Part shown: positions 1-45,616 of the stretch, piece after piece | How positions within the stretch are numbered: position 1 is the stretch's first letter | Layout: each line of letters opens with the position of its first letter | Assembly (NCBI GenBank): GCA_964512075.1 | Contig: CAZEID010000013.1 | Location: 1-45,616 of the forward strand | Direction: 5' to 3' | Length of the DNA: 45,616 nt | Origin: an uncultured Candidatus Saccharibacteria bacterium | GTDB taxonomy: Bacteria; Patescibacteriota; WWE3; 9FT-COMBO-53-11 | The notes under the pieces: generated by a model | Database searches by the model: none | Seen by the model: only the letters and a program-made list of their open reading frames with translations | Told to the model about the DNA's origin: nothing | Position numbers and translations under genes: made by a program

Positions 1-1
1 G

Positions 2-660
<659 letters not shown>

Positions 661-670
661 GCTATCCAAG

Positions 671-679
671 TGGTAAAAT
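671..679 (+). promoter_or_regulatory. Extended -10 promoter element (TGgTAAAAT) 7 nt upstream of the wzm GTG
   Basis: tggtaaaat is followed by 7 nt and then GTG 687. No Shine-Dalgarno sequence lies between them. Confidence 0.4.
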
Positions 680-686
680 CTGAAGA

Positions 687-1511
687 GTGGCAGTGACGGA
701 AACGGTTATAAGGCCAAAGCGGGGTTTGGCGCTAAATCTCAAAGAAATTTGGGATTGCCGCGAGCTGTTTTACTTTTTGGCTTGGCGGGACATTAAAGTT
801 CGCTACAAACAGACCATCTTCGGAGTCGCTTGGGCGATCCTTCAGCCGTTCATCTTAATGGTGGTTTTTTCCCTTTTCTTCGGGGGAGTAGTGGGGATCT
901 CGGCCGATGGGGTTCCTTACCCCATCTTTTCCTACGCCGGGCTTTTGTTCTGGCAGTTTTTCTCGGGGGCAGTGAGTAAAGTGAGCGGGAGTTTTGTCAG
1001 CAACTCCGGAATTGTGCAGAAGATTTATTTCCCCCGCTTAATCCTTCCTCTCTCCGCGACAGTGGTTTCTCTGGTGGATTTTGTCATGGCGGCGATGGTT
1101 TTTGCGGGACTTTTGGTCTACTACCAATTTGCTCCAACTCCCCTGGGGGTTCTTTTGGTTGTTCCGGCAATTTTAATCACCTTTTTAGCCGCGACCGGGC
1201 TTGGGACTTTTTTAGCAACCCTCAACGTTAAATATCGGGACGTGGGGCACGCTCTGCCATTTTTTATTCAGCTCTTGCTTTTCTTGACGCCGGTGATTTA
1301 CCCGGTTTCGCTGGTGCCGGAGCGATTTCGCTGGCTGATCCAGCTTAACCCGATGGCGGGGGTGATTGATGCGATCCGGGCGAGTTTCTTGGGTCTAGGG
1401 GAGGTGAATTGGGAATCTTTGGGTCTGGCCGCTTTGATTAGCATCGCGCTTTTCGTCTTCGGTTACTTGTATCTGAAGCGGTTTGAGAGCGAGTTTGCCG
1501 ATATAATTTAG
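687..1511 (+). CDS. wzm: ABC-2 type polysaccharide exporter permease (Wzm/TagG-like)
   Basis: 274 aa with about 6 hydrophobic helices and ABC-2 permease sequence character. It is paired with a Wzt-like ATPase downstream. Confidence 0.85.
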   Translation: MAVTETVIRPKRGLALNLKEIWDCRELFYFLAWRDIKVRYKQTIFGVAWAILQPFILMVVFSLFFGGVVGISADGVPYPIFSYAGLLFWQFFSGAVSKVSGSFVSNSGIVQKIYFPRLILPLSATVVSLVDFVMAAMVFAGLLVYYQFAPTPLGVLLVVPAILITFLAATGLGTFLATLNVKYRDVGHALPFFIQLLLFLTPVIYPVSLVPERFRWLIQLNPMAGVIDAIRASFLGLGEVNWESLGLAALISIALFVFGYLYLKRFESEFADII

Positions 1512-1556
1512 GGGAAAAATTCTAATCACTAAACCATAAATTCTAAACAAGCATTA

Positions 1557-1922
1557 ATGGTACAAACTACAAATAACAAACAATACGATTTAGAAGACCG
1601 AACGTTAAAGTTTGCGAGATCGGTTAGGGATTTTGTGAATAAATTGCCAAAAACTGCAGCGAATTTTGAATATGGTAAGCGGCTTCTTAGGTCGAGTGGA
1701 TCTATCGGGGCAAATTACATTGAGGCGAACGAGTCGTTAAGCAAGAAAGATTTTGCGATGAGAGTGAAAATCTGTAAGAAAGAAGCCAAAGAGAGCCGAT
1801 ACTGGTTAAACTTGGTTGATCCGGGAAATGGAGAAGAGTTGGAGAAGGAACAAAACAGTTTGTTTGGCGAAGCGACAGAATCAATGAAAATTTTTGGGAG
1901 CATTTTGGAGGGTTCAAAATAA
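1557..1922 (+). CDS. Four-helix-bundle protein (23S rRNA intervening-sequence protein / Avd-like family)
   Basis: 121 aa with the family pattern RSSGSIGANYIEANESLSKKDF...KICKKEAKESRYWL. Confidence 0.85.
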   Translation: MVQTTNNKQYDLEDRTLKFARSVRDFVNKLPKTAANFEYGKRLLRSSGSIGANYIEANESLSKKDFAMRVKICKKEAKESRYWLNLVDPGNGEELEKEQNSLFGEATESMKIFGSILEGSK

Positions 1923-1973
1923 TGTTTGAAGAATTGGAATTTGGGTTTTGTTTAGAATTTCGAGTTTCGAATT

Positions 1974-1979
1974 TAGAAT
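1974..1979 (+). promoter_or_regulatory. TAGAAT -10 box contributed by the repeat, 10 nt upstream of the wzt ATG
   Basis: atttagaatttg is followed by aagactg and ATG 1990. Confidence 0.35.
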
Positions 1980-1989
1980 TTGAAGACTG

Positions 1990-3231
1990 ATGCTTAAGCC
2001 CGTCATCGAAGTTAAAAATCTATCCAAGGTCTACAAAATTTCGCACGCGCGGAAGCCTTACCATACCCTCCGAGAGGATTTGGTTGAGGCAGCTAAGACA
2101 CCGCTCCGTTTTTTGCGCGGGCACCGGACTGAAAAGGAAGAATTCTGGGCGCTTAAAGATGTCAGCTTCGATGTTAAGCAAGGGGAGGTTCTAGGGATTA
2201 TCGGTAAGAACGGGGCCGGCAAGTCTACTTTACTTAAGATCCTTTCGCGCATCACCAATCCCACTAGTGGAAGTGCCGTCCTCCGGGGGCGAGTCGCTTC
2301 GCTCTTGGAAGTAGGAACAGGTTTCCATCCGGAACTAACCGGGCGGGAGAATATTTATTTGAACGGGGCGCTTTTAGGGATGAGCCGACAGGAGATTACG
2401 CGCAAATTCGACGAGATTGTCGCTTTTGCCGAAGTCGAGAAGTTTTTGGACACTCCGGTTAAGTTTTATTCCTCGGGAATGTATGTCCGGCTGGCGTTCG
2501 CCGTGGCGGCGCATCTGGAGCCGGAGATTTTGATTGTGGATGAGGTTTTAGCGGTGGGGGATGCGCAGTTTCAGAAGAAGTCGTTGGAAAAAATGAGCGA
2601 GATTGCAAGGAGCGGCCGCACAATTCTTTTTGTTAGCCACAACTTGGGTGCTATTCGCCAACTCTGTGGGCGCGCGGTTCTTATGGACGCGGGGAGGGGG
2701 GTAGTGTTCAAAAGCTCAGCGGAAGCTGTAGCGAAGTATCAAACTTTGGGGGTAACTACCTCTCCGAAGGGGAAATACATTTCAGTCGGGGAAAAGGGGC
2801 TCCTCTTTACTGATCTCCATCTTAACGGGGTGGAATTAGCTCGCGAACCGACGGTTCTGTCGGGGGATCCCCTTAAATTCTCATTTCACTACCGTTCCGA
2901 TAAAATAAATCAAGATATCCTGATCGGTTTGAGCATTAAAAGTGCTAGGGATGGCTCTAAATTAATTTTTACTCACAATCAACTCGAATCTGCGAAGCAC
3001 TTAACCGGAGAAAAGGGAAACATCTTTGCTACTTTGTACGTTCCGAAACTCGCGCCGGGTTTGTACAACGTTGAACTTACTGTTTTGGTTGATTCAAATT
3101 ATTACATTCAAGATCTCCCAATTGGATCTTTCCGGGTTGCAGGCGTTCCTTCGTTTCGTTCTAAGCAAACGTTCGATTCCTTTCCTTCCTCCCTCTTAGT
3201 TGATTCAGACTGGAGTTTCGAGGCCGGATGA
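1990..3231 (+). CDS. wzt: Polysaccharide ABC exporter ATP-binding protein with a C-terminal glycan-binding-type extension (Wzt-like)
   Basis: Walker A GKNGAGKST, signature YSSGM and Walker B ILIVDE are present. A beta-rich C-terminal domain of about 160 aa resembles the Wzt C-terminal module. Confidence 0.9.
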   Translation: MLKPVIEVKNLSKVYKISHARKPYHTLREDLVEAAKTPLRFLRGHRTEKEEFWALKDVSFDVKQGEVLGIIGKNGAGKSTLLKILSRITNPTSGSAVLRGRVASLLEVGTGFHPELTGRENIYLNGALLGMSRQEITRKFDEIVAFAEVEKFLDTPVKFYSSGMYVRLAFAVAAHLEPEILIVDEVLAVGDAQFQKKSLEKMSEIARSGRTILFVSHNLGAIRQLCGRAVLMDAGRGVVFKSSAEAVAKYQTLGVTTSPKGKYISVGEKGLLFTDLHLNGVELAREPTVLSGDPLKFSFHYRSDKINQDILIGLSIKSARDGSKLIFTHNQLESAKHLTGEKGNIFATLYVPKLAPGLYNVELTVLVDSNYYIQDLPIGSFRVAGVPSFRSKQTFDSFPSSLLVDSDWSFEAG

Positions 3232-6113
3232 AGATACTGTTAAGTTACAGTCGTTATTTTTTTGATCCAGCCAAAGAGCCAAAGGAGCATAAACATTGGG
3301 GATATTCAGCAAGCATTCTGGCGCGAACCCTTTATCGTCTCCTCTCCGAGATTGGTGATGTCACTTATGTTGATGGTGATAACTTTCAGAGTGTCTCGGG
3401 GCGGGAGTTCGACCTCTTTGTTGGGATCGCGAGCCATTTTTCAGATATCCTCGATGTCTGCAAAGTAAAGAAAAGCATTTTTTGGGCGGTGAATATGCAT
3501 CCTTACGAGAGAAACCGTTTGATTATCGATTTTTATAAGCGGCTTAATCTCCCAAAGGAAGCTCTCGTTGGGTCGGACTTGGTTGATGCTAAAGGAATTT
3601 CTGCTTCGTTGCAGAGAGCAGATTATATCCTCGGTGTTGGAAATGTCGAGACGTACAATTCTTACATCAGGCAAGGTATTCCCAAAAATAAAATTAAGAT
3701 TTTAAACTACGGCGTGGGGAAATTGCCTAAGACAGCCGTCGGTGGATCGATTCCTCCAACTCGCCGCTTTCTCTACGCCTCTTCTGATATCGGTCTTAGG
3801 AAGGGTTTTGATTTAGTTTACGATCTTTTCGTGCGAGCTCAAGAAAGGGGGATTAATTTTCGGTTGGATGTGGTGGGTAATCCTATGAACCCTTTTTACG
3901 AGAGAAAAATAAAAGCCCTTGAAGGTGCGCTAGATGGCAAGATGGTTTACCATGGTTGGGTCAATTCTGCTTCGTCTGCTTACCAGGAGGTTTTCTCTCA
4001 CGCCACCTACCTTGTGTTTCCTTCTCTTGAGGAGGGCCAGGCGGGAACGGTTTTAGACGCTCTCCGGTATGGCGTAATTCCTCTCATTAGCTCCCGGGCT
4101 GGAATTGATTTTTCACCGTTAGGGTTCCTGGAGAGTGAGGTCGATTCGCCGAAAAATCTTGAGATTATCCAACAGGCGGCAAACCTTCCGGATTCTTCTG
4201 TGCGAAATCTTCAGGCGAAGACGCGAAAATATTACAGCGAGTTTCACGAAAGTTTCGAAACCCCGTTGCGAGAAGCACTTTGGGGATGTGTGCGAGATGA
4301 GCTCTATCCCAAGGTGAGTGTGATTATGCCGATTTTTAATAAGGAAAAAACCATTCTTTCCAATCTCCGTTTGCTGGATTCCGCTTGCCGGAGCTACGGT
4401 AACGTTGAAGTGCACATCATCTTTGATGGCTGCACTGATAAGACAGAGAAGATTACCCGGAGTTTTTATCACAGTAGAAATAAGGAAAAATATCCCGTCA
4501 CTTTTGAGGTTACTCCGAACATATTCGAGGTAAAGACTAATAATATTGGATTAAAGAAAGCAACCGGGAAGTACTGTATGATCATTCAGGACGATACTTA
4601 TATTTATGACCGGAATGCTCTTTGGGAATCTGTAATCTTTCTCGAGAGAGATCCTACTTGCGCCATTTTGGGTGGTTTGGCGGGGGTGAACTTTTATCCC
4701 ATCGGTACTCATCTTGCGGGAGAGGGGCAGATTGTGATGAGTGATAACGAAGTCTACTGGCGGCAGGACGGGCGAACCGACCCCTCCCTGAAGAATAAAA
4801 TTTTTGAAGTAGATGCTTGCATGCGGGGGCCCCTCTTCGTTAGAAAAGACTTTTTGGAAGAGCACGGTTACCTGGATGAGGTCTACGCCCCGTTATATCA
4901 GGACGATATGGACTTGTGCTTTCGGGCACGTAAGTTTGGAAAGAAAGTGTACGCGATTCTTCTGGACGTAGAGAATACTTCATTGACTATGAAAAGTTAT
5001 GACTCCCAAAAATCAGCGCGCTTTAGCGAGATTGTTAAGAGAAATACCAAAATTTTTTACGAAAGATGGTCACCATCGACAGTTAAGGACTATCTCTGGG
5101 TTCACAGGACGCCCCTGTTCTCGGGTTGCCGCTATGTTGACTTTGGCTCGATTAGAGCTAAAGTGCATCACGCTTGGTTACGCGCCACTGGTCTATCTCT
5201 CTTTGCTGGTTGGAAGAAGTCTTCGCTGGTGCGATTTCTTGAGTCCGTAGTTGGACGAGTAAAGTCGAAAGCTAGAGAGATTTATTACCGGAAAAGTTTG
5301 CCTCACGAAGTGCATTACGCAGTGAGTACCACAAAGAAAAAAATGTTGCTTAGGAAAGCGCTTAAAGAATCAATCAATTTATTTTTGGGAGTATTTGGCT
5401 TAGAAATCAGGCGGAAACCAGACGTTGAAAAAAGGTTGCCTCCTCCGGCGGTTGCGGAGTCTCAAAAAGAGAAGTGGTTGCGTAAACTAGATATCGGTAC
5501 GGTTATTGATGTTGGGGCGAACGAAGGCCAATTTGCGGCTGAAATCTCGCGCATTATCCCCGGAGTAAGGGTAATCTCATTCGAGCCGTTGGTGGATTGT
5601 TACAAAAAGCTTCTAGAGAACGGAGGTCGGTTTCCAGACTTTAGCGCTTACAATGTCGCTCTCGGGGACCGTAAAGGAAAGGTGAAAATTTATCGTAGTG
5701 AGTTTTCTCCCTCTTCCTCCTTACTTCCCATGGGGGAAACCCACAGGCGAGTGTGGCCCTTTACGGCCAAAACTACACTTGAGGAAGTTAAGATGGCTCG
5801 TCTTGACGACATCATTAAAGATAACGATATCAAGGGCCGACTGTTAATAAAAATTGATGTTCAGGGCGTTGAAGATAAGGTGATAATGGGCGGTAGAAGG
5901 ACCTTCTCCAAAGCTTGTGCGGTGATTATTGAGGTTAGTTTCAAAGAACATCTCTACAAAGGACAGGCTAGTTTTGACCAGGTTTATAAGCTTCTCCGCA
6001 AGTTTGGATTTTCCTACCGGGGGAATTGGTGGCAAGGCGAAGACCCCGACGACGGTGCTCCTCTGCAAGCGAATGCCATTTTTATTAAGGACAGGGAAGT
6101 CGAGTCATGGTGA
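3228..6113 (+). CDS. Tri-domain enzyme: GT4-type glycosyltransferase, GT2-type glycosyltransferase, long linker, FkbM-family methyltransferase
   Basis: The N-terminal GT-B region has SLEEGQAGTVLDALRYGVIPL. The middle GT-A region has VSVIMPIFNKE...IFDGCTDKT...IIQDDTY...QDDMDLCFR. The C-terminal region has VIDVGANEGQFA...NVALGDRKGKVKIY (FkbM pattern). The start overlaps the wzt stop as ATGA. Confidence 0.8.
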   Translation: MKILLSYSRYFFDPAKEPKEHKHWGYSASILARTLYRLLSEIGDVTYVDGDNFQSVSGREFDLFVGIASHFSDILDVCKVKKSIFWAVNMHPYERNRLIIDFYKRLNLPKEALVGSDLVDAKGISASLQRADYILGVGNVETYNSYIRQGIPKNKIKILNYGVGKLPKTAVGGSIPPTRRFLYASSDIGLRKGFDLVYDLFVRAQERGINFRLDVVGNPMNPFYERKIKALEGALDGKMVYHGWVNSASSAYQEVFSHATYLVFPSLEEGQAGTVLDALRYGVIPLISSRAGIDFSPLGFLESEVDSPKNLEIIQQAANLPDSSVRNLQAKTRKYYSEFHESFETPLREALWGCVRDELYPKVSVIMPIFNKEKTILSNLRLLDSACRSYGNVEVHIIFDGCTDKTEKITRSFYHSRNKEKYPVTFEVTPNIFEVKTNNIGLKKATGKYCMIIQDDTYIYDRNALWESVIFLERDPTCAILGGLAGVNFYPIGTHLAGEGQIVMSDNEVYWRQDGRTDPSLKNKIFEVDACMRGPLFVRKDFLEEHGYLDEVYAPLYQDDMDLCFRARKFGKKVYAILLDVENTSLTMKSYDSQKSARFSEIVKRNTKIFYERWSPSTVKDYLWVHRTPLFSGCRYVDFGSIRAKVHHAWLRATGLSLFAGWKKSSLVRFLESVVGRVKSKAREIYYRKSLPHEVHYAVSTTKKKMLLRKALKESINLFLGVFGLEIRRKPDVEKRLPPPAVAESQKEKWLRKLDIGTVIDVGANEGQFAAEISRIIPGVRVISFEPLVDCYKKLLENGGRFPDFSAYNVALGDRKGKVKIYRSEFSPSSSLLPMGETHRRVWPFTAKTTLEEVKMARLDDIIKDNDIKGRLLIKIDVQGVEDKVIMGGRRTFSKACAVIIEVSFKEHLYKGQASFDQVYKLLRKFGFSYRGNWWQGEDPDDGAPLQANAIFIKDREVESW

Positions 6114-7033
6114 AGCAAGAAGGCGGTGAAGTTGAGCCATTGGTTTCTGTGATCACTCCTGCTTATAACGCCGCGAAGTATTTGTCGCAGACGATCCAAA
6201 GCGCCTTGGGCCAGACCTACAAAAATATTGAGATTGTTGTAGTTGATGATGGTTCGACGGATGGAACGGAGGATCTAAAAGTTCTCCAAGATCGGCGCGT
6301 GCGCTACCTCAAAATTAAGCACTCCGGCGGTCCGGCGACTCCCCGAAACGTAGGGATCAAGAAGTCTAGGGGGGATTTAATCGCTTTTTTGGACTCCGAC
6401 GATGTTTGGCGGCCGGAAAAACTGGAAAAGCAGATTTCTTTTATGCAGAAAGGCGGATTTGATTTTGTTTCCAGCGACGCTGGCGTTATCGATAAAAACG
6501 GAAAGAAAACCAAAGATAGTTATTTAGCTCACTTGGGAAATCTGAATAATTTGGGCCCTCAGGTATTCCCGCGGCTTTACGAGAGCAACTTTGTGATTAC
6601 CTCTTCCGCGCTCGTCCGCCGGGAGGTTTTTGACAAAGTGGGTTTTTTTGACCAAAGTCCCCGGATGGTGGGAGTAGAGGATTATGATCTGTGGCTGCGT
6701 ATATCGGCCGTCGGCGCCAAATTCGGGTTTCTCCCCGAACGGCTGCTTCTTTATCGCGATCGCGCCGGGAGTTTGAGCGACCGGACGCAGAGTTTCAACT
6801 ACGAGCGGGAGCTAAGAGTTGTGGCAAAAAACTTGAAAATGGCCCGAAAGTTTTTGGGAGCAAAAAGCAAGCTGCGTCCGTTTAATTTGAGCCTTACGAT
6901 TGTCTCTGCCAGCAAAGGGAAAAGCTTAATAATGTATTGGAAGTATAAGGCTCTCTGTTTTTGGTATTTTCCGTTCGGAACGGGGAGTTCAAGAGAACTT
7001 TTTTCTCTGGCGAAGCATATTATTAAGTTATGA
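6107..7033 (+). CDS. GT2-family glycosyltransferase
   Basis: VSVITPAYNAAKYL, VVVDDGSTDGT and AFLDSDDVW are present. The gene overlaps the upstream stop by 7 nt. Confidence 0.85.
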   Translation: MVKQEGGEVEPLVSVITPAYNAAKYLSQTIQSALGQTYKNIEIVVVDDGSTDGTEDLKVLQDRRVRYLKIKHSGGPATPRNVGIKKSRGDLIAFLDSDDVWRPEKLEKQISFMQKGGFDFVSSDAGVIDKNGKKTKDSYLAHLGNLNNLGPQVFPRLYESNFVITSSALVRREVFDKVGFFDQSPRMVGVEDYDLWLRISAVGAKFGFLPERLLLYRDRAGSLSDRTQSFNYERELRVVAKNLKMARKFLGAKSKLRPFNLSLTIVSASKGKSLIMYWKYKALCFWYFPFGTGSSRELFSLAKHIIKL

Positions 7034-8211
7034 AGGTATTGCACACCGTTGAATTTTACGATCCCTCCGTTGGCGGGATGCAGGAGGTGGTCAAACAGTT
7101 ATCGGAGCGGTTGGTAAAGATGGGTCACGAAGTGACCGTGGCAACCACCAAACTTTCCGACCGCAAATCTTTGGATATCAATGGCGTGAGGATTGTGGAG
7201 TTTGCAATCTCCGGCAATCTCGTCCGTGGTCTTGCGGGCGAAGTCGAGAAATATCGAAAATTTCTGACTGGATCCCAATTTGATGTGATAACCAACTTTG
7301 CCGCCCAGCAGTGGGCAACTGATCTTGCTTTAGATGTGCTGGACGAAATAAGCGCGAAGAAGGTGTTTGTCCCGACCGGATTTTCGGGATTTTACCTTCC
7401 GGAGTATAAAAGTTACTTTAAAAAGATGGAAATCTGGATCAAAAAGTACGACGTGAGCGTTTTCCTTTCCAACGATTACCGGGATATTAACTTTGCCCGC
7501 AAAGTGGGAGTACCTCGAAATAAAATGGCAATTATTCCCAACGGGGCCAGCGAAGAGGAGTTTTTGCCCCCAAGCAGAATCGATATCCGGAAGCGCTTCG
7601 GGATTCCTAAAAGCCATTTTTTGATTCTCCATGTTGGTTCCCACACAGGAGTCAAGGGACATAAGGAGGCAATTGAAATCTTCTCTCGCGCCCGAGTAAA
7701 GCACGCCGCGTTTTTGCTGATTGGAAATATTTTCGGTGGGGGATGTAGCTTGTCCTGCCCCCGCCGGGCCCTCTTCTTCAACCTTTCGCCGCGCCGGTGG
7801 AGTGATGGCAAGCGTTTGATTGTTGCGCAGCTCCCGCGCGAAGAAACGGTCGCGGCTTACCAGGCCGCGGATCTGTTCTTGTTTCCCTCCAACATTGAGT
7901 GCTCGCCGATCGTCCTTTTTGAAGCAATGGCTTCCAAGACCCCTTTCCTGACCGCCGACGTCGGCAATTCCGCCGAAATTGTAAAGTGGTCCGGGGGAGC
8001 GGGAATCGTTCTCCCGACCGATAAGGACAAGCAGGGCTTTGCCCGGGTGCAGATTCCCGGTTCGGTTAAAGTCTTGGAGGAGATTTATCGGGATCCGGTC
8101 CGGCGCAAGAAGATGGCAGCGGCGGGCTTTCGGGCTTGGAGGAGACGCTTTACTTGGGAGAAAATTGCGGGAAATTACGAGGCGCTGTATCGGAAGTTGT
8201 TAAAAAAATGA
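7030..8211 (+). CDS. GT4-family (GT-B) glycosyltransferase
   Basis: LFPSNIECSPIVLFEAMASKTPFL is an EX7E-type motif. The start forms an ATGA overlap with the upstream gene. Confidence 0.85.
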   Translation: MKVLHTVEFYDPSVGGMQEVVKQLSERLVKMGHEVTVATTKLSDRKSLDINGVRIVEFAISGNLVRGLAGEVEKYRKFLTGSQFDVITNFAAQQWATDLALDVLDEISAKKVFVPTGFSGFYLPEYKSYFKKMEIWIKKYDVSVFLSNDYRDINFARKVGVPRNKMAIIPNGASEEEFLPPSRIDIRKRFGIPKSHFLILHVGSHTGVKGHKEAIEIFSRARVKHAAFLLIGNIFGGGCSLSCPRRALFFNLSPRRWSDGKRLIVAQLPREETVAAYQAADLFLFPSNIECSPIVLFEAMASKTPFLTADVGNSAEIVKWSGGAGIVLPTDKDKQGFARVQIPGSVKVLEEIYRDPVRRKKMAAAGFRAWRRRFTWEKIAGNYEALYRKLLKK

Positions 8212-9053
8212 TCACCGTTGATGTTTTTGGGGGGTTGGGGAACCAGATGTTTCAATACGCGTTGGGGCGACACCTTTCAATCCGGAATAAGTCTCCTTTA
8301 ATCCTCCGTCCTGTCGACGTGGGGGCGTTTTCGAAGAGGCCCTACGCTTTGGGGTGTTTTAAACTCTCACCAGAAGCGAGAGTGGTGTCTGGTGCTCAGA
8401 GAACTGGGCTTAGGGAAAGGCTGCGGTCGCTTTTGGGGAGAGGGGAGGTGTTCGTTCGGGAGAAGGGATTTTCCTTTGACTCTAGGATTTTGGAACTAAA
8501 AGGAGACGTTCACTTGCACGGCTACTGGCAGAGCGAGAAATATTTCAAAGATATCCGCGAGACGATTTTGGAGGATTTTACCCCGATCCGCCCGTTGCGG
8601 GGTCGCAACCAAAAAGTTCTTGATGAGATTGGAAGCTCAAGCTCGATCAGTGTTCACGTGCGGCGGGGCGATTACGTGATTGATCCGCAGACCAATAAAT
8701 TCCATGGCATTTGCGGACCGGAGTACTACAAAAAAGCTGTCGAGATTATTGCCAAGAAAGTTAAAAGCCCGGTCTTCTATTTTTTCTCGGACGATATCGA
8801 TTGGGTCAAGAATAATCTAAGGACCAAGTTTAAGAATGTTTACGTGGACTGGAACCAAGGCGACCAGAGCTTCGTGGATATGCAGTTGATGAGCCATTGT
8901 CGGCACCACATCTTAGCTAACAGTAGCTTCAGTTGGTGGGGAGCGTGGCTAAATCGGAATCCGCATAAGATCGTGGTTGCACCCGAAAGGTGGTTTCAGG
9001 AAAGGAGCTTGGATACGCGGGACTTGATTCCGGAAGGATGGTTGAAGATATGA
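8208..9053 (+). CDS. GT11-family alpha-1,2-fucosyltransferase
   Basis: MITVDVFGGLGNQMFQYALGRHL, HVRRGDY and NSSFSWWGAWL are present. The start was chosen at the ATGA overlap (8208) rather than the track start at 8136. Confidence 0.85.
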   Translation: MITVDVFGGLGNQMFQYALGRHLSIRNKSPLILRPVDVGAFSKRPYALGCFKLSPEARVVSGAQRTGLRERLRSLLGRGEVFVREKGFSFDSRILELKGDVHLHGYWQSEKYFKDIRETILEDFTPIRPLRGRNQKVLDEIGSSSSISVHVRRGDYVIDPQTNKFHGICGPEYYKKAVEIIAKKVKSPVFYFFSDDIDWVKNNLRTKFKNVYVDWNQGDQSFVDMQLMSHCRHHILANSSFSWWGAWLNRNPHKIVVAPERWFQERSLDTRDLIPEGWLKI

Positions 9054-9060
9054 GTAATTC

Positions 9061-9212
9061 AAATTCTAAGCACGAAGTACGAAATTCTAAACAAATTACA
9101 AATTCAAAATCCCAAATTACAAACAGTTTGGAGTTTGAAAAAATTTTGAAGCTTAATTACTGGTTAGCCTGCCTGCCATAAGCAGGGATTTAGAGTTTAT
9201 GATTTAGAATTT
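9061..9212. repeat. ORF-less miniature copy of the 1517-1981 cassette ends (MITE-like)
   Basis: AAATTCTAA occurs at 9061 and 9082, again 21 nt apart. The same 13-mer aaattctaaacaa lies at 9082-9094. Inverted tttagagttt (9189) and tttagaattt (9203) follow. atttagaatttg (9202-9213) is identical to 1971-1982. Confidence 0.5.
9205..9210 (+). promoter_or_regulatory. TAGAAT -10 box from the repeat, 7 nt upstream of ATG 9218
   Basis: tagaat + ttggtga + ATG. Confidence 0.4.
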
Positions 9213-9217
9213 GGTGA

Positions 9218-11407
9218 ATGGTGTTTAAACCCCGAGCAAAAATTGCTAATTACGAGTTACTCCGCAAGCCGAAGGTCTCGGTTGTGATGCCGACTTATAA
9301 TGCTCGGGAGTACCTTCGCGAGGCGATTGAGAGCGTTCTTAACCAGACCTTCAAGGATTTTGAATTTTTGATCATTGACGACGGTTCCACCGATGACACG
9401 GTTGAAATCATCAAAAGCTACCGCGACCCGCGGGTCGTTCTGCACCGCCGCCGCCATCGGGGGCTAGTTTCGGCTTTAAACTACGGTATTAAGGTCGCCC
9501 GGGGGGAGTATATCGCGCGGATGGACGCCGATGATATTTCGGAGCCCCGGCGGTTCGAGCTTCAGGTTGAATTCTTAGACGGCCACCCCGACCACGTTCT
9601 GGTCGGGACTACTACTCAGATTATTGATACCAAGGGACGGACCGTGGAGGTCGCGGCAGAGCCGCTTGGTCACGAAGAGCTCCAGCGGGGTCTGCTGGTA
9701 AGGAATGTTTTGGCCCATGGTTCGGTGATGATGCGAAAAGAGGTTGTGCGCCAAGTTGGCGGGTACGATCCCAAAGCGGTCCACGCCGAAGATTACGATC
9801 TCTGGGCGCGGATCTCCCGGAAGGGGAAGCTAGCAATCCTTCCTTTGCCTCTTTTTAAATGGCGCTTGAATCCGCAGGGGATTTCAGTTACAAAGGCTAA
9901 GGTTCAGCGGCGGACCGTTGAGCGGATTAAAGAGCGCCAGTGGCAGGATTTTCTGCGGAGCGGAAATTCTCTCAAGGTGGATTTCGGCGAAGTTTGGCGA
10001 AGGAGACTGCAGAAGGAGGACCTTTCCGACCCATTTTGGCGCCGCCGCCGCCAAGCGCTGGCGGTGATTTTTTCACGGTTGGGGAGGGAGTTTCTGCTGC
10101 GGGGGAGACGGATAGAAGCGTTTCGGCATATCCTGGCGGCGGTGATTCTTTTTCCCCGTTCTCCCGTCAATTACTTTTATCTTTTGGCGCTTCTTTTCCC
10201 GCGGGGCTTTTTAATTCCGGCGGAAGATTTGCTTCGGCCGCTTAAGCAGTTTCTAGTGCGGATTTGGCACTCCGTTCGGCTAGTTAGTTTCGTCGAGCTT
10301 CCCGAAGGGGGGATTTTGTTTGTTCGGCGGGGAGTTTACCCCGGGTTCGATTTTCCCGAGGCGCACCAGTTCGCGGAGGAGTTGGTGCGGCGGGGAAAGC
10401 GGGTGGGGATCGTATGCCTAAGGAGTCGGGGAGAACCTTCTTACGAAGTGATTAACGGGGTTAAAGTTTTCCGCCTGGCGCCGAACGTTAAGTTTTTCCG
10501 CTGGCTCTTCCAGTTTTTGCTGCTCTTCAATCTTTGGGGAAGGCGTTTTGATGTGGTCCACGTTTTTTGGGGGAAGGGTTTTTCTCTACTACCGATTTTC
10601 GCGCGGCGAGCGGCCCGAAAGTGGGTGTTGGATGTGCGTTCGGGGCATATCGGCGGATTCTTCTCTTCTTTGCTTAACAACGGCTTGGTAGTGGCGGATT
10701 CTTATTTCTTTGATCACGTGATTACTTTGGATGAGCGGCTTTTCCGCAAGCTTTGGCGGAGTTCGCCTAAACCCCGAAATTTACACTTTGTCCCTATGGG
10801 AGTGAACGAAAAAGTTTTTCGTCCCCAGCCGGCGAGAGAGTTAGCCCAAAAGTTGGGAGTTGGTGAAAGTGACTTTGTTTTAGTGTACCAGGGAACTCTG
10901 GATAAATCGCGGCGGTTGGACCAGTTTTTGCGGGGATTCTCTTTTGCCGCGCGCCGGGTCCCCCAGCTCAAGTTTTTGGTGGTGGGGGATGGGTTAAATC
11001 GGGGTCGGCTGGAAGAGGAAGTGCGGCGGCTGGGAATTACTGACAAAGTTATCTTCGTCGGGCGCGTCCCCTACCAAGAGGTTTCCCGTTACGTCTCGGT
11101 CGGAAAGGCGGGGGTTTCTTATGTCCCCCAGACGAAGCCCTTTTTGAACCAGCAAGTAACCAAAACTTTGGAGTATCTCGCCTGCAAGAGGCCGGTACTG
11201 GCGACCCGGCTTCCTTTCCACGAGGATTTGGTGAAGCCCGCTCTCGGAGTGCTAATCAACGACGATTCCCGCTCGGTGGAGCAGGGGATTTTGGAACTAG
11301 TGCGCTTGGAAAGAGAAGGGAAGCTGAAGGTTTCTCGATCCGCCATCAAGGACTTAACTTGGTCGGCGCTGGTGCGCCAGCGGCTTTTGCCAATTTACGA
11401 ATCGTGA
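9218..11407 (+). CDS. Bifunctional GT2 (N-terminal) / GT4 (C-terminal) glycosyltransferase fusion
   Basis: The N-terminal part has VSVVMPTYNAREYL, IIDDGSTDDT and RMDADD. An Arg-rich amphipathic/hydrophobic linker of about 120 aa follows. The C-terminal part is a GT-B fold (VGDGLNRGRLEEE..., TLEYLACKRPVLAT). Confidence 0.85.
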   Translation: MVFKPRAKIANYELLRKPKVSVVMPTYNAREYLREAIESVLNQTFKDFEFLIIDDGSTDDTVEIIKSYRDPRVVLHRRRHRGLVSALNYGIKVARGEYIARMDADDISEPRRFELQVEFLDGHPDHVLVGTTTQIIDTKGRTVEVAAEPLGHEELQRGLLVRNVLAHGSVMMRKEVVRQVGGYDPKAVHAEDYDLWARISRKGKLAILPLPLFKWRLNPQGISVTKAKVQRRTVERIKERQWQDFLRSGNSLKVDFGEVWRRRLQKEDLSDPFWRRRRQALAVIFSRLGREFLLRGRRIEAFRHILAAVILFPRSPVNYFYLLALLFPRGFLIPAEDLLRPLKQFLVRIWHSVRLVSFVELPEGGILFVRRGVYPGFDFPEAHQFAEELVRRGKRVGIVCLRSRGEPSYEVINGVKVFRLAPNVKFFRWLFQFLLLFNLWGRRFDVVHVFWGKGFSLLPIFARRAARKWVLDVRSGHIGGFFSSLLNNGLVVADSYFFDHVITLDERLFRKLWRSSPKPRNLHFVPMGVNEKVFRPQPARELAQKLGVGESDFVLVYQGTLDKSRRLDQFLRGFSFAARRVPQLKFLVVGDGLNRGRLEEEVRRLGITDKVIFVGRVPYQEVSRYVSVGKAGVSYVPQTKPFLNQQVTKTLEYLACKRPVLATRLPFHEDLVKPALGVLINDDSRSVEQGILELVRLEREGKLKVSRSAIKDLTWSALVRQRLLPIYES

Positions 11408-11415
11408 AGATCCTC

Positions 11416-11421
11416 TAGAAT
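11416..11421 (+). promoter_or_regulatory. Possible TAGAAT -10 box 11 nt upstream of ATG 11433
   Basis: ctctagaat + taggagacggg + ATG. An aggag Shine-Dalgarno-like sequence is also present, so the reading is ambiguous. Confidence 0.25.
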
Positions 11422-11432
11422 TAGGAGACGGG

Positions 11433-14108
11433 ATGCGTTTGCTGCGTGCGGTTAGTAAAAATTTAACTTGGGAACGGGCGGGGGCGGCATCTTTCTTAGT
11501 CTTTCTCCTGCTTACCCCGCTTACTTACAAGATTCAACTCCGGCCGGGCCTTTACCAAGAGGGGATCTATGTTAGCCCCTTGGTACCACTCTTAGCTTTG
11601 AGCGTAGGGCTCTTTTTACGGTCCTTTTGGTGCAAGGAGCGGGAACGGTTTTGGAGAAGGGTCAGGGAATTTTTAGTTCCCCACCCGATCGCAGAATTGT
11701 TTTACATCCTCGTTTTGATTCTCTTATGGTCTTGGGTCTACGGGCTTTTCCTGACGGGAGATTTTGCCGGAGGGGACCTCCTGCGACTGATAAAGTATGG
11801 GCTTTACTTCTTGGTTTTTCCCTTGGCCGTAAGAACTGCTTCGGTTTTGGGGAAGCGGGGAGTCCGGTGGGTCTTGGGGTTGCTTCTCTTAGTTGGGGTG
11901 ATCACTTCGGTAGTTTCACTGGTCCGAATTCATCAATTTGTATCCGCCGGCAATGTAATTGATTTTTGGCAGTACAGTCCCAACTCCCACAGCGTCGGTT
12001 TTTTGGGGCAGTATTTGGACCTTTCGGATTTCAGCGTTGGTCAAATCCCTAAGGCGGCCCACGCCACTTTTGGGCTTTACCTTTCGGCAGTTCTGGCCGT
12101 GGGGTTGGCACTTCTTTCCGAAGCGCGCCGAGGGCTTAGTTCGATTGGCTTGTTTCTAGGGATTGGGACGCTCGTTGCGGCCCTCTTGTACACGCTTTCG
12201 CGGGGAGCGGTTGCCACCGGCGGCTTCGTGGTTGCGGCGGGCTTGTTGGGACTTCTTTTGCGGAGGCGCTTGGGGACGGCGCTGGGGCTGGGGCTTTTTT
12301 TGGTTTTAGAGACGGCAACCCTCCTTCAACTTAATCCTGAAGTTTCCCAGAAGTTCGCTTCCACTTTTCCGGGAGCAGAGAAGCTAGGGGAGCAGGTGGT
12401 CGCGCTTTCGGCCCCGGTGGGGCGAGGGGTTTTGAGTGCCCTCTCCCTCCTTAAGGATTCTCCGGGCGCTTTCCAGGCTTCGCCGCTCCCGCCGGAACCG
12501 GTTGCCGCCTCTAAAGTTGAGGAGTATTCCGCTCCCGCGCTCCCTTTTGATAAGTCTTTTAACGATCGGGTGGTGACGTGGGAGAACCTCTGGGCGCTTT
12601 TGCGCTCCCGCCCTTCATTTTTTGTTTTGGGGGTCGGGTACAGCATTGATAACCTGGCTCATTTTACGGGCGGTACGGTAGTCTATCCCCACAGCCTGTT
12701 ATTGGATATGTGGGTCCGCGGGGGGCTTTTATCCCTGGCGTTGGTTTTGGCCGTTTGGCTGCTGCTTTTCCTTAAGGTGGTCCAGTTTATCCTCTCGAAA
12801 GATAAATTAGTAAACGCCTTTGGTTTTGCCGTTTTTGGATTTTTGGCGGGATGGTTTCTAGACAACGCCTTATCCGGAGAACAGTTTTTCTCGGATGCGC
12901 CGATGTTGGCGTTTTGGGGAACGTTTGGGTTCGTCGCGGCACTGGCCCAATTGGAAAGTAAGAAGTCTAAAGTAAAAAAAGTTTTAATCGCGCTGACGAG
13001 TTCCGGAATAGGGGGCGCGCCGAAAGTCGTCTACGACTTCCTTAGCAACCAATTAGAAGTTAATAGTAAACAGCGGGAAAGAAGAGAGTTTGAATTTATC
13101 GTCGCCGGACCGCCGGGAAGATTCCTGCGGGAGTTCAAGAAGCTTGGTTACAAAGTTTATTTGGCTCCGCTCGGCCAAATTGGGATCGGGGGGTTTATGC
13201 GGCTTCTCAAAATCTCCCGCCGAGAGGGGGTTGATCTAATTAACTCCCACGGCAAGGGGGCGGGGCTTTACGCCCGGTTAGTCGGGGCGGTTTTGGGCGT
13301 TCCAGTAGTGCACACTTTTCACGGGATTCATTACTTTCGGTATGGGAAAGTTACCCGCTGGATCTACTTCAACTTCGAGCGGCTGATGTCGCAGTTTACG
13401 CGGCTGGTCATCAACGTCTCGGCCAGTCAGCAGAAAGAGGGGGTCGGGCTGAAGCTCTTCCCCCGGGAGAAGGCGCGGGTAGTGGAGAACGGGATGAGGG
13501 TTTCCTCGGTTAAGCTTGCCAAAAAGGAGAGGCGAAAGATTCGTGAGAGGTGGGGAATCGGCGAAAAGGACTTTATGGCGGTAGTTTTGGCGCGGTTTGA
13601 TCCCATCAAAGGCCACGCCCGGCTGGTGGAGATTCTCCCAGTGATTTTGGCGAAAGTCCCCCGATTAAAAGTGGTTTTGGTCGGAGACGGGGAAGAGGAA
13701 GACAAGATTAAAAGGTTGGTGCAGGAGCTGGGGGTTTCCAACGCGGTAGTTTTTGCCGGCCGGCAGAACGATCCTTTCCAGATTTTAAGTTCCGCCGAGG
13801 TCCTGCTTCATCCTTCCTACCATGAGGGTTTACCGCTATCCCCGCTGGAAGCCTCCGCTTTGGCGGTGCCGGTCGTGGCAGCTCAAGCGGTAGGAAACGC
13901 CGATACAGTTTTAAACGGCAAAACCGGATACCTGGTGGACTTTCAGGAGGCGGGAGAGGTTGCGGCCGCGTTGAAGCGGTTGTCCCGGTCGGCGACCCTC
14001 CGCCGCCGAATGGGGGAGCGGGGGAGAAGGTGGGTTACAGAAAGATTCTCGATGGAAAAGTTTGTGAAAAAAACGCTGGCGGTCTACCGAGAAGCCCTCA
14101 AAAATTAA
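11433..14108 (+). CDS. O-antigen ligase/polymerase-like (Wzy_C) polytopic membrane domain fused to a C-terminal GT4 glycosyltransferase
   Basis: The N-terminal ~510 aa contain many TM helices, the Wzy_C-type motifs LSRGAVATGG and YPHSLLLDMWVRGGLLSLAL, and a Pro/Ser-rich extracytoplasmic loop. The C-terminal region has HPSYHEGLPLSPLEASALAVPVVA (GT4). Confidence 0.8.
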   Translation: MRLLRAVSKNLTWERAGAASFLVFLLLTPLTYKIQLRPGLYQEGIYVSPLVPLLALSVGLFLRSFWCKERERFWRRVREFLVPHPIAELFYILVLILLWSWVYGLFLTGDFAGGDLLRLIKYGLYFLVFPLAVRTASVLGKRGVRWVLGLLLLVGVITSVVSLVRIHQFVSAGNVIDFWQYSPNSHSVGFLGQYLDLSDFSVGQIPKAAHATFGLYLSAVLAVGLALLSEARRGLSSIGLFLGIGTLVAALLYTLSRGAVATGGFVVAAGLLGLLLRRRLGTALGLGLFLVLETATLLQLNPEVSQKFASTFPGAEKLGEQVVALSAPVGRGVLSALSLLKDSPGAFQASPLPPEPVAASKVEEYSAPALPFDKSFNDRVVTWENLWALLRSRPSFFVLGVGYSIDNLAHFTGGTVVYPHSLLLDMWVRGGLLSLALVLAVWLLLFLKVVQFILSKDKLVNAFGFAVFGFLAGWFLDNALSGEQFFSDAPMLAFWGTFGFVAALAQLESKKSKVKKVLIALTSSGIGGAPKVVYDFLSNQLEVNSKQRERREFEFIVAGPPGRFLREFKKLGYKVYLAPLGQIGIGGFMRLLKISRREGVDLINSHGKGAGLYARLVGAVLGVPVVHTFHGIHYFRYGKVTRWIYFNFERLMSQFTRLVINVSASQQKEGVGLKLFPREKARVVENGMRVSSVKLAKKERRKIRERWGIGEKDFMAVVLARFDPIKGHARLVEILPVILAKVPRLKVVLVGDGEEEDKIKRLVQELGVSNAVVFAGRQNDPFQILSSAEVLLHPSYHEGLPLSPLEASALAVPVVAAQAVGNADTVLNGKTGYLVDFQEAGEVAAALKRLSRSATLRRRMGERGRRWVTERFSMEKFVKKTLAVYREALKN

Positions 14109-14123
14109 CCGGGTAACCTTTTG

Positions 14124-14147
14124 TTATAGTATACTAATATACTATAA
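14124..14147. promoter_or_regulatory. A/T-rich 10-bp inverted repeat (ttatagtata-ctaa-tatactataa); operator or weak terminator
   Basis: The perfect inverted repeat is read directly from the sequence. It lies in the 97-nt gap between two glycan genes. Confidence 0.4.
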
Positions 14148-14187
14148 ACTTTTATTGGTTTAAGCTTTCCTTTTTAATCTTCCCACT

Positions 14188-14196
14188 TGGTAGAAT
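14188..14196 (+). promoter_or_regulatory. Extended -10 (TGgTAGAAT) 9 nt upstream of ATG 14206
   Basis: tggtagaat + taatccgat + ATG. Confidence 0.4.
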
Positions 14197-14205
14197 TAAT
14201 CCGAT

Positions 14206-15345
14206 ATGCGCATTGGTATTGACGCCCGCCTTTGGGGTTCTTCTGGTCGGGGGGTAGGGCGGTACGTCCAGAATTTGGTTGAAAATCTTGAGAAGGTCGA
14301 CTCCAAGAATAAGTACTTTATTTTCCTGAGAGAAAAGGGCTTTAATACCTTTCTTCCTCACGGTGAAAACTTTCACAAGGTTTTGGCGGATGTCCCCTGG
14401 TACGGGGTGCAGGAGCAAGTAGTGATGCCAGGGATTTTTTCGGCCTCAAACCTCGATCTTTTGCATGTTCCTCACTTCAACGCCCCACTTCTGTACGGAG
14501 AAAGAATGGTCGTAACTATTCATGATTTGACAATGCTCAAGTTTGGCGGGAGAGAAACTTCTACTCTCCCCGCCCCGCTTTTTTACGCCAAGCGGCTCGG
14601 GTTGCGGGTGGTGACGGAATTGGCTGTCCGCCGCGCCGCGCGAGTGATCGTGCCGTCTAAATTTGTGAAGAAAGAGTTAGTAAGGACTTTTACGCTTCCC
14701 CCCGGGAAGATTGTTGTAACTCCCGAGGCGGGAGTTCTGGCAGGGAAGGAAAGGACTGCGGCGGAACGGGAGATTGAAGATGTGTTGGGAAAGTACCGAA
14801 TTACCAAGCCCTACTTTCTCTACGTGGGATCTTTTTATCCTCACAAGAATGTGGGGCGGTTGGTGGAGGCGGTTAAGGTTCTGAACGAGAGATTGAAAAA
14901 ATCCGCCCAACTAGTGTTGGTAGGAGGGAAAGATGCTTTCTTGGAAAGGGTTGCGCACCAGGCGCTAGAGATTGGGGCTTTGAAGTATTTGGTTTTGACT
15001 GGTTATGTGACCGATGCTGACTTGGTTGACCTTTACCGGGAAGCCGAGGCTTACGTTCAGCCCTCGCTGTCGGAGGGCTTTGGCCTAGGCTCGGTTGAAG
15101 CGATGGCGTTGGGAGTACCGGTAGTGCAGTCTGAAGCTTCCTGCCTGCCGGAGATTGCCGGCGAAGCCGCGCTGTACTTTGATCCCCAAAATCCCCGGGA
15201 TATTGCCGAAAAATTAGCCAAGGTACTAGGAAACAAGACACTGCGGCAAGGATTAGTGAAGAAGGGTTTGGCCCGAGCAAAGGACTTCTCCTGGGAAAAG
15301 ATGGCGCGAGAAACGCTGGGAGTTTACCGGAAGGCCGCAAGATGA
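14206..15345 (+). CDS. GT4-family glycosyltransferase
   Basis: VQPSLSEGFGLGSVEAMALGVPVV is present, with an N-terminal MRIGIDAR... GT-B fold. Confidence 0.85.
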   Translation: MRIGIDARLWGSSGRGVGRYVQNLVENLEKVDSKNKYFIFLREKGFNTFLPHGENFHKVLADVPWYGVQEQVVMPGIFSASNLDLLHVPHFNAPLLYGERMVVTIHDLTMLKFGGRETSTLPAPLFYAKRLGLRVVTELAVRRAARVIVPSKFVKKELVRTFTLPPGKIVVTPEAGVLAGKERTAAEREIEDVLGKYRITKPYFLYVGSFYPHKNVGRLVEAVKVLNERLKKSAQLVLVGGKDAFLERVAHQALEIGALKYLVLTGYVTDADLVDLYREAEAYVQPSLSEGFGLGSVEAMALGVPVVQSEASCLPEIAGEAALYFDPQNPRDIAEKLAKVLGNKTLRQGLVKKGLARAKDFSWEKMARETLGVYRKAAR

Positions 15346-16274
15346 GAATTCTCGTCACCGGCGGAGCGGGTTTTATCGGAAGTCACCTCGTTGATGCTTT
15401 AGTAGAGTCCGGCCACCGAGTTTCGGTCGTTGACAACCTCTCCACCGGATTGGAAGAGTACGTCAATCCTTCGGCCGCCTTCTACCGGGAGGATATCGCC
15501 GGTGATCACTTAAGGGCCGTCTTCGCAAAAGAAAAGCCAGAGGTGGTTTTTCACCTCGCCGCCCATGTCAATCTCCGAGAGTCGTTCCAGGAACCAACCG
15601 CCGGCGCTCGGAATAACATCGTGGGCAGCCTCAATCTTCTGCAGCTCATGGCCGAGTTCGGGGTTCCCAAAATCGTTTTTTCCTCGACCGGCGGAGCGAT
15701 TTACGGCGAACCCAAGCAAATCCCGACCCCGGAGACCTATTTCGCTATCCCGACTTCTCCCTACGGCATCTCCAAGCTAGCGGTCGAGTATTATCTGGAC
15801 GTTTGGCAAAGATTGCACGGAATCGAATACGTCGCTTTGCGCTATGCCAACGTTTACGGCCCGCGCCAAGGAGGAAAGGGCGAAGCCGGGGTGGTAGCGA
15901 TCTTTGCTAAGAAGATGCTTAAGGGCGAACCGGTTGAGATCTTTGGGGATGGGAAGCAAACCCGCGATTACGTTTACGTCGCAGATGTGGTCGCTGCCAA
16001 CCTAGCCGCGCTGGAATACCGGGGGAGCGGGATCTTCAATATCGCCACCGGGTTGGAGACGAGCGTGAGGGGTATCTTTGAAAAACTCTCCAAGCTTCTT
16101 AACTATTCCGCCGCTCCCGCTTTCGCGCCGGCGGTTAAGGGAGAGATCTTACGGAGCGCCCTCGACATCTCGAAAGCCAAGAGGGAGCTGGGCTGGCAGC
16201 CCAAGGTTTCCCTCGAAGAAGGGTTGAGTCGGACCGCGGAGTTTTTCCGGAAAGCAAATGGCAGAGCTTCCTAA
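15342..16274 (+). CDS. NAD-dependent nucleotide-sugar 4-epimerase (GalE-like extended SDR)
   Basis: ILVTGGAGFIGSHL Rossmann motif and SPYGISK (YxxxK catalytic motif). The start forms an ATGA overlap with the upstream gene. Confidence 0.8.
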   Translation: MRILVTGGAGFIGSHLVDALVESGHRVSVVDNLSTGLEEYVNPSAAFYREDIAGDHLRAVFAKEKPEVVFHLAAHVNLRESFQEPTAGARNNIVGSLNLLQLMAEFGVPKIVFSSTGGAIYGEPKQIPTPETYFAIPTSPYGISKLAVEYYLDVWQRLHGIEYVALRYANVYGPRQGGKGEAGVVAIFAKKMLKGEPVEIFGDGKQTRDYVYVADVVAANLAALEYRGSGIFNIATGLETSVRGIFEKLSKLLNYSAAPAFAPAVKGEILRSALDISKAKRELGWQPKVSLEEGLSRTAEFFRKANGRAS

Positions 16275-17493
16275 AGAATTGAGAGATCTCAAAGTGGCGG
16301 TCGGGCACGATGACTTGACGGTTCCTTATGCGGGAGGGGAGAAGATTTTCATGGCCATCGCCGAAACTTTCCCCCAGGCGGATATTTTTACCAGTATGAT
16401 AACGCCCGGGTGGGCGAATAAAATCAGTGACCTCGATAAAGCCAGTAATTACAGTAAGAACCCCTCTCTTCGCTCGGGAACCTTCCTTTCTCATGAAAGC
16501 GAAAAGGACAAGCGCAAAATCATAACGACGTTTATGCAGAGGATTCCGTTCAAGCGGAAGCTTCAGAAAGTGCTTTTCTGCCTCTACCCGCTGGCGTTTG
16601 AATCGCTCGATCTTTCCGATTATGATCTGGTGATCTCCTCCTCCTCCCGGTTTGCGCACGGGGTAATTACCAAACCGGAGACTAAACATGTCTGTTACAT
16701 GCACAGCCCCGGAAGAATGTTTTGGGAGAGCGGGAGTTATTTTGCGGATAGTCCTAATTTGGAAAGAATTCTGGCCCCGGCGCTTTCGTACCTCCGGCTT
16801 TGGGATTACACCGCCGCTCAGCGCGTCGACTTTTTTATCGCCAATTCCAAAAATATTGCCCGAAAGATAAAAAGATACTACGGCCGGGAAGCGGTGGTCG
16901 TCTACCCGTTTGTTGACCTGGAGCGGTTTGAGCCGTCAGCAACCTTCGAGGTTAAGGAAAAAAACTCTGGAGGTTTGACTTCCAGTGGTGGCTATTTCTT
17001 GGTAGTTACTCGCTTGGCGCCGTGGAAGCGGGTCGAGATTGCGATAGAGGCGGCCAAGCAAGCCGAAGTGAGTCTGAAGGTAGTTGGCCGAGGTCCGGAA
17101 TTTAAGCGCCTGCGAACGCTGGCCAAGGGGAGTCCCAAGATTGAAATTTTAGGCGGAGTGGAGGACGAGGAGTTGGTGAAGCTCTACCAAAACTGCACCG
17201 CGCTAGTGATGACGCAGGAAGAGGACTTCGGAATCACCTCTTTAGAAGCCCAAGCCTGTGGAAGGCCCGTGATTGCCTACGGTGCCGGGGGAGCGTTGGA
17301 GACGGTGCTGAGCGGGAAAACTGGTCAGTTTTTTGCCGCTCAAACGGCCGATTCTCTCGCCGCCGCCCTAAAGGGGTTCAACCCCTCTAACTATAATCCT
17401 AGAGATTGTCGGAAGAACGCGGAAAGGTTCAGCAAGAAACGGTTTCAGCGAGAGTTGCTTGAGGTGGTGGAGGAGATGGTTAGCATAAAATAA
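16258..17493 (+). CDS. GT4-family glycosyltransferase
   Basis: MTQEEDFGITSLEAQACGRPVIA is present. The N-terminal half carries a low-complexity insertion (SDLDKASNYSKNPSLRSG...). The exact start is uncertain. Confidence 0.8.
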   Translation: MAELPKELRDLKVAVGHDDLTVPYAGGEKIFMAIAETFPQADIFTSMITPGWANKISDLDKASNYSKNPSLRSGTFLSHESEKDKRKIITTFMQRIPFKRKLQKVLFCLYPLAFESLDLSDYDLVISSSSRFAHGVITKPETKHVCYMHSPGRMFWESGSYFADSPNLERILAPALSYLRLWDYTAAQRVDFFIANSKNIARKIKRYYGREAVVVYPFVDLERFEPSATFEVKEKNSGGLTSSGGYFLVVTRLAPWKRVEIAIEAAKQAEVSLKVVGRGPEFKRLRTLAKGSPKIEILGGVEDEELVKLYQNCTALVMTQEEDFGITSLEAQACGRPVIAYGAGGALETVLSGKTGQFFAAQTADSLAAALKGFNPSNYNPRDCRKNAERFSKKRFQRELLEVVEEMVSIK

Positions 17494-17499
17494 GGTAGG

Positions 17500-18186
17500 G
17501 TGACGGATATGCCTAAGTTGCCCCGCGACATTTTTTACTTTTCCGCGAAGCGTTTAATTGACGTTTTGGGAGGAGCTTTCGGGCTCCTATTTTTTAGCCC
17601 GATGATGCTGGCGATTTGGGTGGCACGAAAGGCCGAGGGGGCTAAGAATGTGATTTTTGCCCAGCCCCGGGTGGGGCAACACGGGAAGGTCTTCCGCTTC
17701 TACAAATTTTCTTCCATGACGACTACTACCGCCGAAGAGGAGCGGGAATTTTTCATTCAGCTGGAGAAGAACGACCCCCGTTTGTTGGAGGCGTACCGGC
17801 GCAACAATTTCAAATTTGAGGAAGGGAAAGATCCCCGAATTACCAAAGTTGGTCGAATTATTCGCCGCTTCAGCATTGACGAGCTTCCCCAGTTTTTTAA
17901 CGTTCTCAAGGGAGAGATGTCTTTGGTTGGCCCTCGGGCTTATAAGCCGGATGAGCTGGAGTACAAGCTGAAAGAGTATCCCCAAAGTAAGAAGGATGTG
18001 GAAATGCTTTTAAAGGTTAAGCCGGGAATCACCGGGGTTTGGCAGGTTTCCGGCCGCGCGGAGATTGACTTTCCTCAGCGGGCAAAGCTGGACGCCGATT
18101 ACGCCCGCCGCCGCTCTCTTTGGGAGGATTTCAAAATTATTTTGAGGACTCCCGTCGCCATGATCGTCGGGAAAGGAGCTTATTAA
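17500..18186 (+). CDS. Polyprenyl-phosphate glycosyl-1-phosphate transferase (small monotopic 'bacterial sugar transferase', PglC/WbaP C-terminal type)
   Basis: An N-terminal re-entrant helix is followed by DELPQFFNVLKGEMSLVGPRA and KPGITGVWQVSGR. The start is GTG 17500 or ATG 17509. Confidence 0.85.
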   Translation: MTDMPKLPRDIFYFSAKRLIDVLGGAFGLLFFSPMMLAIWVARKAEGAKNVIFAQPRVGQHGKVFRFYKFSSMTTTTAEEEREFFIQLEKNDPRLLEAYRRNNFKFEEGKDPRITKVGRIIRRFSIDELPQFFNVLKGEMSLVGPRAYKPDELEYKLKEYPQSKKDVEMLLKVKPGITGVWQVSGRAEIDFPQRAKLDADYARRRSLWEDFKIILRTPVAMIVGKGAY

Positions 18187-18235
18187 CGGTTCGCGGCGGA
18201 TGACGGTAAGCAGCCTCGGGGTGTCTGATTCCATT

Positions 18236-18244
18236 TGTTAATGT
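18236..18244 (+). promoter_or_regulatory. Extended -10 (TGtTAATGT) 7 nt upstream of ATG 18252
   Basis: tgttaatgt + tggatag + ATG. Confidence 0.35.
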
Positions 18245-18251
18245 TGGATAG

Positions 18252-20270
18252 ATGGAGCTTTTGAAAGATCTTCGGTTGCCGCCGCTCTCTCCTCACATCC
18301 CTTCCGCCCCGGGAAAGAAAAGAAGGAAGAAAGCGAAGAGAGGGCGCCCGAAAATTAAGCTGGTTCTCCTATCGATGTTCCTCTTTCTGTTGCTCCTCTT
18401 CCTGCTGTTGGGGGTCCTTCCTTTGGCTTTGCTCTACCCTTCGGCGAGAAGTCTAAATTCGGCGGTCGGGGTTCTGAAGGGCGCAATTGGTGACCGCGAT
18501 TTGGCGGCGATCGGATCGGCCGTGGTGGCGGCGGCCGAGGATTTCGACCAGCTGGAAGGGAATTATCGCCGGTTGGCATACTTCCGACTCGTTCCGGTGG
18601 TCCGCCACTATTACGAGGACGGAGTCCATCTTCTTGCCGCCGGCCGGTTGTTGTTGGATTCCATCGGGATGGTGGGGGAGGCGATTAGACCCTACGAGGA
18701 AATTTTGGGATGGAAAGTTGGTTTTGGGCAGCAGATCACGGTAGAACAGCAGTTGGGAAATTTGGTTGACACTCTTCCGAATTTGGCAGATGGGCTCGAT
18801 GCCGTTTGGAAAAATATCGGTCAGATTCAGAACGAGCTTGATCAGGTTAACCCCCAAAGGTACCCGGAGGAGGTGCGGGGGGTAAAGGTGCGGTTTTGGT
18901 TGGAGGAAGCCCGCAATATTCTAGCGGAGACCGCGCCCCTTGTCTCCCGGGGGCGGGAAGTATTGGAAGTGGCCCCCGCGCTGCTTGGTTCACCGAAACG
19001 AACCTATCTGGTTCTTTTCCAGAATGGGGCGGAATTGCGGGCGACCGGGGGGTTTATTACGGGTTTTTCCCTTTTGACGGTCGAGGGGGGGCGGGTTTTG
19101 GACAATCAATTTCACAGCGGGGCTTATTTTGCGGAGCACTACTCGCCGGAGTTGGGTTCCCCACCCCGGCCGCTGGGAAAGTACTTAGGCGTTGGAAAGT
19201 GGCACTTCCAAGACGCTAATTACTGGCCCGATTTTCCGACCACAGCGGAGGGAATCCTAGCGGTGTGGCGGAAGTCCGGCTTACCGAAGGTCGCGGGGGT
19301 GGTGGCAATTAACACCGAGATTGCGGCCGATCTGTTGGATTTGACGGGGCCGATTCGCATCCGCGGCTACGATCTGGATTTGGCGAATATTAATCTTCCG
19401 GAAGACTGCCGCAAAGGCGGGCGGGATTTTACAGCTGAAAACTTGATCTGTCGGCTAGAGTACTACGTCGAGAAAGCCCCCCGGGGCGGGAAAGGGACCG
19501 AGGCCCGCAAGGCGATCTTGGGCTTGATCTCGGATGCGATTATCAAAAAGGTTTCCCACTCTTCGGCCGAAATCTGGCCGAAGCTAGTTGATTTTGTTTT
19601 CAAGCACTTGGCGGAAAAGAATCTCCTCGTTTACGCGGCGACTCCCAGAGAGCAAGATCTTCTCCGAAGCCTTGGATACACTGGGGAGCTGAAGGAGTAC
19701 GCCGGTGATTATCTCCACATTAGCGACAGCAACTTCGGCGGGTTGAAAACCAACCTTTATCTGCAGATGGAGGTGAGGCAATCGTTAGAGAGAGGAAAGG
19801 AGGGAATTTGGCGGAAAACCGTCCGAATCAAGTACTACAACCCGGCGCCATACGATGGTTGGCTCTCGGGGTATTACAAGGATTTTGTCCGAATTTATGT
19901 TCCTTTAGGTTCTCGGTTGGTTTCAGTTGACGGGGCTCTCCAAATTTGGACGCGTAAAGATTCTTGGGCGGTGACAGTTCAAAACCCCGCTGGTTGGGAA
20001 GAGAACGGCAAGACGGTTTTTGGAGCTTACTTCACCGTCGCTCCTCAAAGAGAGCAGGTGCTGACATTTGTTTATGATCTTCCCGCGGGAGTAGTAAGCG
20101 AGGACGAGGACGACGCCTCTGGCGTTCTAGCTTCCCGCGGGAAGTATCGGCTTCTTCTCCAGAAGCAGCCGGGGACAAATATAGGTCTTGTGGTGGTTAA
20201 GATTGGTGATACGATGGAATCGTTCGGACTAGGGACGGATCGCGAAGTAGTAATTTCGCTCCGCGAATAA
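18252..20270 (+). CDS. DUF4012-domain membrane-anchored protein
   Basis: A basic N-terminus and one TM helix are followed by the hallmark YLVLFQNGAELRATGGFITGF. Confidence 0.75.
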   Translation: MELLKDLRLPPLSPHIPSAPGKKRRKKAKRGRPKIKLVLLSMFLFLLLLFLLLGVLPLALLYPSARSLNSAVGVLKGAIGDRDLAAIGSAVVAAAEDFDQLEGNYRRLAYFRLVPVVRHYYEDGVHLLAAGRLLLDSIGMVGEAIRPYEEILGWKVGFGQQITVEQQLGNLVDTLPNLADGLDAVWKNIGQIQNELDQVNPQRYPEEVRGVKVRFWLEEARNILAETAPLVSRGREVLEVAPALLGSPKRTYLVLFQNGAELRATGGFITGFSLLTVEGGRVLDNQFHSGAYFAEHYSPELGSPPRPLGKYLGVGKWHFQDANYWPDFPTTAEGILAVWRKSGLPKVAGVVAINTEIAADLLDLTGPIRIRGYDLDLANINLPEDCRKGGRDFTAENLICRLEYYVEKAPRGGKGTEARKAILGLISDAIIKKVSHSSAEIWPKLVDFVFKHLAEKNLLVYAATPREQDLLRSLGYTGELKEYAGDYLHISDSNFGGLKTNLYLQMEVRQSLERGKEGIWRKTVRIKYYNPAPYDGWLSGYYKDFVRIYVPLGSRLVSVDGALQIWTRKDSWAVTVQNPAGWEENGKTVFGAYFTVAPQREQVLTFVYDLPAGVVSEDEDDASGVLASRGKYRLLLQKQPGTNIGLVVVKIGDTMESFGLGTDREVVISLRE

Positions 20271-20307
20271 CGCCCTTCCCACTAGTTGCAAGCTTAGGCC
20301 TGCCTAG

Positions 20308-21069
20308 ATGTCGACCTACCGAGAAGAAGGAATTGTCATCCGCAAAAAAGATTTTGGTGAGGCCGATAAGATTCTCACGCTTTACACCCGCGACCGCGGC
20401 CGGGTAACAGCTTTCGCTCCCGGAGCTCGAAAAGTTACCTCTCGTAAGGCTTCGGCGACGGAACTTTTCACCCACGGCGTCTATTTTTTCTCCGAAGGGA
20501 AGAATATGGATGTGATTACCGAAAGCGAAGTGTTAAATTCCTTCTACCCGTTGCGGGACGATTTGCCGAAGGCCGCGCTTGCCTTTTACTTGGCCGAGCT
20601 GTTGGATTTCCTTCTTCCCGAAGGTCAGCCGAACTACCCGGTCTACCGGCTTTTCCTGGAGTCGGTTTCGCTCCTCTCCCGGGCTAAGCGCCGGCACGAG
20701 CTTTGGGTTCGGGCCTTTGAGATTAAAGCGCTTTCTCAGCTCGGCTACGGCCCGGAGCTTTTTCAATGCGCTCATTGTACGGCTCCTCTTTCAGCCGAAA
20801 AATATTTTCAAGCTCCGTCGGGGGGAACGGTTTGCCGCGATTGTTTTGAAGATGGAATTCTTCTTAACGAGGAGCAATTGTTGTTTCTTCGGGACTTATC
20901 ACGCTTAAATTGGAACGAACTTTCCCGCCTGCGGTTTGAGGATCACCACCTTTACGACGCCGAGAAGATTCTCGGCTACTATCTGCGAGAGGTTTTGGAG
21001 AAGGAGCTTTCCACTGCCGATTTTGTGCGAAAGGCCCGGCAGGAGCTGGCGACGATTGGAACCGCCTGA
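20308..21069 (+). CDS. recO: DNA repair protein RecO
   Basis: The N-terminal OB-fold pattern is EGIVIRKKDFGEADKILTLYTRDRGRV. The C-terminal region has a CxxC...CxxC zinc motif (CAHC...CRDC). Confidence 0.9.
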   Translation: MSTYREEGIVIRKKDFGEADKILTLYTRDRGRVTAFAPGARKVTSRKASATELFTHGVYFFSEGKNMDVITESEVLNSFYPLRDDLPKAALAFYLAELLDFLLPEGQPNYPVYRLFLESVSLLSRAKRRHELWVRAFEIKALSQLGYGPELFQCAHCTAPLSAEKYFQAPSGGTVCRDCFEDGILLNEEQLLFLRDLSRLNWNELSRLRFEDHHLYDAEKILGYYLREVLEKELSTADFVRKARQELATIGTA

Positions 21070-21078
21070 GGTTACTTC

Positions 21079-21087
21079 TGTTATTCT
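21079..21087 (+). promoter_or_regulatory. Extended -10 (TGtTATTCT) 7 nt upstream of the glyQS ATG
   Basis: tgttattct + attctca + ATG 21095. Confidence 0.35.
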
Positions 21088-21094
21088 ATTCTCA

Positions 21095-22396
21095 ATGACG
21101 GCGGATTTATTTGAGAAAGTAGTGGCGCTCGCTAAGCGGCGGGGTTTTGTTTATTCCTCTTCGGAAGTTTACGGTGGACTCTCCGGTTTTTGGGACTTTG
21201 GACCGTTGGGGGTGGAGCTTAAGAATAATCTTAAGGCCGCTTGGTGGGGGAGCGTGGTACACCGTCGGGAGGACGTGGTCGGATTGGATTCCGCGATTAT
21301 TTACAACCCCAAAGTTTGGGAGAAGTCGGGGCACACCAAAAACTTTGCTGATCCTTTAGTGGAGTGCAAGAAGTGCCATCAAAGGCTAAAGGCAGAAAGC
21401 GAAAGGCCAAAAGAGATTGTCTGTCCTAACTGCGGGAGTAAGGATTTCACCGAACCCAAAATGTTCAATCTAATGTTCAAGACCTATGTGGGTCCGGTTG
21501 AGAACAGCGAAAGTTTAGCTTACCTTAGGCCGGAAACTGCGCAGGGGATCTTCATCAACTTTGAAAATATTGTTAAGACCAACCGGCTGAAGTTGCCGTT
21601 TGGGATTGCCCAGATCGGTAAGGCCTTCCGCAACGAAATCACGACCGGCAATTTTGTCTTTCGCTCCCGGGAGTTTGAGCAAGCGGAGCTGGAGTGGTTT
21701 TGCCTTCCCGAAGAGGCCGGGCGGTGGTTTAAGTACTGGCAAAAAGAACGGGTTCGCTGGTATGAAGAGTTGGGAATGCGCAAGGAGAATCTCAAATTCC
21801 GCGAGCACGAGGATAAGGAAAGGGCCCACTACGCCGTCACCGCTTTTGACATTGAGTATCACTTCCCCTGGGGTTGGGGAGAATTGGAGGGGATTGCCAA
21901 CCGTTCCGACTACGATCTTAAGGCCCACGGATTGAAATATAAGGACGGAGAGACCGGGAAGGAATTGATTCCGTTTGTGGTGGAGCCGTCCGTCGGGATC
22001 GAGCGAGCGGCGTTTGCCTTTCTTTTGGATGCTTACCATGAGGAAGGCGGAGCGGGTGAGAAGCGGGTGGTGCTCAAGTTGAGTCCGGGACTTTCTCCTT
22101 ATAAAGTCGCGGTCTTTCCGCTGGTGGCGAACAAGCCCGAGTTGGTTAAGAAAGCTCGGGAGGTCTACTCGCTGCTTACTACTAATTACTCACTACTTCC
22201 GATCGCTTGGGACGCGCGGGGAAATGTTGGGAAGCGTTACTATGCCCAAGATGAGATTGGAACGCCGTGGTGCGTGACGATTGATTATCAAACCTTGGAA
22301 GACCAAACCGTAACGGTGCGGGATCGAGATACCACTAAACAAGAGAGAATTAAAGCCACCGATCTTCCCAAACTGTTTTTAGATAAGCTTTCCTAG
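21095..22396 (+). CDS. glyQS: Glycine--tRNA ligase (dimeric class II GlyQS type)
   Basis: MTADLFEKVVALAKRRGFVYSSSEVYGG..., LRPETAQGIF, IAQIGKAFRNEI and FNLMFKT are present. The start is at internal Met 54 of the track ORF, because the upstream extension overlaps recO. Confidence 0.9.
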   Translation: MTADLFEKVVALAKRRGFVYSSSEVYGGLSGFWDFGPLGVELKNNLKAAWWGSVVHRREDVVGLDSAIIYNPKVWEKSGHTKNFADPLVECKKCHQRLKAESERPKEIVCPNCGSKDFTEPKMFNLMFKTYVGPVENSESLAYLRPETAQGIFINFENIVKTNRLKLPFGIAQIGKAFRNEITTGNFVFRSREFEQAELEWFCLPEEAGRWFKYWQKERVRWYEELGMRKENLKFREHEDKERAHYAVTAFDIEYHFPWGWGELEGIANRSDYDLKAHGLKYKDGETGKELIPFVVEPSVGIERAAFAFLLDAYHEEGGAGEKRVVLKLSPGLSPYKVAVFPLVANKPELVKKAREVYSLLTTNYSLLPIAWDARGNVGKRYYAQDEIGTPWCVTIDYQTLEDQTVTVRDRDTTKQERIKATDLPKLFLDKLS

Positions 22397-22460
22397 ATAA
22401 ATCTAGTTGGTGTGTGTTTGGCGGTCGGGATTTTGGGGCGTGTTTGCTATCAGGGGGAAA

Positions 22461-22493
22461 TTGACTTCCAACTTTAATTATTTAAATAATTAA
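22461..22493 (+). promoter_or_regulatory. Putative promoter (TTGACT) overlapped by a perfect 20-bp palindrome, upstream of the TrpR-like gene
   Basis: ttgact lies at 22461-22466. The palindrome ttaattatttaaataattaa spans 22474-22493 and ends 5 nt before the ATG. Confidence 0.45.
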
Positions 22494-22498
22494 AAACA

Positions 22499-22906
22499 AT
22501 GGCACAGGTTTCTAAGAGAACAATGAAACCAGAGATCAAAAAGCAGATTTATGAGTTGTTTTGGGATTCTCTGGCGAAGCTGAAAAACGCCCAAGAAGCG
22601 GAGAAGTTTTATCTCGATCTTTTGACCTACACCGAAAAGGTAGTATTGGCGAAGAGATGGGCGATTGCGGTGCTATTGCTCCGGGGATTGGGCTACAGTG
22701 AGATAAAAGAATTACTTAAAGTGAGCGATCCTACCATTACCAGGGTTCGGAATCAACTTCGGGCCGGTGGCGGGTTCTTGCTTGTCGCCGAGAGATTATC
22801 GCGGCAGGAGTTTTGGCGGCAGTTCGCTAAAGGATTCGAAAAGCCGAACTCGGTATATCCTCGGCAGAGAAAGAGTTACCTCAAGTTTCCTTTTGGGGCC
22901 CCTTGA
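22499..22906 (+). CDS. TrpR-related YerC/YecD-family DNA-binding protein
   Basis: 135 aa. LLTYTEKVVLAKRWAIAVLLLRGLGYSEIKELLKVSDPTITRV matches the TrpR/YerC helix-turn-helix layout. Confidence 0.75.
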   Translation: MAQVSKRTMKPEIKKQIYELFWDSLAKLKNAQEAEKFYLDLLTYTEKVVLAKRWAIAVLLLRGLGYSEIKELLKVSDPTITRVRNQLRAGGGFLLVAERLSRQEFWRQFAKGFEKPNSVYPRQRKSYLKFPFGAP

Positions 22907-22964
22907 CTTTTGATTTAAGAATGCACTAGAGTGGTGATTAGTGGTTACCAGTCCCTAAGTGTGG
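22903..22964 (+). promoter_or_regulatory. Putative Pmra promoter plus MraZ-box array (GTGG repeats at 10-nt phase)
   Basis: ttgact (22903) + 18 nt + tagagt (22927). GTGG then occurs at 22931, 22941 and 22961, with a degenerate GTCC at 22951, giving exact 10-nt periodicity. Confidence 0.5.
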
Positions 22965-23039
22965 GGAAGGAACCCCGGTTTTACGCTCGTTTTGGGGAAA
23001 AGTGCCGAAGCGAGTGGAGCCTGCCCTTTAACAAAGATC

Positions 23040-23456
23040 ATGCTGATCGGCGAATACCGTTATCGGGTAGGACTGAAAAATCGAATTGCTCTGCCCAAAA
23101 AGCTGCGGGAAGATTTGGGGTCCCGGGTTGTGGCAATGCGCGGGTACGAAGGTTCGATTTTGGTGGTTTCCCAGCGGGGATGGTCCAAGTTGGTCGAGGA
23201 AGTTCTTAACGGACCGCTAACCAACTCGCAGATTCGGGATACGGCCCGGTTCCTGATGGGAGGGGCGCACGAAATTGAGTTAGATGCCCAGGGCCGGTTC
23301 GTCCTACCACCTTCCCTAATAGAGCACGCGGGGATTACGGTTGGCGGGGAAGTGGTTTTTGTTGGGTTGGGGCGCTGGGTGGAGATTTGGTCGGCCCCGC
23401 GTTGGATTGAGCGTCTTCGGGACCTTCGCGAGCACTCTCCCCGAATCGATCTCTAG
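23040..23456 (+). CDS. mraZ: Transcriptional regulator MraZ
   Basis: MLIGEYRYRVGLKNRIALPKKLRE is followed by a second half-domain, DAQGRFVLPPSLIEHAG. The start is at internal Met 28 of the track ORF. Confidence 0.9.
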   Translation: MLIGEYRYRVGLKNRIALPKKLREDLGSRVVAMRGYEGSILVVSQRGWSKLVEEVLNGPLTNSQIRDTARFLMGGAHEIELDAQGRFVLPPSLIEHAGITVGGEVVFVGLGRWVEIWSAPRWIERLRDLREHSPRIDL

Positions 23457-23476
23457 CTATTTTTGCTTGTGACCGA

Positions 23477-24343
23477 ATGAACAAAGCGATTCATGTTCCG
23501 GTTCTCCTTCGGGAGGTCGGAGAGCTTCTAAGAGTGAGGCCGAATGGAAAATATATTGATGCGACCGTGGGGGAAGGGGGTCACGCCCAAGAGATTCTCC
23601 GGCGGGGAGGTCGGGTTTTGGGAATTGACCAGGATCCGGCTATTCTAGCAGTTGCTCGAAGAAGGTTGGGCCCGAAGGTGAGGTTAGCACAAGGAAATTT
23701 TCGGGAAATTGCCGCGATTGCCAAGGAGCGGGGCTTTACCGAAGTAGCGGGGGTCTTGCTGGACTTAGGAATCTCCTCCTGGCAATTAGAGAAATCCGGC
23801 CGAGGTTTTTCCTTCCAGCGAGATGAGCCGCTGGACATGCGACTGAGTCCCCAATTGACGGTTACGGCAGCAGATCTTTTGAACGGCTTGAATCGAAATG
23901 AACTGGAGGAACTTTTTCAAAAATATGGTGAGGAAAAGCGAGCTCGGCTACTGGCTGCGGCTGTTGTTCGCGCCCGTTCCCTAAAGCCTTTTCGGACCAC
24001 TTTCGACTTGGTCAGGGTGGTGGAAAAAGTTGTTAGGAAGCGGGGAAGGACCCATCCAGCGACAAAGATCTTTCAAGCGCTCCGGATCGCAGTTAACGAT
24101 GAAATCGGTAGTCTGCGGTCCGCACTGCCCCGAGCGTTTGAGGTTCTCGGTCGAGGCGGTCGTCTGGCGGTGATTTCCTTCCATTCGCTGGAAGATCGGG
24201 AGGTGAAGCGGTTCTTCCGGAAAATGGCCGAGGAGAATCGGGGAGTGATCTTGACGGAGAAACCGATCCGCCCCACCGAGAAAGAAATTGCTGAAAATCC
24301 TCGGGCCCGGTCCGCGCGGCTTCGCGGAGTGCTTAAAAGATGA
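23477..24343 (+). CDS. rsmH: 16S rRNA (cytosine1402-N4)-methyltransferase RsmH
   Basis: HVPVLLREV, DATVGEGGHA, LLDLGISSWQL and ISFHSLEDR are present. Confidence 0.92.
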   Translation: MNKAIHVPVLLREVGELLRVRPNGKYIDATVGEGGHAQEILRRGGRVLGIDQDPAILAVARRRLGPKVRLAQGNFREIAAIAKERGFTEVAGVLLDLGISSWQLEKSGRGFSFQRDEPLDMRLSPQLTVTAADLLNGLNRNELEELFQKYGEEKRARLLAAAVVRARSLKPFRTTFDLVRVVEKVVRKRGRTHPATKIFQALRIAVNDEIGSLRSALPRAFEVLGRGGRLAVISFHSLEDREVKRFFRKMAEENRGVILTEKPIRPTEKEIAENPRARSARLRGVLKR

Positions 24344-24609
24344 TAGGAAAAATTTTTGCTGGTATTGCGGCCATAACTTTCCTGGGAATGATTTTCCTGA
24401 ATAATTCCTTGGCCTCTCGCGGTCGGGAGCTCAACGAGTTGATGGAGCAAAAACGGGTTTTAAAGTCTCAACTTTTGGAGCTTGAAAACCAGATTGACCA
24501 AGCTTCCTCCTTAACGGTGATTCGGGAGGAAGCGGCCAAGCTCGGCTTGGTTCCGGGCAAGCTTCATTTTCTTCCCCCTTCCCCCGTCGCGCTTGCCCCG
24601 CAACGCTAA
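24340..24609 (+). CDS. ftsL: FtsL-like cell division protein (TM helix plus coiled coil)
   Basis: 89 aa with one N-terminal TM helix and a heptad-rich segment. It sits in the canonical position between rsmH and ftsI. Confidence 0.6.
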   Translation: MIGKIFAGIAAITFLGMIFLNNSLASRGRELNELMEQKRVLKSQLLELENQIDQASSLTVIREEAAKLGLVPGKLHFLPPSPVALAPQR

Positions 24610-26379
24610 ATGCGAGGTTGGAATCGCCTCCGGTTCGTGACTTTTGGCTTTCTAATTCTTTTTCTGGTCGTGATCGGAAGGCTTTTTTACGTGCAAATTC
24701 TCCAGCACGAAAAGTTTCGGATTCTGGCGGAAAAGCAGCAGCAGCGGGTTTATGAAATCCCGGCCGAGCGGGGGAAAATTTTTGCGTCGGGGAGCGCCCT
24801 TGTTACTAATGAGGAGGCGTATTTAGTTTACGCCGACCCCCAGCGGGTGGAGAATCCGGAGGAAGCGGCGGCAAAGATCGCCCCAATCCTGTTGGAGGAT
24901 TCCCGCTTTTTTAGCTATAACCAAGTACCGGCAGAGGTTAAAGAGCCCGCCGCTTACTTAGTTTCCAAGATCAAGGAATCTCTTTCTCAATCCGACCGGC
25001 GGTGGGTTGCAATTGCTCGCAAAGTGCCGGCGTTGCAGGTTGGGAAACTACGGGCATTAGGAATTTCTGGATTGGGATTCCGCTCCTCTCCCCGGCGGTT
25101 TTATCCCGAGGGGACCTTGGCCTCCGCCTTGCTGGGCTTTGTTGCTTCTGATGAGGAGGGGGAAGATAAGGGCTACAACGGAGTCGAGGGCTATTACGAC
25201 TGGGATTTGCGGGGGCGGGCGGGGTGGAGGATCCGGGAGGAATCGGGGTCGCGGGAACCCATCTTGATTGGTGATGAGGTTGAGGTTCAGCCGAAAGACG
25301 GTTCCGACCTGTATTTGACCATCAGTCGGGGGATCCAAGCGGTGTTGGAGCAGAAAGTCGCGGAGGGCGTGAAGCGTTATCGGGCCAAAAGCGGTTCCTT
25401 TGTGGTTTTGGAGCCCAAAACTGGGAAGGTCCTAGCAATGGGAAGCTATCCCAGTTTTGATCCAGGGAATTTCAACCCCCGACTAGCGGATACGGACCAA
25501 AAAAGCAAGTATCAAAAAGAGCTACGTAATCTAGCAATTTCGACCACCTATGAGCCGGGGTCGGTGATGAAGGGGGTGACCGTTTCGGCGGCGCTGGATT
25601 CGGGCAGAATCGAACCTTCTTGGACGTTCGTGGATAGCGGCCCGCTTCAGTTGGGGAGCGCTACCATTAACACTTGGGATAACAAGCACTGGGGGAAGCA
25701 GACGCTGGCCGAGCTTTTGCAGCGGTCCAATAACGTGGGAGCAGCTAAGCTAGCGCTGGAGGTGGGGAGGGAGATTCTTCGGAGTTATTTTCTAAACTTC
25801 GGTTTCGGGACGCGCTTAGGAATTGATTTGACGAGCGAGGAATCCGGCTTGGTTAAGGAGTTAAAGGATTGGCGGCAAGTGGATTTGGCTACGGCCGGTT
25901 TTGGTCAGGGGATAGCCGTGACGCCGTTGCAGATGGCCGCCGCTTACGGGGCAATTGCGAACGGGGGAATTCTGATGAAGCCCTTGGTTGTAGAGAAGAT
26001 TGTGGATCCCAGCGGTCGAGAAGTTACCCTTTCGCCGACTCCGGTTCGCCGAGTAATTTCGGTTGAAACTTCGAATGTGATGACTCAACTGCTTCGGGCG
26101 GCGGTGGAAAGGGGGGAAGCGGTCGCTTTGCGGAAGCTAAATTATCGGGTGGCTGGTAAAACTGGAACTGCTCAGGTTCCGGTGGGCGGTCACTACGATC
26201 CAAGAAAGACCAACGTTACTTTTGTGGGTTTCCCGGTCAAAGATCGCGCTTTTGTGATGCTAATCCGGTTGGATGAGCCAACTTTTCCTAATACCTACTC
26301 GGCGACGACCGTCGTGCCGCTGTGGGTGGAAGCCTTCAAGGAAATTGCTCCCCTTGTCGGAATTAGTCCTGACAAGTAG
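24610..26379 (+). CDS. ftsI: Class B penicillin-binding protein / peptidoglycan D,D-transpeptidase FtsI
   Basis: An N-terminal TM helix is followed by the motifs SVMK (SxxK), SNN and KTGTA. Confidence 0.88.
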   Translation: MRGWNRLRFVTFGFLILFLVVIGRLFYVQILQHEKFRILAEKQQQRVYEIPAERGKIFASGSALVTNEEAYLVYADPQRVENPEEAAAKIAPILLEDSRFFSYNQVPAEVKEPAAYLVSKIKESLSQSDRRWVAIARKVPALQVGKLRALGISGLGFRSSPRRFYPEGTLASALLGFVASDEEGEDKGYNGVEGYYDWDLRGRAGWRIREESGSREPILIGDEVEVQPKDGSDLYLTISRGIQAVLEQKVAEGVKRYRAKSGSFVVLEPKTGKVLAMGSYPSFDPGNFNPRLADTDQKSKYQKELRNLAISTTYEPGSVMKGVTVSAALDSGRIEPSWTFVDSGPLQLGSATINTWDNKHWGKQTLAELLQRSNNVGAAKLALEVGREILRSYFLNFGFGTRLGIDLTSEESGLVKELKDWRQVDLATAGFGQGIAVTPLQMAAAYGAIANGGILMKPLVVEKIVDPSGREVTLSPTPVRRVISVETSNVMTQLLRAAVERGEAVALRKLNYRVAGKTGTAQVPVGGHYDPRKTNVTFVGFPVKDRAFVMLIRLDEPTFPNTYSATTVVPLWVEAFKEIAPLVGISPDK

Positions 26380-26462
26380 CCCTTTGGGATTGGGTCTGAA
26401 TTGTTCAATCCGCGAAGCTCTTCCAAAATTTCTGGAATTCTTTTCTTCCGGGGCGCTTTAGG

Positions 26463-26471
26463 TGCTAGAAT
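26463..26471 (+). promoter_or_regulatory. Extended -10 (TGcTAGAAT) 9 nt upstream of the murA GTG
   Basis: tgctagaat + ctagtctca + GTG 26481. Confidence 0.4.
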
Positions 26472-26480
26472 CTAGTCTCA

Positions 26481-27824
26481 GTGTCGAGCAAGAAGTTCAT
26501 CGTGGAGGGGGGAATTCCCCTCAAGGGAGAAGTGCGGATCTCGGGGGCCAAAAATGCGGCGGTTAAGGAGATCATTGCTTCTCTGCTTACCTCGGATTCC
26601 CTTGTGGTGGATAATGTGCCTGCTATTTCGGATGTCGAGGTAGATTTGGAGGTTGCGAAGGCGCTGGGGGTGGAGGTGCGGCGGCTAGGTCGTAATGCAT
26701 TCTCCTTGCGTTCGCGGCCGAAGTTGGGAACGGAAGTTCCTGCCACTCTTTCGGTGAAGACCCGTTCGGCAATTTTGACCATGGGTCCGCTGTTGGCGCG
26801 GGAGGGGAGAGTTGCTTTGCCAACTCCCGGGGGTTGTCCGATTGGAGCCCGCCCGCTGGATCGCCATCTGGCCGGGTTAGAGGCTTTGGGGGCTAAGTTT
26901 GAGATTGGTCCGGATAAGATTGTCGGTCGGGCCAAGCAGCTTCGGGGGGGCCGCGTAGTCTTTACCAAGAATACCGTGATGGGAACGGAGAATGTTTTGT
27001 TGGCCGCGGCTGTTTCGGAAGGGGAGACGGAGATTTTGGGGGCAGCGCAGGAGCCCGAAGTGGATGATTTGATTTTTCTTCTCAATAAGATGGGGGCCCG
27101 AATCGCGCGAGACGCCGTTAATCCCCGGATAGTTCGGGTTCAGGGAGTGCCAAGTCTGCGAGGGGCTAAGCACACCGTCCTGCCGGACCGAAACGAGGCG
27201 GTTACTTTTGCGGTCGCTGCGGCCGTGACGCGGGGAGACATTCTTCTAACTGATTTGACTTTGGCGGATTTAACTTCCTTCCTAGCCAAGCTCCAACGCA
27301 TCGGAGTTTCCTATGAGGTCGAAAGGAAAGGCTTGCGCGTTTGGGTAGAAGAGGGAGTGGTTTTTCAGCCAGTTGAAGTAGAGACTTCTCCCCATCCTGG
27401 GTTCATGACGGATTGGCAACAGCCATTGACGGTGTTATTGACCCAGGCCAAAGGGGATTCGTTGATTCACGAGACAGTCTACGAGGATCGCTGGAAGTAT
27501 CTGGCGGAGTTGCGAAAGTTCGGGGCCCAGGTGACCTTATTAACTCCCGCCGAATTGGGGAAGACTTTTAATCCTGAGGATTACAACTTCGATTGGAAAG
27601 GGAGGACCGAACCCAAAACCTTTGCGAGGATCACCGGGCCGACGGAGTTGGTAGGCGCTACCGCGGAAATTACTGACCTTCGGGCAGGAGCCGCCTTGGT
27701 TTTAGCGGCTTTGGCGGCGCGGGGGCGGAGTGAAATCCGCGGAGCGGAGCATGTGGAGCGGGGCTACGAGGATTTTGCCCAGAAGCTCGCAAAACTAGGG
27801 GGTCAAATTCGAACGGTTGCTTAA
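26481..27824 (+). CDS. murA: UDP-N-acetylglucosamine 1-carboxyvinyltransferase
   Basis: ISGAKNAAV and PGGCPIGARPLD (catalytic Cys loop) are present, and similarity to MurA runs the full length. Confidence 0.92.
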   Translation: MSSKKFIVEGGIPLKGEVRISGAKNAAVKEIIASLLTSDSLVVDNVPAISDVEVDLEVAKALGVEVRRLGRNAFSLRSRPKLGTEVPATLSVKTRSAILTMGPLLAREGRVALPTPGGCPIGARPLDRHLAGLEALGAKFEIGPDKIVGRAKQLRGGRVVFTKNTVMGTENVLLAAAVSEGETEILGAAQEPEVDDLIFLLNKMGARIARDAVNPRIVRVQGVPSLRGAKHTVLPDRNEAVTFAVAAAVTRGDILLTDLTLADLTSFLAKLQRIGVSYEVERKGLRVWVEEGVVFQPVEVETSPHPGFMTDWQQPLTVLLTQAKGDSLIHETVYEDRWKYLAELRKFGAQVTLLTPAELGKTFNPEDYNFDWKGRTEPKTFARITGPTELVGATAEITDLRAGAALVLAALAARGRSEIRGAEHVERGYEDFAQKLAKLGGQIRTVA

Positions 27825-28408
27825 GGAAGCGGACCCCGGTTTTCAGGGGAAGCCGCGGGGCGGGACAGTTCCTCCCGCAATTTGCGTAGGGTTCGGTAGA
27901 GGATGGTGCCGACATTGGTTTCCGAAAGGCCCGTAATTTTGGCGATAGCGCGATTAGTTAAACCTTCGTAGAACTTGAGGTAAACGATTTCCTTTTCCCG
28001 CGGCGGGATCTTTGCGAGTGCTCCTTTCAGAAAGGCGTTTTCTTCACCTTCCTCTAGTTCCTCAAGTTGGGTGGGCAGATCCCCCTTAAAGAGGCGGTTC
28101 TCGTCGAGAGCCACTTTTTGCTTTCCTCTTTCGCTCCTAAGGTGGTCGAAGAATATGTTTCGGGCAATCCGGAAGAGCCACGCCGAGAAGGGGATTCCCT
28201 GCCACTGAAAGCTACCTAAGCCGCGGAGGGCCTTCTGAAAAGTTAAAGAGGAGAGGTCTTCCGCCAGGTCTTCGTCCGCGAGCCGCGCGAGGAAATAACC
28301 TTTCACTTTCGGGGCATAGATTTGATAGAGCTTACCAAAGGGATGATTCGGACCCCCCTTTATTTTTTGAGCAGCCCGGATCAGTTTTTCTTCCTCGTGG
28401 GTATCCAT
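27821..28408 (-). CDS. ECF-type RNA polymerase sigma factor (sigma-70 family, regions 2 and 4)
   Basis: Region 2 is FSAWLFRIARNIFFDHLR. Region 4 is REKEIVYLKFYEGLTNRAIAKITGLSETNVGTILYRTLRKLRE. The start is set at ATG 28408, which has GGAG 10 nt upstream; the track's TTG start at 28465 is less likely. Confidence 0.85.
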   Translation of the reverse strand: MDTHEEEKLIRAAQKIKGGPNHPFGKLYQIYAPKVKGYFLARLADEDLAEDLSSLTFQKALRGLGSFQWQGIPFSAWLFRIARNIFFDHLRSERGKQKVALDENRLFKGDLPTQLEELEEGEENAFLKGALAKIPPREKEIVYLKFYEGLTNRAIAKITGLSETNVGTILYRTLRKLREELSRPAASPENRGPLP

Positions 28409-28475
28409 CAATTTTTTGCTCCGGTCTCTCGAGTTCTCGCGGCGCGAGGAATGACCTACTTTCAACCCCTCTTTC

Positions 28476-29297
28476 CTACGGTGCCCACGACGTTCTGGTC
28501 AGGCGGGCAATCAGCGTCCAAAGTTCGCGATTCGACCCCGTGAGAACCGCCACCTCACCTTTTTTGATCTTTAAATCCTCAGGAATTTCCTGACCCGCGG
28601 TGAGAAAAATTTTCTTTCCAGGAAGGGCTTCGAGGACTTCCTCCAAGGCCTTAGGGTTAGGGGGATAGTAATGGTAGGTGGCGTCCACGATAATTCCCCC
28701 GTTTCGGGAGGGAAGGATATTAATGCGGGCTTTAGGGAGCTCCAGTTTTTTTAGGGCTTCCCGCGCATCCCGGCGCTTGACTTTTAGGGCTTCCGCGACC
28801 CGAACGGCGGTTTCCAGATAGCCGGAGAGATCGCGGGTCTCTCGGACTAGAAAGGTTTTAGGAGCGGTTTGGTGAGGGGAGAGGAAGGGGGCCTTTCCGC
28901 AACGTACCAGGATCGCTGGGCGGGTGATGTTCCAGAAGTAATCGAAAACCTCGCGACGAGTAGCCCCGATTTCAAGAATCAGCACGTTTTGGTGGGCGGG
29001 TAGAAGCAGGAGCTGGAGAGCGCTGCGAAGGAGGAAACTCAACCAGCGGGGGATTGAGAGAGGATAGTTTCGGGCTCCCAATATAGTAAGGGGAAGGACG
29101 AACTCGGCATTGGGGGCCTCAAGATTCCTTCGGGCGGGAAGCGCTTCTTTAATGGCGGTGTAGATCGCTTCCCGAACGATCTCGGTTTTGCCTTCGCCAA
29201 CAATCGCGACCACGGTGGGGTGGTGCTTTTTCAGGGCCGCGCGGGCTAGAACGAAGAGAACCGTCCGTAAGGTTCGCCGAAGGATTTTTTTAACCAT
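28476..29297 (-). CDS. Truncated, probably degenerate Mur-ligase-like protein (MurF-like central/C-terminal remnants)
   Basis: 273 aa. VVAIVGEGKTEIVREAIYTAI aligns by eye to the Mur ligase P-loop GxxGKT[ST] but is one residue short. LILEIGATRREVF matches the ELG motif region, and IIVDATYHYYPPNPKALEEVLEAL matches the DDSYNANP region. The N-terminal domain and most of the catalytic middle are absent. Confidence 0.55.
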   Translation of the reverse strand: MVKKILRRTLRTVLFVLARAALKKHHPTVVAIVGEGKTEIVREAIYTAIKEALPARRNLEAPNAEFVLPLTILGARNYPLSIPRWLSFLLRSALQLLLLPAHQNVLILEIGATRREVFDYFWNITRPAILVRCGKAPFLSPHQTAPKTFLVRETRDLSGYLETAVRVAEALKVKRRDAREALKKLELPKARINILPSRNGGIIVDATYHYYPPNPKALEEVLEALPGKKIFLTAGQEIPEDLKIKKGEVAVLTGSNRELWTLIARLTRTSWAP

Positions 29298-29307
29298 CCT
29301 GAAAGTA

Positions 29308-29313
29308 ATTATA
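29308..29313 (-). promoter_or_regulatory. TATAAT -10 box 10 nt upstream of ATG 29297 (minus strand)
   Basis: The minus strand reads cagtataat + tactttcagg + ATG. Confidence 0.4.
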
Positions 29314-29377
29314 CTGTTGTCCGATAACTGCCTTCGCTAAGAGATTAAGCTAAAACATTGTTTACCTCCTAGAGGAT

Positions 29378-29386
29378 TGTTAGTAT
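29378..29386 (+). promoter_or_regulatory. Extended -10 (TGtTAGTAT) immediately upstream of mraY, divergent from the minus-strand promoter
   Basis: tgttagtat ends 1 nt before ATG 29388 and 10 nt before the in-frame ATG 29397. Confidence 0.4.
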
Positions 29387-29387
29387 T

Positions 29388-30476
29388 ATGGTGGCAATGG
29401 TTAAGGCTTTAGGGCTTCTGCTTCTTTCGACATTTTTGACGGCGACGTTGTACCCAATCTTCATCAACTTTCTCTACCGTTTCCAACTTCAGGAAGCGAT
29501 TAATCCCGATGTTCCCCGAAGTCACTTCGCCAAGCAAGGCACGCCGACCGGAGCGGGATTGCTACCGATCTTGGTCTTTGTCGTTTTGAATCTGATCTTC
29601 AACTTGACCGAAAAAACCGCGATTTTAATTGGGATCGTGGTGGCGATGTTGCTTCTCGGCGGTGCCGAGGACTTGTTTAAAATCTATCGCCGCTCTCGAC
29701 TTCAGAAAACAATTCGGGCCGGAATTGTCCCGATTGTAACTCTTTCCGACGTAACTTGGGATCTTTACAAGTTGGCTCTTCTGCCTTGGAAGGCCTTTAA
29801 GGAGATATTTCGCGCTTTGGGTTCCCAGAACGTTGGGGGAGTCGCTCCTTACCAAAAGGTATTGCTGCAGACGGCGGTGGGGACTCTCCTGGCTCTCTGG
29901 CTTTCGTTGGTGGGGAAGACTTCGGTTTGGCTACCTTTCTTGGGAGTTTTTGACTTGGGACCTTTCTACATTCCGTTAGTGGTTTTTGTTTTTCTGTTTT
30001 TTGTGAACAGCATTAGCGTAACCGATGGACTAGACGGTTTAGTAGGTGGTCTACTGGGGATTGGTTTTGCCGCTTTTTTGGCATTGGCTTTGCTCTTCTC
30101 TCGGCTCGACTTGGCAGTTGCCGCGGCCACGTTGATTGGAGGAATTATTCCTTTTCTCTACTTTAATATCTTTCCCGCTCGAGTCTTTGCGGGGAATGTA
30201 GGAGCGCTGGGCTGGGCGGCGGCTTTTGTAACGCTGGCCTTGCTATTGGATCGCTCCTTTCTTTTGTTTGTGATCGGGGGGGTGTTTGTAGCGGAAGGTC
30301 TTTCGGTGGTGATTCAGGTTTCTTCCGTAAAGTTGGGGAGGGGAAGGGTCTTCCGAATGGCTCCCCTCCACCACCACTTTGAGATGAAAGGTTGGGCGGA
30401 GACCAAGGTGACGATGCGTTTTTGGCTAGCGGGAGTCTTTTTAGCCTTTCTGGGACTTTTCCTAGCTTCCTTTTAG
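29388..30476 (+). CDS. mraY: Phospho-N-acetylmuramoyl-pentapeptide transferase
   Basis: NSISVTDGLDGL and APLHHHFE are present in a polytopic protein. The real start may be ATG 29397, given the -10 position. Confidence 0.92.
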   Translation: MVAMVKALGLLLLSTFLTATLYPIFINFLYRFQLQEAINPDVPRSHFAKQGTPTGAGLLPILVFVVLNLIFNLTEKTAILIGIVVAMLLLGGAEDLFKIYRRSRLQKTIRAGIVPIVTLSDVTWDLYKLALLPWKAFKEIFRALGSQNVGGVAPYQKVLLQTAVGTLLALWLSLVGKTSVWLPFLGVFDLGPFYIPLVVFVFLFFVNSISVTDGLDGLVGGLLGIGFAAFLALALLFSRLDLAVAAATLIGGIIPFLYFNIFPARVFAGNVGALGWAAAFVTLALLLDRSFLLFVIGGVFVAEGLSVVIQVSSVKLGRGRVFRMAPLHHHFEMKGWAETKVTMRFWLAGVFLAFLGLFLASF

Positions 30477-30489
30477 GTAAGGGACGAGA

Positions 30490-31638
30490 ATGTTCAGAAA
30501 GAGAGTGTCCTTCTCCTCGCACGCCCCCGACCTGCCCCTCCTGGGGGTGGTCCTTGGTCTATTAGTTTTTGGTTTGTTGTTGGTTTACGACTCTTCGGCC
30601 CCCACGGCGGGGGAGAGTCCTTTCCACTACTTAGTTTTGCAGTGCGTCTGGGTTTTGGTTGGGTTGGGGGTTTTCTTCTTTTTTTATCAGCTGGATTACC
30701 ATTGGTGGAAAAGGCTTTCCTTTCCCCTTTTCTTGTTGGCAATTGGCTTATTGGGTTTAGTCCTTCTCCCGACGCCCTTGAGTAGTGAGATCCGCGGTTC
30801 TAGTCGTTGGCTGACGATTCCGGTTTCCCTCCCATTACTTGGGGAAAGTTTGAGCTTCCAGCCGTCGGAGTTGGCCAAGTTGGCCTTGATCTTATACCTG
30901 GCGGCTCTTCTCTCGGGTAAGAAAGCGGCTCGATTTCTGCCGTTTCTGGTCGTGACCGGAATCCCAGCCACCCTAATTTTTCTGGAGCCGGATTTTGGAA
31001 CGACCATCATGACTTTTTCTCTAGGAGCGCTGGTCTTTTTCTTCGCGGGCGGGTCATTGGCACTGATTCTACCGCTGGGATTAGCGGTGGTCGGCGGAGT
31101 TTTAGCCCTGGCTTGGTTAGATCCCGTCCGCGTGCGGCGGTTAACCGCTTTCTTGAATCCCGAGGCAGACCCCTTTGGTTCCGGCTATCAAATCCTCCAG
31201 CTTTTAATTGCCTTGGGCTCGGGGGGGATGCTCGGATTAGGAGTGGGGCAATCTCGCCAAAAGTACGATTTCATTCCTGCTATCCAGACCGATGCCATTT
31301 TCGCCATAATTGGCGAAGAGTTTGGTTTTGTGGGAGCGGTCTTAGTAGTGGGACTTTTTGCTTTTCTGATTTACCGCGGGTTTCGGATCGCGCAAGCGGC
31401 CCCCGACGACTTCGGCCGGATCGTTGCAGCTGGGATTACTTCTTGGGTGGCGCTGCAAACCCTGATGAACTTGGGGGCGGTCACCGGGCTAATGCCGCTC
31501 AAAGGAATTTCCCTCCCGTTAATTTCCTACGGTGGTTCCGGTCTCGTGGTTTCGCTGGCCGCTTTGGGGATATTATTAAATATTAGTCGGCATACTGTGG
31601 AAAAGCGGAGCTTAAGATTGAAGAGGAGGCGCTCATGA
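30490..31638 (+). CDS. ftsW: SEDS-family peptidoglycan glycosyltransferase FtsW
   Basis: About 10 TM helices with QPSELAKLALILYLA and ISLPLISYGGSG. Confidence 0.88.
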   Translation: MFRKRVSFSSHAPDLPLLGVVLGLLVFGLLLVYDSSAPTAGESPFHYLVLQCVWVLVGLGVFFFFYQLDYHWWKRLSFPLFLLAIGLLGLVLLPTPLSSEIRGSSRWLTIPVSLPLLGESLSFQPSELAKLALILYLAALLSGKKAARFLPFLVVTGIPATLIFLEPDFGTTIMTFSLGALVFFFAGGSLALILPLGLAVVGGVLALAWLDPVRVRRLTAFLNPEADPFGSGYQILQLLIALGSGGMLGLGVGQSRQKYDFIPAIQTDAIFAIIGEEFGFVGAVLVVGLFAFLIYRGFRIAQAAPDDFGRIVAAGITSWVALQTLMNLGAVTGLMPLKGISLPLISYGGSGLVVSLAALGILLNISRHTVEKRSLRLKRRRS

Positions 31639-32750
31639 CCAAACCGGCCCCAACTAGAATCGTAGTAACGGGGGGTCATCTTGACCCCGCCTTAGCGGTG
31701 ATGGAGGAATTGGGGAGACGCGGGCGCTTTCAGTTTCATTGGATTGGCCACCGCTTTTCGATGCGAGGGGAGAAGGCGGAATCTGTGGAGTTTCGGACAA
31801 TCTCCAAGTTGGGAATCCCTTTTTACGAGCTGCAAACGGGTAAGTTCTACAAGGCGGGATGGCGGGAATGGTTAAGGATTCCCGGAGGCCTTCTGCAGGC
31901 TCTTCTAATTCTCCTTCGGGTTCGTCCGCGGTTGGTGGTTTCCTTCGGAGGCTACTTGGCCGCGCCAGTGGTCTTAGCGGCTTTTCTTTTGGGGATTCCT
32001 AGCGTAACCCACGAACAGACCGCGATTTTTGGCTGGGCCAACCGGTTTATTTCATTGTTCGCCCGCAAGGTCTTTCTCTCCTGGGAAAGCTCGCGGGCCT
32101 ATTTCCCGAAGAGAAAATCCGTGCTGACGGGTAATCCCATTCGGCAAGAAATTTTTGAAAGAAGAACCAACCGGTTCCGCTTTCGGGAGCCTCTGCCAGT
32201 GATCTACATTACAGGAGGAAAACAGGGATCCCACCTAATTAATGAGGTGGTGCGTTCCTCGCTCTCCAAGTTTTTGGAGAAGTACAACCTCATTCACCAA
32301 ACGGGATCATCCGCGACTTTTCAGGACTATGCTAAGCTGACTCTCTTGAGAAGCCAGTTACCTAAAAGGTTGCGAGAGCACTACATCGTTCAAGAGTATT
32401 TTGGGTTGGAGGAGATTGGGGCCGTTTATGCGGCGGCGACTTTAGTTGTCGGTCGGGCGGGGGCGAATACCATTACAGAATTGGCGGCGCTGGGGAAACC
32501 GGCGGTGTTGATTCCGATTTCTTGGGCTTCTCGTCGGGAGCAGTTTCGAAATGCCCAGATCCTATCCGAGAAGGGGGCCGCGGTGGTATTGTCGGAAGAG
32601 GGACTTTCCGCCCGAGTTTTGTTGGCGGCGATTGAAGCGGTCCTTAAGGATTGGAACCGTTATAAAAAGGCCGCGGCGAGTTTACGTTCCTTAGTTAATC
32701 GACGGGCGGCGGCGAAGATCGCTACGGAAGTCCTCTCCCTGATAAGTTAA
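31635..32750 (+). CDS. murG: Lipid II synthase MurG (UDP-GlcNAc:lipid I GlcNAc transferase)
   Basis: VVTGGHLDPALAV and GRAGANTITELAALGKPAVLIP are present. The start forms an ATGA overlap with ftsW. Confidence 0.9.
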   Translation: MTKPAPTRIVVTGGHLDPALAVMEELGRRGRFQFHWIGHRFSMRGEKAESVEFRTISKLGIPFYELQTGKFYKAGWREWLRIPGGLLQALLILLRVRPRLVVSFGGYLAAPVVLAAFLLGIPSVTHEQTAIFGWANRFISLFARKVFLSWESSRAYFPKRKSVLTGNPIRQEIFERRTNRFRFREPLPVIYITGGKQGSHLINEVVRSSLSKFLEKYNLIHQTGSSATFQDYAKLTLLRSQLPKRLREHYIVQEYFGLEEIGAVYAAATLVVGRAGANTITELAALGKPAVLIPISWASRREQFRNAQILSEKGAAVVLSEEGLSARVLLAAIEAVLKDWNRYKKAAASLRSLVNRRAAAKIATEVLSLIS

Positions 32751-32760
32751 ACTAAACTTA

Positions 32761-33546
32761 ATGGCTATTTTTCCAGAAAGAAGCCGCTGGCGAATTCTCC
32801 GGCGCTCTCCTAAAGTTTTTGTCCCGGTGGGTGACCGCCAGATTGTGATCCCGTTTCGTCCGCTTTCTACTCTTCTGATTTTCGTCTTGTCAATTCTCTC
32901 GGTCTTTCTCCTTCTAAGGACGGACCTTTTTCAAGTCAAAGCGCTGGAGTTCGAGTTTGAGGACTCTTACGAGGAGCTGCTGATTCGACAGCGGATTATG
33001 GAAGAGGTTTTGGCGAGGAGTATTTTCTTTCTTAACCCTTCCGCAGTGGAAGCGGAAATTCAGCACGATTTTCCTGTGGTGAGGTCTGTCTCAATGGAAA
33101 AAAAGCTTCCGGATAAACTTTTGATTCGAGTTTCGGTGCGAGAACCCCTGGCAATTGTAGAAGATAAAACCGGGACGCGGTTTCTAGTGGATCGGGAAGG
33201 CCTGCTTTTCCGGGCCGCCGCGCAAGAAGATCTTCCAGTGATTAAGTTGGGGGAGGACTTTGAGGGGAGCGTCGGCGGTCGACTTTCCGTGGCCGAGCAG
33301 GGGATCTCTGGTTACCTCAAGACCTTGGAGGTCGTTGCGAGCAAGGGATTAGAGGCTAAGGCGATCTATCTGCGCTCTAAGACGATTGAGCTCCAGCTCT
33401 CAAAAACCTTGATCTGGTTAAATGCGGAGGGGGATGTTGAAGAGCAACTGGAGCTGCTGGCCCAGATCCTTCAGCGGTTCAGCTTGAGCGGAAAGACGCC
33501 CAAGGCGGTTGATTTGCGCTTCTCGCGGCCCGTCGTTCGTCTGTAA
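32761..33546 (+). CDS. ftsQ: Cell division protein FtsQ/DivIB (TM helix plus POTRA)
   Basis: One TM helix is followed by a POTRA-like segment (VRSVSMEKKLPDKLLIRVSVREPLAIV). It sits between murG and ftsA. Confidence 0.7.
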   Translation: MAIFPERSRWRILRRSPKVFVPVGDRQIVIPFRPLSTLLIFVLSILSVFLLLRTDLFQVKALEFEFEDSYEELLIRQRIMEEVLARSIFFLNPSAVEAEIQHDFPVVRSVSMEKKLPDKLLIRVSVREPLAIVEDKTGTRFLVDREGLLFRAAAQEDLPVIKLGEDFEGSVGGRLSVAEQGISGYLKTLEVVASKGLEAKAIYLRSKTIELQLSKTLIWLNAEGDVEEQLELLAQILQRFSLSGKTPKAVDLRFSRPVVRL

Positions 33547-33574
33547 TTTTTGTGATATTATCGCATTGACAACC

Positions 33575-34816
33575 ATGACAAAGGAAAATATTGTCACGGG
33601 TATCGACGTCGGTTCCCATAAGATTTCTACCGTCATTGCTTCCGTTTCGTCTGAGAACAAAATTTCAGTAATTGGGGTTTCGACGGTTCCTTCTCGCGGT
33701 ATCAAGAAAGGCGTGGTGGTCGATATTGACGAGGCCGTAGCGGCCATCGCTGAAAGTTTGGAGGGAGCCGAACGGATGGCGGGATATTCAGTCCGGTCGG
33801 CCTTTGTGGCAGTGGATGGTAAGCATATTTCTTCGCTGAATTCGCACGGGGTGGTAGCGGTGGGTGGGGAGGGATCCGAAATTACGGAAGAGGATGTGGA
33901 GCGAGTCACCGAAGCGGCTCGAGCAGTTTCTTTACCCTCTTCGCGGGAGATTATTCACGTTTTGCCCCGAGGGTTTACGGTTGATTCGCAGGAGGGGATA
34001 AAAGATCCTCTTGGGATGAGCGGCGTGCGAATGGAAGTAGAGACCAACATCATCTCGGGGGCAACCACGGTAATGCGAAATTTGGTGAAATGTGTTCAGC
34101 AGGTGGGCGTAGATGTAGAGGACTTGGTTTTTTGCGGACTGGCCTCGGCGGAGGCAGTTCTTTCTGACACAGAAAAGGAGCTCGGTTGCGCTTTAGTGGA
34201 CATCGGGGGTGAGACTACCCAAATTTTGGTTTTTACCAATGGGAGTCCGGCTTACGCTTCAGTTCTGCCGATTGGGGGGCAAAACATCACTAACGACCTG
34301 GCAGTGGGCTTGCGAGTTTCGCTGGAAAACGCCGAGAAAATTAAAACTAAATTTTCCGAAGGGACTATTAAGATTGGAGAAGGGAGCAAGGACGAGGTGG
34401 ATATCTCTGAGCTGGGTTTGGAGACCCAATCGGTTTCGGCTTCTTTGGTCAATAATATTATTGAGGCGCGGCTCTCCGAGATTTTCAGTATGGTGGGGCT
34501 GGAGATTAAGAATTCTGGTCAGCAGGGCAATTTGCCGGCCGGTCTCGTGGTGACGGGAGGAGCCGTGCAAACTGCCGGACTGAAGGATCTGGTTCGAAAG
34601 GTTTTGCGCCTGCCGCTACGGGTGGGGATTCCGACCGGAGTCTCGGGGTTGATTGATGAGGTTTCCACGCCGGCGCATGCCACGACGATTGGTTTGGTAA
34701 TTTACGGAGCGGAGGGAGGCGCGCCGGAGTCGGCGGGGTTGTCTGGGATTGATACCCGAAAGATTTCACAGTTTTTTGGGCGGGTGATAGAATGGGGAAA
34801 AAGTTTCCTGCCGTAG
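33575..34816 (+). CDS. ftsA: Cell division protein FtsA
   Basis: GIDVGSHKISTVIA, ALVDIGGETT and VVTGGAVQTAGL are present. The start is at internal Met 23 of the track ORF. Confidence 0.9.
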   Translation: MTKENIVTGIDVGSHKISTVIASVSSENKISVIGVSTVPSRGIKKGVVVDIDEAVAAIAESLEGAERMAGYSVRSAFVAVDGKHISSLNSHGVVAVGGEGSEITEEDVERVTEAARAVSLPSSREIIHVLPRGFTVDSQEGIKDPLGMSGVRMEVETNIISGATTVMRNLVKCVQQVGVDVEDLVFCGLASAEAVLSDTEKELGCALVDIGGETTQILVFTNGSPAYASVLPIGGQNITNDLAVGLRVSLENAEKIKTKFSEGTIKIGEGSKDEVDISELGLETQSVSASLVNNIIEARLSEIFSMVGLEIKNSGQQGNLPAGLVVTGGAVQTAGLKDLVRKVLRLPLRVGIPTGVSGLIDEVSTPAHATTIGLVIYGAEGGAPESAGLSGIDTRKISQFFGRVIEWGKSFLP

Positions 34817-34890
34817 GCAGGAAGCAAATGGCGAAGGGCCTCGGGCTTGCGCCGTAGGTTTCAGGTAGTAAGCAACACACTAGCGAAGCG

Positions 34891-35949
34891 ATGAGAGTTA
34901 AACCAGAAATTGAAAAAGCTGCCGACATTAAAGTAGTTGGTCTGGGAGGGGCCGGAGGTAATGCTCTTAACTCTATGGTCCGTTCCCAGCGGATTACCGG
35001 AGTGGAGTTCCTTGCAGTCAATACCGACTCCCAAGCTCTGGCCACATTAGAGGTTCCTAACAAAGTTCAGATTGGGGAAAAAATTACTCGCGGACTCGGG
35101 TCGGGTGGCGACCCGGAAATTGGTCAAAAGGCCGCGGAGGAGTCCGTCGATATCCTCCGGAGCCGTTTAGAGGGGGCGGATATGGTTTTTGTGACCTGCG
35201 GGATGGGTGGCGGGACGGGGACGGGCGGTGCTCCCATTGTGGCGGAGGTGGCGAAGTCGTTGGGGGCTCTGACGGTTGGGGTAGTGACGAAGCCCTTCGC
35301 TTTTGAAGGAGCTCGGCGGATGGAGAATGCCGTGCGGGGGATCCAAGCTCTTCACGATAAAGTGGATGCGCTAATTGTAGTACCAAACCAGAAGCTGTTA
35401 GAGATTGTGGAGCGGGATACTTCAGTCTTGGAAGCCTTTCAGCTAGCCGACTCGATTTTGGGGAGGGCCGTTCAGGGCATTTCGGATCTCATTGTGATCC
35501 CGGGGCTGGTGAATGTGGATTTTGCTGATGTTCGGGCGGTGATGACGAATGCGGGTTCCGCCCTGATGGGAATTGGGGAGGCCGGAGGGGAGGAAAAGGC
35601 CACCACCGCCGCCAAGGCCGCCATCACCTCACCGTTACTGGAGTTTTCTGTTCGGGGAGCAACCGGGATTTTGATTAACATCATCGGGGGACCGGATCTG
35701 TCAATGCATGAGGTGGACGAAGCCGCGCGAGTCATCTCTCAAGAAGCCGATTCTAACGCCAATATCATCTTTGGCGCCTCCATTAGTGATGAAATGAAGG
35801 ATGAGTTGCGAATTACCGTAATTGCGACCGGATTTTCTTTAGGGGCGCCCGAAACCTTGACGGGGGATAAAAGCAAAGAAGAGCTCGAGAATCCGCAAGA
35901 AGCCGAAGACGAGTTCGAAGCTCCCGCCTTCCTTCGCCGGAAAAAGTAA
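34891..35949 (+). CDS. ftsZ: Cell division GTPase FtsZ
   Basis: GLGGAGGNA and the tubulin signature [12 protein letters not shown] are present. The C-terminal peptide is [11 protein letters not shown]. Confidence 0.95.
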
Positions 35950-36072
35950 CAGTTTTCCTCATCTGATTTCTACGGGATTACCTCTCTTTGGTTTGACTAT
36001 TGTTTTTCCATTTTGGTTTTTGTTAAACACGGTAATTAGAGTTCGTCATCACTGCCCATTTTTTTATTTCCA

Positions 36073-38523
36073 ATGGCTGGTAAGGGTTCTTTGGATCTGA
36101 AATCTGCGATTGAATTGGCAAAGTCGGAGTTTGGGATGTCCGATAATGCTGCGGAGGTTTTTGTCCGGCGCTACGTTCGGAAAGGAGAGGATGGCGATCC
36201 CATCGAAACACCTCACCAAACCTTTGAGCGGGTCGCGGCGGCGGTGGCGGTAGTGGATGGGAAGTACGGCAAGGATCCGCAGAGAACCACTAAGAATTTT
36301 TATGATCTTCTCGCCCGCTTCTTATTTGTGCCGAATTCCCCGACTTGGACGGGAGCAGGAACCCCTTTAGGGCAATTGGCGGCTTGCTTTGTTTTGCCGA
36401 TCAAAGATGATTTGGGTCGGGATCCGGCGGGGATTTTCTCAACTTTGCGGAACGCCGCCTTGATTCAACAAACCGGTGGAGGAAACGGTTTTTCTTTCTC
36501 CGAACTTCGCCCCCGCGGTGATTTCGTTAAGCGCTCCGGCGGTCGCTCAACGGGCCCGGTTGGATTTCTGCAGGCTTACAACTCGGCTTTTGGAGTAATT
36601 GCGCAGGGCGGGGTGCGGCGGGGGGCCAACATGGCGGTGCTGAAGATCTCTCACCCCGATATTCGGTTGTTTATTCACTGTAAGGAGAAGGAGGGAGATA
36701 TCTCAAATTTCAACATTTCGGTGGGGGTGACGGATGATTTTATGCAGGCGGTTGTGGAGGGCAAGAAGTTTAGCCTTGTCAATCCTCGGGACGGGAAGGT
36801 TTGGCAGGAGGTAGACGCTCGGGAACTTTTTGAGGAAATTGGGGCGGCTGCGCACCGGAACGGGGAGCCGGGAATTTTGTTCTTGGACCGTGCTAATCGG
36901 GACAACCCCGTACCCCATTTATACACACTGCAGGCTACTAACCCTTGCGGTGAGCAATGGCTAGGCCCCTACGAGAGTTGCTGCTTGGGTTCGGTCAATT
37001 TGGCTCGTCACATTGTGCTGGAGACGGGGCGGAGTTCGCTAGTCCGGCGGAAGATTGATTGGAAAAAGCTGGCCGATACCGTTCGGTTGGCGACCCATTT
37101 CTTAGACAACGTAGTGGATGCGAACACCTATGTGCCGGAGATACCGGAGCTCGAAAAGGCTGCGCACCGGGTGCGGCGGATTGGATTGGGAATCATGGGA
37201 TTGGCAGATTTGATGTATGCGCTGGGGATTTCTTACGGGAGCGAGGACGGGTTGGAATTGGCCGCTCAGGTGATGGAGTTTGTTCGTTATCACGCGATGT
37301 TGGCTTCTATTGACCTCGCTCGGGAGCGCGGACCATTTGAGGGGATTAAGGGTTCAATCTATGATCCAAAGCGGATGGTTTGGGAACCTCCTACTCCCCT
37401 TTATGCTTACCGGAGGGATTTTGGCCGGCCGAAGGTCGATTGGCGGCGGGTTATTACAGGAATCAGGAGATACGGCATTCGCAATGGGGCCCAAACCACG
37501 ATCGCTCCTACCGGAACGATCTCCACCGTCGCGGGTGTGGAGGGGTACGGTTGCGAGCCGGTTTTTGCCCTTTCCTATGTTCGACGGCTTTTCCAAGCGG
37601 CCGGGGAGGAAGGAGTGAAGCGGGAGCTCTTTTACACCAGTCCTCTGTTTGATGAGTTCTTGAGTAATTCGGGGTTGGATGAACACGAGCGCGCAGCGAT
37701 TTATGAGGAGGTTCGCCGAGTAGGCTCGGCTCAGGGGATTCGCAAGATTCCGGAAAACATCCGCCGGGTTTTCGTAGTTTCTCAGGACATTATTCCTCGT
37801 CAACATGTTCAAATGCAAGCGGTTTTGCAACGTTTTGTCGATAACGCTATTTCCAAGACCTGCAACTTTCCCGCGTCTGCCACGGTCGAAGACGTGAAGG
37901 ACACTTACTTGGAAGCTTGGAGGCTTGGCTGCAAAGGTTTGACGGTTTACATCGCGGGGACTCGGAAGGAGGTCGTTTTAGAGACCGAAGAAGTCCGCCA
38001 AAGGCGGGTAGGGGAGTTGGCAGTCAAGCCGCGGCCGATGCGAACCACCGGCGCTACTTACCGGATTGGTACTCCGGTTGGAAGCGCTTTTGTGACCGTG
38101 AACGAGAACGGCGATAACAACCCTCTAGAAGTTTTTATCAATGTGGGAAAGGCCGGTTCGGATATTGCCGCGGATGCCGAAGCTATCGGTCGACTTTCCT
38201 CCTTGGTTCTTCGGGTTGACCCCACGATGCGGCCGAAGGAGCGGGTCGCCGCAATTATTGACCAACTCTCCGGGATTGGAGGTTCTCGGACCGTTGGTTT
38301 CGGGGCCGAGCGGGTCCGTTCTTTAGCCGACGGGGTGGCGCAGGTCCTAAAGAAGTACCTTGGTTGGAAGAAGGAGCGGGAAGTCTTGGAAAAGACCTCC
38401 TCCCAGCGGCCGGCCAGCGGACTCCCGAAGGTAGGGGACCTTTGTCCGGCTTGTGGCCGGGCCACGCTGGTCAATGAAGAAGGTTGCCGGAAGTGCTACT
38501 CTTGCGGCTACTCCGAATGTTAA
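36073..38523 (+). CDS. nrdJ: Adenosylcobalamin-dependent (class II) ribonucleotide reductase
   Basis: [10 protein letters not shown] is the active-site Cys loop, and similarity to NrdJ runs the full length. The C-terminal zinc ribbon is CPACGR...[12 protein letters not shown]. Confidence 0.9.
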
Positions 38524-38578
38524 TCCCCCAGAGTTTTCCCGAAGTCTCCAGGAGCTTATCTCTCTGCGGTTATCCCAA

Positions 38579-39112
38579 ATGTTGAGACACCGAAGTAAAG
38601 GTCTTCTTTACGTTTTTACTGGCAATGGTAAGGGTAAAACCACGGCCGCGGTAGGGCAGGCTGTGCGGGCCGTTGGGCAGGGCCAGAAGGTTCTGATGGT
38701 CCAATTTATCAAGCAGATTACCTCGGGCGAGGTGTCCCCCTTAAAAAGGATCGGAGTTGAGATTTACCCCTTGGGGAGGGGGTTTGTGGGGATTTTAGGC
38801 GATCAAGAGCCGCGGGCAGTCCATATTCGGGCGGCCAGGGAAGCGCTTGATTTTGCCAAGGATAAAGTTTCCCAAGAAAATTACGATCTTCTTGTTCTCG
38901 ATGAGATTAATGTCGCAATTTCCTTGGGTTTGCTAAAGGTTGAGGAAGTTTTAGAGTTCTTGAGATTGAGACCGGATAATTTGAGCGTGATTGTGACTGG
39001 CCGGAATGCGCCGAAAGAGCTGATCAAAATTGCCGATCTCGTCTCAGAAGTAAGGGAAATAAAGCATCCTTTTTCAAAGGGGATTTCCGCGAAGAAAGGA
39101 AGCGAGTTCTGA
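38579..39112 (+). CDS. cobO: ATP:cob(I)alamin adenosyltransferase (CobA/CobO/BtuR type)
   Basis: GNGKGKTTAA is the P-loop and LVLDEIN is present. The start is at internal Met 43 of the track ORF, because the upstream extension overlaps nrdJ. Confidence 0.85.
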   Translation: MLRHRSKGLLYVFTGNGKGKTTAAVGQAVRAVGQGQKVLMVQFIKQITSGEVSPLKRIGVEIYPLGRGFVGILGDQEPRAVHIRAAREALDFAKDKVSQENYDLLVLDEINVAISLGLLKVEEVLEFLRLRPDNLSVIVTGRNAPKELIKIADLVSEVREIKHPFSKGISAKKGSEF

Positions 39113-39139
39113 TCCCCCTTCTCGAAAGCTACGGGGGAT
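39112..39139 (+). terminator. Weak hairpin after cobO (atccccc ... gggggat)
   Basis: A 7-bp stem with a 14-nt loop, followed only by tt, so it is a poor intrinsic terminator. Confidence 0.25.
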
Positions 39140-39160
39140 TTCGCTCGGATTACCTTTCTC

Positions 39161-39169
39161 TGGTAAACT
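39161..39169 (+). promoter_or_regulatory. Extended -10 (TGgTAAACT) 9 nt upstream of the ileS ATG
   Basis: tggtaaact + tttcctgaa + ATG 39179. Confidence 0.4.
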
Positions 39170-39178
39170 TTTCCTGAA

Positions 39179-42151
39179 ATGGCGATCCAACCAGCCTCCC
39201 GCCCCGAGCACAATCGGGGGACGTTCAAGAAAGTGGAAGCGCAACCGGATTTTCCGGCGCAGGAGCGCAAGACTCTGAAGAGATGGTCCTCCTCCGGTTT
39301 AGTTCGGAAATACTTGAAGAAGAATCAACGCGCTCCTAAGAGATTTAGTTTTTTGGATGGTCCGATCACTGCCAACAATCCGATGGGCGTCCACCACGCT
39401 TGGGGGAGGACTTACAAAGATCTTTTTCAACGCTACCGGAATATGCGGGGTTTTCGCCAGCGCTTCCAGAACGGCTTTGACGCCCAAGGTCTTTGGGTAG
39501 AGGTTGAGGTGGAGAAAGAACTGGGCTTGAAAAGCAAGCAGGAAATCGAGAATTTGGTTCCGGGTGACCGAAAGGCCTCGATTGCCAAGTTTGTGAACCT
39601 CTGCAAGAGGAGAGTTCGGAAGTACGCCAAGATTCAAACTAAGCAGTCCCAACGGCTGGGGTATTTTATGGACTGGGATCACTCCTACTACACTCTCTCC
39701 GACGAGAACAACTATATGATTTGGCATTTCTTGAAGAAGTGCCATGAGCGGGGGCTAATTTACAAGGGGCGGGATTCAGTTCCTTGGTGTCCGCGCTGCG
39801 GGACCGCGATCTCCCAGCACGAAATGCTGACTGAGGACTACAAGGAGGCGACTCACGACTCAATTTACATTCGGTATCCGATCAAAGGGAAGAAAGACGA
39901 GTTTCTGCTGGTTTGGACGACTACCCCTTGGACTCTGCCGGGCAACGTCGCGGTGGCGGCGGATGCCAAGAAGGATTACGTGCTCGCCCGCGAGAAAGGA
40001 AGCGGCCGGGCTTACTACTTGAGCGAACCGGCGGCGAGAAGATTGGGATTGGAGGTCGAAAAGCGCCTTTCGGGAGGAGAGTTGGAAGGGCTAACTTACG
40101 AGTCTCCCTTTGATGATCTTACTGGAATCAAAAAAGCTTTTGGGAGCTACGTCCATCGGGTAGTCGCCACCGACGAAAAGATTCTCCCGATCAGCGAGGA
40201 AGAGGGAACCGGGCTGGTGCATGTCGCGCCGGGAGCCGGAACCGAGGACTTTCAACTGGGTAAGAAATTGAACCTTCCCGTGATTGAACTGATTGACGAA
40301 GAAGCCGCTTACATTCCCGAATTGGGAGAGTTCTCGGGAAGAAATGCGAAGGATCATCCCGAAATCATCCTGGATTTTGTAAGGAAGATCGAAGCCGGAA
40401 AGTATCTTTTCAAGATTGCGGCCCACACCCACCGCTACCCGGCTTGTTGGCGGTGCAAAACCGAGCTGGTTTGGCGGGTGGTGGACGAGTGGTATATCGC
40501 GATGGACCCTCTCCGAGAGCAGTTGAAAGCCGTGGCCAAGAGGATTACTTGGATTCCCGAGTTTGGCCTGAAGCGGGAGCTCGATTGGCTCTCCAACATG
40601 CAAGACTGGCTAATCTCCAAGAAGCGCTATTGGGGCCTAGCTTTGCCAATTTGGGTTTGCTCGAGTTGTCAAAATTTTGAAGTGATTGGCGGCAGAGAAG
40701 AGCTGAAGCAGCGCGCGATTTCCGGATGGAATAAGTTCGCTGGCCACACCCCCCACCGCCCTTGGGTAGATGAGGTGAAAATTGCGTGTCCGCGGTGTCG
40801 GGGAACGATGGAGCGGATCCCCGATGTGGGTAATCCCTGGTTGGATGCCGGGATCGTCCCATTCTCGACGATTTCAAAAGATAATCAAAGCGCACCCCTT
40901 TACCTCACGGACCGCCGGGAGTTCGAAAAGTGGTATCCGGCGGATTTTATTACGGAAAGCTTTCCGGGGCAGTTCAAAAACTGGTTCTACTCACTTTTGG
41001 CGATGAGTACCGTGTTGGAGGGAAGAGAACCCGTTAGGACAGTGCTGGGGTTCGCTACGCTTTTGGGCGAAGATGGTCGGCCGATGCATAAATCCTGGGG
41101 GAACGCAATTGAGTTTAACGAGGGGGCGGAGAAGATGGGAGTAGATGTGATGCGCTGGCTTTATTGCACGCATGATCCGGCCACGAACATCAACTTCGGC
41201 TATGGTCCGGCCGAGAAGATTCGGCGGAGGTTCTTTTTGATTCTTTGGAACGTTTATAAGTTCTTTGTTGACTATGCTCTGGCGGATGGTTGGAAGAGAA
41301 GTTCGAAATTCGAAATTCGGAACTCCAAGTTACCGGTTTTGGACCGGTGGATACTCTCAAAACTCAACTCCTTAATTAAATTGGTGACGGAGTCTTTGGA
41401 TCGGTACGATCCGGCTACCGCGGCTCGGGCGATCGAGCGCTTCGTGGTAGATGACCTCTCTCAATGGTATTTGCGCCGAAGCCGCGCGCGGGTTGGTCCA
41501 ACGGCTCCCGACGCTCGAGATCGCGCTATTTTTTACCAGGTAATGGGGAAAGTTTTGGATTCAGTGGCCCGGCTATTAGCTCCCTTCCTCCCCTTTGTGA
41601 GTGATGAGATTTACTGCAATCTGACCGGCAAGGATTCAGTTCATTTGGCAAATTGGCCCCGGGTCGGGGAGATTAATCCCCATCTTGAAAAGGGGATGGA
41701 AAAATTACGTGAGATTGTGGAGTTGGGGCGTTCCTTCCGCAAAACGGCTGGGATTCCCCTCCGCCAGCCCTTGGCAAAGCTCCGCGTTAGAGGAGTTGAT
41801 CGGATGGATAGGAAACTCGTTTTGATTCTGGCCGAAGAGCTAAACGTAAAAGCCGTCGAGTTTCGGCCTGGCAAAGAGTTAGCGGTGGAGTTCGAGACCC
41901 GGCTAACTCCCGAGCTTAAGGCGGAATACGCCGCTCGGGAGCTGGTTCGATCAATCCAAGACTTGCGCAAGGAGAAAAAGCTCCGCCTGACCGATCGGAT
42001 TCGAGCCTCTTACCCCGACTCTCCTGCTAACCGATTGGCGGTAGCACGGTTTTCCGATTTGATTCGGCGGGAAACCTTGGCGGTGGACTTAAGACCGGGT
42101 AAGAAATTAGCTCTCCAGCGGGCGAAGCTTTCGCGCCGGCAGGGGACGTGA
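39179..42151 (+). CDS. ileS: Isoleucine--tRNA ligase
   Basis: A HIGH-type motif (PMGVHHAWG), a KMSKS-type motif (MHKSWGN) and an editing-domain insertion are present. 990 aa. Confidence 0.95.
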   Translation: MAIQPASRPEHNRGTFKKVEAQPDFPAQERKTLKRWSSSGLVRKYLKKNQRAPKRFSFLDGPITANNPMGVHHAWGRTYKDLFQRYRNMRGFRQRFQNGFDAQGLWVEVEVEKELGLKSKQEIENLVPGDRKASIAKFVNLCKRRVRKYAKIQTKQSQRLGYFMDWDHSYYTLSDENNYMIWHFLKKCHERGLIYKGRDSVPWCPRCGTAISQHEMLTEDYKEATHDSIYIRYPIKGKKDEFLLVWTTTPWTLPGNVAVAADAKKDYVLAREKGSGRAYYLSEPAARRLGLEVEKRLSGGELEGLTYESPFDDLTGIKKAFGSYVHRVVATDEKILPISEEEGTGLVHVAPGAGTEDFQLGKKLNLPVIELIDEEAAYIPELGEFSGRNAKDHPEIILDFVRKIEAGKYLFKIAAHTHRYPACWRCKTELVWRVVDEWYIAMDPLREQLKAVAKRITWIPEFGLKRELDWLSNMQDWLISKKRYWGLALPIWVCSSCQNFEVIGGREELKQRAISGWNKFAGHTPHRPWVDEVKIACPRCRGTMERIPDVGNPWLDAGIVPFSTISKDNQSAPLYLTDRREFEKWYPADFITESFPGQFKNWFYSLLAMSTVLEGREPVRTVLGFATLLGEDGRPMHKSWGNAIEFNEGAEKMGVDVMRWLYCTHDPATNINFGYGPAEKIRRRFFLILWNVYKFFVDYALADGWKRSSKFEIRNSKLPVLDRWILSKLNSLIKLVTESLDRYDPATAARAIERFVVDDLSQWYLRRSRARVGPTAPDARDRAIFYQVMGKVLDSVARLLAPFLPFVSDEIYCNLTGKDSVHLANWPRVGEINPHLEKGMEKLREIVELGRSFRKTAGIPLRQPLAKLRVRGVDRMDRKLVLILAEELNVKAVEFRPGKELAVEFETRLTPELKAEYAARELVRSIQDLRKEKKLRLTDRIRASYPDSPANRLAVARFSDLIRRETLAVDLRPGKKLALQRAKLSRRQGT

Positions 42152-42522
42152 TAAAATCTTGGGGCATGGAAAGAGAAGAAGCGAAAAGCAAAGGTTCGAA
42201 GGTAGGGAGCCGGTTGCCAAAAGCGGAAGGGGAGAAGTTGGCAGTTTTGGAGCTGGGGGGCCGTCCTCATTTGGTGCGCGAAGGAAGTGAGCTGGAAGTA
42301 TCCCATCTTGCTCTCAAGGAGAGCCAAAGGGTGAAAGTTCCCGCCCTAATTTTGAAGCCCATTTTGGGTGAGGGGACCGTAACGTACCGATGGTTAGGCG
42401 AAAAAAGGGGTCCTAAAGTGCTGGTGATGAAATACAAGGCGAAGTCCCGCTATCGCCGGAAGCGGGGCTACCGGGCGGAGTTAAGCAAGGTAATTGTTGA
42501 GAAGATCGAAACCGGCAAGTGA
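42148..42522 (+). CDS. rplU: 50S ribosomal protein L21 with an N-terminal extension of about 30 aa
   Basis: The core LAVLELGGRPHLVREGSELEV...KYKAKSRYRRKRGYRAELSKVIVEKI matches L21. The start is GTG 42148 (GTGA overlap with ileS) or ATG 42166. Confidence 0.8.
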   Translation: MIKSWGMEREEAKSKGSKVGSRLPKAEGEKLAVLELGGRPHLVREGSELEVSHLALKESQRVKVPALILKPILGEGTVTYRWLGEKRGPKVLVMKYKAKSRYRRKRGYRAELSKVIVEKIETGK

Positions 42523-42624
42523 CGGCAATGACACCAGCAACGTCAGATACTGCAGCAACAGTTAAATTATTCCTCGTTCTAAAGTTACCGGTTTCACGGA
42601 CTTTGTTGAAGTTACTTAATAGTT

Positions 42625-42873
42625 ATGGCGCATAAAAAAGCGGGTGGCGCAAAGGCGCGGCAAAAACCGAGGGTTGCGGGAAAGCGACTGGGCTTAAAGG
42701 TTGGGGCCGGTCAGGAAGTGGTCGCGGGGGCGATCATTGCGCGACAGCGGGGGGCGCGGCTGTTCCCCGGTCGGGGAGTGCGGATTGGGCGGGACTTCAC
42801 CCTTTTTGCGGAGAGGAGTGGAAGGGTAGTTTTTTCGCGGAGATTGGGAAAGAAAGTTGTCTCGGTGGTTTGA
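42625..42873 (+). CDS. rpmA: 50S ribosomal protein L27
   Basis: MAHKKAGGA...GAIIARQRGARLFPGRGVRIGRDFTLFA is present. Confidence 0.92.
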   Translation: MAHKKAGGAKARQKPRVAGKRLGLKVGAGQEVVAGAIIARQRGARLFPGRGVRIGRDFTLFAERSGRVVFSRRLGKKVVSVV

Positions 42874-42881
42874 TCTCTCCG

Positions 42882-43472
42882 TTAGTAAGCGTAGCTAGAG
42901 GATTTGATTAAACCGAAGGCCTCCGGCGGCCAGTATCTTAGCCAAACTTTTCCGACGATATCGGTTTTCTTGATTACTCCCCACTCGCGGGAATCCGAGG
43001 AACGCTCCCGGTTATCTCCGAGGACGACGTAGCCATCTCTAGCCGAAAAAATTTCCCCTTCTCGGATCGTCCGCCGGCCTTCCGTGACGGTTCCTGCCTC
43101 AAGGTAGGGCTCCTCCAGTAAGAAACCTTCGGGATGCTCTTGGTTGATAATGAAAACTTTCCCGTTCTGGAGTTTAATCTTCTCTCCGGGGAGGGCAATG
43201 ATCCGTTTAATAAAATCTAAATTTGGTTGCTCTGGGGATCGAAAAACAATCACGTCTCCCCGTTGAGGGTCTTTTTTTGCGAGGTTGTAGCTGATCATTT
43301 CCGTGAGAAGGTATTCGCCGTCGTGAAAGTTTGGTACCATGGAATCTCCTCGGATCTGGTGCGGTCGGACCAAAAAGAGGTAAAGGGCCAAGAAAATTAG
43401 GACCGCCATTACGGCAGTTTCGGCAATTTCGAAGAGGAAGGTGGCAAGGCCGCGCAGCAATCTTAAAAGCAC
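42882..43472 (-). CDS. lepB: Signal peptidase I
   Basis: One TM helix, then GDSMVPNF (catalytic Ser), KRIIALPGE (catalytic Lys) and GDNRERSSDSREWG. The start is set at GTG 43472, because the track's longer N-terminus runs through the tRNA genes. Confidence 0.85.
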   Translation of the reverse strand: MLLRLLRGLATFLFEIAETAVMAVLIFLALYLFLVRPHQIRGDSMVPNFHDGEYLLTEMISYNLAKKDPQRGDVIVFRSPEQPNLDFIKRIIALPGEKIKLQNGKVFIINQEHPEGFLLEEPYLEAGTVTEGRRTIREGEIFSARDGYVVLGDNRERSSDSREWGVIKKTDIVGKVWLRYWPPEAFGLIKSSSYAY

Positions 43473-43478
43473 TGGGGT

Positions 43479-43484
43479 ATTATA
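43479..43484 (-). promoter_or_regulatory. TATAAT -10 box 6 nt upstream of the proposed lepB GTG
   Basis: The minus strand reads ttattctataat + acccca + GTG. Confidence 0.4.
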
Positions 43485-43496
43485 GAATAAAAGAGG

Positions 43497-43541
43497 TTGG
43501 GGAGTTAGCCCAGGGGCAGAGCGCAGGTTCGAATCCGGTTT
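43497..43541 (+). pseudogene. tRNA-like fragment (acceptor 5' strand, D-arm and T-arm-like segment; no anticodon arm)
   Basis: ggggagttagcccaggggcagagc differs from the 5' 24 nt of the tRNA-Val at only 3 positions. It is followed directly by gcaggttcgaatccggt. No complementary 3' acceptor strand is present. Confidence 0.4.
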
Positions 43542-43545
43542 GCGG

Positions 43546-43731
43546 GGGTCCGTCGCTCGGTGGTTAGAGCGTTCGTTCGAGTCGCAATGGGGAGTTAGCT
43601 CAGCGGTAGAGCACCTCATTCACATTGAGGGGGTCATAGGTTCAAATCCTATACTCCCCACCAATTGCGACTAAAGCTTGAAAAGCTTTTCATCCGAAAG
43701 GTCGTCCGTTCAAATCGGACCGGACCCACCA
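43546..43731 (+). tRNA. Interrupted or split tRNA-like gene with a GAA (Phe-type) anticodon hairpin; tRNA-Val lies inside it
   Basis: The 5' part (43546-43571) is gggtccg-tc-gctc-ggtggtta-gagc-g. The 3' part has the hairpin aaagc-ttgaaaa-gcttt (43673-43689), the T-arm gtccg-ttcaaat-cggac (43704-43720), the acceptor strand cggaccc (43721-43727, a 7/7 complement of 43546-43552), then A and CCA. The caveat is G at the position of the near-invariant A14. Confidence 0.4.
43589..43663 (+). tRNA. tRNA-Val (anticodon CAC), CCA encoded
   Basis: A perfect cloverleaf was folded by hand. The acceptor is ggggagt/actcccc, the D-arm gctc-agcggta-gagc, the anticodon arm cctca-ttCACat-tgagg, the variable loop gggtc and the T-arm atagg-ttcaaat-cctat. 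The discriminator is A, followed by CCA. Confidence 0.9.
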
Positions 43732-43754
43732 AGATCGAAGCGGGGCGTTTTTTG

Positions 43755-43793
43755 CCGGAAAGGTCCTTAATCCGAGTCCGGCCGGACTCACCG
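43755..43793 (+). repeat. Degenerate direct repeat of the 3' half of the split tRNA, containing a perfect 16-nt palindrome
   Basis: ccggaaaggtcc...tccggccggactcaccg parallels ccgaaaggtcg...tcggaccggacccacca (43694-43731). The palindrome gagtccggccggactc lies at 43774-43789. Confidence 0.45.
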
Positions 43794-43886
43794 TAACAAG
43801 ATGAAGATCCCCTCAAAGCACTTAGAAGAAAATTGTTGGCAACTTGGGGTGGGGGCGCTAGTTCAGGAGGGGCGCGGTCGCACCTG

Positions 43887-45134
43887 ATGTCCTGGAAGAA
43901 AATTGCCGCCAATACTCTTTATCAAGTGGTGGGGAAGGGAGTGAGCGTGGCTTCGTCCTTGGTAACGGTCGCCTTGGTCACCCGCGCCCTGGGAGTTTCT
44001 CAGTTTGGTGAATACGTCCTAATTACCACTGTACCGTCCTTTTTGTACCTCCTAGCCGATTTTGGTCTGAACGCCGTTTTCCTCCGGCAAGTTGCGGCGG
44101 ATAACCATCACCTTCAGAAATTTGGCAGTTTGATGGCGTTAAGATCGGGTTTGGCCTTCCTAACCTTTCTTTTGGCTTTGGCGTACGCCTTTCTCTCACC
44201 GTACAGTCCGCTGGTGAGGGGAGGAATTGTGCTGGCGGCTACTACGGTTTTTTCTCAAGCGGTTTACACCAGTCTGAACGCTCTTTTTCAACATAATTTG
44301 CGCTACGATCTTTCGGTGGCGGCTGGGGTCTTTTCTTCCGTCTTTGCGGTTCTAGTGTTTGTTTGGGGTTTTCTGAGGCATCAAGGTTTGACCTTTTTTG
44401 TTTTCGCTTGGACAGCGACCACCTTCGTTTTGGCGCTCTTGGCGCTGGGGTTTTCTTTTCGGCTGGCGGAGAAGCCGAGTTTCCGGGGTGATCCTCGCTT
44501 CTCCCGAGCCCTTCTTCTCGCCGCCCTTCCTCTAGGGTTAACTTTGGTGTTCTCCCAAATCAACTGGATGGCAGATGTTTTCCTGCTGCGCGCGTTAGGT
44601 TCAGCCGAGGCGGTGGGAATCTACCGATTGGGATATAAAGTTTTTGAAAATGTTCTGCCGATTCCCATTTTTTTTGTAAACGCCCTCTACCCGGTGATGT
44701 TAGCGGATTACCGGAAGGGCTTAAGTTTTCTAGTGGATCGGGTGGAAAAGGGCTTGGGATTTTTGGTTTTTTCTGCTGTAGTTTTGGCGGGACTGGGGTT
44801 CGGGCTTGCTCCCGCGGTGATTACGATTCTGGGCGGGGCGGAATTCGCTGCCTCTATTAAGGTAATGCAGATTTTAGTGTTATTCTTTCCGATTTTTTTC
44901 GCAACCGCGCCTTTCCAGTGGTTTCTCATTGCAGTGGGGAAGGAAAAGACTTTGCCGGTGATTTATGGAGCGGCGGCGGCCTTGAATGTTACTCTCAATT
45001 GGTTGCTGATCCCGCGTTTCTCTTACTTTGCTTCGATCGCCGCGACCATTGCGGCCGAGGTTCTGATTTTGCTTCTTCTTCTGATCCAGTTTGCTAAAGT
45101 TCGGCGGGGAATCGTTATTCAGTCGCGTAGGTAA
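43887..45134 (+). CDS. MOP-superfamily oligosaccharide/polysaccharide flippase (Wzx-like; a MurJ-like role is not excluded)
   Basis: About 415 aa with roughly 12 TM helices. The N-terminus MSWKKIAANTLYQVVGKGVSVASSLV is typical of polysaccharide biosynthesis (Wzx) proteins. The start is at internal Met 19. Confidence 0.8.
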   Translation: MSWKKIAANTLYQVVGKGVSVASSLVTVALVTRALGVSQFGEYVLITTVPSFLYLLADFGLNAVFLRQVAADNHHLQKFGSLMALRSGLAFLTFLLALAYAFLSPYSPLVRGGIVLAATTVFSQAVYTSLNALFQHNLRYDLSVAAGVFSSVFAVLVFVWGFLRHQGLTFFVFAWTATTFVLALLALGFSFRLAEKPSFRGDPRFSRALLLAALPLGLTLVFSQINWMADVFLLRALGSAEAVGIYRLGYKVFENVLPIPIFFVNALYPVMLADYRKGLSFLVDRVEKGLGFLVFSAVVLAGLGFGLAPAVITILGGAEFAASIKVMQILVLFFPIFFATAPFQWFLIAVGKEKTLPVIYGAAAALNVTLNWLLIPRFSYFASIAATIAAEVLILLLLLIQFAKVRRGIVIQSRR

Positions 45135-45616
45135 CCGTTAGTTCTATCTTCTTTTCGTTTCCCGCTCGGTCGGCGGCGACAATTACGATTTTAATTTCTC
45201 CGGCGGTAGTGGCCGTAACCGTGGTGCGGAAAGAGCCGTCGGCCAGAACGGGGGCTTGAATCTCATTGACCCGGACGGTGGCTCCCGGTTCGGTTTTTCC
45301 CTCCACCCGAATTTGCTTGTTTTCTCCGGTGAACTTCTGGCCGTCTTGGGGGGAAGAGACGGTGATTTCGGGGGGTTTTTTATCAAATGTGATAATTAGC
45401 TCGGCGGAACCTTGACTGACATTCCCGGCCCGGTCTTTGGCGTTAGCGGTAAGGGTGTTTTGTCCTTCCTTCGGCAGTAGTACTCCCGCAAATTCAAAAG
45501 TCCCTCCGGCTTCGGCGATCGTTTTGGCGGCTTCTACCCCGTTTACAAAAAGAGTTACTTCGGCGGCGGGCTCGGCGAATCCAGAGATATTGACTTCGGC
45601 AGTTTTGGTGTAGGAG
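45115..45616 (-). CDS. C-terminal fragment of a surface protein with tandem Ig-like (Big-type) domains; 5' end lies outside the window
   Basis: My hand translation of the minus frame stays open to the window edge. It contains repeated beta-sandwich-like units (...NTLTANAKDRAGNVSQGS... / ...KIVIVAADRAGNEKKIELTV...). The gene overlaps the flippase 3' end tail-to-tail by 20 nt. Confidence 0.7.
   Translation of the reverse strand, partial: SYTKTAEVNISGFAEPAAEVTLFVNGVEAAKTIAEAGGTFEFAGVLLPKEGQNTLTANAKDRAGNVSQGSAELIITFDKKPPEITVSSPQDGQKFTGENKQIRVEGKTEPGATVRVNEIQAPVLADGSFRTTVTATTAGEIKIVIVAADRAGNEKKIELTVTYATE

Follow-up and report, generated by a model that had tools for sequence, protein, structure and literature searches.

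In the window, the whole 45.6 kb stretch of DNA that was analysed, we identified a genuine gene cluster whose products would build, cap, export and attach a surface polymer of sugars, fucose among them, in a bacterium of the ultra-small CPR group. Positions 1-20270 probably encode a two-module assembly line based on undecaprenyl phosphate (Und-P), in which a Wzy_C-family domain and a DUF4012 protein would attach the finished glycopolymer. The logic of such a pathway is already known in other bacteria, and two of its parts are new leads: a fusion of a ligase-like domain to a glycosyltransferase (GT), and the DUF4012 protein.

Gene content, boundaries and host of the locus

Every component named in an earlier note on this DNA was found in place on the + strand, with Pfam, NCBIfam or phmmer E-values far beyond chance. 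The exceptions on score are the Wzt_C and Wzy_C matches of the window's own proteins, which fall below the Pfam gathering scores but are rescued by family-level profiles. The features are:

11-646, +, Fcl (GDP-L-fucose synthase), C-terminal two-thirds, gene cut by the window start
629-655, +, terminator-like hairpin between fcl and wzm: 11 pairs, then a T-run (consensus scan only)
687-1511, +, Wzm, ABC-2 permease (Pfam ABC2_membrane, E 2e-22)
1517-1981, +, inverted-repeat-flanked cassette between wzm and wzt, with a gene inside
1990-3231, +, Wzt: ABC ATPase (aa ~48-248; ABC_tran, phmmer) and C-terminal carbohydrate-binding-type domain (aa ~250-413, nt 2737-3228)
3228-6113, +, 961-aa three-domain enzyme: GT-B-type GT, GT2, FkbM methyltransferase (Pfam, NCBIfam)
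6107-7033, +, GT2 glycosyltransferase, GT2a (Glycos_transf_2, E 1e-36)
7030-8211, +, GT4 glycosyltransferase, GT4a (Glycos_transf_1 / Glyco_transf_4)
8208-9053, +, GT11, alpha-1,2-fucosyltransferase family (Glyco_transf_11, E 3e-39)
9058-9227, +, second copy of the wzm-wzt inverted-repeat element, without ORF, lying between GT11 and GT2-GT4 (repeats, 9-mer positions)
9218-11407, +, 729-aa two-domain GT2 + GT4 enzyme (Pfam)
11433-12962, +, Wzy_C-family (O-antigen-ligase-like) 12-TM domain, N-terminal ~510 aa of an 891-aa fusion protein (Pfam, family)
12963-14108, +, cytoplasmic GT4 domain fused to Wzy_C (Glycos_transf_1, E 4e-37)
14206-15345, +, GT4b (Glycos_transf_1, E 1e-31)
15342-16274, +, GalE-like NAD-dependent sugar epimerase (Epimerase, E 2e-61)
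16258-17493, +, GT4c (Glycos_transf_1, E 2e-27)
17500-18186, +, small monotopic phosphoglycosyl transferase (PGT; PglC-type), 228 aa (Bac_transf, E 2e-59; EPS_sugtrans, E 3e-72)
18252-20270, +, DUF4012 protein (DUF4012, E 3e-26)

The locus had been taken to start at 687. It reaches further upstream, because the ORF at 11-646 is a truncated Fcl (NCBIfam GDPFucSynFcl, E 7e-68, profile positions 99-301 of 308), and the order fcl-wzm-wzt is seen again in three metagenome contigs (L022, L071, L056). Terminator-like sites such as the one between fcl and wzm were not enriched overall relative to shuffles. At its other end the locus is followed immediately by recO, glyS and the dcw cell-division cluster.

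The named relatives of both the fusion and the DUF4012 protein all belong to CPR/Patescibacteria (WWE3, Saccharibacteria, Parcubacteria, Sungbacteria, Gottesmanbacteria and Levybacteria). These relatives place the host in the same group, and in the best explanation it would be a monoderm. CPR bacteria are reported to have no outer membrane (PMC6744442). A scan of the 45.6 kb found no lpx, lpt, waa or bam genes and nothing else related to LPS, so the earlier observation that the neighbouring genes show no sign of LPS biogenesis holds across the window.

The exporter and the rest of the upstream cassette

The best NCBIfam match of Wzm is the galactan-export Wzm/RfbD permease, and Wzt aligns with Aquifex aeolicus Wzt (8dku/7k2t; phmmer E 2e-67) through chain residue 348. 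The extension of Wzt had been described as beta-rich and proposed to be Wzt_C. Its own Pfam match lies below threshold (E 2.4e-5, 24.8 bits; gathering score 30.4), but a profile, A5, built from this extension and 14 relatives alignable over the full length matches the solved carbohydrate-binding domains of A. aeolicus Wzt (8dky/6o14, E 2.5e-16) and of R. terrigena (5hno, E 7e-4). All 15 of the 15 family members match Wzt_C, and the extension is thus Wzt_C-like.

The earlier count of ten GT domains stands, although they are carried by eight genes rather than seven: GT-B + GT2 at 3228-6113, GT2 at 6107-7033, GT4 at 7030-8211, GT11 at 8136/8208-9053, GT2 + GT4 at 9218-11407, and one GT4 each at 11433-14108, 14206-15345 and 16258-17493. 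The 961-aa protein comprises a GT-B-type domain (aa ~120-293), a GT2 domain with a DDT motif (aa 364-479; 'IIQDDTY' in the sequence) and an FkbM domain (aa 758-930; TIGR01444 over residues 761-930, E 1.5e-29; 'VIDVGANEGQF'). It is a candidate enzyme for both extension and termination of the chain. A methyl cap would be one possible product, as FkbM enzymes also methylate internal sugars, and internal residues could equally be the targets here. A search of metagenome contigs returned no close relative of this enzyme, whose gene has a GC3 of 0.48.

The other upstream enzymes do have counterparts in related loci. Identity is 52% for GT2a (L001/L005), 77-78% for GT4a (L001, L003), 63-68% for GT11 and 61-63% for the GT2 + GT4 fusion (both L001, L003). 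In this last protein Glycos_transf_2 (E 7e-40) covers aa 21-180 and Glycos_transf_1 (E 1e-13) aa 541-698. The mechanical ORF start of GT11 is 8136, but alignment with the relatives begins at residue 25. The three loci that share GT4a, GT11 and GT2-GT4 all have an upstream methyltransferase, of a class that differs from FkbM.

Two inverted-repeat elements interrupt this part of the locus. The one between wzm and wzt carries a four-helix-bundle gene at 1557-1922 (Pfam 23S_rRNA_IVP, E 1e-12; TIGR02436, E 7e-18; GC3 0.43), flanked by 34-nt inverted repeats (1517-1550 / 1948-1981) that are made up of the 9-mer AAATTCTAA. The second copy contains repeats D1, D2, I1 and I9, and its predicted fold is a long hairpin (z = -3.8).

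A conserved core with a swappable cassette

Six proteins form a conserved module: the Wzy_C-GT4 fusion, GT4b, the GalE-like epimerase, GT4c, the small PGT and the DUF4012 protein. In all related loci but L008 that continue beyond the fusion gene, the order Wzy_C-GT4 / GT4b / GalE is kept, and GT4c, PGT, DUF4012 and RecO follow wherever the locus reaches that far. GT4b is the best-conserved gene of the module (59-84% identity in L001-L010); GT4c shows 58-64% identity in L001, L004 and L005. The GalE-like epimerase scores 209 bits against TIGR01179 galE, under the cut-off of 262. In the small PGT, family matches cover the C-terminal catalytic part alone, and the sequence shows the re-entrant helix 'LLFFSPMMLAIW' ('FFSPMM') and a 'DELPQ' motif.

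The module that is swapped consists, in the window, of Wzm/Wzt and the GT-GT-FkbM protein. Upstream cassettes of relatives hold instead a Wzx (L004, L006, L009), an MsbA-type ABC exporter (L008) or a GT87 protein (L003), and no Wzm/Wzt was found within 5.5-10 kb upstream of the core in relatives with the Wzy_C-GT4 core. This indicates a conserved core with an exchangeable export and elongation cassette rather than one fixed line. The locus had been described as a complete ABC-exporter-dependent assembly line; its components are all there, but with three relatives using Wzx and one an MsbA-type exporter it is not a fixed unit. The pairing of the core with a Wzm/Wzt-type exporter was seen only once and could be recent. 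The segment 1557-7033 has a GC3 of 0.43-0.53, against about 0.60 elsewhere.

The Wzy_C-GT4 fusion protein

The window's own Wzy_C match is below threshold (E 5.8e-5, 23.4 bits; gathering score 31.7), and a scan of a 556-aa slice of the protein gave no Wzy_C match, but nine of the ten members of the fusion family match Wzy_C, the best at E 1.5e-15. R257 (SRGA), R379, H420 (HSLxLD), D425, R429 and 'SGEQFFSDAPM' are invariant in this family. An AF2 model read with the positive-inside rule places these residues on the outer face, with both termini inside. The conserved Arg/His residues expected of such a domain (R257, R379 and H420) are thus retained and face outwards. For the fused GT4 domain, the best Foldseek matches are HepE, PglA, PimB' and BshA (target-normalised TM-scores 0.74-0.86).

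The fused GT4 domain shows 48-59% identity in all relatives, independently of the upstream cassette, whereas identity of the Wzy_C domain follows cassette type (53-57% vs 38-41%). The fusion is the sole Wzy_C-family protein in these loci and is kept across cassette types. ABC-type export needs no polymerase. Since the Wzy_C domain persists across export routes, the polymerase-free ABC route included, a ligase fits better than a polymerase; such persistence is the behaviour of a ligase like WaaL and unlike that of a Wzy polymerase.

The DUF4012 protein as a possible cell-wall ligase

A basic cytoplasmic tail, one TM helix and an extracellular helical bundle (aa ~60-245) make up the N-terminal part of the DUF4012 protein, followed by an alpha/beta domain (aa ~250-480) with a fold like that of LytR-CpsA-Psr (LCP) proteins and a beta-sandwich (aa ~486-669). 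The N-terminal anchor and outside orientation are those of LCPs. The AF2 model is confident (pLDDT 89, pTM 0.85), and its top Foldseek PDB matches are LCP proteins (3owq, 3tep, 3tel, 2xxq), enzymes with bound polyprenyl pyrophosphate, at E-values of only about 3e-3 and TM-scores of 0.36-0.44. Pfam and PDB searches gave no match between DUF4012 and LCP at the sequence level. Profile comparison by hhalign gave a score of 31.2 (P 6e-4, probability 13-29%), against at most 18.2 in 30 block shuffles, 11.6 on reversal and 10-14 for unrelated families. In the 'RDxN' motif the Arg is replaced by Gln in the window's protein.

The DUF4012 gene always adjoins the PGT gene in loci that share the core and reach that far, and does so in more distant CPR as well; the order PGT-DUF4012-RecO is kept even at 28-30% identity. 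The two genes are also neighbours in Bifidobacterium (PMC5412050), and the family is enriched in CPR and Gram-positives (PMC6744442). Fold likeness, with weak but above-control profile support, suggests that the protein may be a hidden cell-wall ligase of a very divergent LCP type. The earlier note was right to count DUF4012 among the components, but the resemblance of the model to ligases that join glycopolymers to peptidoglycan means that it need no longer be seen as an unexplained extra. Peptidoglycan, absent from the end-points considered before, thus becomes a serious candidate acceptor.

Proposed pathway and alternatives

With the domain identities, topology, conservation, synteny and modularity described above in mind, one may propose a pathway in which the conserved core (module A, 11433-20270) works with a strain-specific cassette (module B, 1-11407). 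The small PGT would prime Und-P, and the neighbouring GalE-like epimerase points to Gal or GalNAc for the first position. A conserved adaptor would be added by GT4c, GT4b and the fusion protein's GT4 domain. With GDP-fucose supplied by Fcl, the chain would be extended in the cytoplasm by GT2-GT4, GT11, GT4a, GT2a and both GT domains (GT-B and GT2) of the 961-aa protein, and O-methylated by the fused FkbM domain, with the non-reducing end as the most likely site. The finished chain would be recognised by the C-terminal domain of Wzt and exported by Wzm/Wzt while still on Und-PP. Outside the membrane, the Wzy_C domain and the DUF4012 protein may share or compete for the Und-PP-glycan. The former would move the glycan without phosphate onto a non-LPS acceptor, for which a membrane glycolipid, as with TacL, seems to us slightly more likely than a surface protein, as with WsaB or PglL, and the latter may act as a very divergent LCP-type phosphotransferase to peptidoglycan.

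A less probable reading, to which we would give a fairly low chance, is that the locus serves two glycans, as in Lactococcus with its rhamnan plus PSP. The core would then be a Wzx/Wzy-type pathway with the Wzy_C domain as repeat-unit polymerase and a flippase encoded at another site, such as the MOP-family gene at 43833-45134, and Wzm/Wzt with the GT-GT-FkbM protein would produce either a decoration or another, independent polymer. Pfam Wzy_C covers polymerases and ligases alike, the fusion is the only Wzy candidate in the three loci with Wzx, Wzy_C identity follows cassette type as expected for Wzy, a Polysacc_synt flippase is present in the window, and the ABC cassette is deviant in GC3. 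Yet an ABC-dependent polymer also needs a priming enzyme and the locus has a single one; the flippase lies 24 kb off, past the dcw cluster, with 26% identity over 241 residues to the relatives' Wzx; GT4a, GT11 and GT2-GT4 separate the ABC genes from the core, and neighbouring genes all along this stretch overlap or lie only a short distance apart; and the Wzy_C domain is kept beside an export route that has no need of a polymerase.

Pure protein O-glycosylation, in line with one of the two kinds of acceptor favoured in the earlier note, appears somewhat less likely still. Here the Wzy_C domain would act, like WsaB, PglL or PilO, as an O-oligosaccharyltransferase on an S-layer protein or pilin, and DUF4012 would be a non-catalytic accessory, either a scaffold, for which its long extracellular helical bundle could serve, or a chain-length factor. 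Gene content is close to that of the Geobacillus stearothermophilus slg cluster (PMC2943079), and type IV pili are encoded in CPR genomes (PMC6744442). However, neither the 45.6 kb nor the related loci hold an S-layer or pilin gene, the Wzy_C domain neither contains nor adjoins a TPR or any other module for protein recognition, the locus is tied across CPR to the peptidoglycan and division cluster, and the likeness of DUF4012 to LCP ligases argues for catalysis. An ordinary diderm O-antigen locus, with a WaaL homologue ligating to lipid A-core, is very improbable. O8/O9a-type loci do contain the same list of components (Wzm, Wzt with a carbohydrate-binding domain, a methyltransferase and a Wzy_C protein), but the CPR/Patescibacteria affiliation of all named relatives, a wider locus that, DUF4012 included, is typical of CPR, and the absence of lpx, lpt, waa and bam from the 45.6 kb all speak against it.

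The two-module line thus remains our preferred reading. The logic proposed earlier, of an Und-PP-primed, ABC-exported glycan with a GT-fused methyltransferase, a Wzt carbohydrate-binding domain and a Wzy_C transferase, is largely supported but unproven, the Wzt_C-like extension and the retained Wzy_C Arg/His residues both being consistent with it. With the slg cluster the locus has in common a PGT, adaptor GTs, a three-domain GT/GT/methyltransferase enzyme, Wzm/Wzt and a Wzy_C transferase; in the S-layer glycan pathway of G. stearothermophilus the players are WsaP, WsaE, Wzm/Wzt and WsaB (PMC2943079). The proposed division of labour at the outer face resembles that of pneumococcal teichoic acid, which TacL, a Wzy_C protein, attaches to a glycolipid and LCPs attach to peptidoglycan (PMC5727136).

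Gene content of the glycan locus

The gene order of the window was read from Pfam and NCBIfam scans, and all convincing genes between base 11 and 27824 lie on the + strand. Those of the glycan locus are as follows.

11-646, +: Fcl, GDP-L-fucose synthase (E 7e-68), cut by the window start
629-655, +: terminator-like hairpin
687-1511, +: Wzm (ABC2_membrane, E 2e-22)
1557-1922, +: four-helix-bundle / 23S_rRNA_IVP gene
1990-3231, +: Wzt (ABC_tran; phmmer to A. aeolicus Wzt, E 2e-67)
3228-6113, +: 961-aa protein, GT-B-type domain, GT2 and FkbM methyltransferase
6107-7033, +: GT2
7030-8211, +: GT4 (GT4a)
8208-9053, +: GT11
9218-11407, +: GT2+GT4 fusion
11433-14108, +: 891-aa protein, polytopic N-terminal half and GT4 C-terminal half
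14206-15345, +: GT4 (GT4b)
15342-16274, +: GalE-like epimerase
16258-17493, +: GT4 (GT4c)
17500-18186, +: PglC-type phosphoglycosyl transferase (PGT), 228 aa (Bac_transf, E 2e-59)
18252-20270, +: DUF4012 protein, 672 aa (PF13196, E 3e-26)

All components listed in the earlier note are present, but the scans count eight glycosyltransferase genes (ten GT domains) rather than seven, and the locus begins before position 687. Chance open reading frames were dismissed, since every gene has strong family matches and conserved synteny. Monotopic phosphoglycosyl transferases of the PglC type consist of the Bac_transf catalytic domain alone, with an N-terminal re-entrant Ser-Pro helix and an Asp-Glu dyad. 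The protein at 17500-18186 has this domain, a re-entrant helix with 'FFSPMM' and a 'DELPQ' motif, and belongs to this type.

Downstream of the locus follow RecO, GlyRS, MraZ, MraW, FtsI, MurA, MraY, FtsW, MurG, FtsQ, FtsA, FtsZ and housekeeping genes. The dcw cluster (24610-30476) is unusual in that MurA is placed between ftsI and mraY, and murE, murF, murD and murC are absent from it. Two minus-strand genes lie in this region, an ECF-type sigma factor (27821-28465) and a 273-aa open reading frame (28476-29297) with a faint MurF-like match only. In the glyS-mraZ interval, where the window has a TrpR-like gene, a Gottesmanbacteria-like contig (L011, 11170-12708) encodes a 512-aa protein with PilM_2 and LytR_C domains. 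Further along the window, the gene of a ribonucleotide reductase carrying a TSCPD domain precedes that of a corrinoid adenosyltransferase (CobA/BtuR; 36073-39112), the enzyme that activates the cofactor of a B12-dependent reductase. The sole tRNA of the window is tRNA-Val (anticodon CAC, 43589-43663); it is overlapped by the mechanical open reading frame of a signal peptidase encoded on the other strand (42882-43619), and the true start of the peptidase therefore probably lies further in.

A repeat element was also noted within the locus. The 9-mer AAATTCTAA has seven copies in 45.6 kb, confined to three intergenic spots. Where two copies stand 21 nt apart they build inverted repeats of 34 nt, which enclose the 23S_rRNA_IVP gene in the wzm-wzt gap (1517-1981). 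The same repeats surround an ORF-less 111-nt spacer in the gap between the GT11 and GT2-GT4 genes (9058-9227), which folds into a long hairpin (z = -3.8). The right-hand repeat of each copy extends into the start codon of the gene that follows, wzt in one case and GT2-GT4 in the other. The element resembles an IVS-like or MITE-like cassette that is present as a full and an empty copy. A 23S_rRNA_IVP gene also occurs inside the related glycan locus L004 (12161-12532, - strand), directly after the Wzy_C-GT4 gene, and such small genes seem to recur at junctions of these loci.

A conserved core and a swappable cassette

The locus was compared gene by gene with ten relatives (L001-L010), whose upstream flanks spanned 5.5-10 kb. 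The order Wzy_C-GT4 / GT4b / GalE / GT4c / PGT / DUF4012 / RecO / GlyRS / MraZ is kept wherever these loci reach, except in L003, which has one extra GT4 and misses the GT4c position, and in L008 (WWE3), where the fusion gene only is found, in another context. GT4b is 59-84% identical across the loci. The GT4a, GT11 and GT2-GT4 genes are common to the window, L001, L003 and L005, and upstream of these shared genes the loci differ completely: the window has Wzm/Wzt and the GT-GT-FkbM protein, L001 and L005 have two SAM methyltransferases and separate glycosyltransferases, and L003 encodes a methyltransferase together with a GT87 protein. Upstream in L004, L006 and L009 there is a Wzx flippase of 500 aa, accompanied by amino-sugar or TagF-like and CDP-ribitol genes, and L008 carries an MsbA-type ABC exporter with sulfation genes. 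Wzm/Wzt is absent from all the relatives' upstream flanks examined. The single assembly line proposed in the earlier note gives way, with upstream cassettes that differ among related loci, to a conserved core (11433-20270) beside a swappable cassette (1-11407).

The boundary between the two runs through the fusion gene itself. By RecO and GlyRS, L004 is closer to the window (85% identity) than L001 is (63-76%), yet its Wzy_C domain is the more distant one (38% vs 57%), while the fused GT4 domain is 48-59% identical in all loci. GC3 is 0.43-0.53 across 1557-7033 (the IVP gene, wzt, the GT-GT-FkbM gene and the following GT2) as against about 0.60 elsewhere in the window, with wzm normal at 0.61, which is consistent with lateral acquisition of this segment. 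In distant members of the CPR, where DUF4012 is 28-30% identical, the order GTs / PGT / DUF4012 / RecO / GlyRS / MraZ is kept and a nearby Wzy_C gene is missing. The PGT-DUF4012 pair is therefore the old, general part, and the Wzy_C-GT4 fusion a lineage-specific addition.

Two of the relatives have noteworthy gene sets of their own. In L008, from candidate division WWE3 RBG_19FT_COMBO_53_11, the glycan region (726-14676) places the fusion beside a glucuronyl C5-epimerase, UDP-GlcNAc 2-epimerase, UDP-glucose dehydrogenase, PAPS synthase (ATP sulfurylase and APS kinase), a sulfotransferase and the MsbA-type exporter, which suggests that this CPR bacterium makes a sulfated polymer resembling a glycosaminoglycan. 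In L006, from a Parcubacteria group MAG, the region upstream of the core (114-9952) encodes a TagF-like glycerol/ribitol-phosphotransferase, an IspD-SDR fusion of the CDP-ribitol synthesis type, two FkbM methyltransferases and Wzx, and points to a teichoic-acid-like polymer.

Exporter and candidate terminator

Wzm and a Wzt-type ATPase are encoded together, and the phmmer matches of the latter include the solved A. aeolicus Wzt, TagH/TarH and RfbE. Pathways that depend on such an ABC transporter need neither a Wzx flippase nor a Wzy polymerase; no Wzx gene occurs in 1-20270, a MOP-family gene lies at 43833-45134, and a Wzy_C-family domain is present in the locus. Taken singly, Wzt matches Pfam Wzt_C under the gathering score of 30.4 (E 1.5e-4 for the whole protein; E 2.4e-5 and 24.8 bits for the isolated domain), and a homologue search with the isolated C-terminal domain gave no matches. 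Its pairwise alignment to full-length A. aeolicus Wzt runs continuously from the ATPase into the carbohydrate-binding domain (CBD), and a scan of metagenome contigs yielded 14 Wzt proteins alignable over their full length (45-47% identity overall, 21-28% in the C-terminal domain). A profile of this domain from the window and the 14 relatives matches the crystal structures of the A. aeolicus (8dky/6o14, E 2.5e-16) and R. terrigena (5hno, E 7e-4) CBDs, and all 15 members match Wzt_C. The C-terminal extension of Wzt is accordingly predicted to be a carbohydrate-binding (Wzt_C) domain, as the earlier note had proposed.

In ABC-dependent pathways with chain-end recognition, a dedicated terminating enzyme modifies the non-reducing end. 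The FkbM methyltransferase domain, fused in the 961-aa protein to two GT domains, is a candidate chain terminator only, and the cap it would add is a predicted one. The metagenome scan found zero relatives of the 961-aa protein.

The Wzy_C-GT4 fusion

The Wzy_C superfamily (PF04932) comprises WaaL, PglL/PilO/WsaB, TacL and some Wzy proteins, and its hallmark is a polytopic membrane protein with a large outward loop bearing conserved Arg and His. The fusion's own match to this family is weak and filter-sensitive, since a 508-aa N-terminal slice gives E 5.8e-5 (23.4 bits, below the gathering score of 31.7) and a 556-aa slice no Pfam match at all. Nine of the ten family members do match Wzy_C (best E 1.5e-15), and PF04932 is precomputed for 8 of 10 homologues; single-sequence and profile searches of the domain against PDB sequences left WaaL, PglL and Wzy all unmatched. 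Invariant in the family alignment are R257 (SRGA), R379, H420 (HSLxLD), D425, R429 and an SGEQFFSDAPM loop. An AlphaFold (AF2) model (pLDDT 79), read with the positive-inside rule, indicates 12 TM helices with cytoplasmic termini, and would place R257, R379, H420, D425 and R429 on the outer face, at or in outer loops, with the GT4 domain inside. A Foldseek search with the whole model filled its list with GT4 matches, so that fold likeness covers the GT4 half, which resembles HepE, PglA, PimB' and BshA (target-normalised TM-score 0.74-0.86).

The family is small (157 matches at E <=1e-3 and 14 at <=1e-30 among 1.84 billion representatives) and includes stand-alone (~450-500 aa) and fused (~810-890 aa) forms. 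The Wzy_C-GT4 fusion itself is rare and makes up four or five clusters at 50% identity. In the public annotation, 11433-14108 is called as a 736-aa protein starting ~155 codons inside the open reading frame; relatives align from residues 1-14 of the 891-aa form, so that the latter is the real one.

That the Wzy_C domain co-varies with the cassette, and that the Wzx loci have no other polymerase, keeps the polymerase reading alive, but the domain is retained across Wzm/Wzt, Wzx and MsbA-type cassettes. The persistence of this sole Wzy_C protein beside such different exporters favours a ligase, and we regard a polymerase as quite unlikely.

The DUF4012 protein

The DUF4012 assignment is firm (93 bits vs a gathering score of 28), and its 287 homologues come mostly from the CPR. 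A confident AlphaFold model built from 53 homologues (pLDDT 89, pTM 0.85) begins with a basic tail and a single TM helix (aa ~37-60), followed outside the cell by a long helical bundle and then by an alpha/beta domain (~250-480) and a beta-sandwich. The protein is anchored in the membrane by its N-terminus with the remainder predicted outside, the topology that LCP proteins, which act on Und-PP-glycans, also have. The best PDB matches by Foldseek are LCP proteins, namely Lin1025 (3owq) and Cps2A with bound octaprenyl pyrophosphate (3tep, 3tel, 2xxq), at probability 1.00 but with E only 3e-3 to 9e-3 and a target-normalised TM-score of 0.36-0.44 over ~240 columns. At the level of sequence, none of the 53 members matches the LCP Pfam model (PF03816) even at E up to 10, and the DUF4012 profile found coiled-coil noise only among PDB sequences, leaving solved LCP chains unmatched.

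Profile-profile comparison (hhalign), using four LCP sequences taken from the PDB search output, gave P 0.002 for the whole protein and, for the alpha/beta domain alone, a score of 31.2 (P 6e-4, probability 29%, 170 columns), as against 11.6 for reversed LCP, <=18.2 for 30 block shuffles and 10-14 for three unrelated alignments. The confidently aligned stretch pairs LCP 'PvDyyv.vnmegf..lvDavGGi.v ... R..RQ' with DUF4012 'vdGViAiDT....lL...GPi.v ... RK.ilg'. LCP proteins are marked by an Arg/Asp cluster that binds pyrophosphate and Mg2+ and by a polyprenyl tunnel; in the DUF4012 family E261, R263, D321 and N323 are invariant and K420 nearly so. This evidence for LCP relatedness is weak but concordant, since two independent methods, fold and profile-profile comparison, agree. 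In our judgement the balance tips slightly towards the alpha/beta domain being LCP-related; an LCP-like activity we hold to be less likely than that.

The gene context fits such a role. In streptococcal cps loci an LCP protein shares a conserved block with the PGT, and DUF4012 adjoins the PGT in the window and across the CPR. The two are also direct neighbours in the eps cluster of Bifidobacterium longum 105-A (PMC5412050). A canonical LCP gene was found neither in the window nor in 13 CPR loci, ~250 kb in all and too little to mean much.

Proposed pathway and acceptor

The named relatives of the fusion and of DUF4012 all belong to CPR/Patescibacteria (WWE3, Saccharibacteria-labelled MAGs, Parcubacteria, Sungbacteria, Gottesmanbacteria, Levybacteria), which are reported to lack an outer membrane (PMC6744442), and the 45.6-kb window contains no LPS genes. 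An ordinary LPS O-antigen locus was dismissed on taxonomy and context.

From the observed parts, topology, conservation and modularity of the locus we infer a pathway, cap, acceptor and every enzymatic step included, that would run as follows. The PGT would prime Und-P, possibly with Gal or GalNAc as the neighbouring epimerase suggests, and the conserved GT4 enzymes, the fused one included, would add an adaptor. The cassette glycosyltransferases would then elongate the chain in the cytoplasm with GDP-fucose from Fcl, and the FkbM domain would methylate it; the presence of the Wzt CBD favours the view that this methylation is a chain-end mark, by comparison with the O8/O9a system of E. coli and the S-layer glycan of G. 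stearothermophilus (PMC2943079). Once Wzm/Wzt has exported the glycan, the Wzy_C domain would pass it on to an acceptor other than LPS, and DUF4012 may link it to peptidoglycan. A precedent for such a pair is the pneumococcal teichoic acid, which TacL (Wzy_C) transfers to a glycolipid and LCP proteins to the wall (PMC5727136). The logic of an exported, methyl-capped and Wzy_C-transferred surface glycan, set out in the earlier note, survived every test run (the Wzt_C profile, the Wzy_C Arg and His, a window free of LPS genes); its single line has been replaced, and peptidoglycan, reached through DUF4012, has been added as a candidate end-point.

With this in mind, one may speculate that DUF4012 is an unrecognised, very divergent LCP branch and the ancestral partner of the PGT in the CPR, Bifidobacterium and other Gram-positives, and that the fusion is two-faced, its cytoplasmic GT4 building a conserved adaptor or glycolipid anchor and its outward half ligating whatever the swappable cassette exports (by Wzm/Wzt, Wzx or MsbA-type routes). 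According to this speculation, which as a whole we hold to be rather improbable, CPR cells would make wall-linked and membrane-linked forms of a strain-variable glycan, comparable to WTA and LTA.

Significance

CPR/Patescibacteria make up a large, mostly uncultivated share of bacterial diversity and live attached to host cells, so that surface chemistry is central to their biology; to our knowledge, this chemistry is almost unknown. The locus supplies a concrete set of parts for a surface glycan of the CPR that can be put to the test. In the manner of O-antigen or capsule loci, it combines a conserved priming/attachment block with a laterally exchanged, serotype-setting one. The Wzy_C-GT4 fusion is a natural experiment on the coupling of ligases to cytoplasmic assembly. 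DUF4012 is among the families enriched in the CPR and Gram-positives (PMC6744442). If it is an LCP-type ligase, such a family would gain a function, and anchoring of polymer to the wall in the CPR would become directly testable through the soluble ectodomain.

Comparison with known systems

The pathway logic is already established; new are its occurrence in the CPR, the fusion of Wzy_C to GT4 and a possible LCP nature of DUF4012. Among solved structures, the best relative of the window Wzt is that of Aquifex aeolicus (E 2e-67; Wzm/Wzt 6m96, 7k2t, 8dku; CBD 6o14, 8dky), whose host, unlike that of the window, is a diderm with LPS, and whose ligand specificity is not transferable given the low identity of the CBD. 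As is proposed for the window, E. coli O8/O9a (WbdA/B/C, the WbdD terminator, Wzm/Wzt with a CBD, and WaaL) completes polymerisation on Und-PP in the cytoplasm and ties chain-end modification to export through the C-terminal CBD of Wzt, with a Wzy_C-family ligase working after export. The window differs in having no lipid A-core acceptor, a terminator candidate fused to glycosyltransferases rather than a separate coiled-coil kinase/methyltransferase, and initiation by a PGT instead of WecA.

Among monoderms, the slg pathway of Geobacillus stearothermophilus NRS 2004/3a (WsaP, WsaD/C, WsaE, WsaF, Wzm/Wzt, WsaB) is alike in that a PGT starts on polyprenyl phosphate, dedicated glycosyltransferases make an adaptor, a three-domain enzyme unites two GT activities and an O-methyltransferase, the proposed source of the chain cap, and a Wzy_C-domain membrane protein performs the final transfer after Wzm/Wzt export (PMC2943079). 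The methyltransferase of the window, however, is of the FkbM type and C-terminal, where that of WsaE is N-terminal; its sugars include fucose (Fcl, GT11), where slg has rhamnose only; its PGT is of the minimal PglC type, its Wzy_C domain is fused to GT4 and DUF4012 is present; and the organism belongs to the CPR, with no S-layer gene nearby.

The pneumococcal teichoic acid, also from a monoderm, is an Und-PP polymer with two alternative extracellular transferases, a Wzy_C ligase and a single-pass, outward-facing phosphotransferase (PMC5727136). There, a Wzx-type flippase (TacF) carries out export, polymerisation has an enzyme of its own, and TacL has no glycosyltransferase fused to it. The proposed LCP counterpart in the window, DUF4012, can be recognised only through its fold and a weak match between profiles. 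Compared with Gram-positive capsule and EPS loci (streptococcal cpsA (LCP) ... cpsE (PGT); Bifidobacterium longum eps PGT-DUF4012-Wzz), the window lacks Wzz and a tyrosine kinase, and its conserved block additionally contains the Wzy_C-GT4 fusion and lies directly against recO and the dcw cluster; common to both is a conserved block of a PGT and a single-pass extracellular protein, set beside a variable, serotype-like block of glycosyltransferases and export genes.

Follow-up and report, generated by a model that had tools for sequence, protein, structure and literature searches.

A conserved Patescibacteria protein joining a WaaL-like membrane domain to a cytoplasmic GT4 glycosyltransferase, a probable two-sided enzyme of surface-glycan assembly

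What could a bacterium devoid of lipopolysaccharide (LPS) do with a membrane domain resembling an O-antigen ligase, which carries in addition a complete glycosyltransferase at its C-terminus? This question is raised by a gene at positions 11433..14108 (+ strand) of a window of 45,616 nucleotides, the whole stretch of DNA that was analysed, from a bacterium of the CPR/Patescibacteria. In our opinion, the encoded protein is probably a two-sided enzyme in surface-glycan assembly, where a ligase or O-oligosaccharyltransferase acting outside the membrane is combined with a donor-side GT4 acting in the cytoplasm.

According to the list of open reading frames and their translation, the whole fused gene encodes 891 amino acids plus the stop codon, with zero internal stops, and an AGGAG Shine-Dalgarno sequence is found 5 nt upstream of its ATG. 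A membrane domain (residues 1-508) is followed by a basic linker of only 7 residues and by a complete GT4 domain (residues 516-891). The linker, SKKSKVK (residues 509-515; 12957..12977, + strand), maps to the cytoplasmic side based on the alignment and the loop charges, and two standalone relatives of the membrane domain (P0005 and P0007) terminate near this same position. The public gene call (P0027) is a protein of 736 aa that starts around residue 156 and lacks the transmembrane helices TM1-5. As the homologues are conserved from residue 1, sequence comparison supports the 891-aa form over this shorter one; the orthologues of the fusion measure 814-886 aa. The four motifs quoted in a previous reading of this DNA, made from its letters alone (hereafter, the sequence-only reading), are all present in the translation.

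The fusion itself is genuine and conserved. Among homologues of 490-1560 aa, 17 out of 18 carry the GT4 domain (the protein of the window being one of the 17), as do all six genome loci inspected; among the matches of an exhaustive search of representative sequences the fused ones are 4 out of 24. Stops or frameshifts at the junction were looked for in the orthologues, and none was seen in most of them: the reading frame runs through the junction in 17 of 19 metagenome loci, the remaining two being uninformative, and a stop-free match spanning the junction was obtained in three of nine genomes of the same family. When the GT4 half was compared with proteins of 490-1560 aa, the best 24 matches belonged to the same fused family (48-59% identity), and identity then fell to 29%; the eight matches from outside the family that were scanned in search of other fused families corresponded to tandem GT4-GT4 proteins. 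Every named source of the fusion homologues is a member of the CPR/Patescibacteria. The sequence-only reading had also suggested mapping reads across the junction, and two sequencing runs answered in part: a contig from run X1 covers positions 12415-14200 with zero indels, and the independent run X2 gave no contig across 12948-13004. The physical tie that the same reading had drawn between a transferase acting outside and one acting inside is thus upheld, with a conserved fusion and an intact GT4.

The C-terminal domain (residues 516-891; 12978..14105, + strand) is identified as a cytoplasmic GT4 of the GT-B fold through Pfam, solved relatives and structure matches. Glycos_transf_1 (PF00534) covers residues 700-867 with 127.7 bits (cut-off 26.4), and Glyco_transf_4 covers residues 555-688 with 53.7 bits. 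Both Rossmann halves are present, and the model alternates strands and helices over residues 515-890. An E798-x7-E806 motif (13824..13850, + strand) is invariant in 18 fused homologues, and we take it to be the EX7E motif of retaining GT4 enzymes; R721 and K726, invariant in the same set, would presumably be the basic residues that GT4 enzymes use for the phosphates of nucleotide sugars. With both Pfam matches and an intact EX7E motif, the complete GT-B transferase proposed earlier for this end of the protein holds. The closest solved sequences are BshA (2jjm, 2.7e-41) and PglA (8dvz, 6.8e-34), and the solved GT4 relatives also include the lipid-acting enzymes PimA and PimB'. In the ESM Atlas, structure matches of this half reach TM values of 0.79-0.91, normalised to standalone GT4 models. 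A “late” cytoplasmic step, as previously proposed for this domain, does not follow from these data: an early step adding the second sugar, or the building of the acceptor, are equally possible.

The N-terminal domain (residues 1-508; 11433..12956, + strand) required more lines of evidence. DSSP analysis of the model, together with hydropathy, gives 12 TM helices, in agreement with the polytopic first ~510 residues of the sequence-only reading, and the domain can be described as WaaL-like (Wzy_C / GT-C), with both termini inside, on the basis of the model, a sequence profile and the loop charges. The model (pLDDT 87.7, pTM 0.86) has the WaaL fold: residues 11-507 superpose on WaaL 7TPG with a Z of 24.9 and an rmsd of 5.0 (358 of 403 residues aligned, VIA-align), and Foldseek finds the same likeness with an E of 3.6e-6. 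Against that Z score of 24.9, FtsW reached 16.1 and RodA ~14; no solved Wzy or PglL was among the matches, and the likeness to WaaL is compatible with either of these types as well. A HMMER profile of the domain found WaaL 7TPG as the sole match among PDB sequences (E 1.9e-6), where the single sequence gave chance matches only (E > 0.8), and a search of NCBIfam returned no family at E values up to 10. Pfam Wzy_C (PF04932) scores 23.2 bits for residues 1-520 and 27.4 in the genome scan (E-values of 6e-5 and 6e-7, covering profile positions 5-148 of 149), both below the cut-off of 31.7. As the protein's own sequence misses this gathering score, the family assignment is founded on the orthologues, the profile and the fold. 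Close orthologues exceed the cut-off, namely P0003 (67% identical, 48.3 bits), P0006 (52 bits) and P0007 (59 bits), and so do 14 of the 24 representative matches; the fused ORFs of loci L002, L004 and L005 score 54.7-62.5 bits. Comparisons by hhalign of a four-sequence profile of the N-terminal domain were non-significant with either E. coli K-12 WaaL (E 0.13, probability 0.45) or the E. coli Wzy WbbH (E 0.4). By the orthologue scores, the profile and the fold match, the WaaL/PglL/Wzy_C assignment made from the letters alone is supported.

The topology, deduced from the model helices, hydropathy and the positive-inside rule, is polarised: lysines and arginines make up 21 of 61 residues in the short inside loops and 4 of 79 in the short outside loops. 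These charges place a set of conserved Arg/Arg/His residues outside and the GT4 inside, just as had been expected of the transferase and of the histidine-containing loop. The first arginine, R257, is found in the LSRGA motif (12201..12203, + strand) of the outside loop TM7-TM8. It pairs with CmWaaL Arg-191 in the HMMER alignment, does not vary among 18 fused homologues and reaches a conservation of at least 90% over a set of 28 sequences. Alignment A1 and the secondary structure of the model define a large outside loop between TM9 and TM10 (residues 301-431; 12333..12725, + strand), with D373, S375, R379, W383, GVGY400-403, N407, H420, S421, D425 and R429 as invariant positions. R379 (12567..12569, + strand), invariant in alignments A1, A3 and A4, pairs with CmWaaL Arg-265, and H420 in the YPHSLL motif (12690..12692, + strand), invariant in the 18 fused homologues, pairs with CmWaaL His-313, both by the HMMER alignment; distant standalone relatives (P0015 and P0023) have a Glu in place of H420. 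The Pro/Ser-rich loop noticed earlier does exist. It falls in an insertion of this outside loop (residues 342-373; 12456..12551, + strand) with pLDDT below 50, variable in length and gapped in most homologues, which could account for the low Wzy_C score of the protein. Another outside loop, TM11-TM12, contains the block SGEQFFSDAPM (residues 481-491; 12873..12905, + strand), invariant in the fused homologues, whose E483 lies 63 residues past H420 and has no Glu counterpart at the aligned place in CmWaaL.

In CmWaaL, Arg-191 and Arg-265 are described as binding the phosphates of the Und-PP carrier, and His-313 is the proposed activator of the acceptor (PMC10920833, section 11). The same source states that, within the CAZy clan GT-C1, O-ligases show a His at the key position and the SEDS proteins and most polymerase families an Asp or Glu, with GT127 as an exception to the rule. 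Throughout the fused family the His is invariant, and the Asp/Glu polymerase signature is absent. The Arg/Arg/His residues on the outer face keep the positions that serve Und-PP binding and, as proposed, acceptor activation in WaaL.

The gene belongs to a same-strand cluster headed by an ABC-2 permease (687-1511, the only one found in the genome) and an ABC ATPase (1990-3231), both assigned by Pfam (687..3231, + strand). In the ABC-2 type of export pathway, the polymer is built in the cytoplasm and Wzy is not needed. Directly downstream of the fusion, Pfam recognises a GT4 of 379 aa (14206..15345, + strand), a conserved partner gene that occupies the same place in loci L001, L002, L003, L006, L016, L019, L020, L022, L028 and L029. 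Further on there is a small Bac_transf initiating phosphoglycosyl transferase of the PglC-like type (17500..18186, + strand; Pfam), the only one found in the assembled genome, which is kept downstream of the fusion in L016, L019 and L029, and in L001 as judged by size and position only. The cluster also includes a glycosyltransferase with an FkbM methyltransferase domain, and the only Wzx-like gene of the window is 30 kb away. In other genomes, the fusion cluster contains a Wzx (L002, L005, L016, L022 and L025) or, in L004, a PglK/MsbA-type ABC exporter beside the fusion. The conserved module consists of GT4s and a small PglC-like initiator, next to variable exporters (ABC-2, Wzx or PglK-like ABC); listed in full, it has a GT4-like gene upstream, the fusion, two GT4s, an epimerase and the Bac_transf. 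The 515-kb genome (90.7% complete) gave no match to LpxC (PF03331), which argues against lipid A, or lipid A-core, as the acceptor. It contains one LCP gene and four Wzy_C paralogues, two of which are fused to glycosyltransferases.

Our preferred reading accommodates these observations as follows. The membrane domain would take a glycan already completed on Und-PP and pass it, as one block, to an acceptor on the outer side of the membrane; an enzyme acting in this way would be a ligase or an O-oligosaccharyltransferase, not a repeat-unit polymerase. With lipid A-core ruled out, the acceptor would most likely be a protein or a membrane glycolipid. On the inner side, the GT4 domain may use a nucleotide sugar to extend a lipid-linked intermediate of this pathway by one sugar, in concert with the GT4s encoded nearby and with the small initiator of the PglC-like type. 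The basic tether of 7 residues holds the intact GT4 at the cytoplasmic face, and the fusion could keep this transferase matched to, and co-located with, the lipid-linked glycan that the other half handles later.

Of the competing explanations, the one that survives best, although we regard it as unlikely, keeps the ligase and changes the role of the GT4. As in Brucella WadA, the GT4 would place the acceptor sugar on a lipid of the membrane, such as a glycolipid anchor, from the cytoplasmic side; the lipid would be flipped, and the Wzy_C domain would ligate an exported polymer onto that very sugar. WadA, the only characterised fusion between a ligase and a glycosyltransferase, works so (PMC9938171), and a coupled action of bimodular O-ligases is suggested by the CAZy authors (PMC10920833). 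The lipid-acting PimA and PimB' among the solved relatives of the GT4 half, and a tether short enough to place it at the membrane surface, fit equally well. However, the GT4 is part of a conserved operon whose PglC-like initiator and additional GT4s have the look of one common assembly line on Und-PP, the cluster has a single Bac_transf initiator, and the acceptor lipid is putative. Characterised members of the WecG/TagA family act on Und-PP-linked sugars, that is, on the donor side, and the sister fusion encoded by this genome has a glycosyltransferase of that family, which also weighs against acceptor priming. Such priming would leave the ligase reading in place, as a special case where the GT4 has another role, and would yield a lipoglycan similar to LPS in a cell without LPS. 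Extending it, and quite speculatively, CPR bacteria lacking LPS might assemble a lipid-anchored glycoconjugate of the “core plus polymer” kind, similar to LPS, where the GT4 makes the acceptor sugar of a glycolipid inside and the WaaL-like domain joins the exported polymer to it outside; the four Wzy_C paralogues, two of them with glycosyltransferases attached, would then form a matched “prime-and-ligate” family that decorates the surface used for host attachment.

A Wzy-type polymerase, which would polymerise flipped Und-PP-linked repeat units previously completed by the GT4 in the cytoplasm, seems rather improbable. Pfam Wzy_C also covers polymerases, SEDS polymerases come next after WaaL among the fold matches, and the clusters with Wzx (L002, L005, L016, L022 and L025) contain no other Wzy_C in stretches of 6-10 kb, as would be expected of a Wzx/Wzy pathway where the fusion is the polymerase. 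Nevertheless, the residue at the acceptor-activating position is His and not Asp/Glu, the cluster of the window has an ABC-2 exporter, one and the same orthologue group is found beside three different export routes, and Pfam scans of the fusion clusters gave no Wzz/PCP family. Locus L020 can be read both ways. Its additional standalone Wzy_C argues against the fusion being the polymerase, but this extra protein also has a His at the key position, so the His does not discriminate within this set of loci.

That the membrane domain could be a catalytically dead anchor or scaffold tethering the GT4 is very hard to sustain: its sub-threshold Wzy_C score would fit, but orthologues exceed the cut-off, and 18 homologues with 42-58% identity all share, unchanged, R257, R379, H420 and ~30 more residues that face outside. 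Finally, an assembly or sequencing artefact, with two neighbouring genes merged through a frameshift or a lost stop, could be suspected in a metagenome-assembled genome whose junction was left unbridged by run X2, but is effectively refuted by orthologues of several CPR lineages, likewise fused and independently assembled (36-63% identity), by the indel-free X1 contig and by the conserved basic stretch of the linker, and has a negligible chance of being correct.

WaaL-like ligases are understood nearly entirely through LPS, and far less in bacteria without lipid A. The fusion offers a compact and conserved case of such a ligase, on a single polypeptide, in ultra-small bacteria of the episymbiont type. 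That a genome of ~0.5 Mb keeps four enzymes of this kind suggests that surface glycans are of great importance to such cells. Moreover, if the addition of a sugar inside is linked to a transfer outside, the substrate of the GT4 would indicate the glycan of the ligase or its acceptor. Rows of the ESM Atlas hint that architectures joining ligase-type domains to GT4, GT28, GT9 or WecG could be common in other phyla. Our literature search, which covered few subscription journals, yielded nothing on ligases fused to a GT4 or on ligases of Patescibacteria.

How does the fusion compare with known systems? With WaaL of Cupriavidus metallidurans (7TPG/7TPJ; GT121) it shares the 12-TM GT-C fold, the long outside loop before TM10, the aligned Arg/Arg/His residues and, presumably, an Und-PP-linked donor. 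In contrast with WaaL, to which it is 14% identical, it has the invariant SGEQFFSDAPM outside loop and a cytoplasmic GT4 of 376 aa at its C-terminus, and its host, with no LpxC match, would offer no lipid A-core acceptor; the protein is thus ligase-like, but not an O-antigen:lipid A-core ligase.

The enzymes of the PglL/PglS type are Wzy_C/RfaL membrane proteins with Arg residues for the pyrophosphate and a catalytic His, and with a functionally important Glu past this His, E404 in PglL and E379 in PglS (PMC12800693). Compared by description, the fusion is likewise a Wzy_C/RfaL-type membrane enzyme with Arg and His. The genes that accompany it recall pgl loci, with several GT4s, an initiator of the small Bac_transf type and either Wzx or a PglK-like protein as the flippase, and the solved sequences nearest to its GT4 half include PglA. 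The cytoplasmic GT4 sets it apart from PglS, which is described without notable cytoplasmic features (PMC12800693).

The same architecture is found in a paralogue encoded in the same genome (G000:C10, L007:736-2865), a Wzy_C-GT26 (WecG/TagA) protein, whose N-terminal Wzy_C also has the key His and is followed by a cytoplasmic glycosyltransferase at the C-terminus. It differs from the fusion in having GT26 instead of GT4, in a 17% identity in the alignment and in adjoining a PEGA-domain protein.

The sequence-only reading was aware of no characterised example of this kind of fusion. There is one: Brucella WadA, described by Servais et al. 2023 as a bifunctional O-antigen ligase with a cytoplasmic glycosyltransferase (PMC9938171), and listed by CAZy as a GT25 appended to GT121 (PMC10920833). 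Both proteins combine a ligase domain and a soluble cytoplasmic glycosyltransferase on one polypeptide, and both adjoin an export route of the Wzm/Wzt type. The glycosyltransferase of WadA is N-terminal and of the GT25 family, whereas that of the fusion is C-terminal, of the GT4 family and of the GT-B fold; the WadA acceptor is a glucose of the LPS core (PMC9938171), and the host of the fusion lacks LPS. Among the papers searched, there was no characterised example with a GT4 as the partner, with the reversed order of domains or from a host without LPS. The fusion is then a variation on a two-sided design described before, not a new type of machine, and it extends the design of Brucella WadA to another glycosyltransferase family, to the opposite order of domains and to a phylum without LPS.

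The fusion of a WaaL-like membrane domain (residues 1-508) to a GT4 glycosyltransferase (residues 516-891) is a real, conserved and two-sided enzyme. It is encoded by a single ORF (11433..14108, + strand) of 891 amino acids with no internal stops and a ribosome-binding site (AGGAG) upstream, whose translation contains every motif quoted in the sequence-only reading. Pfam matches Glyco_transf_4 (53.7 bits) at residues 555-688 and Glycos_transf_1 (127.7 bits) at residues 700-867, and this C-terminal part, judged from its sequence, is a complete GT4. The public gene call for the same protein (P0027, 736 aa) starts around residue 156 and leaves out TM1-5 (window 11433-11900). The conservation of residues 1-155 in homologues, together with the AGGAG site, supports the 891-aa form.

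Among 18 relatives of the membrane domain sized 490-1560 aa, 17 carry a GT4 domain, one of them being the window's own protein under its shorter public call; the exception is a standalone form of 492 aa. A search of 185,579 species genomes found six loci, all with the fused frame and none with a stop or frameshift at the junction. Their sources are Saccharibacteria, WWE3, Sungbacteria, Parcubacteria (two contigs of a single MAG) and a Patescibacteria MAG that is unclassified. Complete fused frames of 831-902 aa also occur in 12 of 19 metagenome loci, some of which are probably duplicates of genome loci, given their identical frame lengths (L011/L001, L014/L005 and L023/L004). Of the remainder, L012 and L027 show frameshifts in the N-terminal part, with the junction still in frame, the contigs of L018, L021 and L024 end 57-266 aa beyond the junction, and L013 and L015 are uninformative. 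In public records the orthologues are named just “glycosyltransferase”. The distribution of the fusion is patchy, since among the closest genomes a junction query (residues 370-700) gave stop-free matches in 3/9 genomes of the same family and none in 31 genomes from other families of the class (E ≤ 1e-10). A contig of sequencing run X1, which may itself be the source of the window DNA, bridges 12415-14200 without indels, and the independent run X2 contains the gene at ≥99% identity, with a gap over 12948-13004. The best 24 matches of the GT4 half are all members of the fused family (48-59% identity), followed by a match at 29%, so both halves evolved together as one gene. Two standalone relatives (P0005 and P0007) terminate exactly at the linker position.

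The family given to the membrane domain in the sequence-only reading points the right way, but the assignment to Wzy_C stands on orthologues, profile and fold, and not on the window sequence alone. Wzy_C is the sole Pfam match of residues 1-520 (profile positions 5-148 of 149), at 23.2 bits, below the gathering score of 31.7 bits, and an NCBIfam search of the domain returned no family. A low-confidence Pro/Ser-rich insertion in the big loop (residues 342-373), variable in length among homologues, probably depresses this score. Scanned exhaustively with HMMER (E ≤ 1e-3), 1.84 billion representative proteins gave only 24 matches to residues 1-520, 17 of them with Wzy_C at E ≤ 0.01 and 14 above the cut-off, as is the 67%-identical P0003 (48.3 bits). 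With a profile of the domain and its standalone relatives, the only PDB sequence match was the WaaL O-antigen ligase of Cupriavidus metallidurans (7TPG, E 1.9e-6). WaaL was also the sole Foldseek match at E ≤ 1e-3 (3.6e-6) for the AlphaFold model of residues 1-520 (pLDDT 87.7, pTM 0.86). VIA-align superposed model residues 11-507 on WaaL with Z 24.9 (rmsd 5.0 Å, 358/403 residues aligned), against 16.1 for FtsW and about 14 for RodA. In the HMMER alignment, counting residues along it, R257, R379 and H420 correspond to Arg-191, Arg-265 and His-313 of WaaL, and all three are identical across 18 fused homologues. [quoted passage not shown]

Twelve TM helices emerge from the model and the hydropathy profile, and K+R residues in the short loops amount to 21/61 inside and 4/79 outside. 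Taken together, they put both the N-terminus and the C-terminal end of TM12 on the inner side. R257, the invariant SGEQFFSDAPM loop and a 131-residue loop bearing R379 and H420 are all predicted outside. The GT4 domain would be held inside, where the sequence-only reading had also put it, by a 7-residue linker (SKKSKVK), in agreement with the cytoplasmic location of the nucleotide sugars used by GT4 enzymes.

The gene belongs to a cluster of glycan genes (Pfam), all on one strand and ordered as ABC-2 permease, ABC ATPase, a 961-aa protein, GT2, GT4, GT11, a 729-aa GT2-GT4 fusion (9218-11407, +), the target, GT4, epimerase, GT4, a 228-aa Bac_transf initiator and a 672-aa DUF4012 protein (18252-20270, +). 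The ATPase has a C-terminal extension of ~220 residues without a Pfam family match. The 961-aa protein (3228-6113, +), directly after the permease and ATPase, combines GT4-type (residues 175-292), GT2 (364-479) and FkbM methyltransferase (761-930) domains, and resembles an enzyme that extends and terminates chains in an ABC-transporter-dependent pathway. In the syntenic locus L001, the GT2-GT4 fusion is kept as a 732-aa gene (7792-9990) and a DUF4012 gene (16631-18673) also ends the cluster. The stretch directly 3′ of the window cluster (20308-35949) encodes RecO, one class-II aminoacyl-tRNA synthetase and the proteins of a compact dcw cluster (MraZ, RsmH, PBP, a MurA-like EPSP-synthase-family gene, MraY, FtsW, MurG, FtsQ, FtsA, FtsZ), with a sigma factor and an unassigned 273-aa gene on the opposite strand (27821-29297).

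Orthologous loci share a core in which the fusion comes with an upstream GT4-like gene, a GT4 of 379 aa, another GT4 or epimerase, and a small Bac_transf, while their upstream part is variable. A Wzx-type flippase is found in L002, L005, L016, L022 and L025, the window has the ABC-2 system, and L020 holds an extra standalone Wzy_C along with another Bac_transf, larger than the first. In the WWE3 locus L004 (9106-16849), genes after the fusion encode a PAPS synthase (ATP-sulfurylase and APS kinase), an ABC exporter of PglK/MsbA type and three sulfotransferases, suggesting a sulfated glycan.

The assembled genome (515,200 bp, 90.7% complete) gave no LpxC match in family searches, which found one LCP ligase, one Bac_transf and one ABC-2 permease (both the cluster copies), two MraY/WecA-type proteins, two MOP flippases and four Wzy_C genes, many for a 0.5-Mb genome. 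A 709-aa paralogue (contig C10, L007:736-2865, +) joins Wzy_C (56.3 bits) to a GT26 domain of WecG/TagA type at its C-terminus (170.9 bits, residues 521-691) and adjoins a divergent PEGA-domain protein gene; the ESM Atlas holds a 55-member cluster of the same architecture. Another, with C-terminal TPR repeats, is cut at its N-terminus by the contig start (C6, L008:3-1376), and a standalone 426-aa copy (C20, L009:781-2061) has a DnaA-like gene on one side and a Pro-rich solute-binding protein on the other.

The WaaL fold with its Arg/Arg/His triad on the outside, taken together with the intact GT4 inside, the short tether and the conservation of the operon, leads us to infer that the membrane domain would act on the outer face, transferring an Und-PP-linked glycan to an acceptor. 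ABC-transporter-type pathways, to which the window cluster belongs, run without a Wzy polymerase, and the association of the fusion with three export routes fits the pathway-agnostic behaviour of WaaL. Moreover, the acceptor-activating position is a His in O-ligases, as here, and Asp/Glu in SEDS and most polymerase families of the clan, as described in PMC10920833. These observations make a repeat-unit polymerase less likely than a ligase or oligosaccharyltransferase, without proving the point: loci that have Wzx, but only the one Wzy_C within the stretch fetched, would fit a polymerase as well, and the His is also present in the additional Wzy_C of L020. The acceptor is not lipid A-core, and wall attachment could be served by the LCP enzyme, so that a protein or glycolipid is the most likely acceptor. 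The GT4 would add a sugar to the Und-PP-linked intermediate, a donor-side role weakly preferred because of the operon with its initiator and further GT4s, the presence of PglA among the closest solved relatives of the GT4 half, and the sister fusion to a TagA/WecG-type enzyme, whose family acts on Und-PP-GlcNAc. By analogy with Brucella WadA it might instead build the acceptor sugar, which we favour less.

The ESM Atlas contains feature-similar clusters of 55-182 members, as rows without alignments, with other combinations: O-antigen_lig or Wzy_C with GT4 (commonest phyla Bacillota and Bacteroidota), Wzy_C with Glyco_tran_28_C, Wzy_C with GT9 (Pseudomonadota) and O-antigen_lig with WecG. These are a lead that the ligase-GT design is widespread in general; in a protein search for them with the GT4 half, the eight matches scanned outside the fused family were tandem GT4 proteins. 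Literature searches turned up no description of a ligase fused to GT4, nor any of ligases from Patescibacteria. The earlier statement that no ligase-GT fusion had been characterised was too broad, given WadA, which its authors name the first bifunctional O-antigen ligase (Servais et al. 2023, PMC9938171). They showed that an N-terminal cytoplasmic GT adds the final core glucose, to which a C-terminal 12-TM ligase joins the O-antigen; CAZy describes WadA as a GT25 appended to GT121, in five genera (PMC10920833). The fusion is a putative bimodular ligase of a design already known from WadA, from which the fused CPR family differs in its GT family (GT4), in its domain order, in its CPR host, where LpxC was not found, and in its acceptor.
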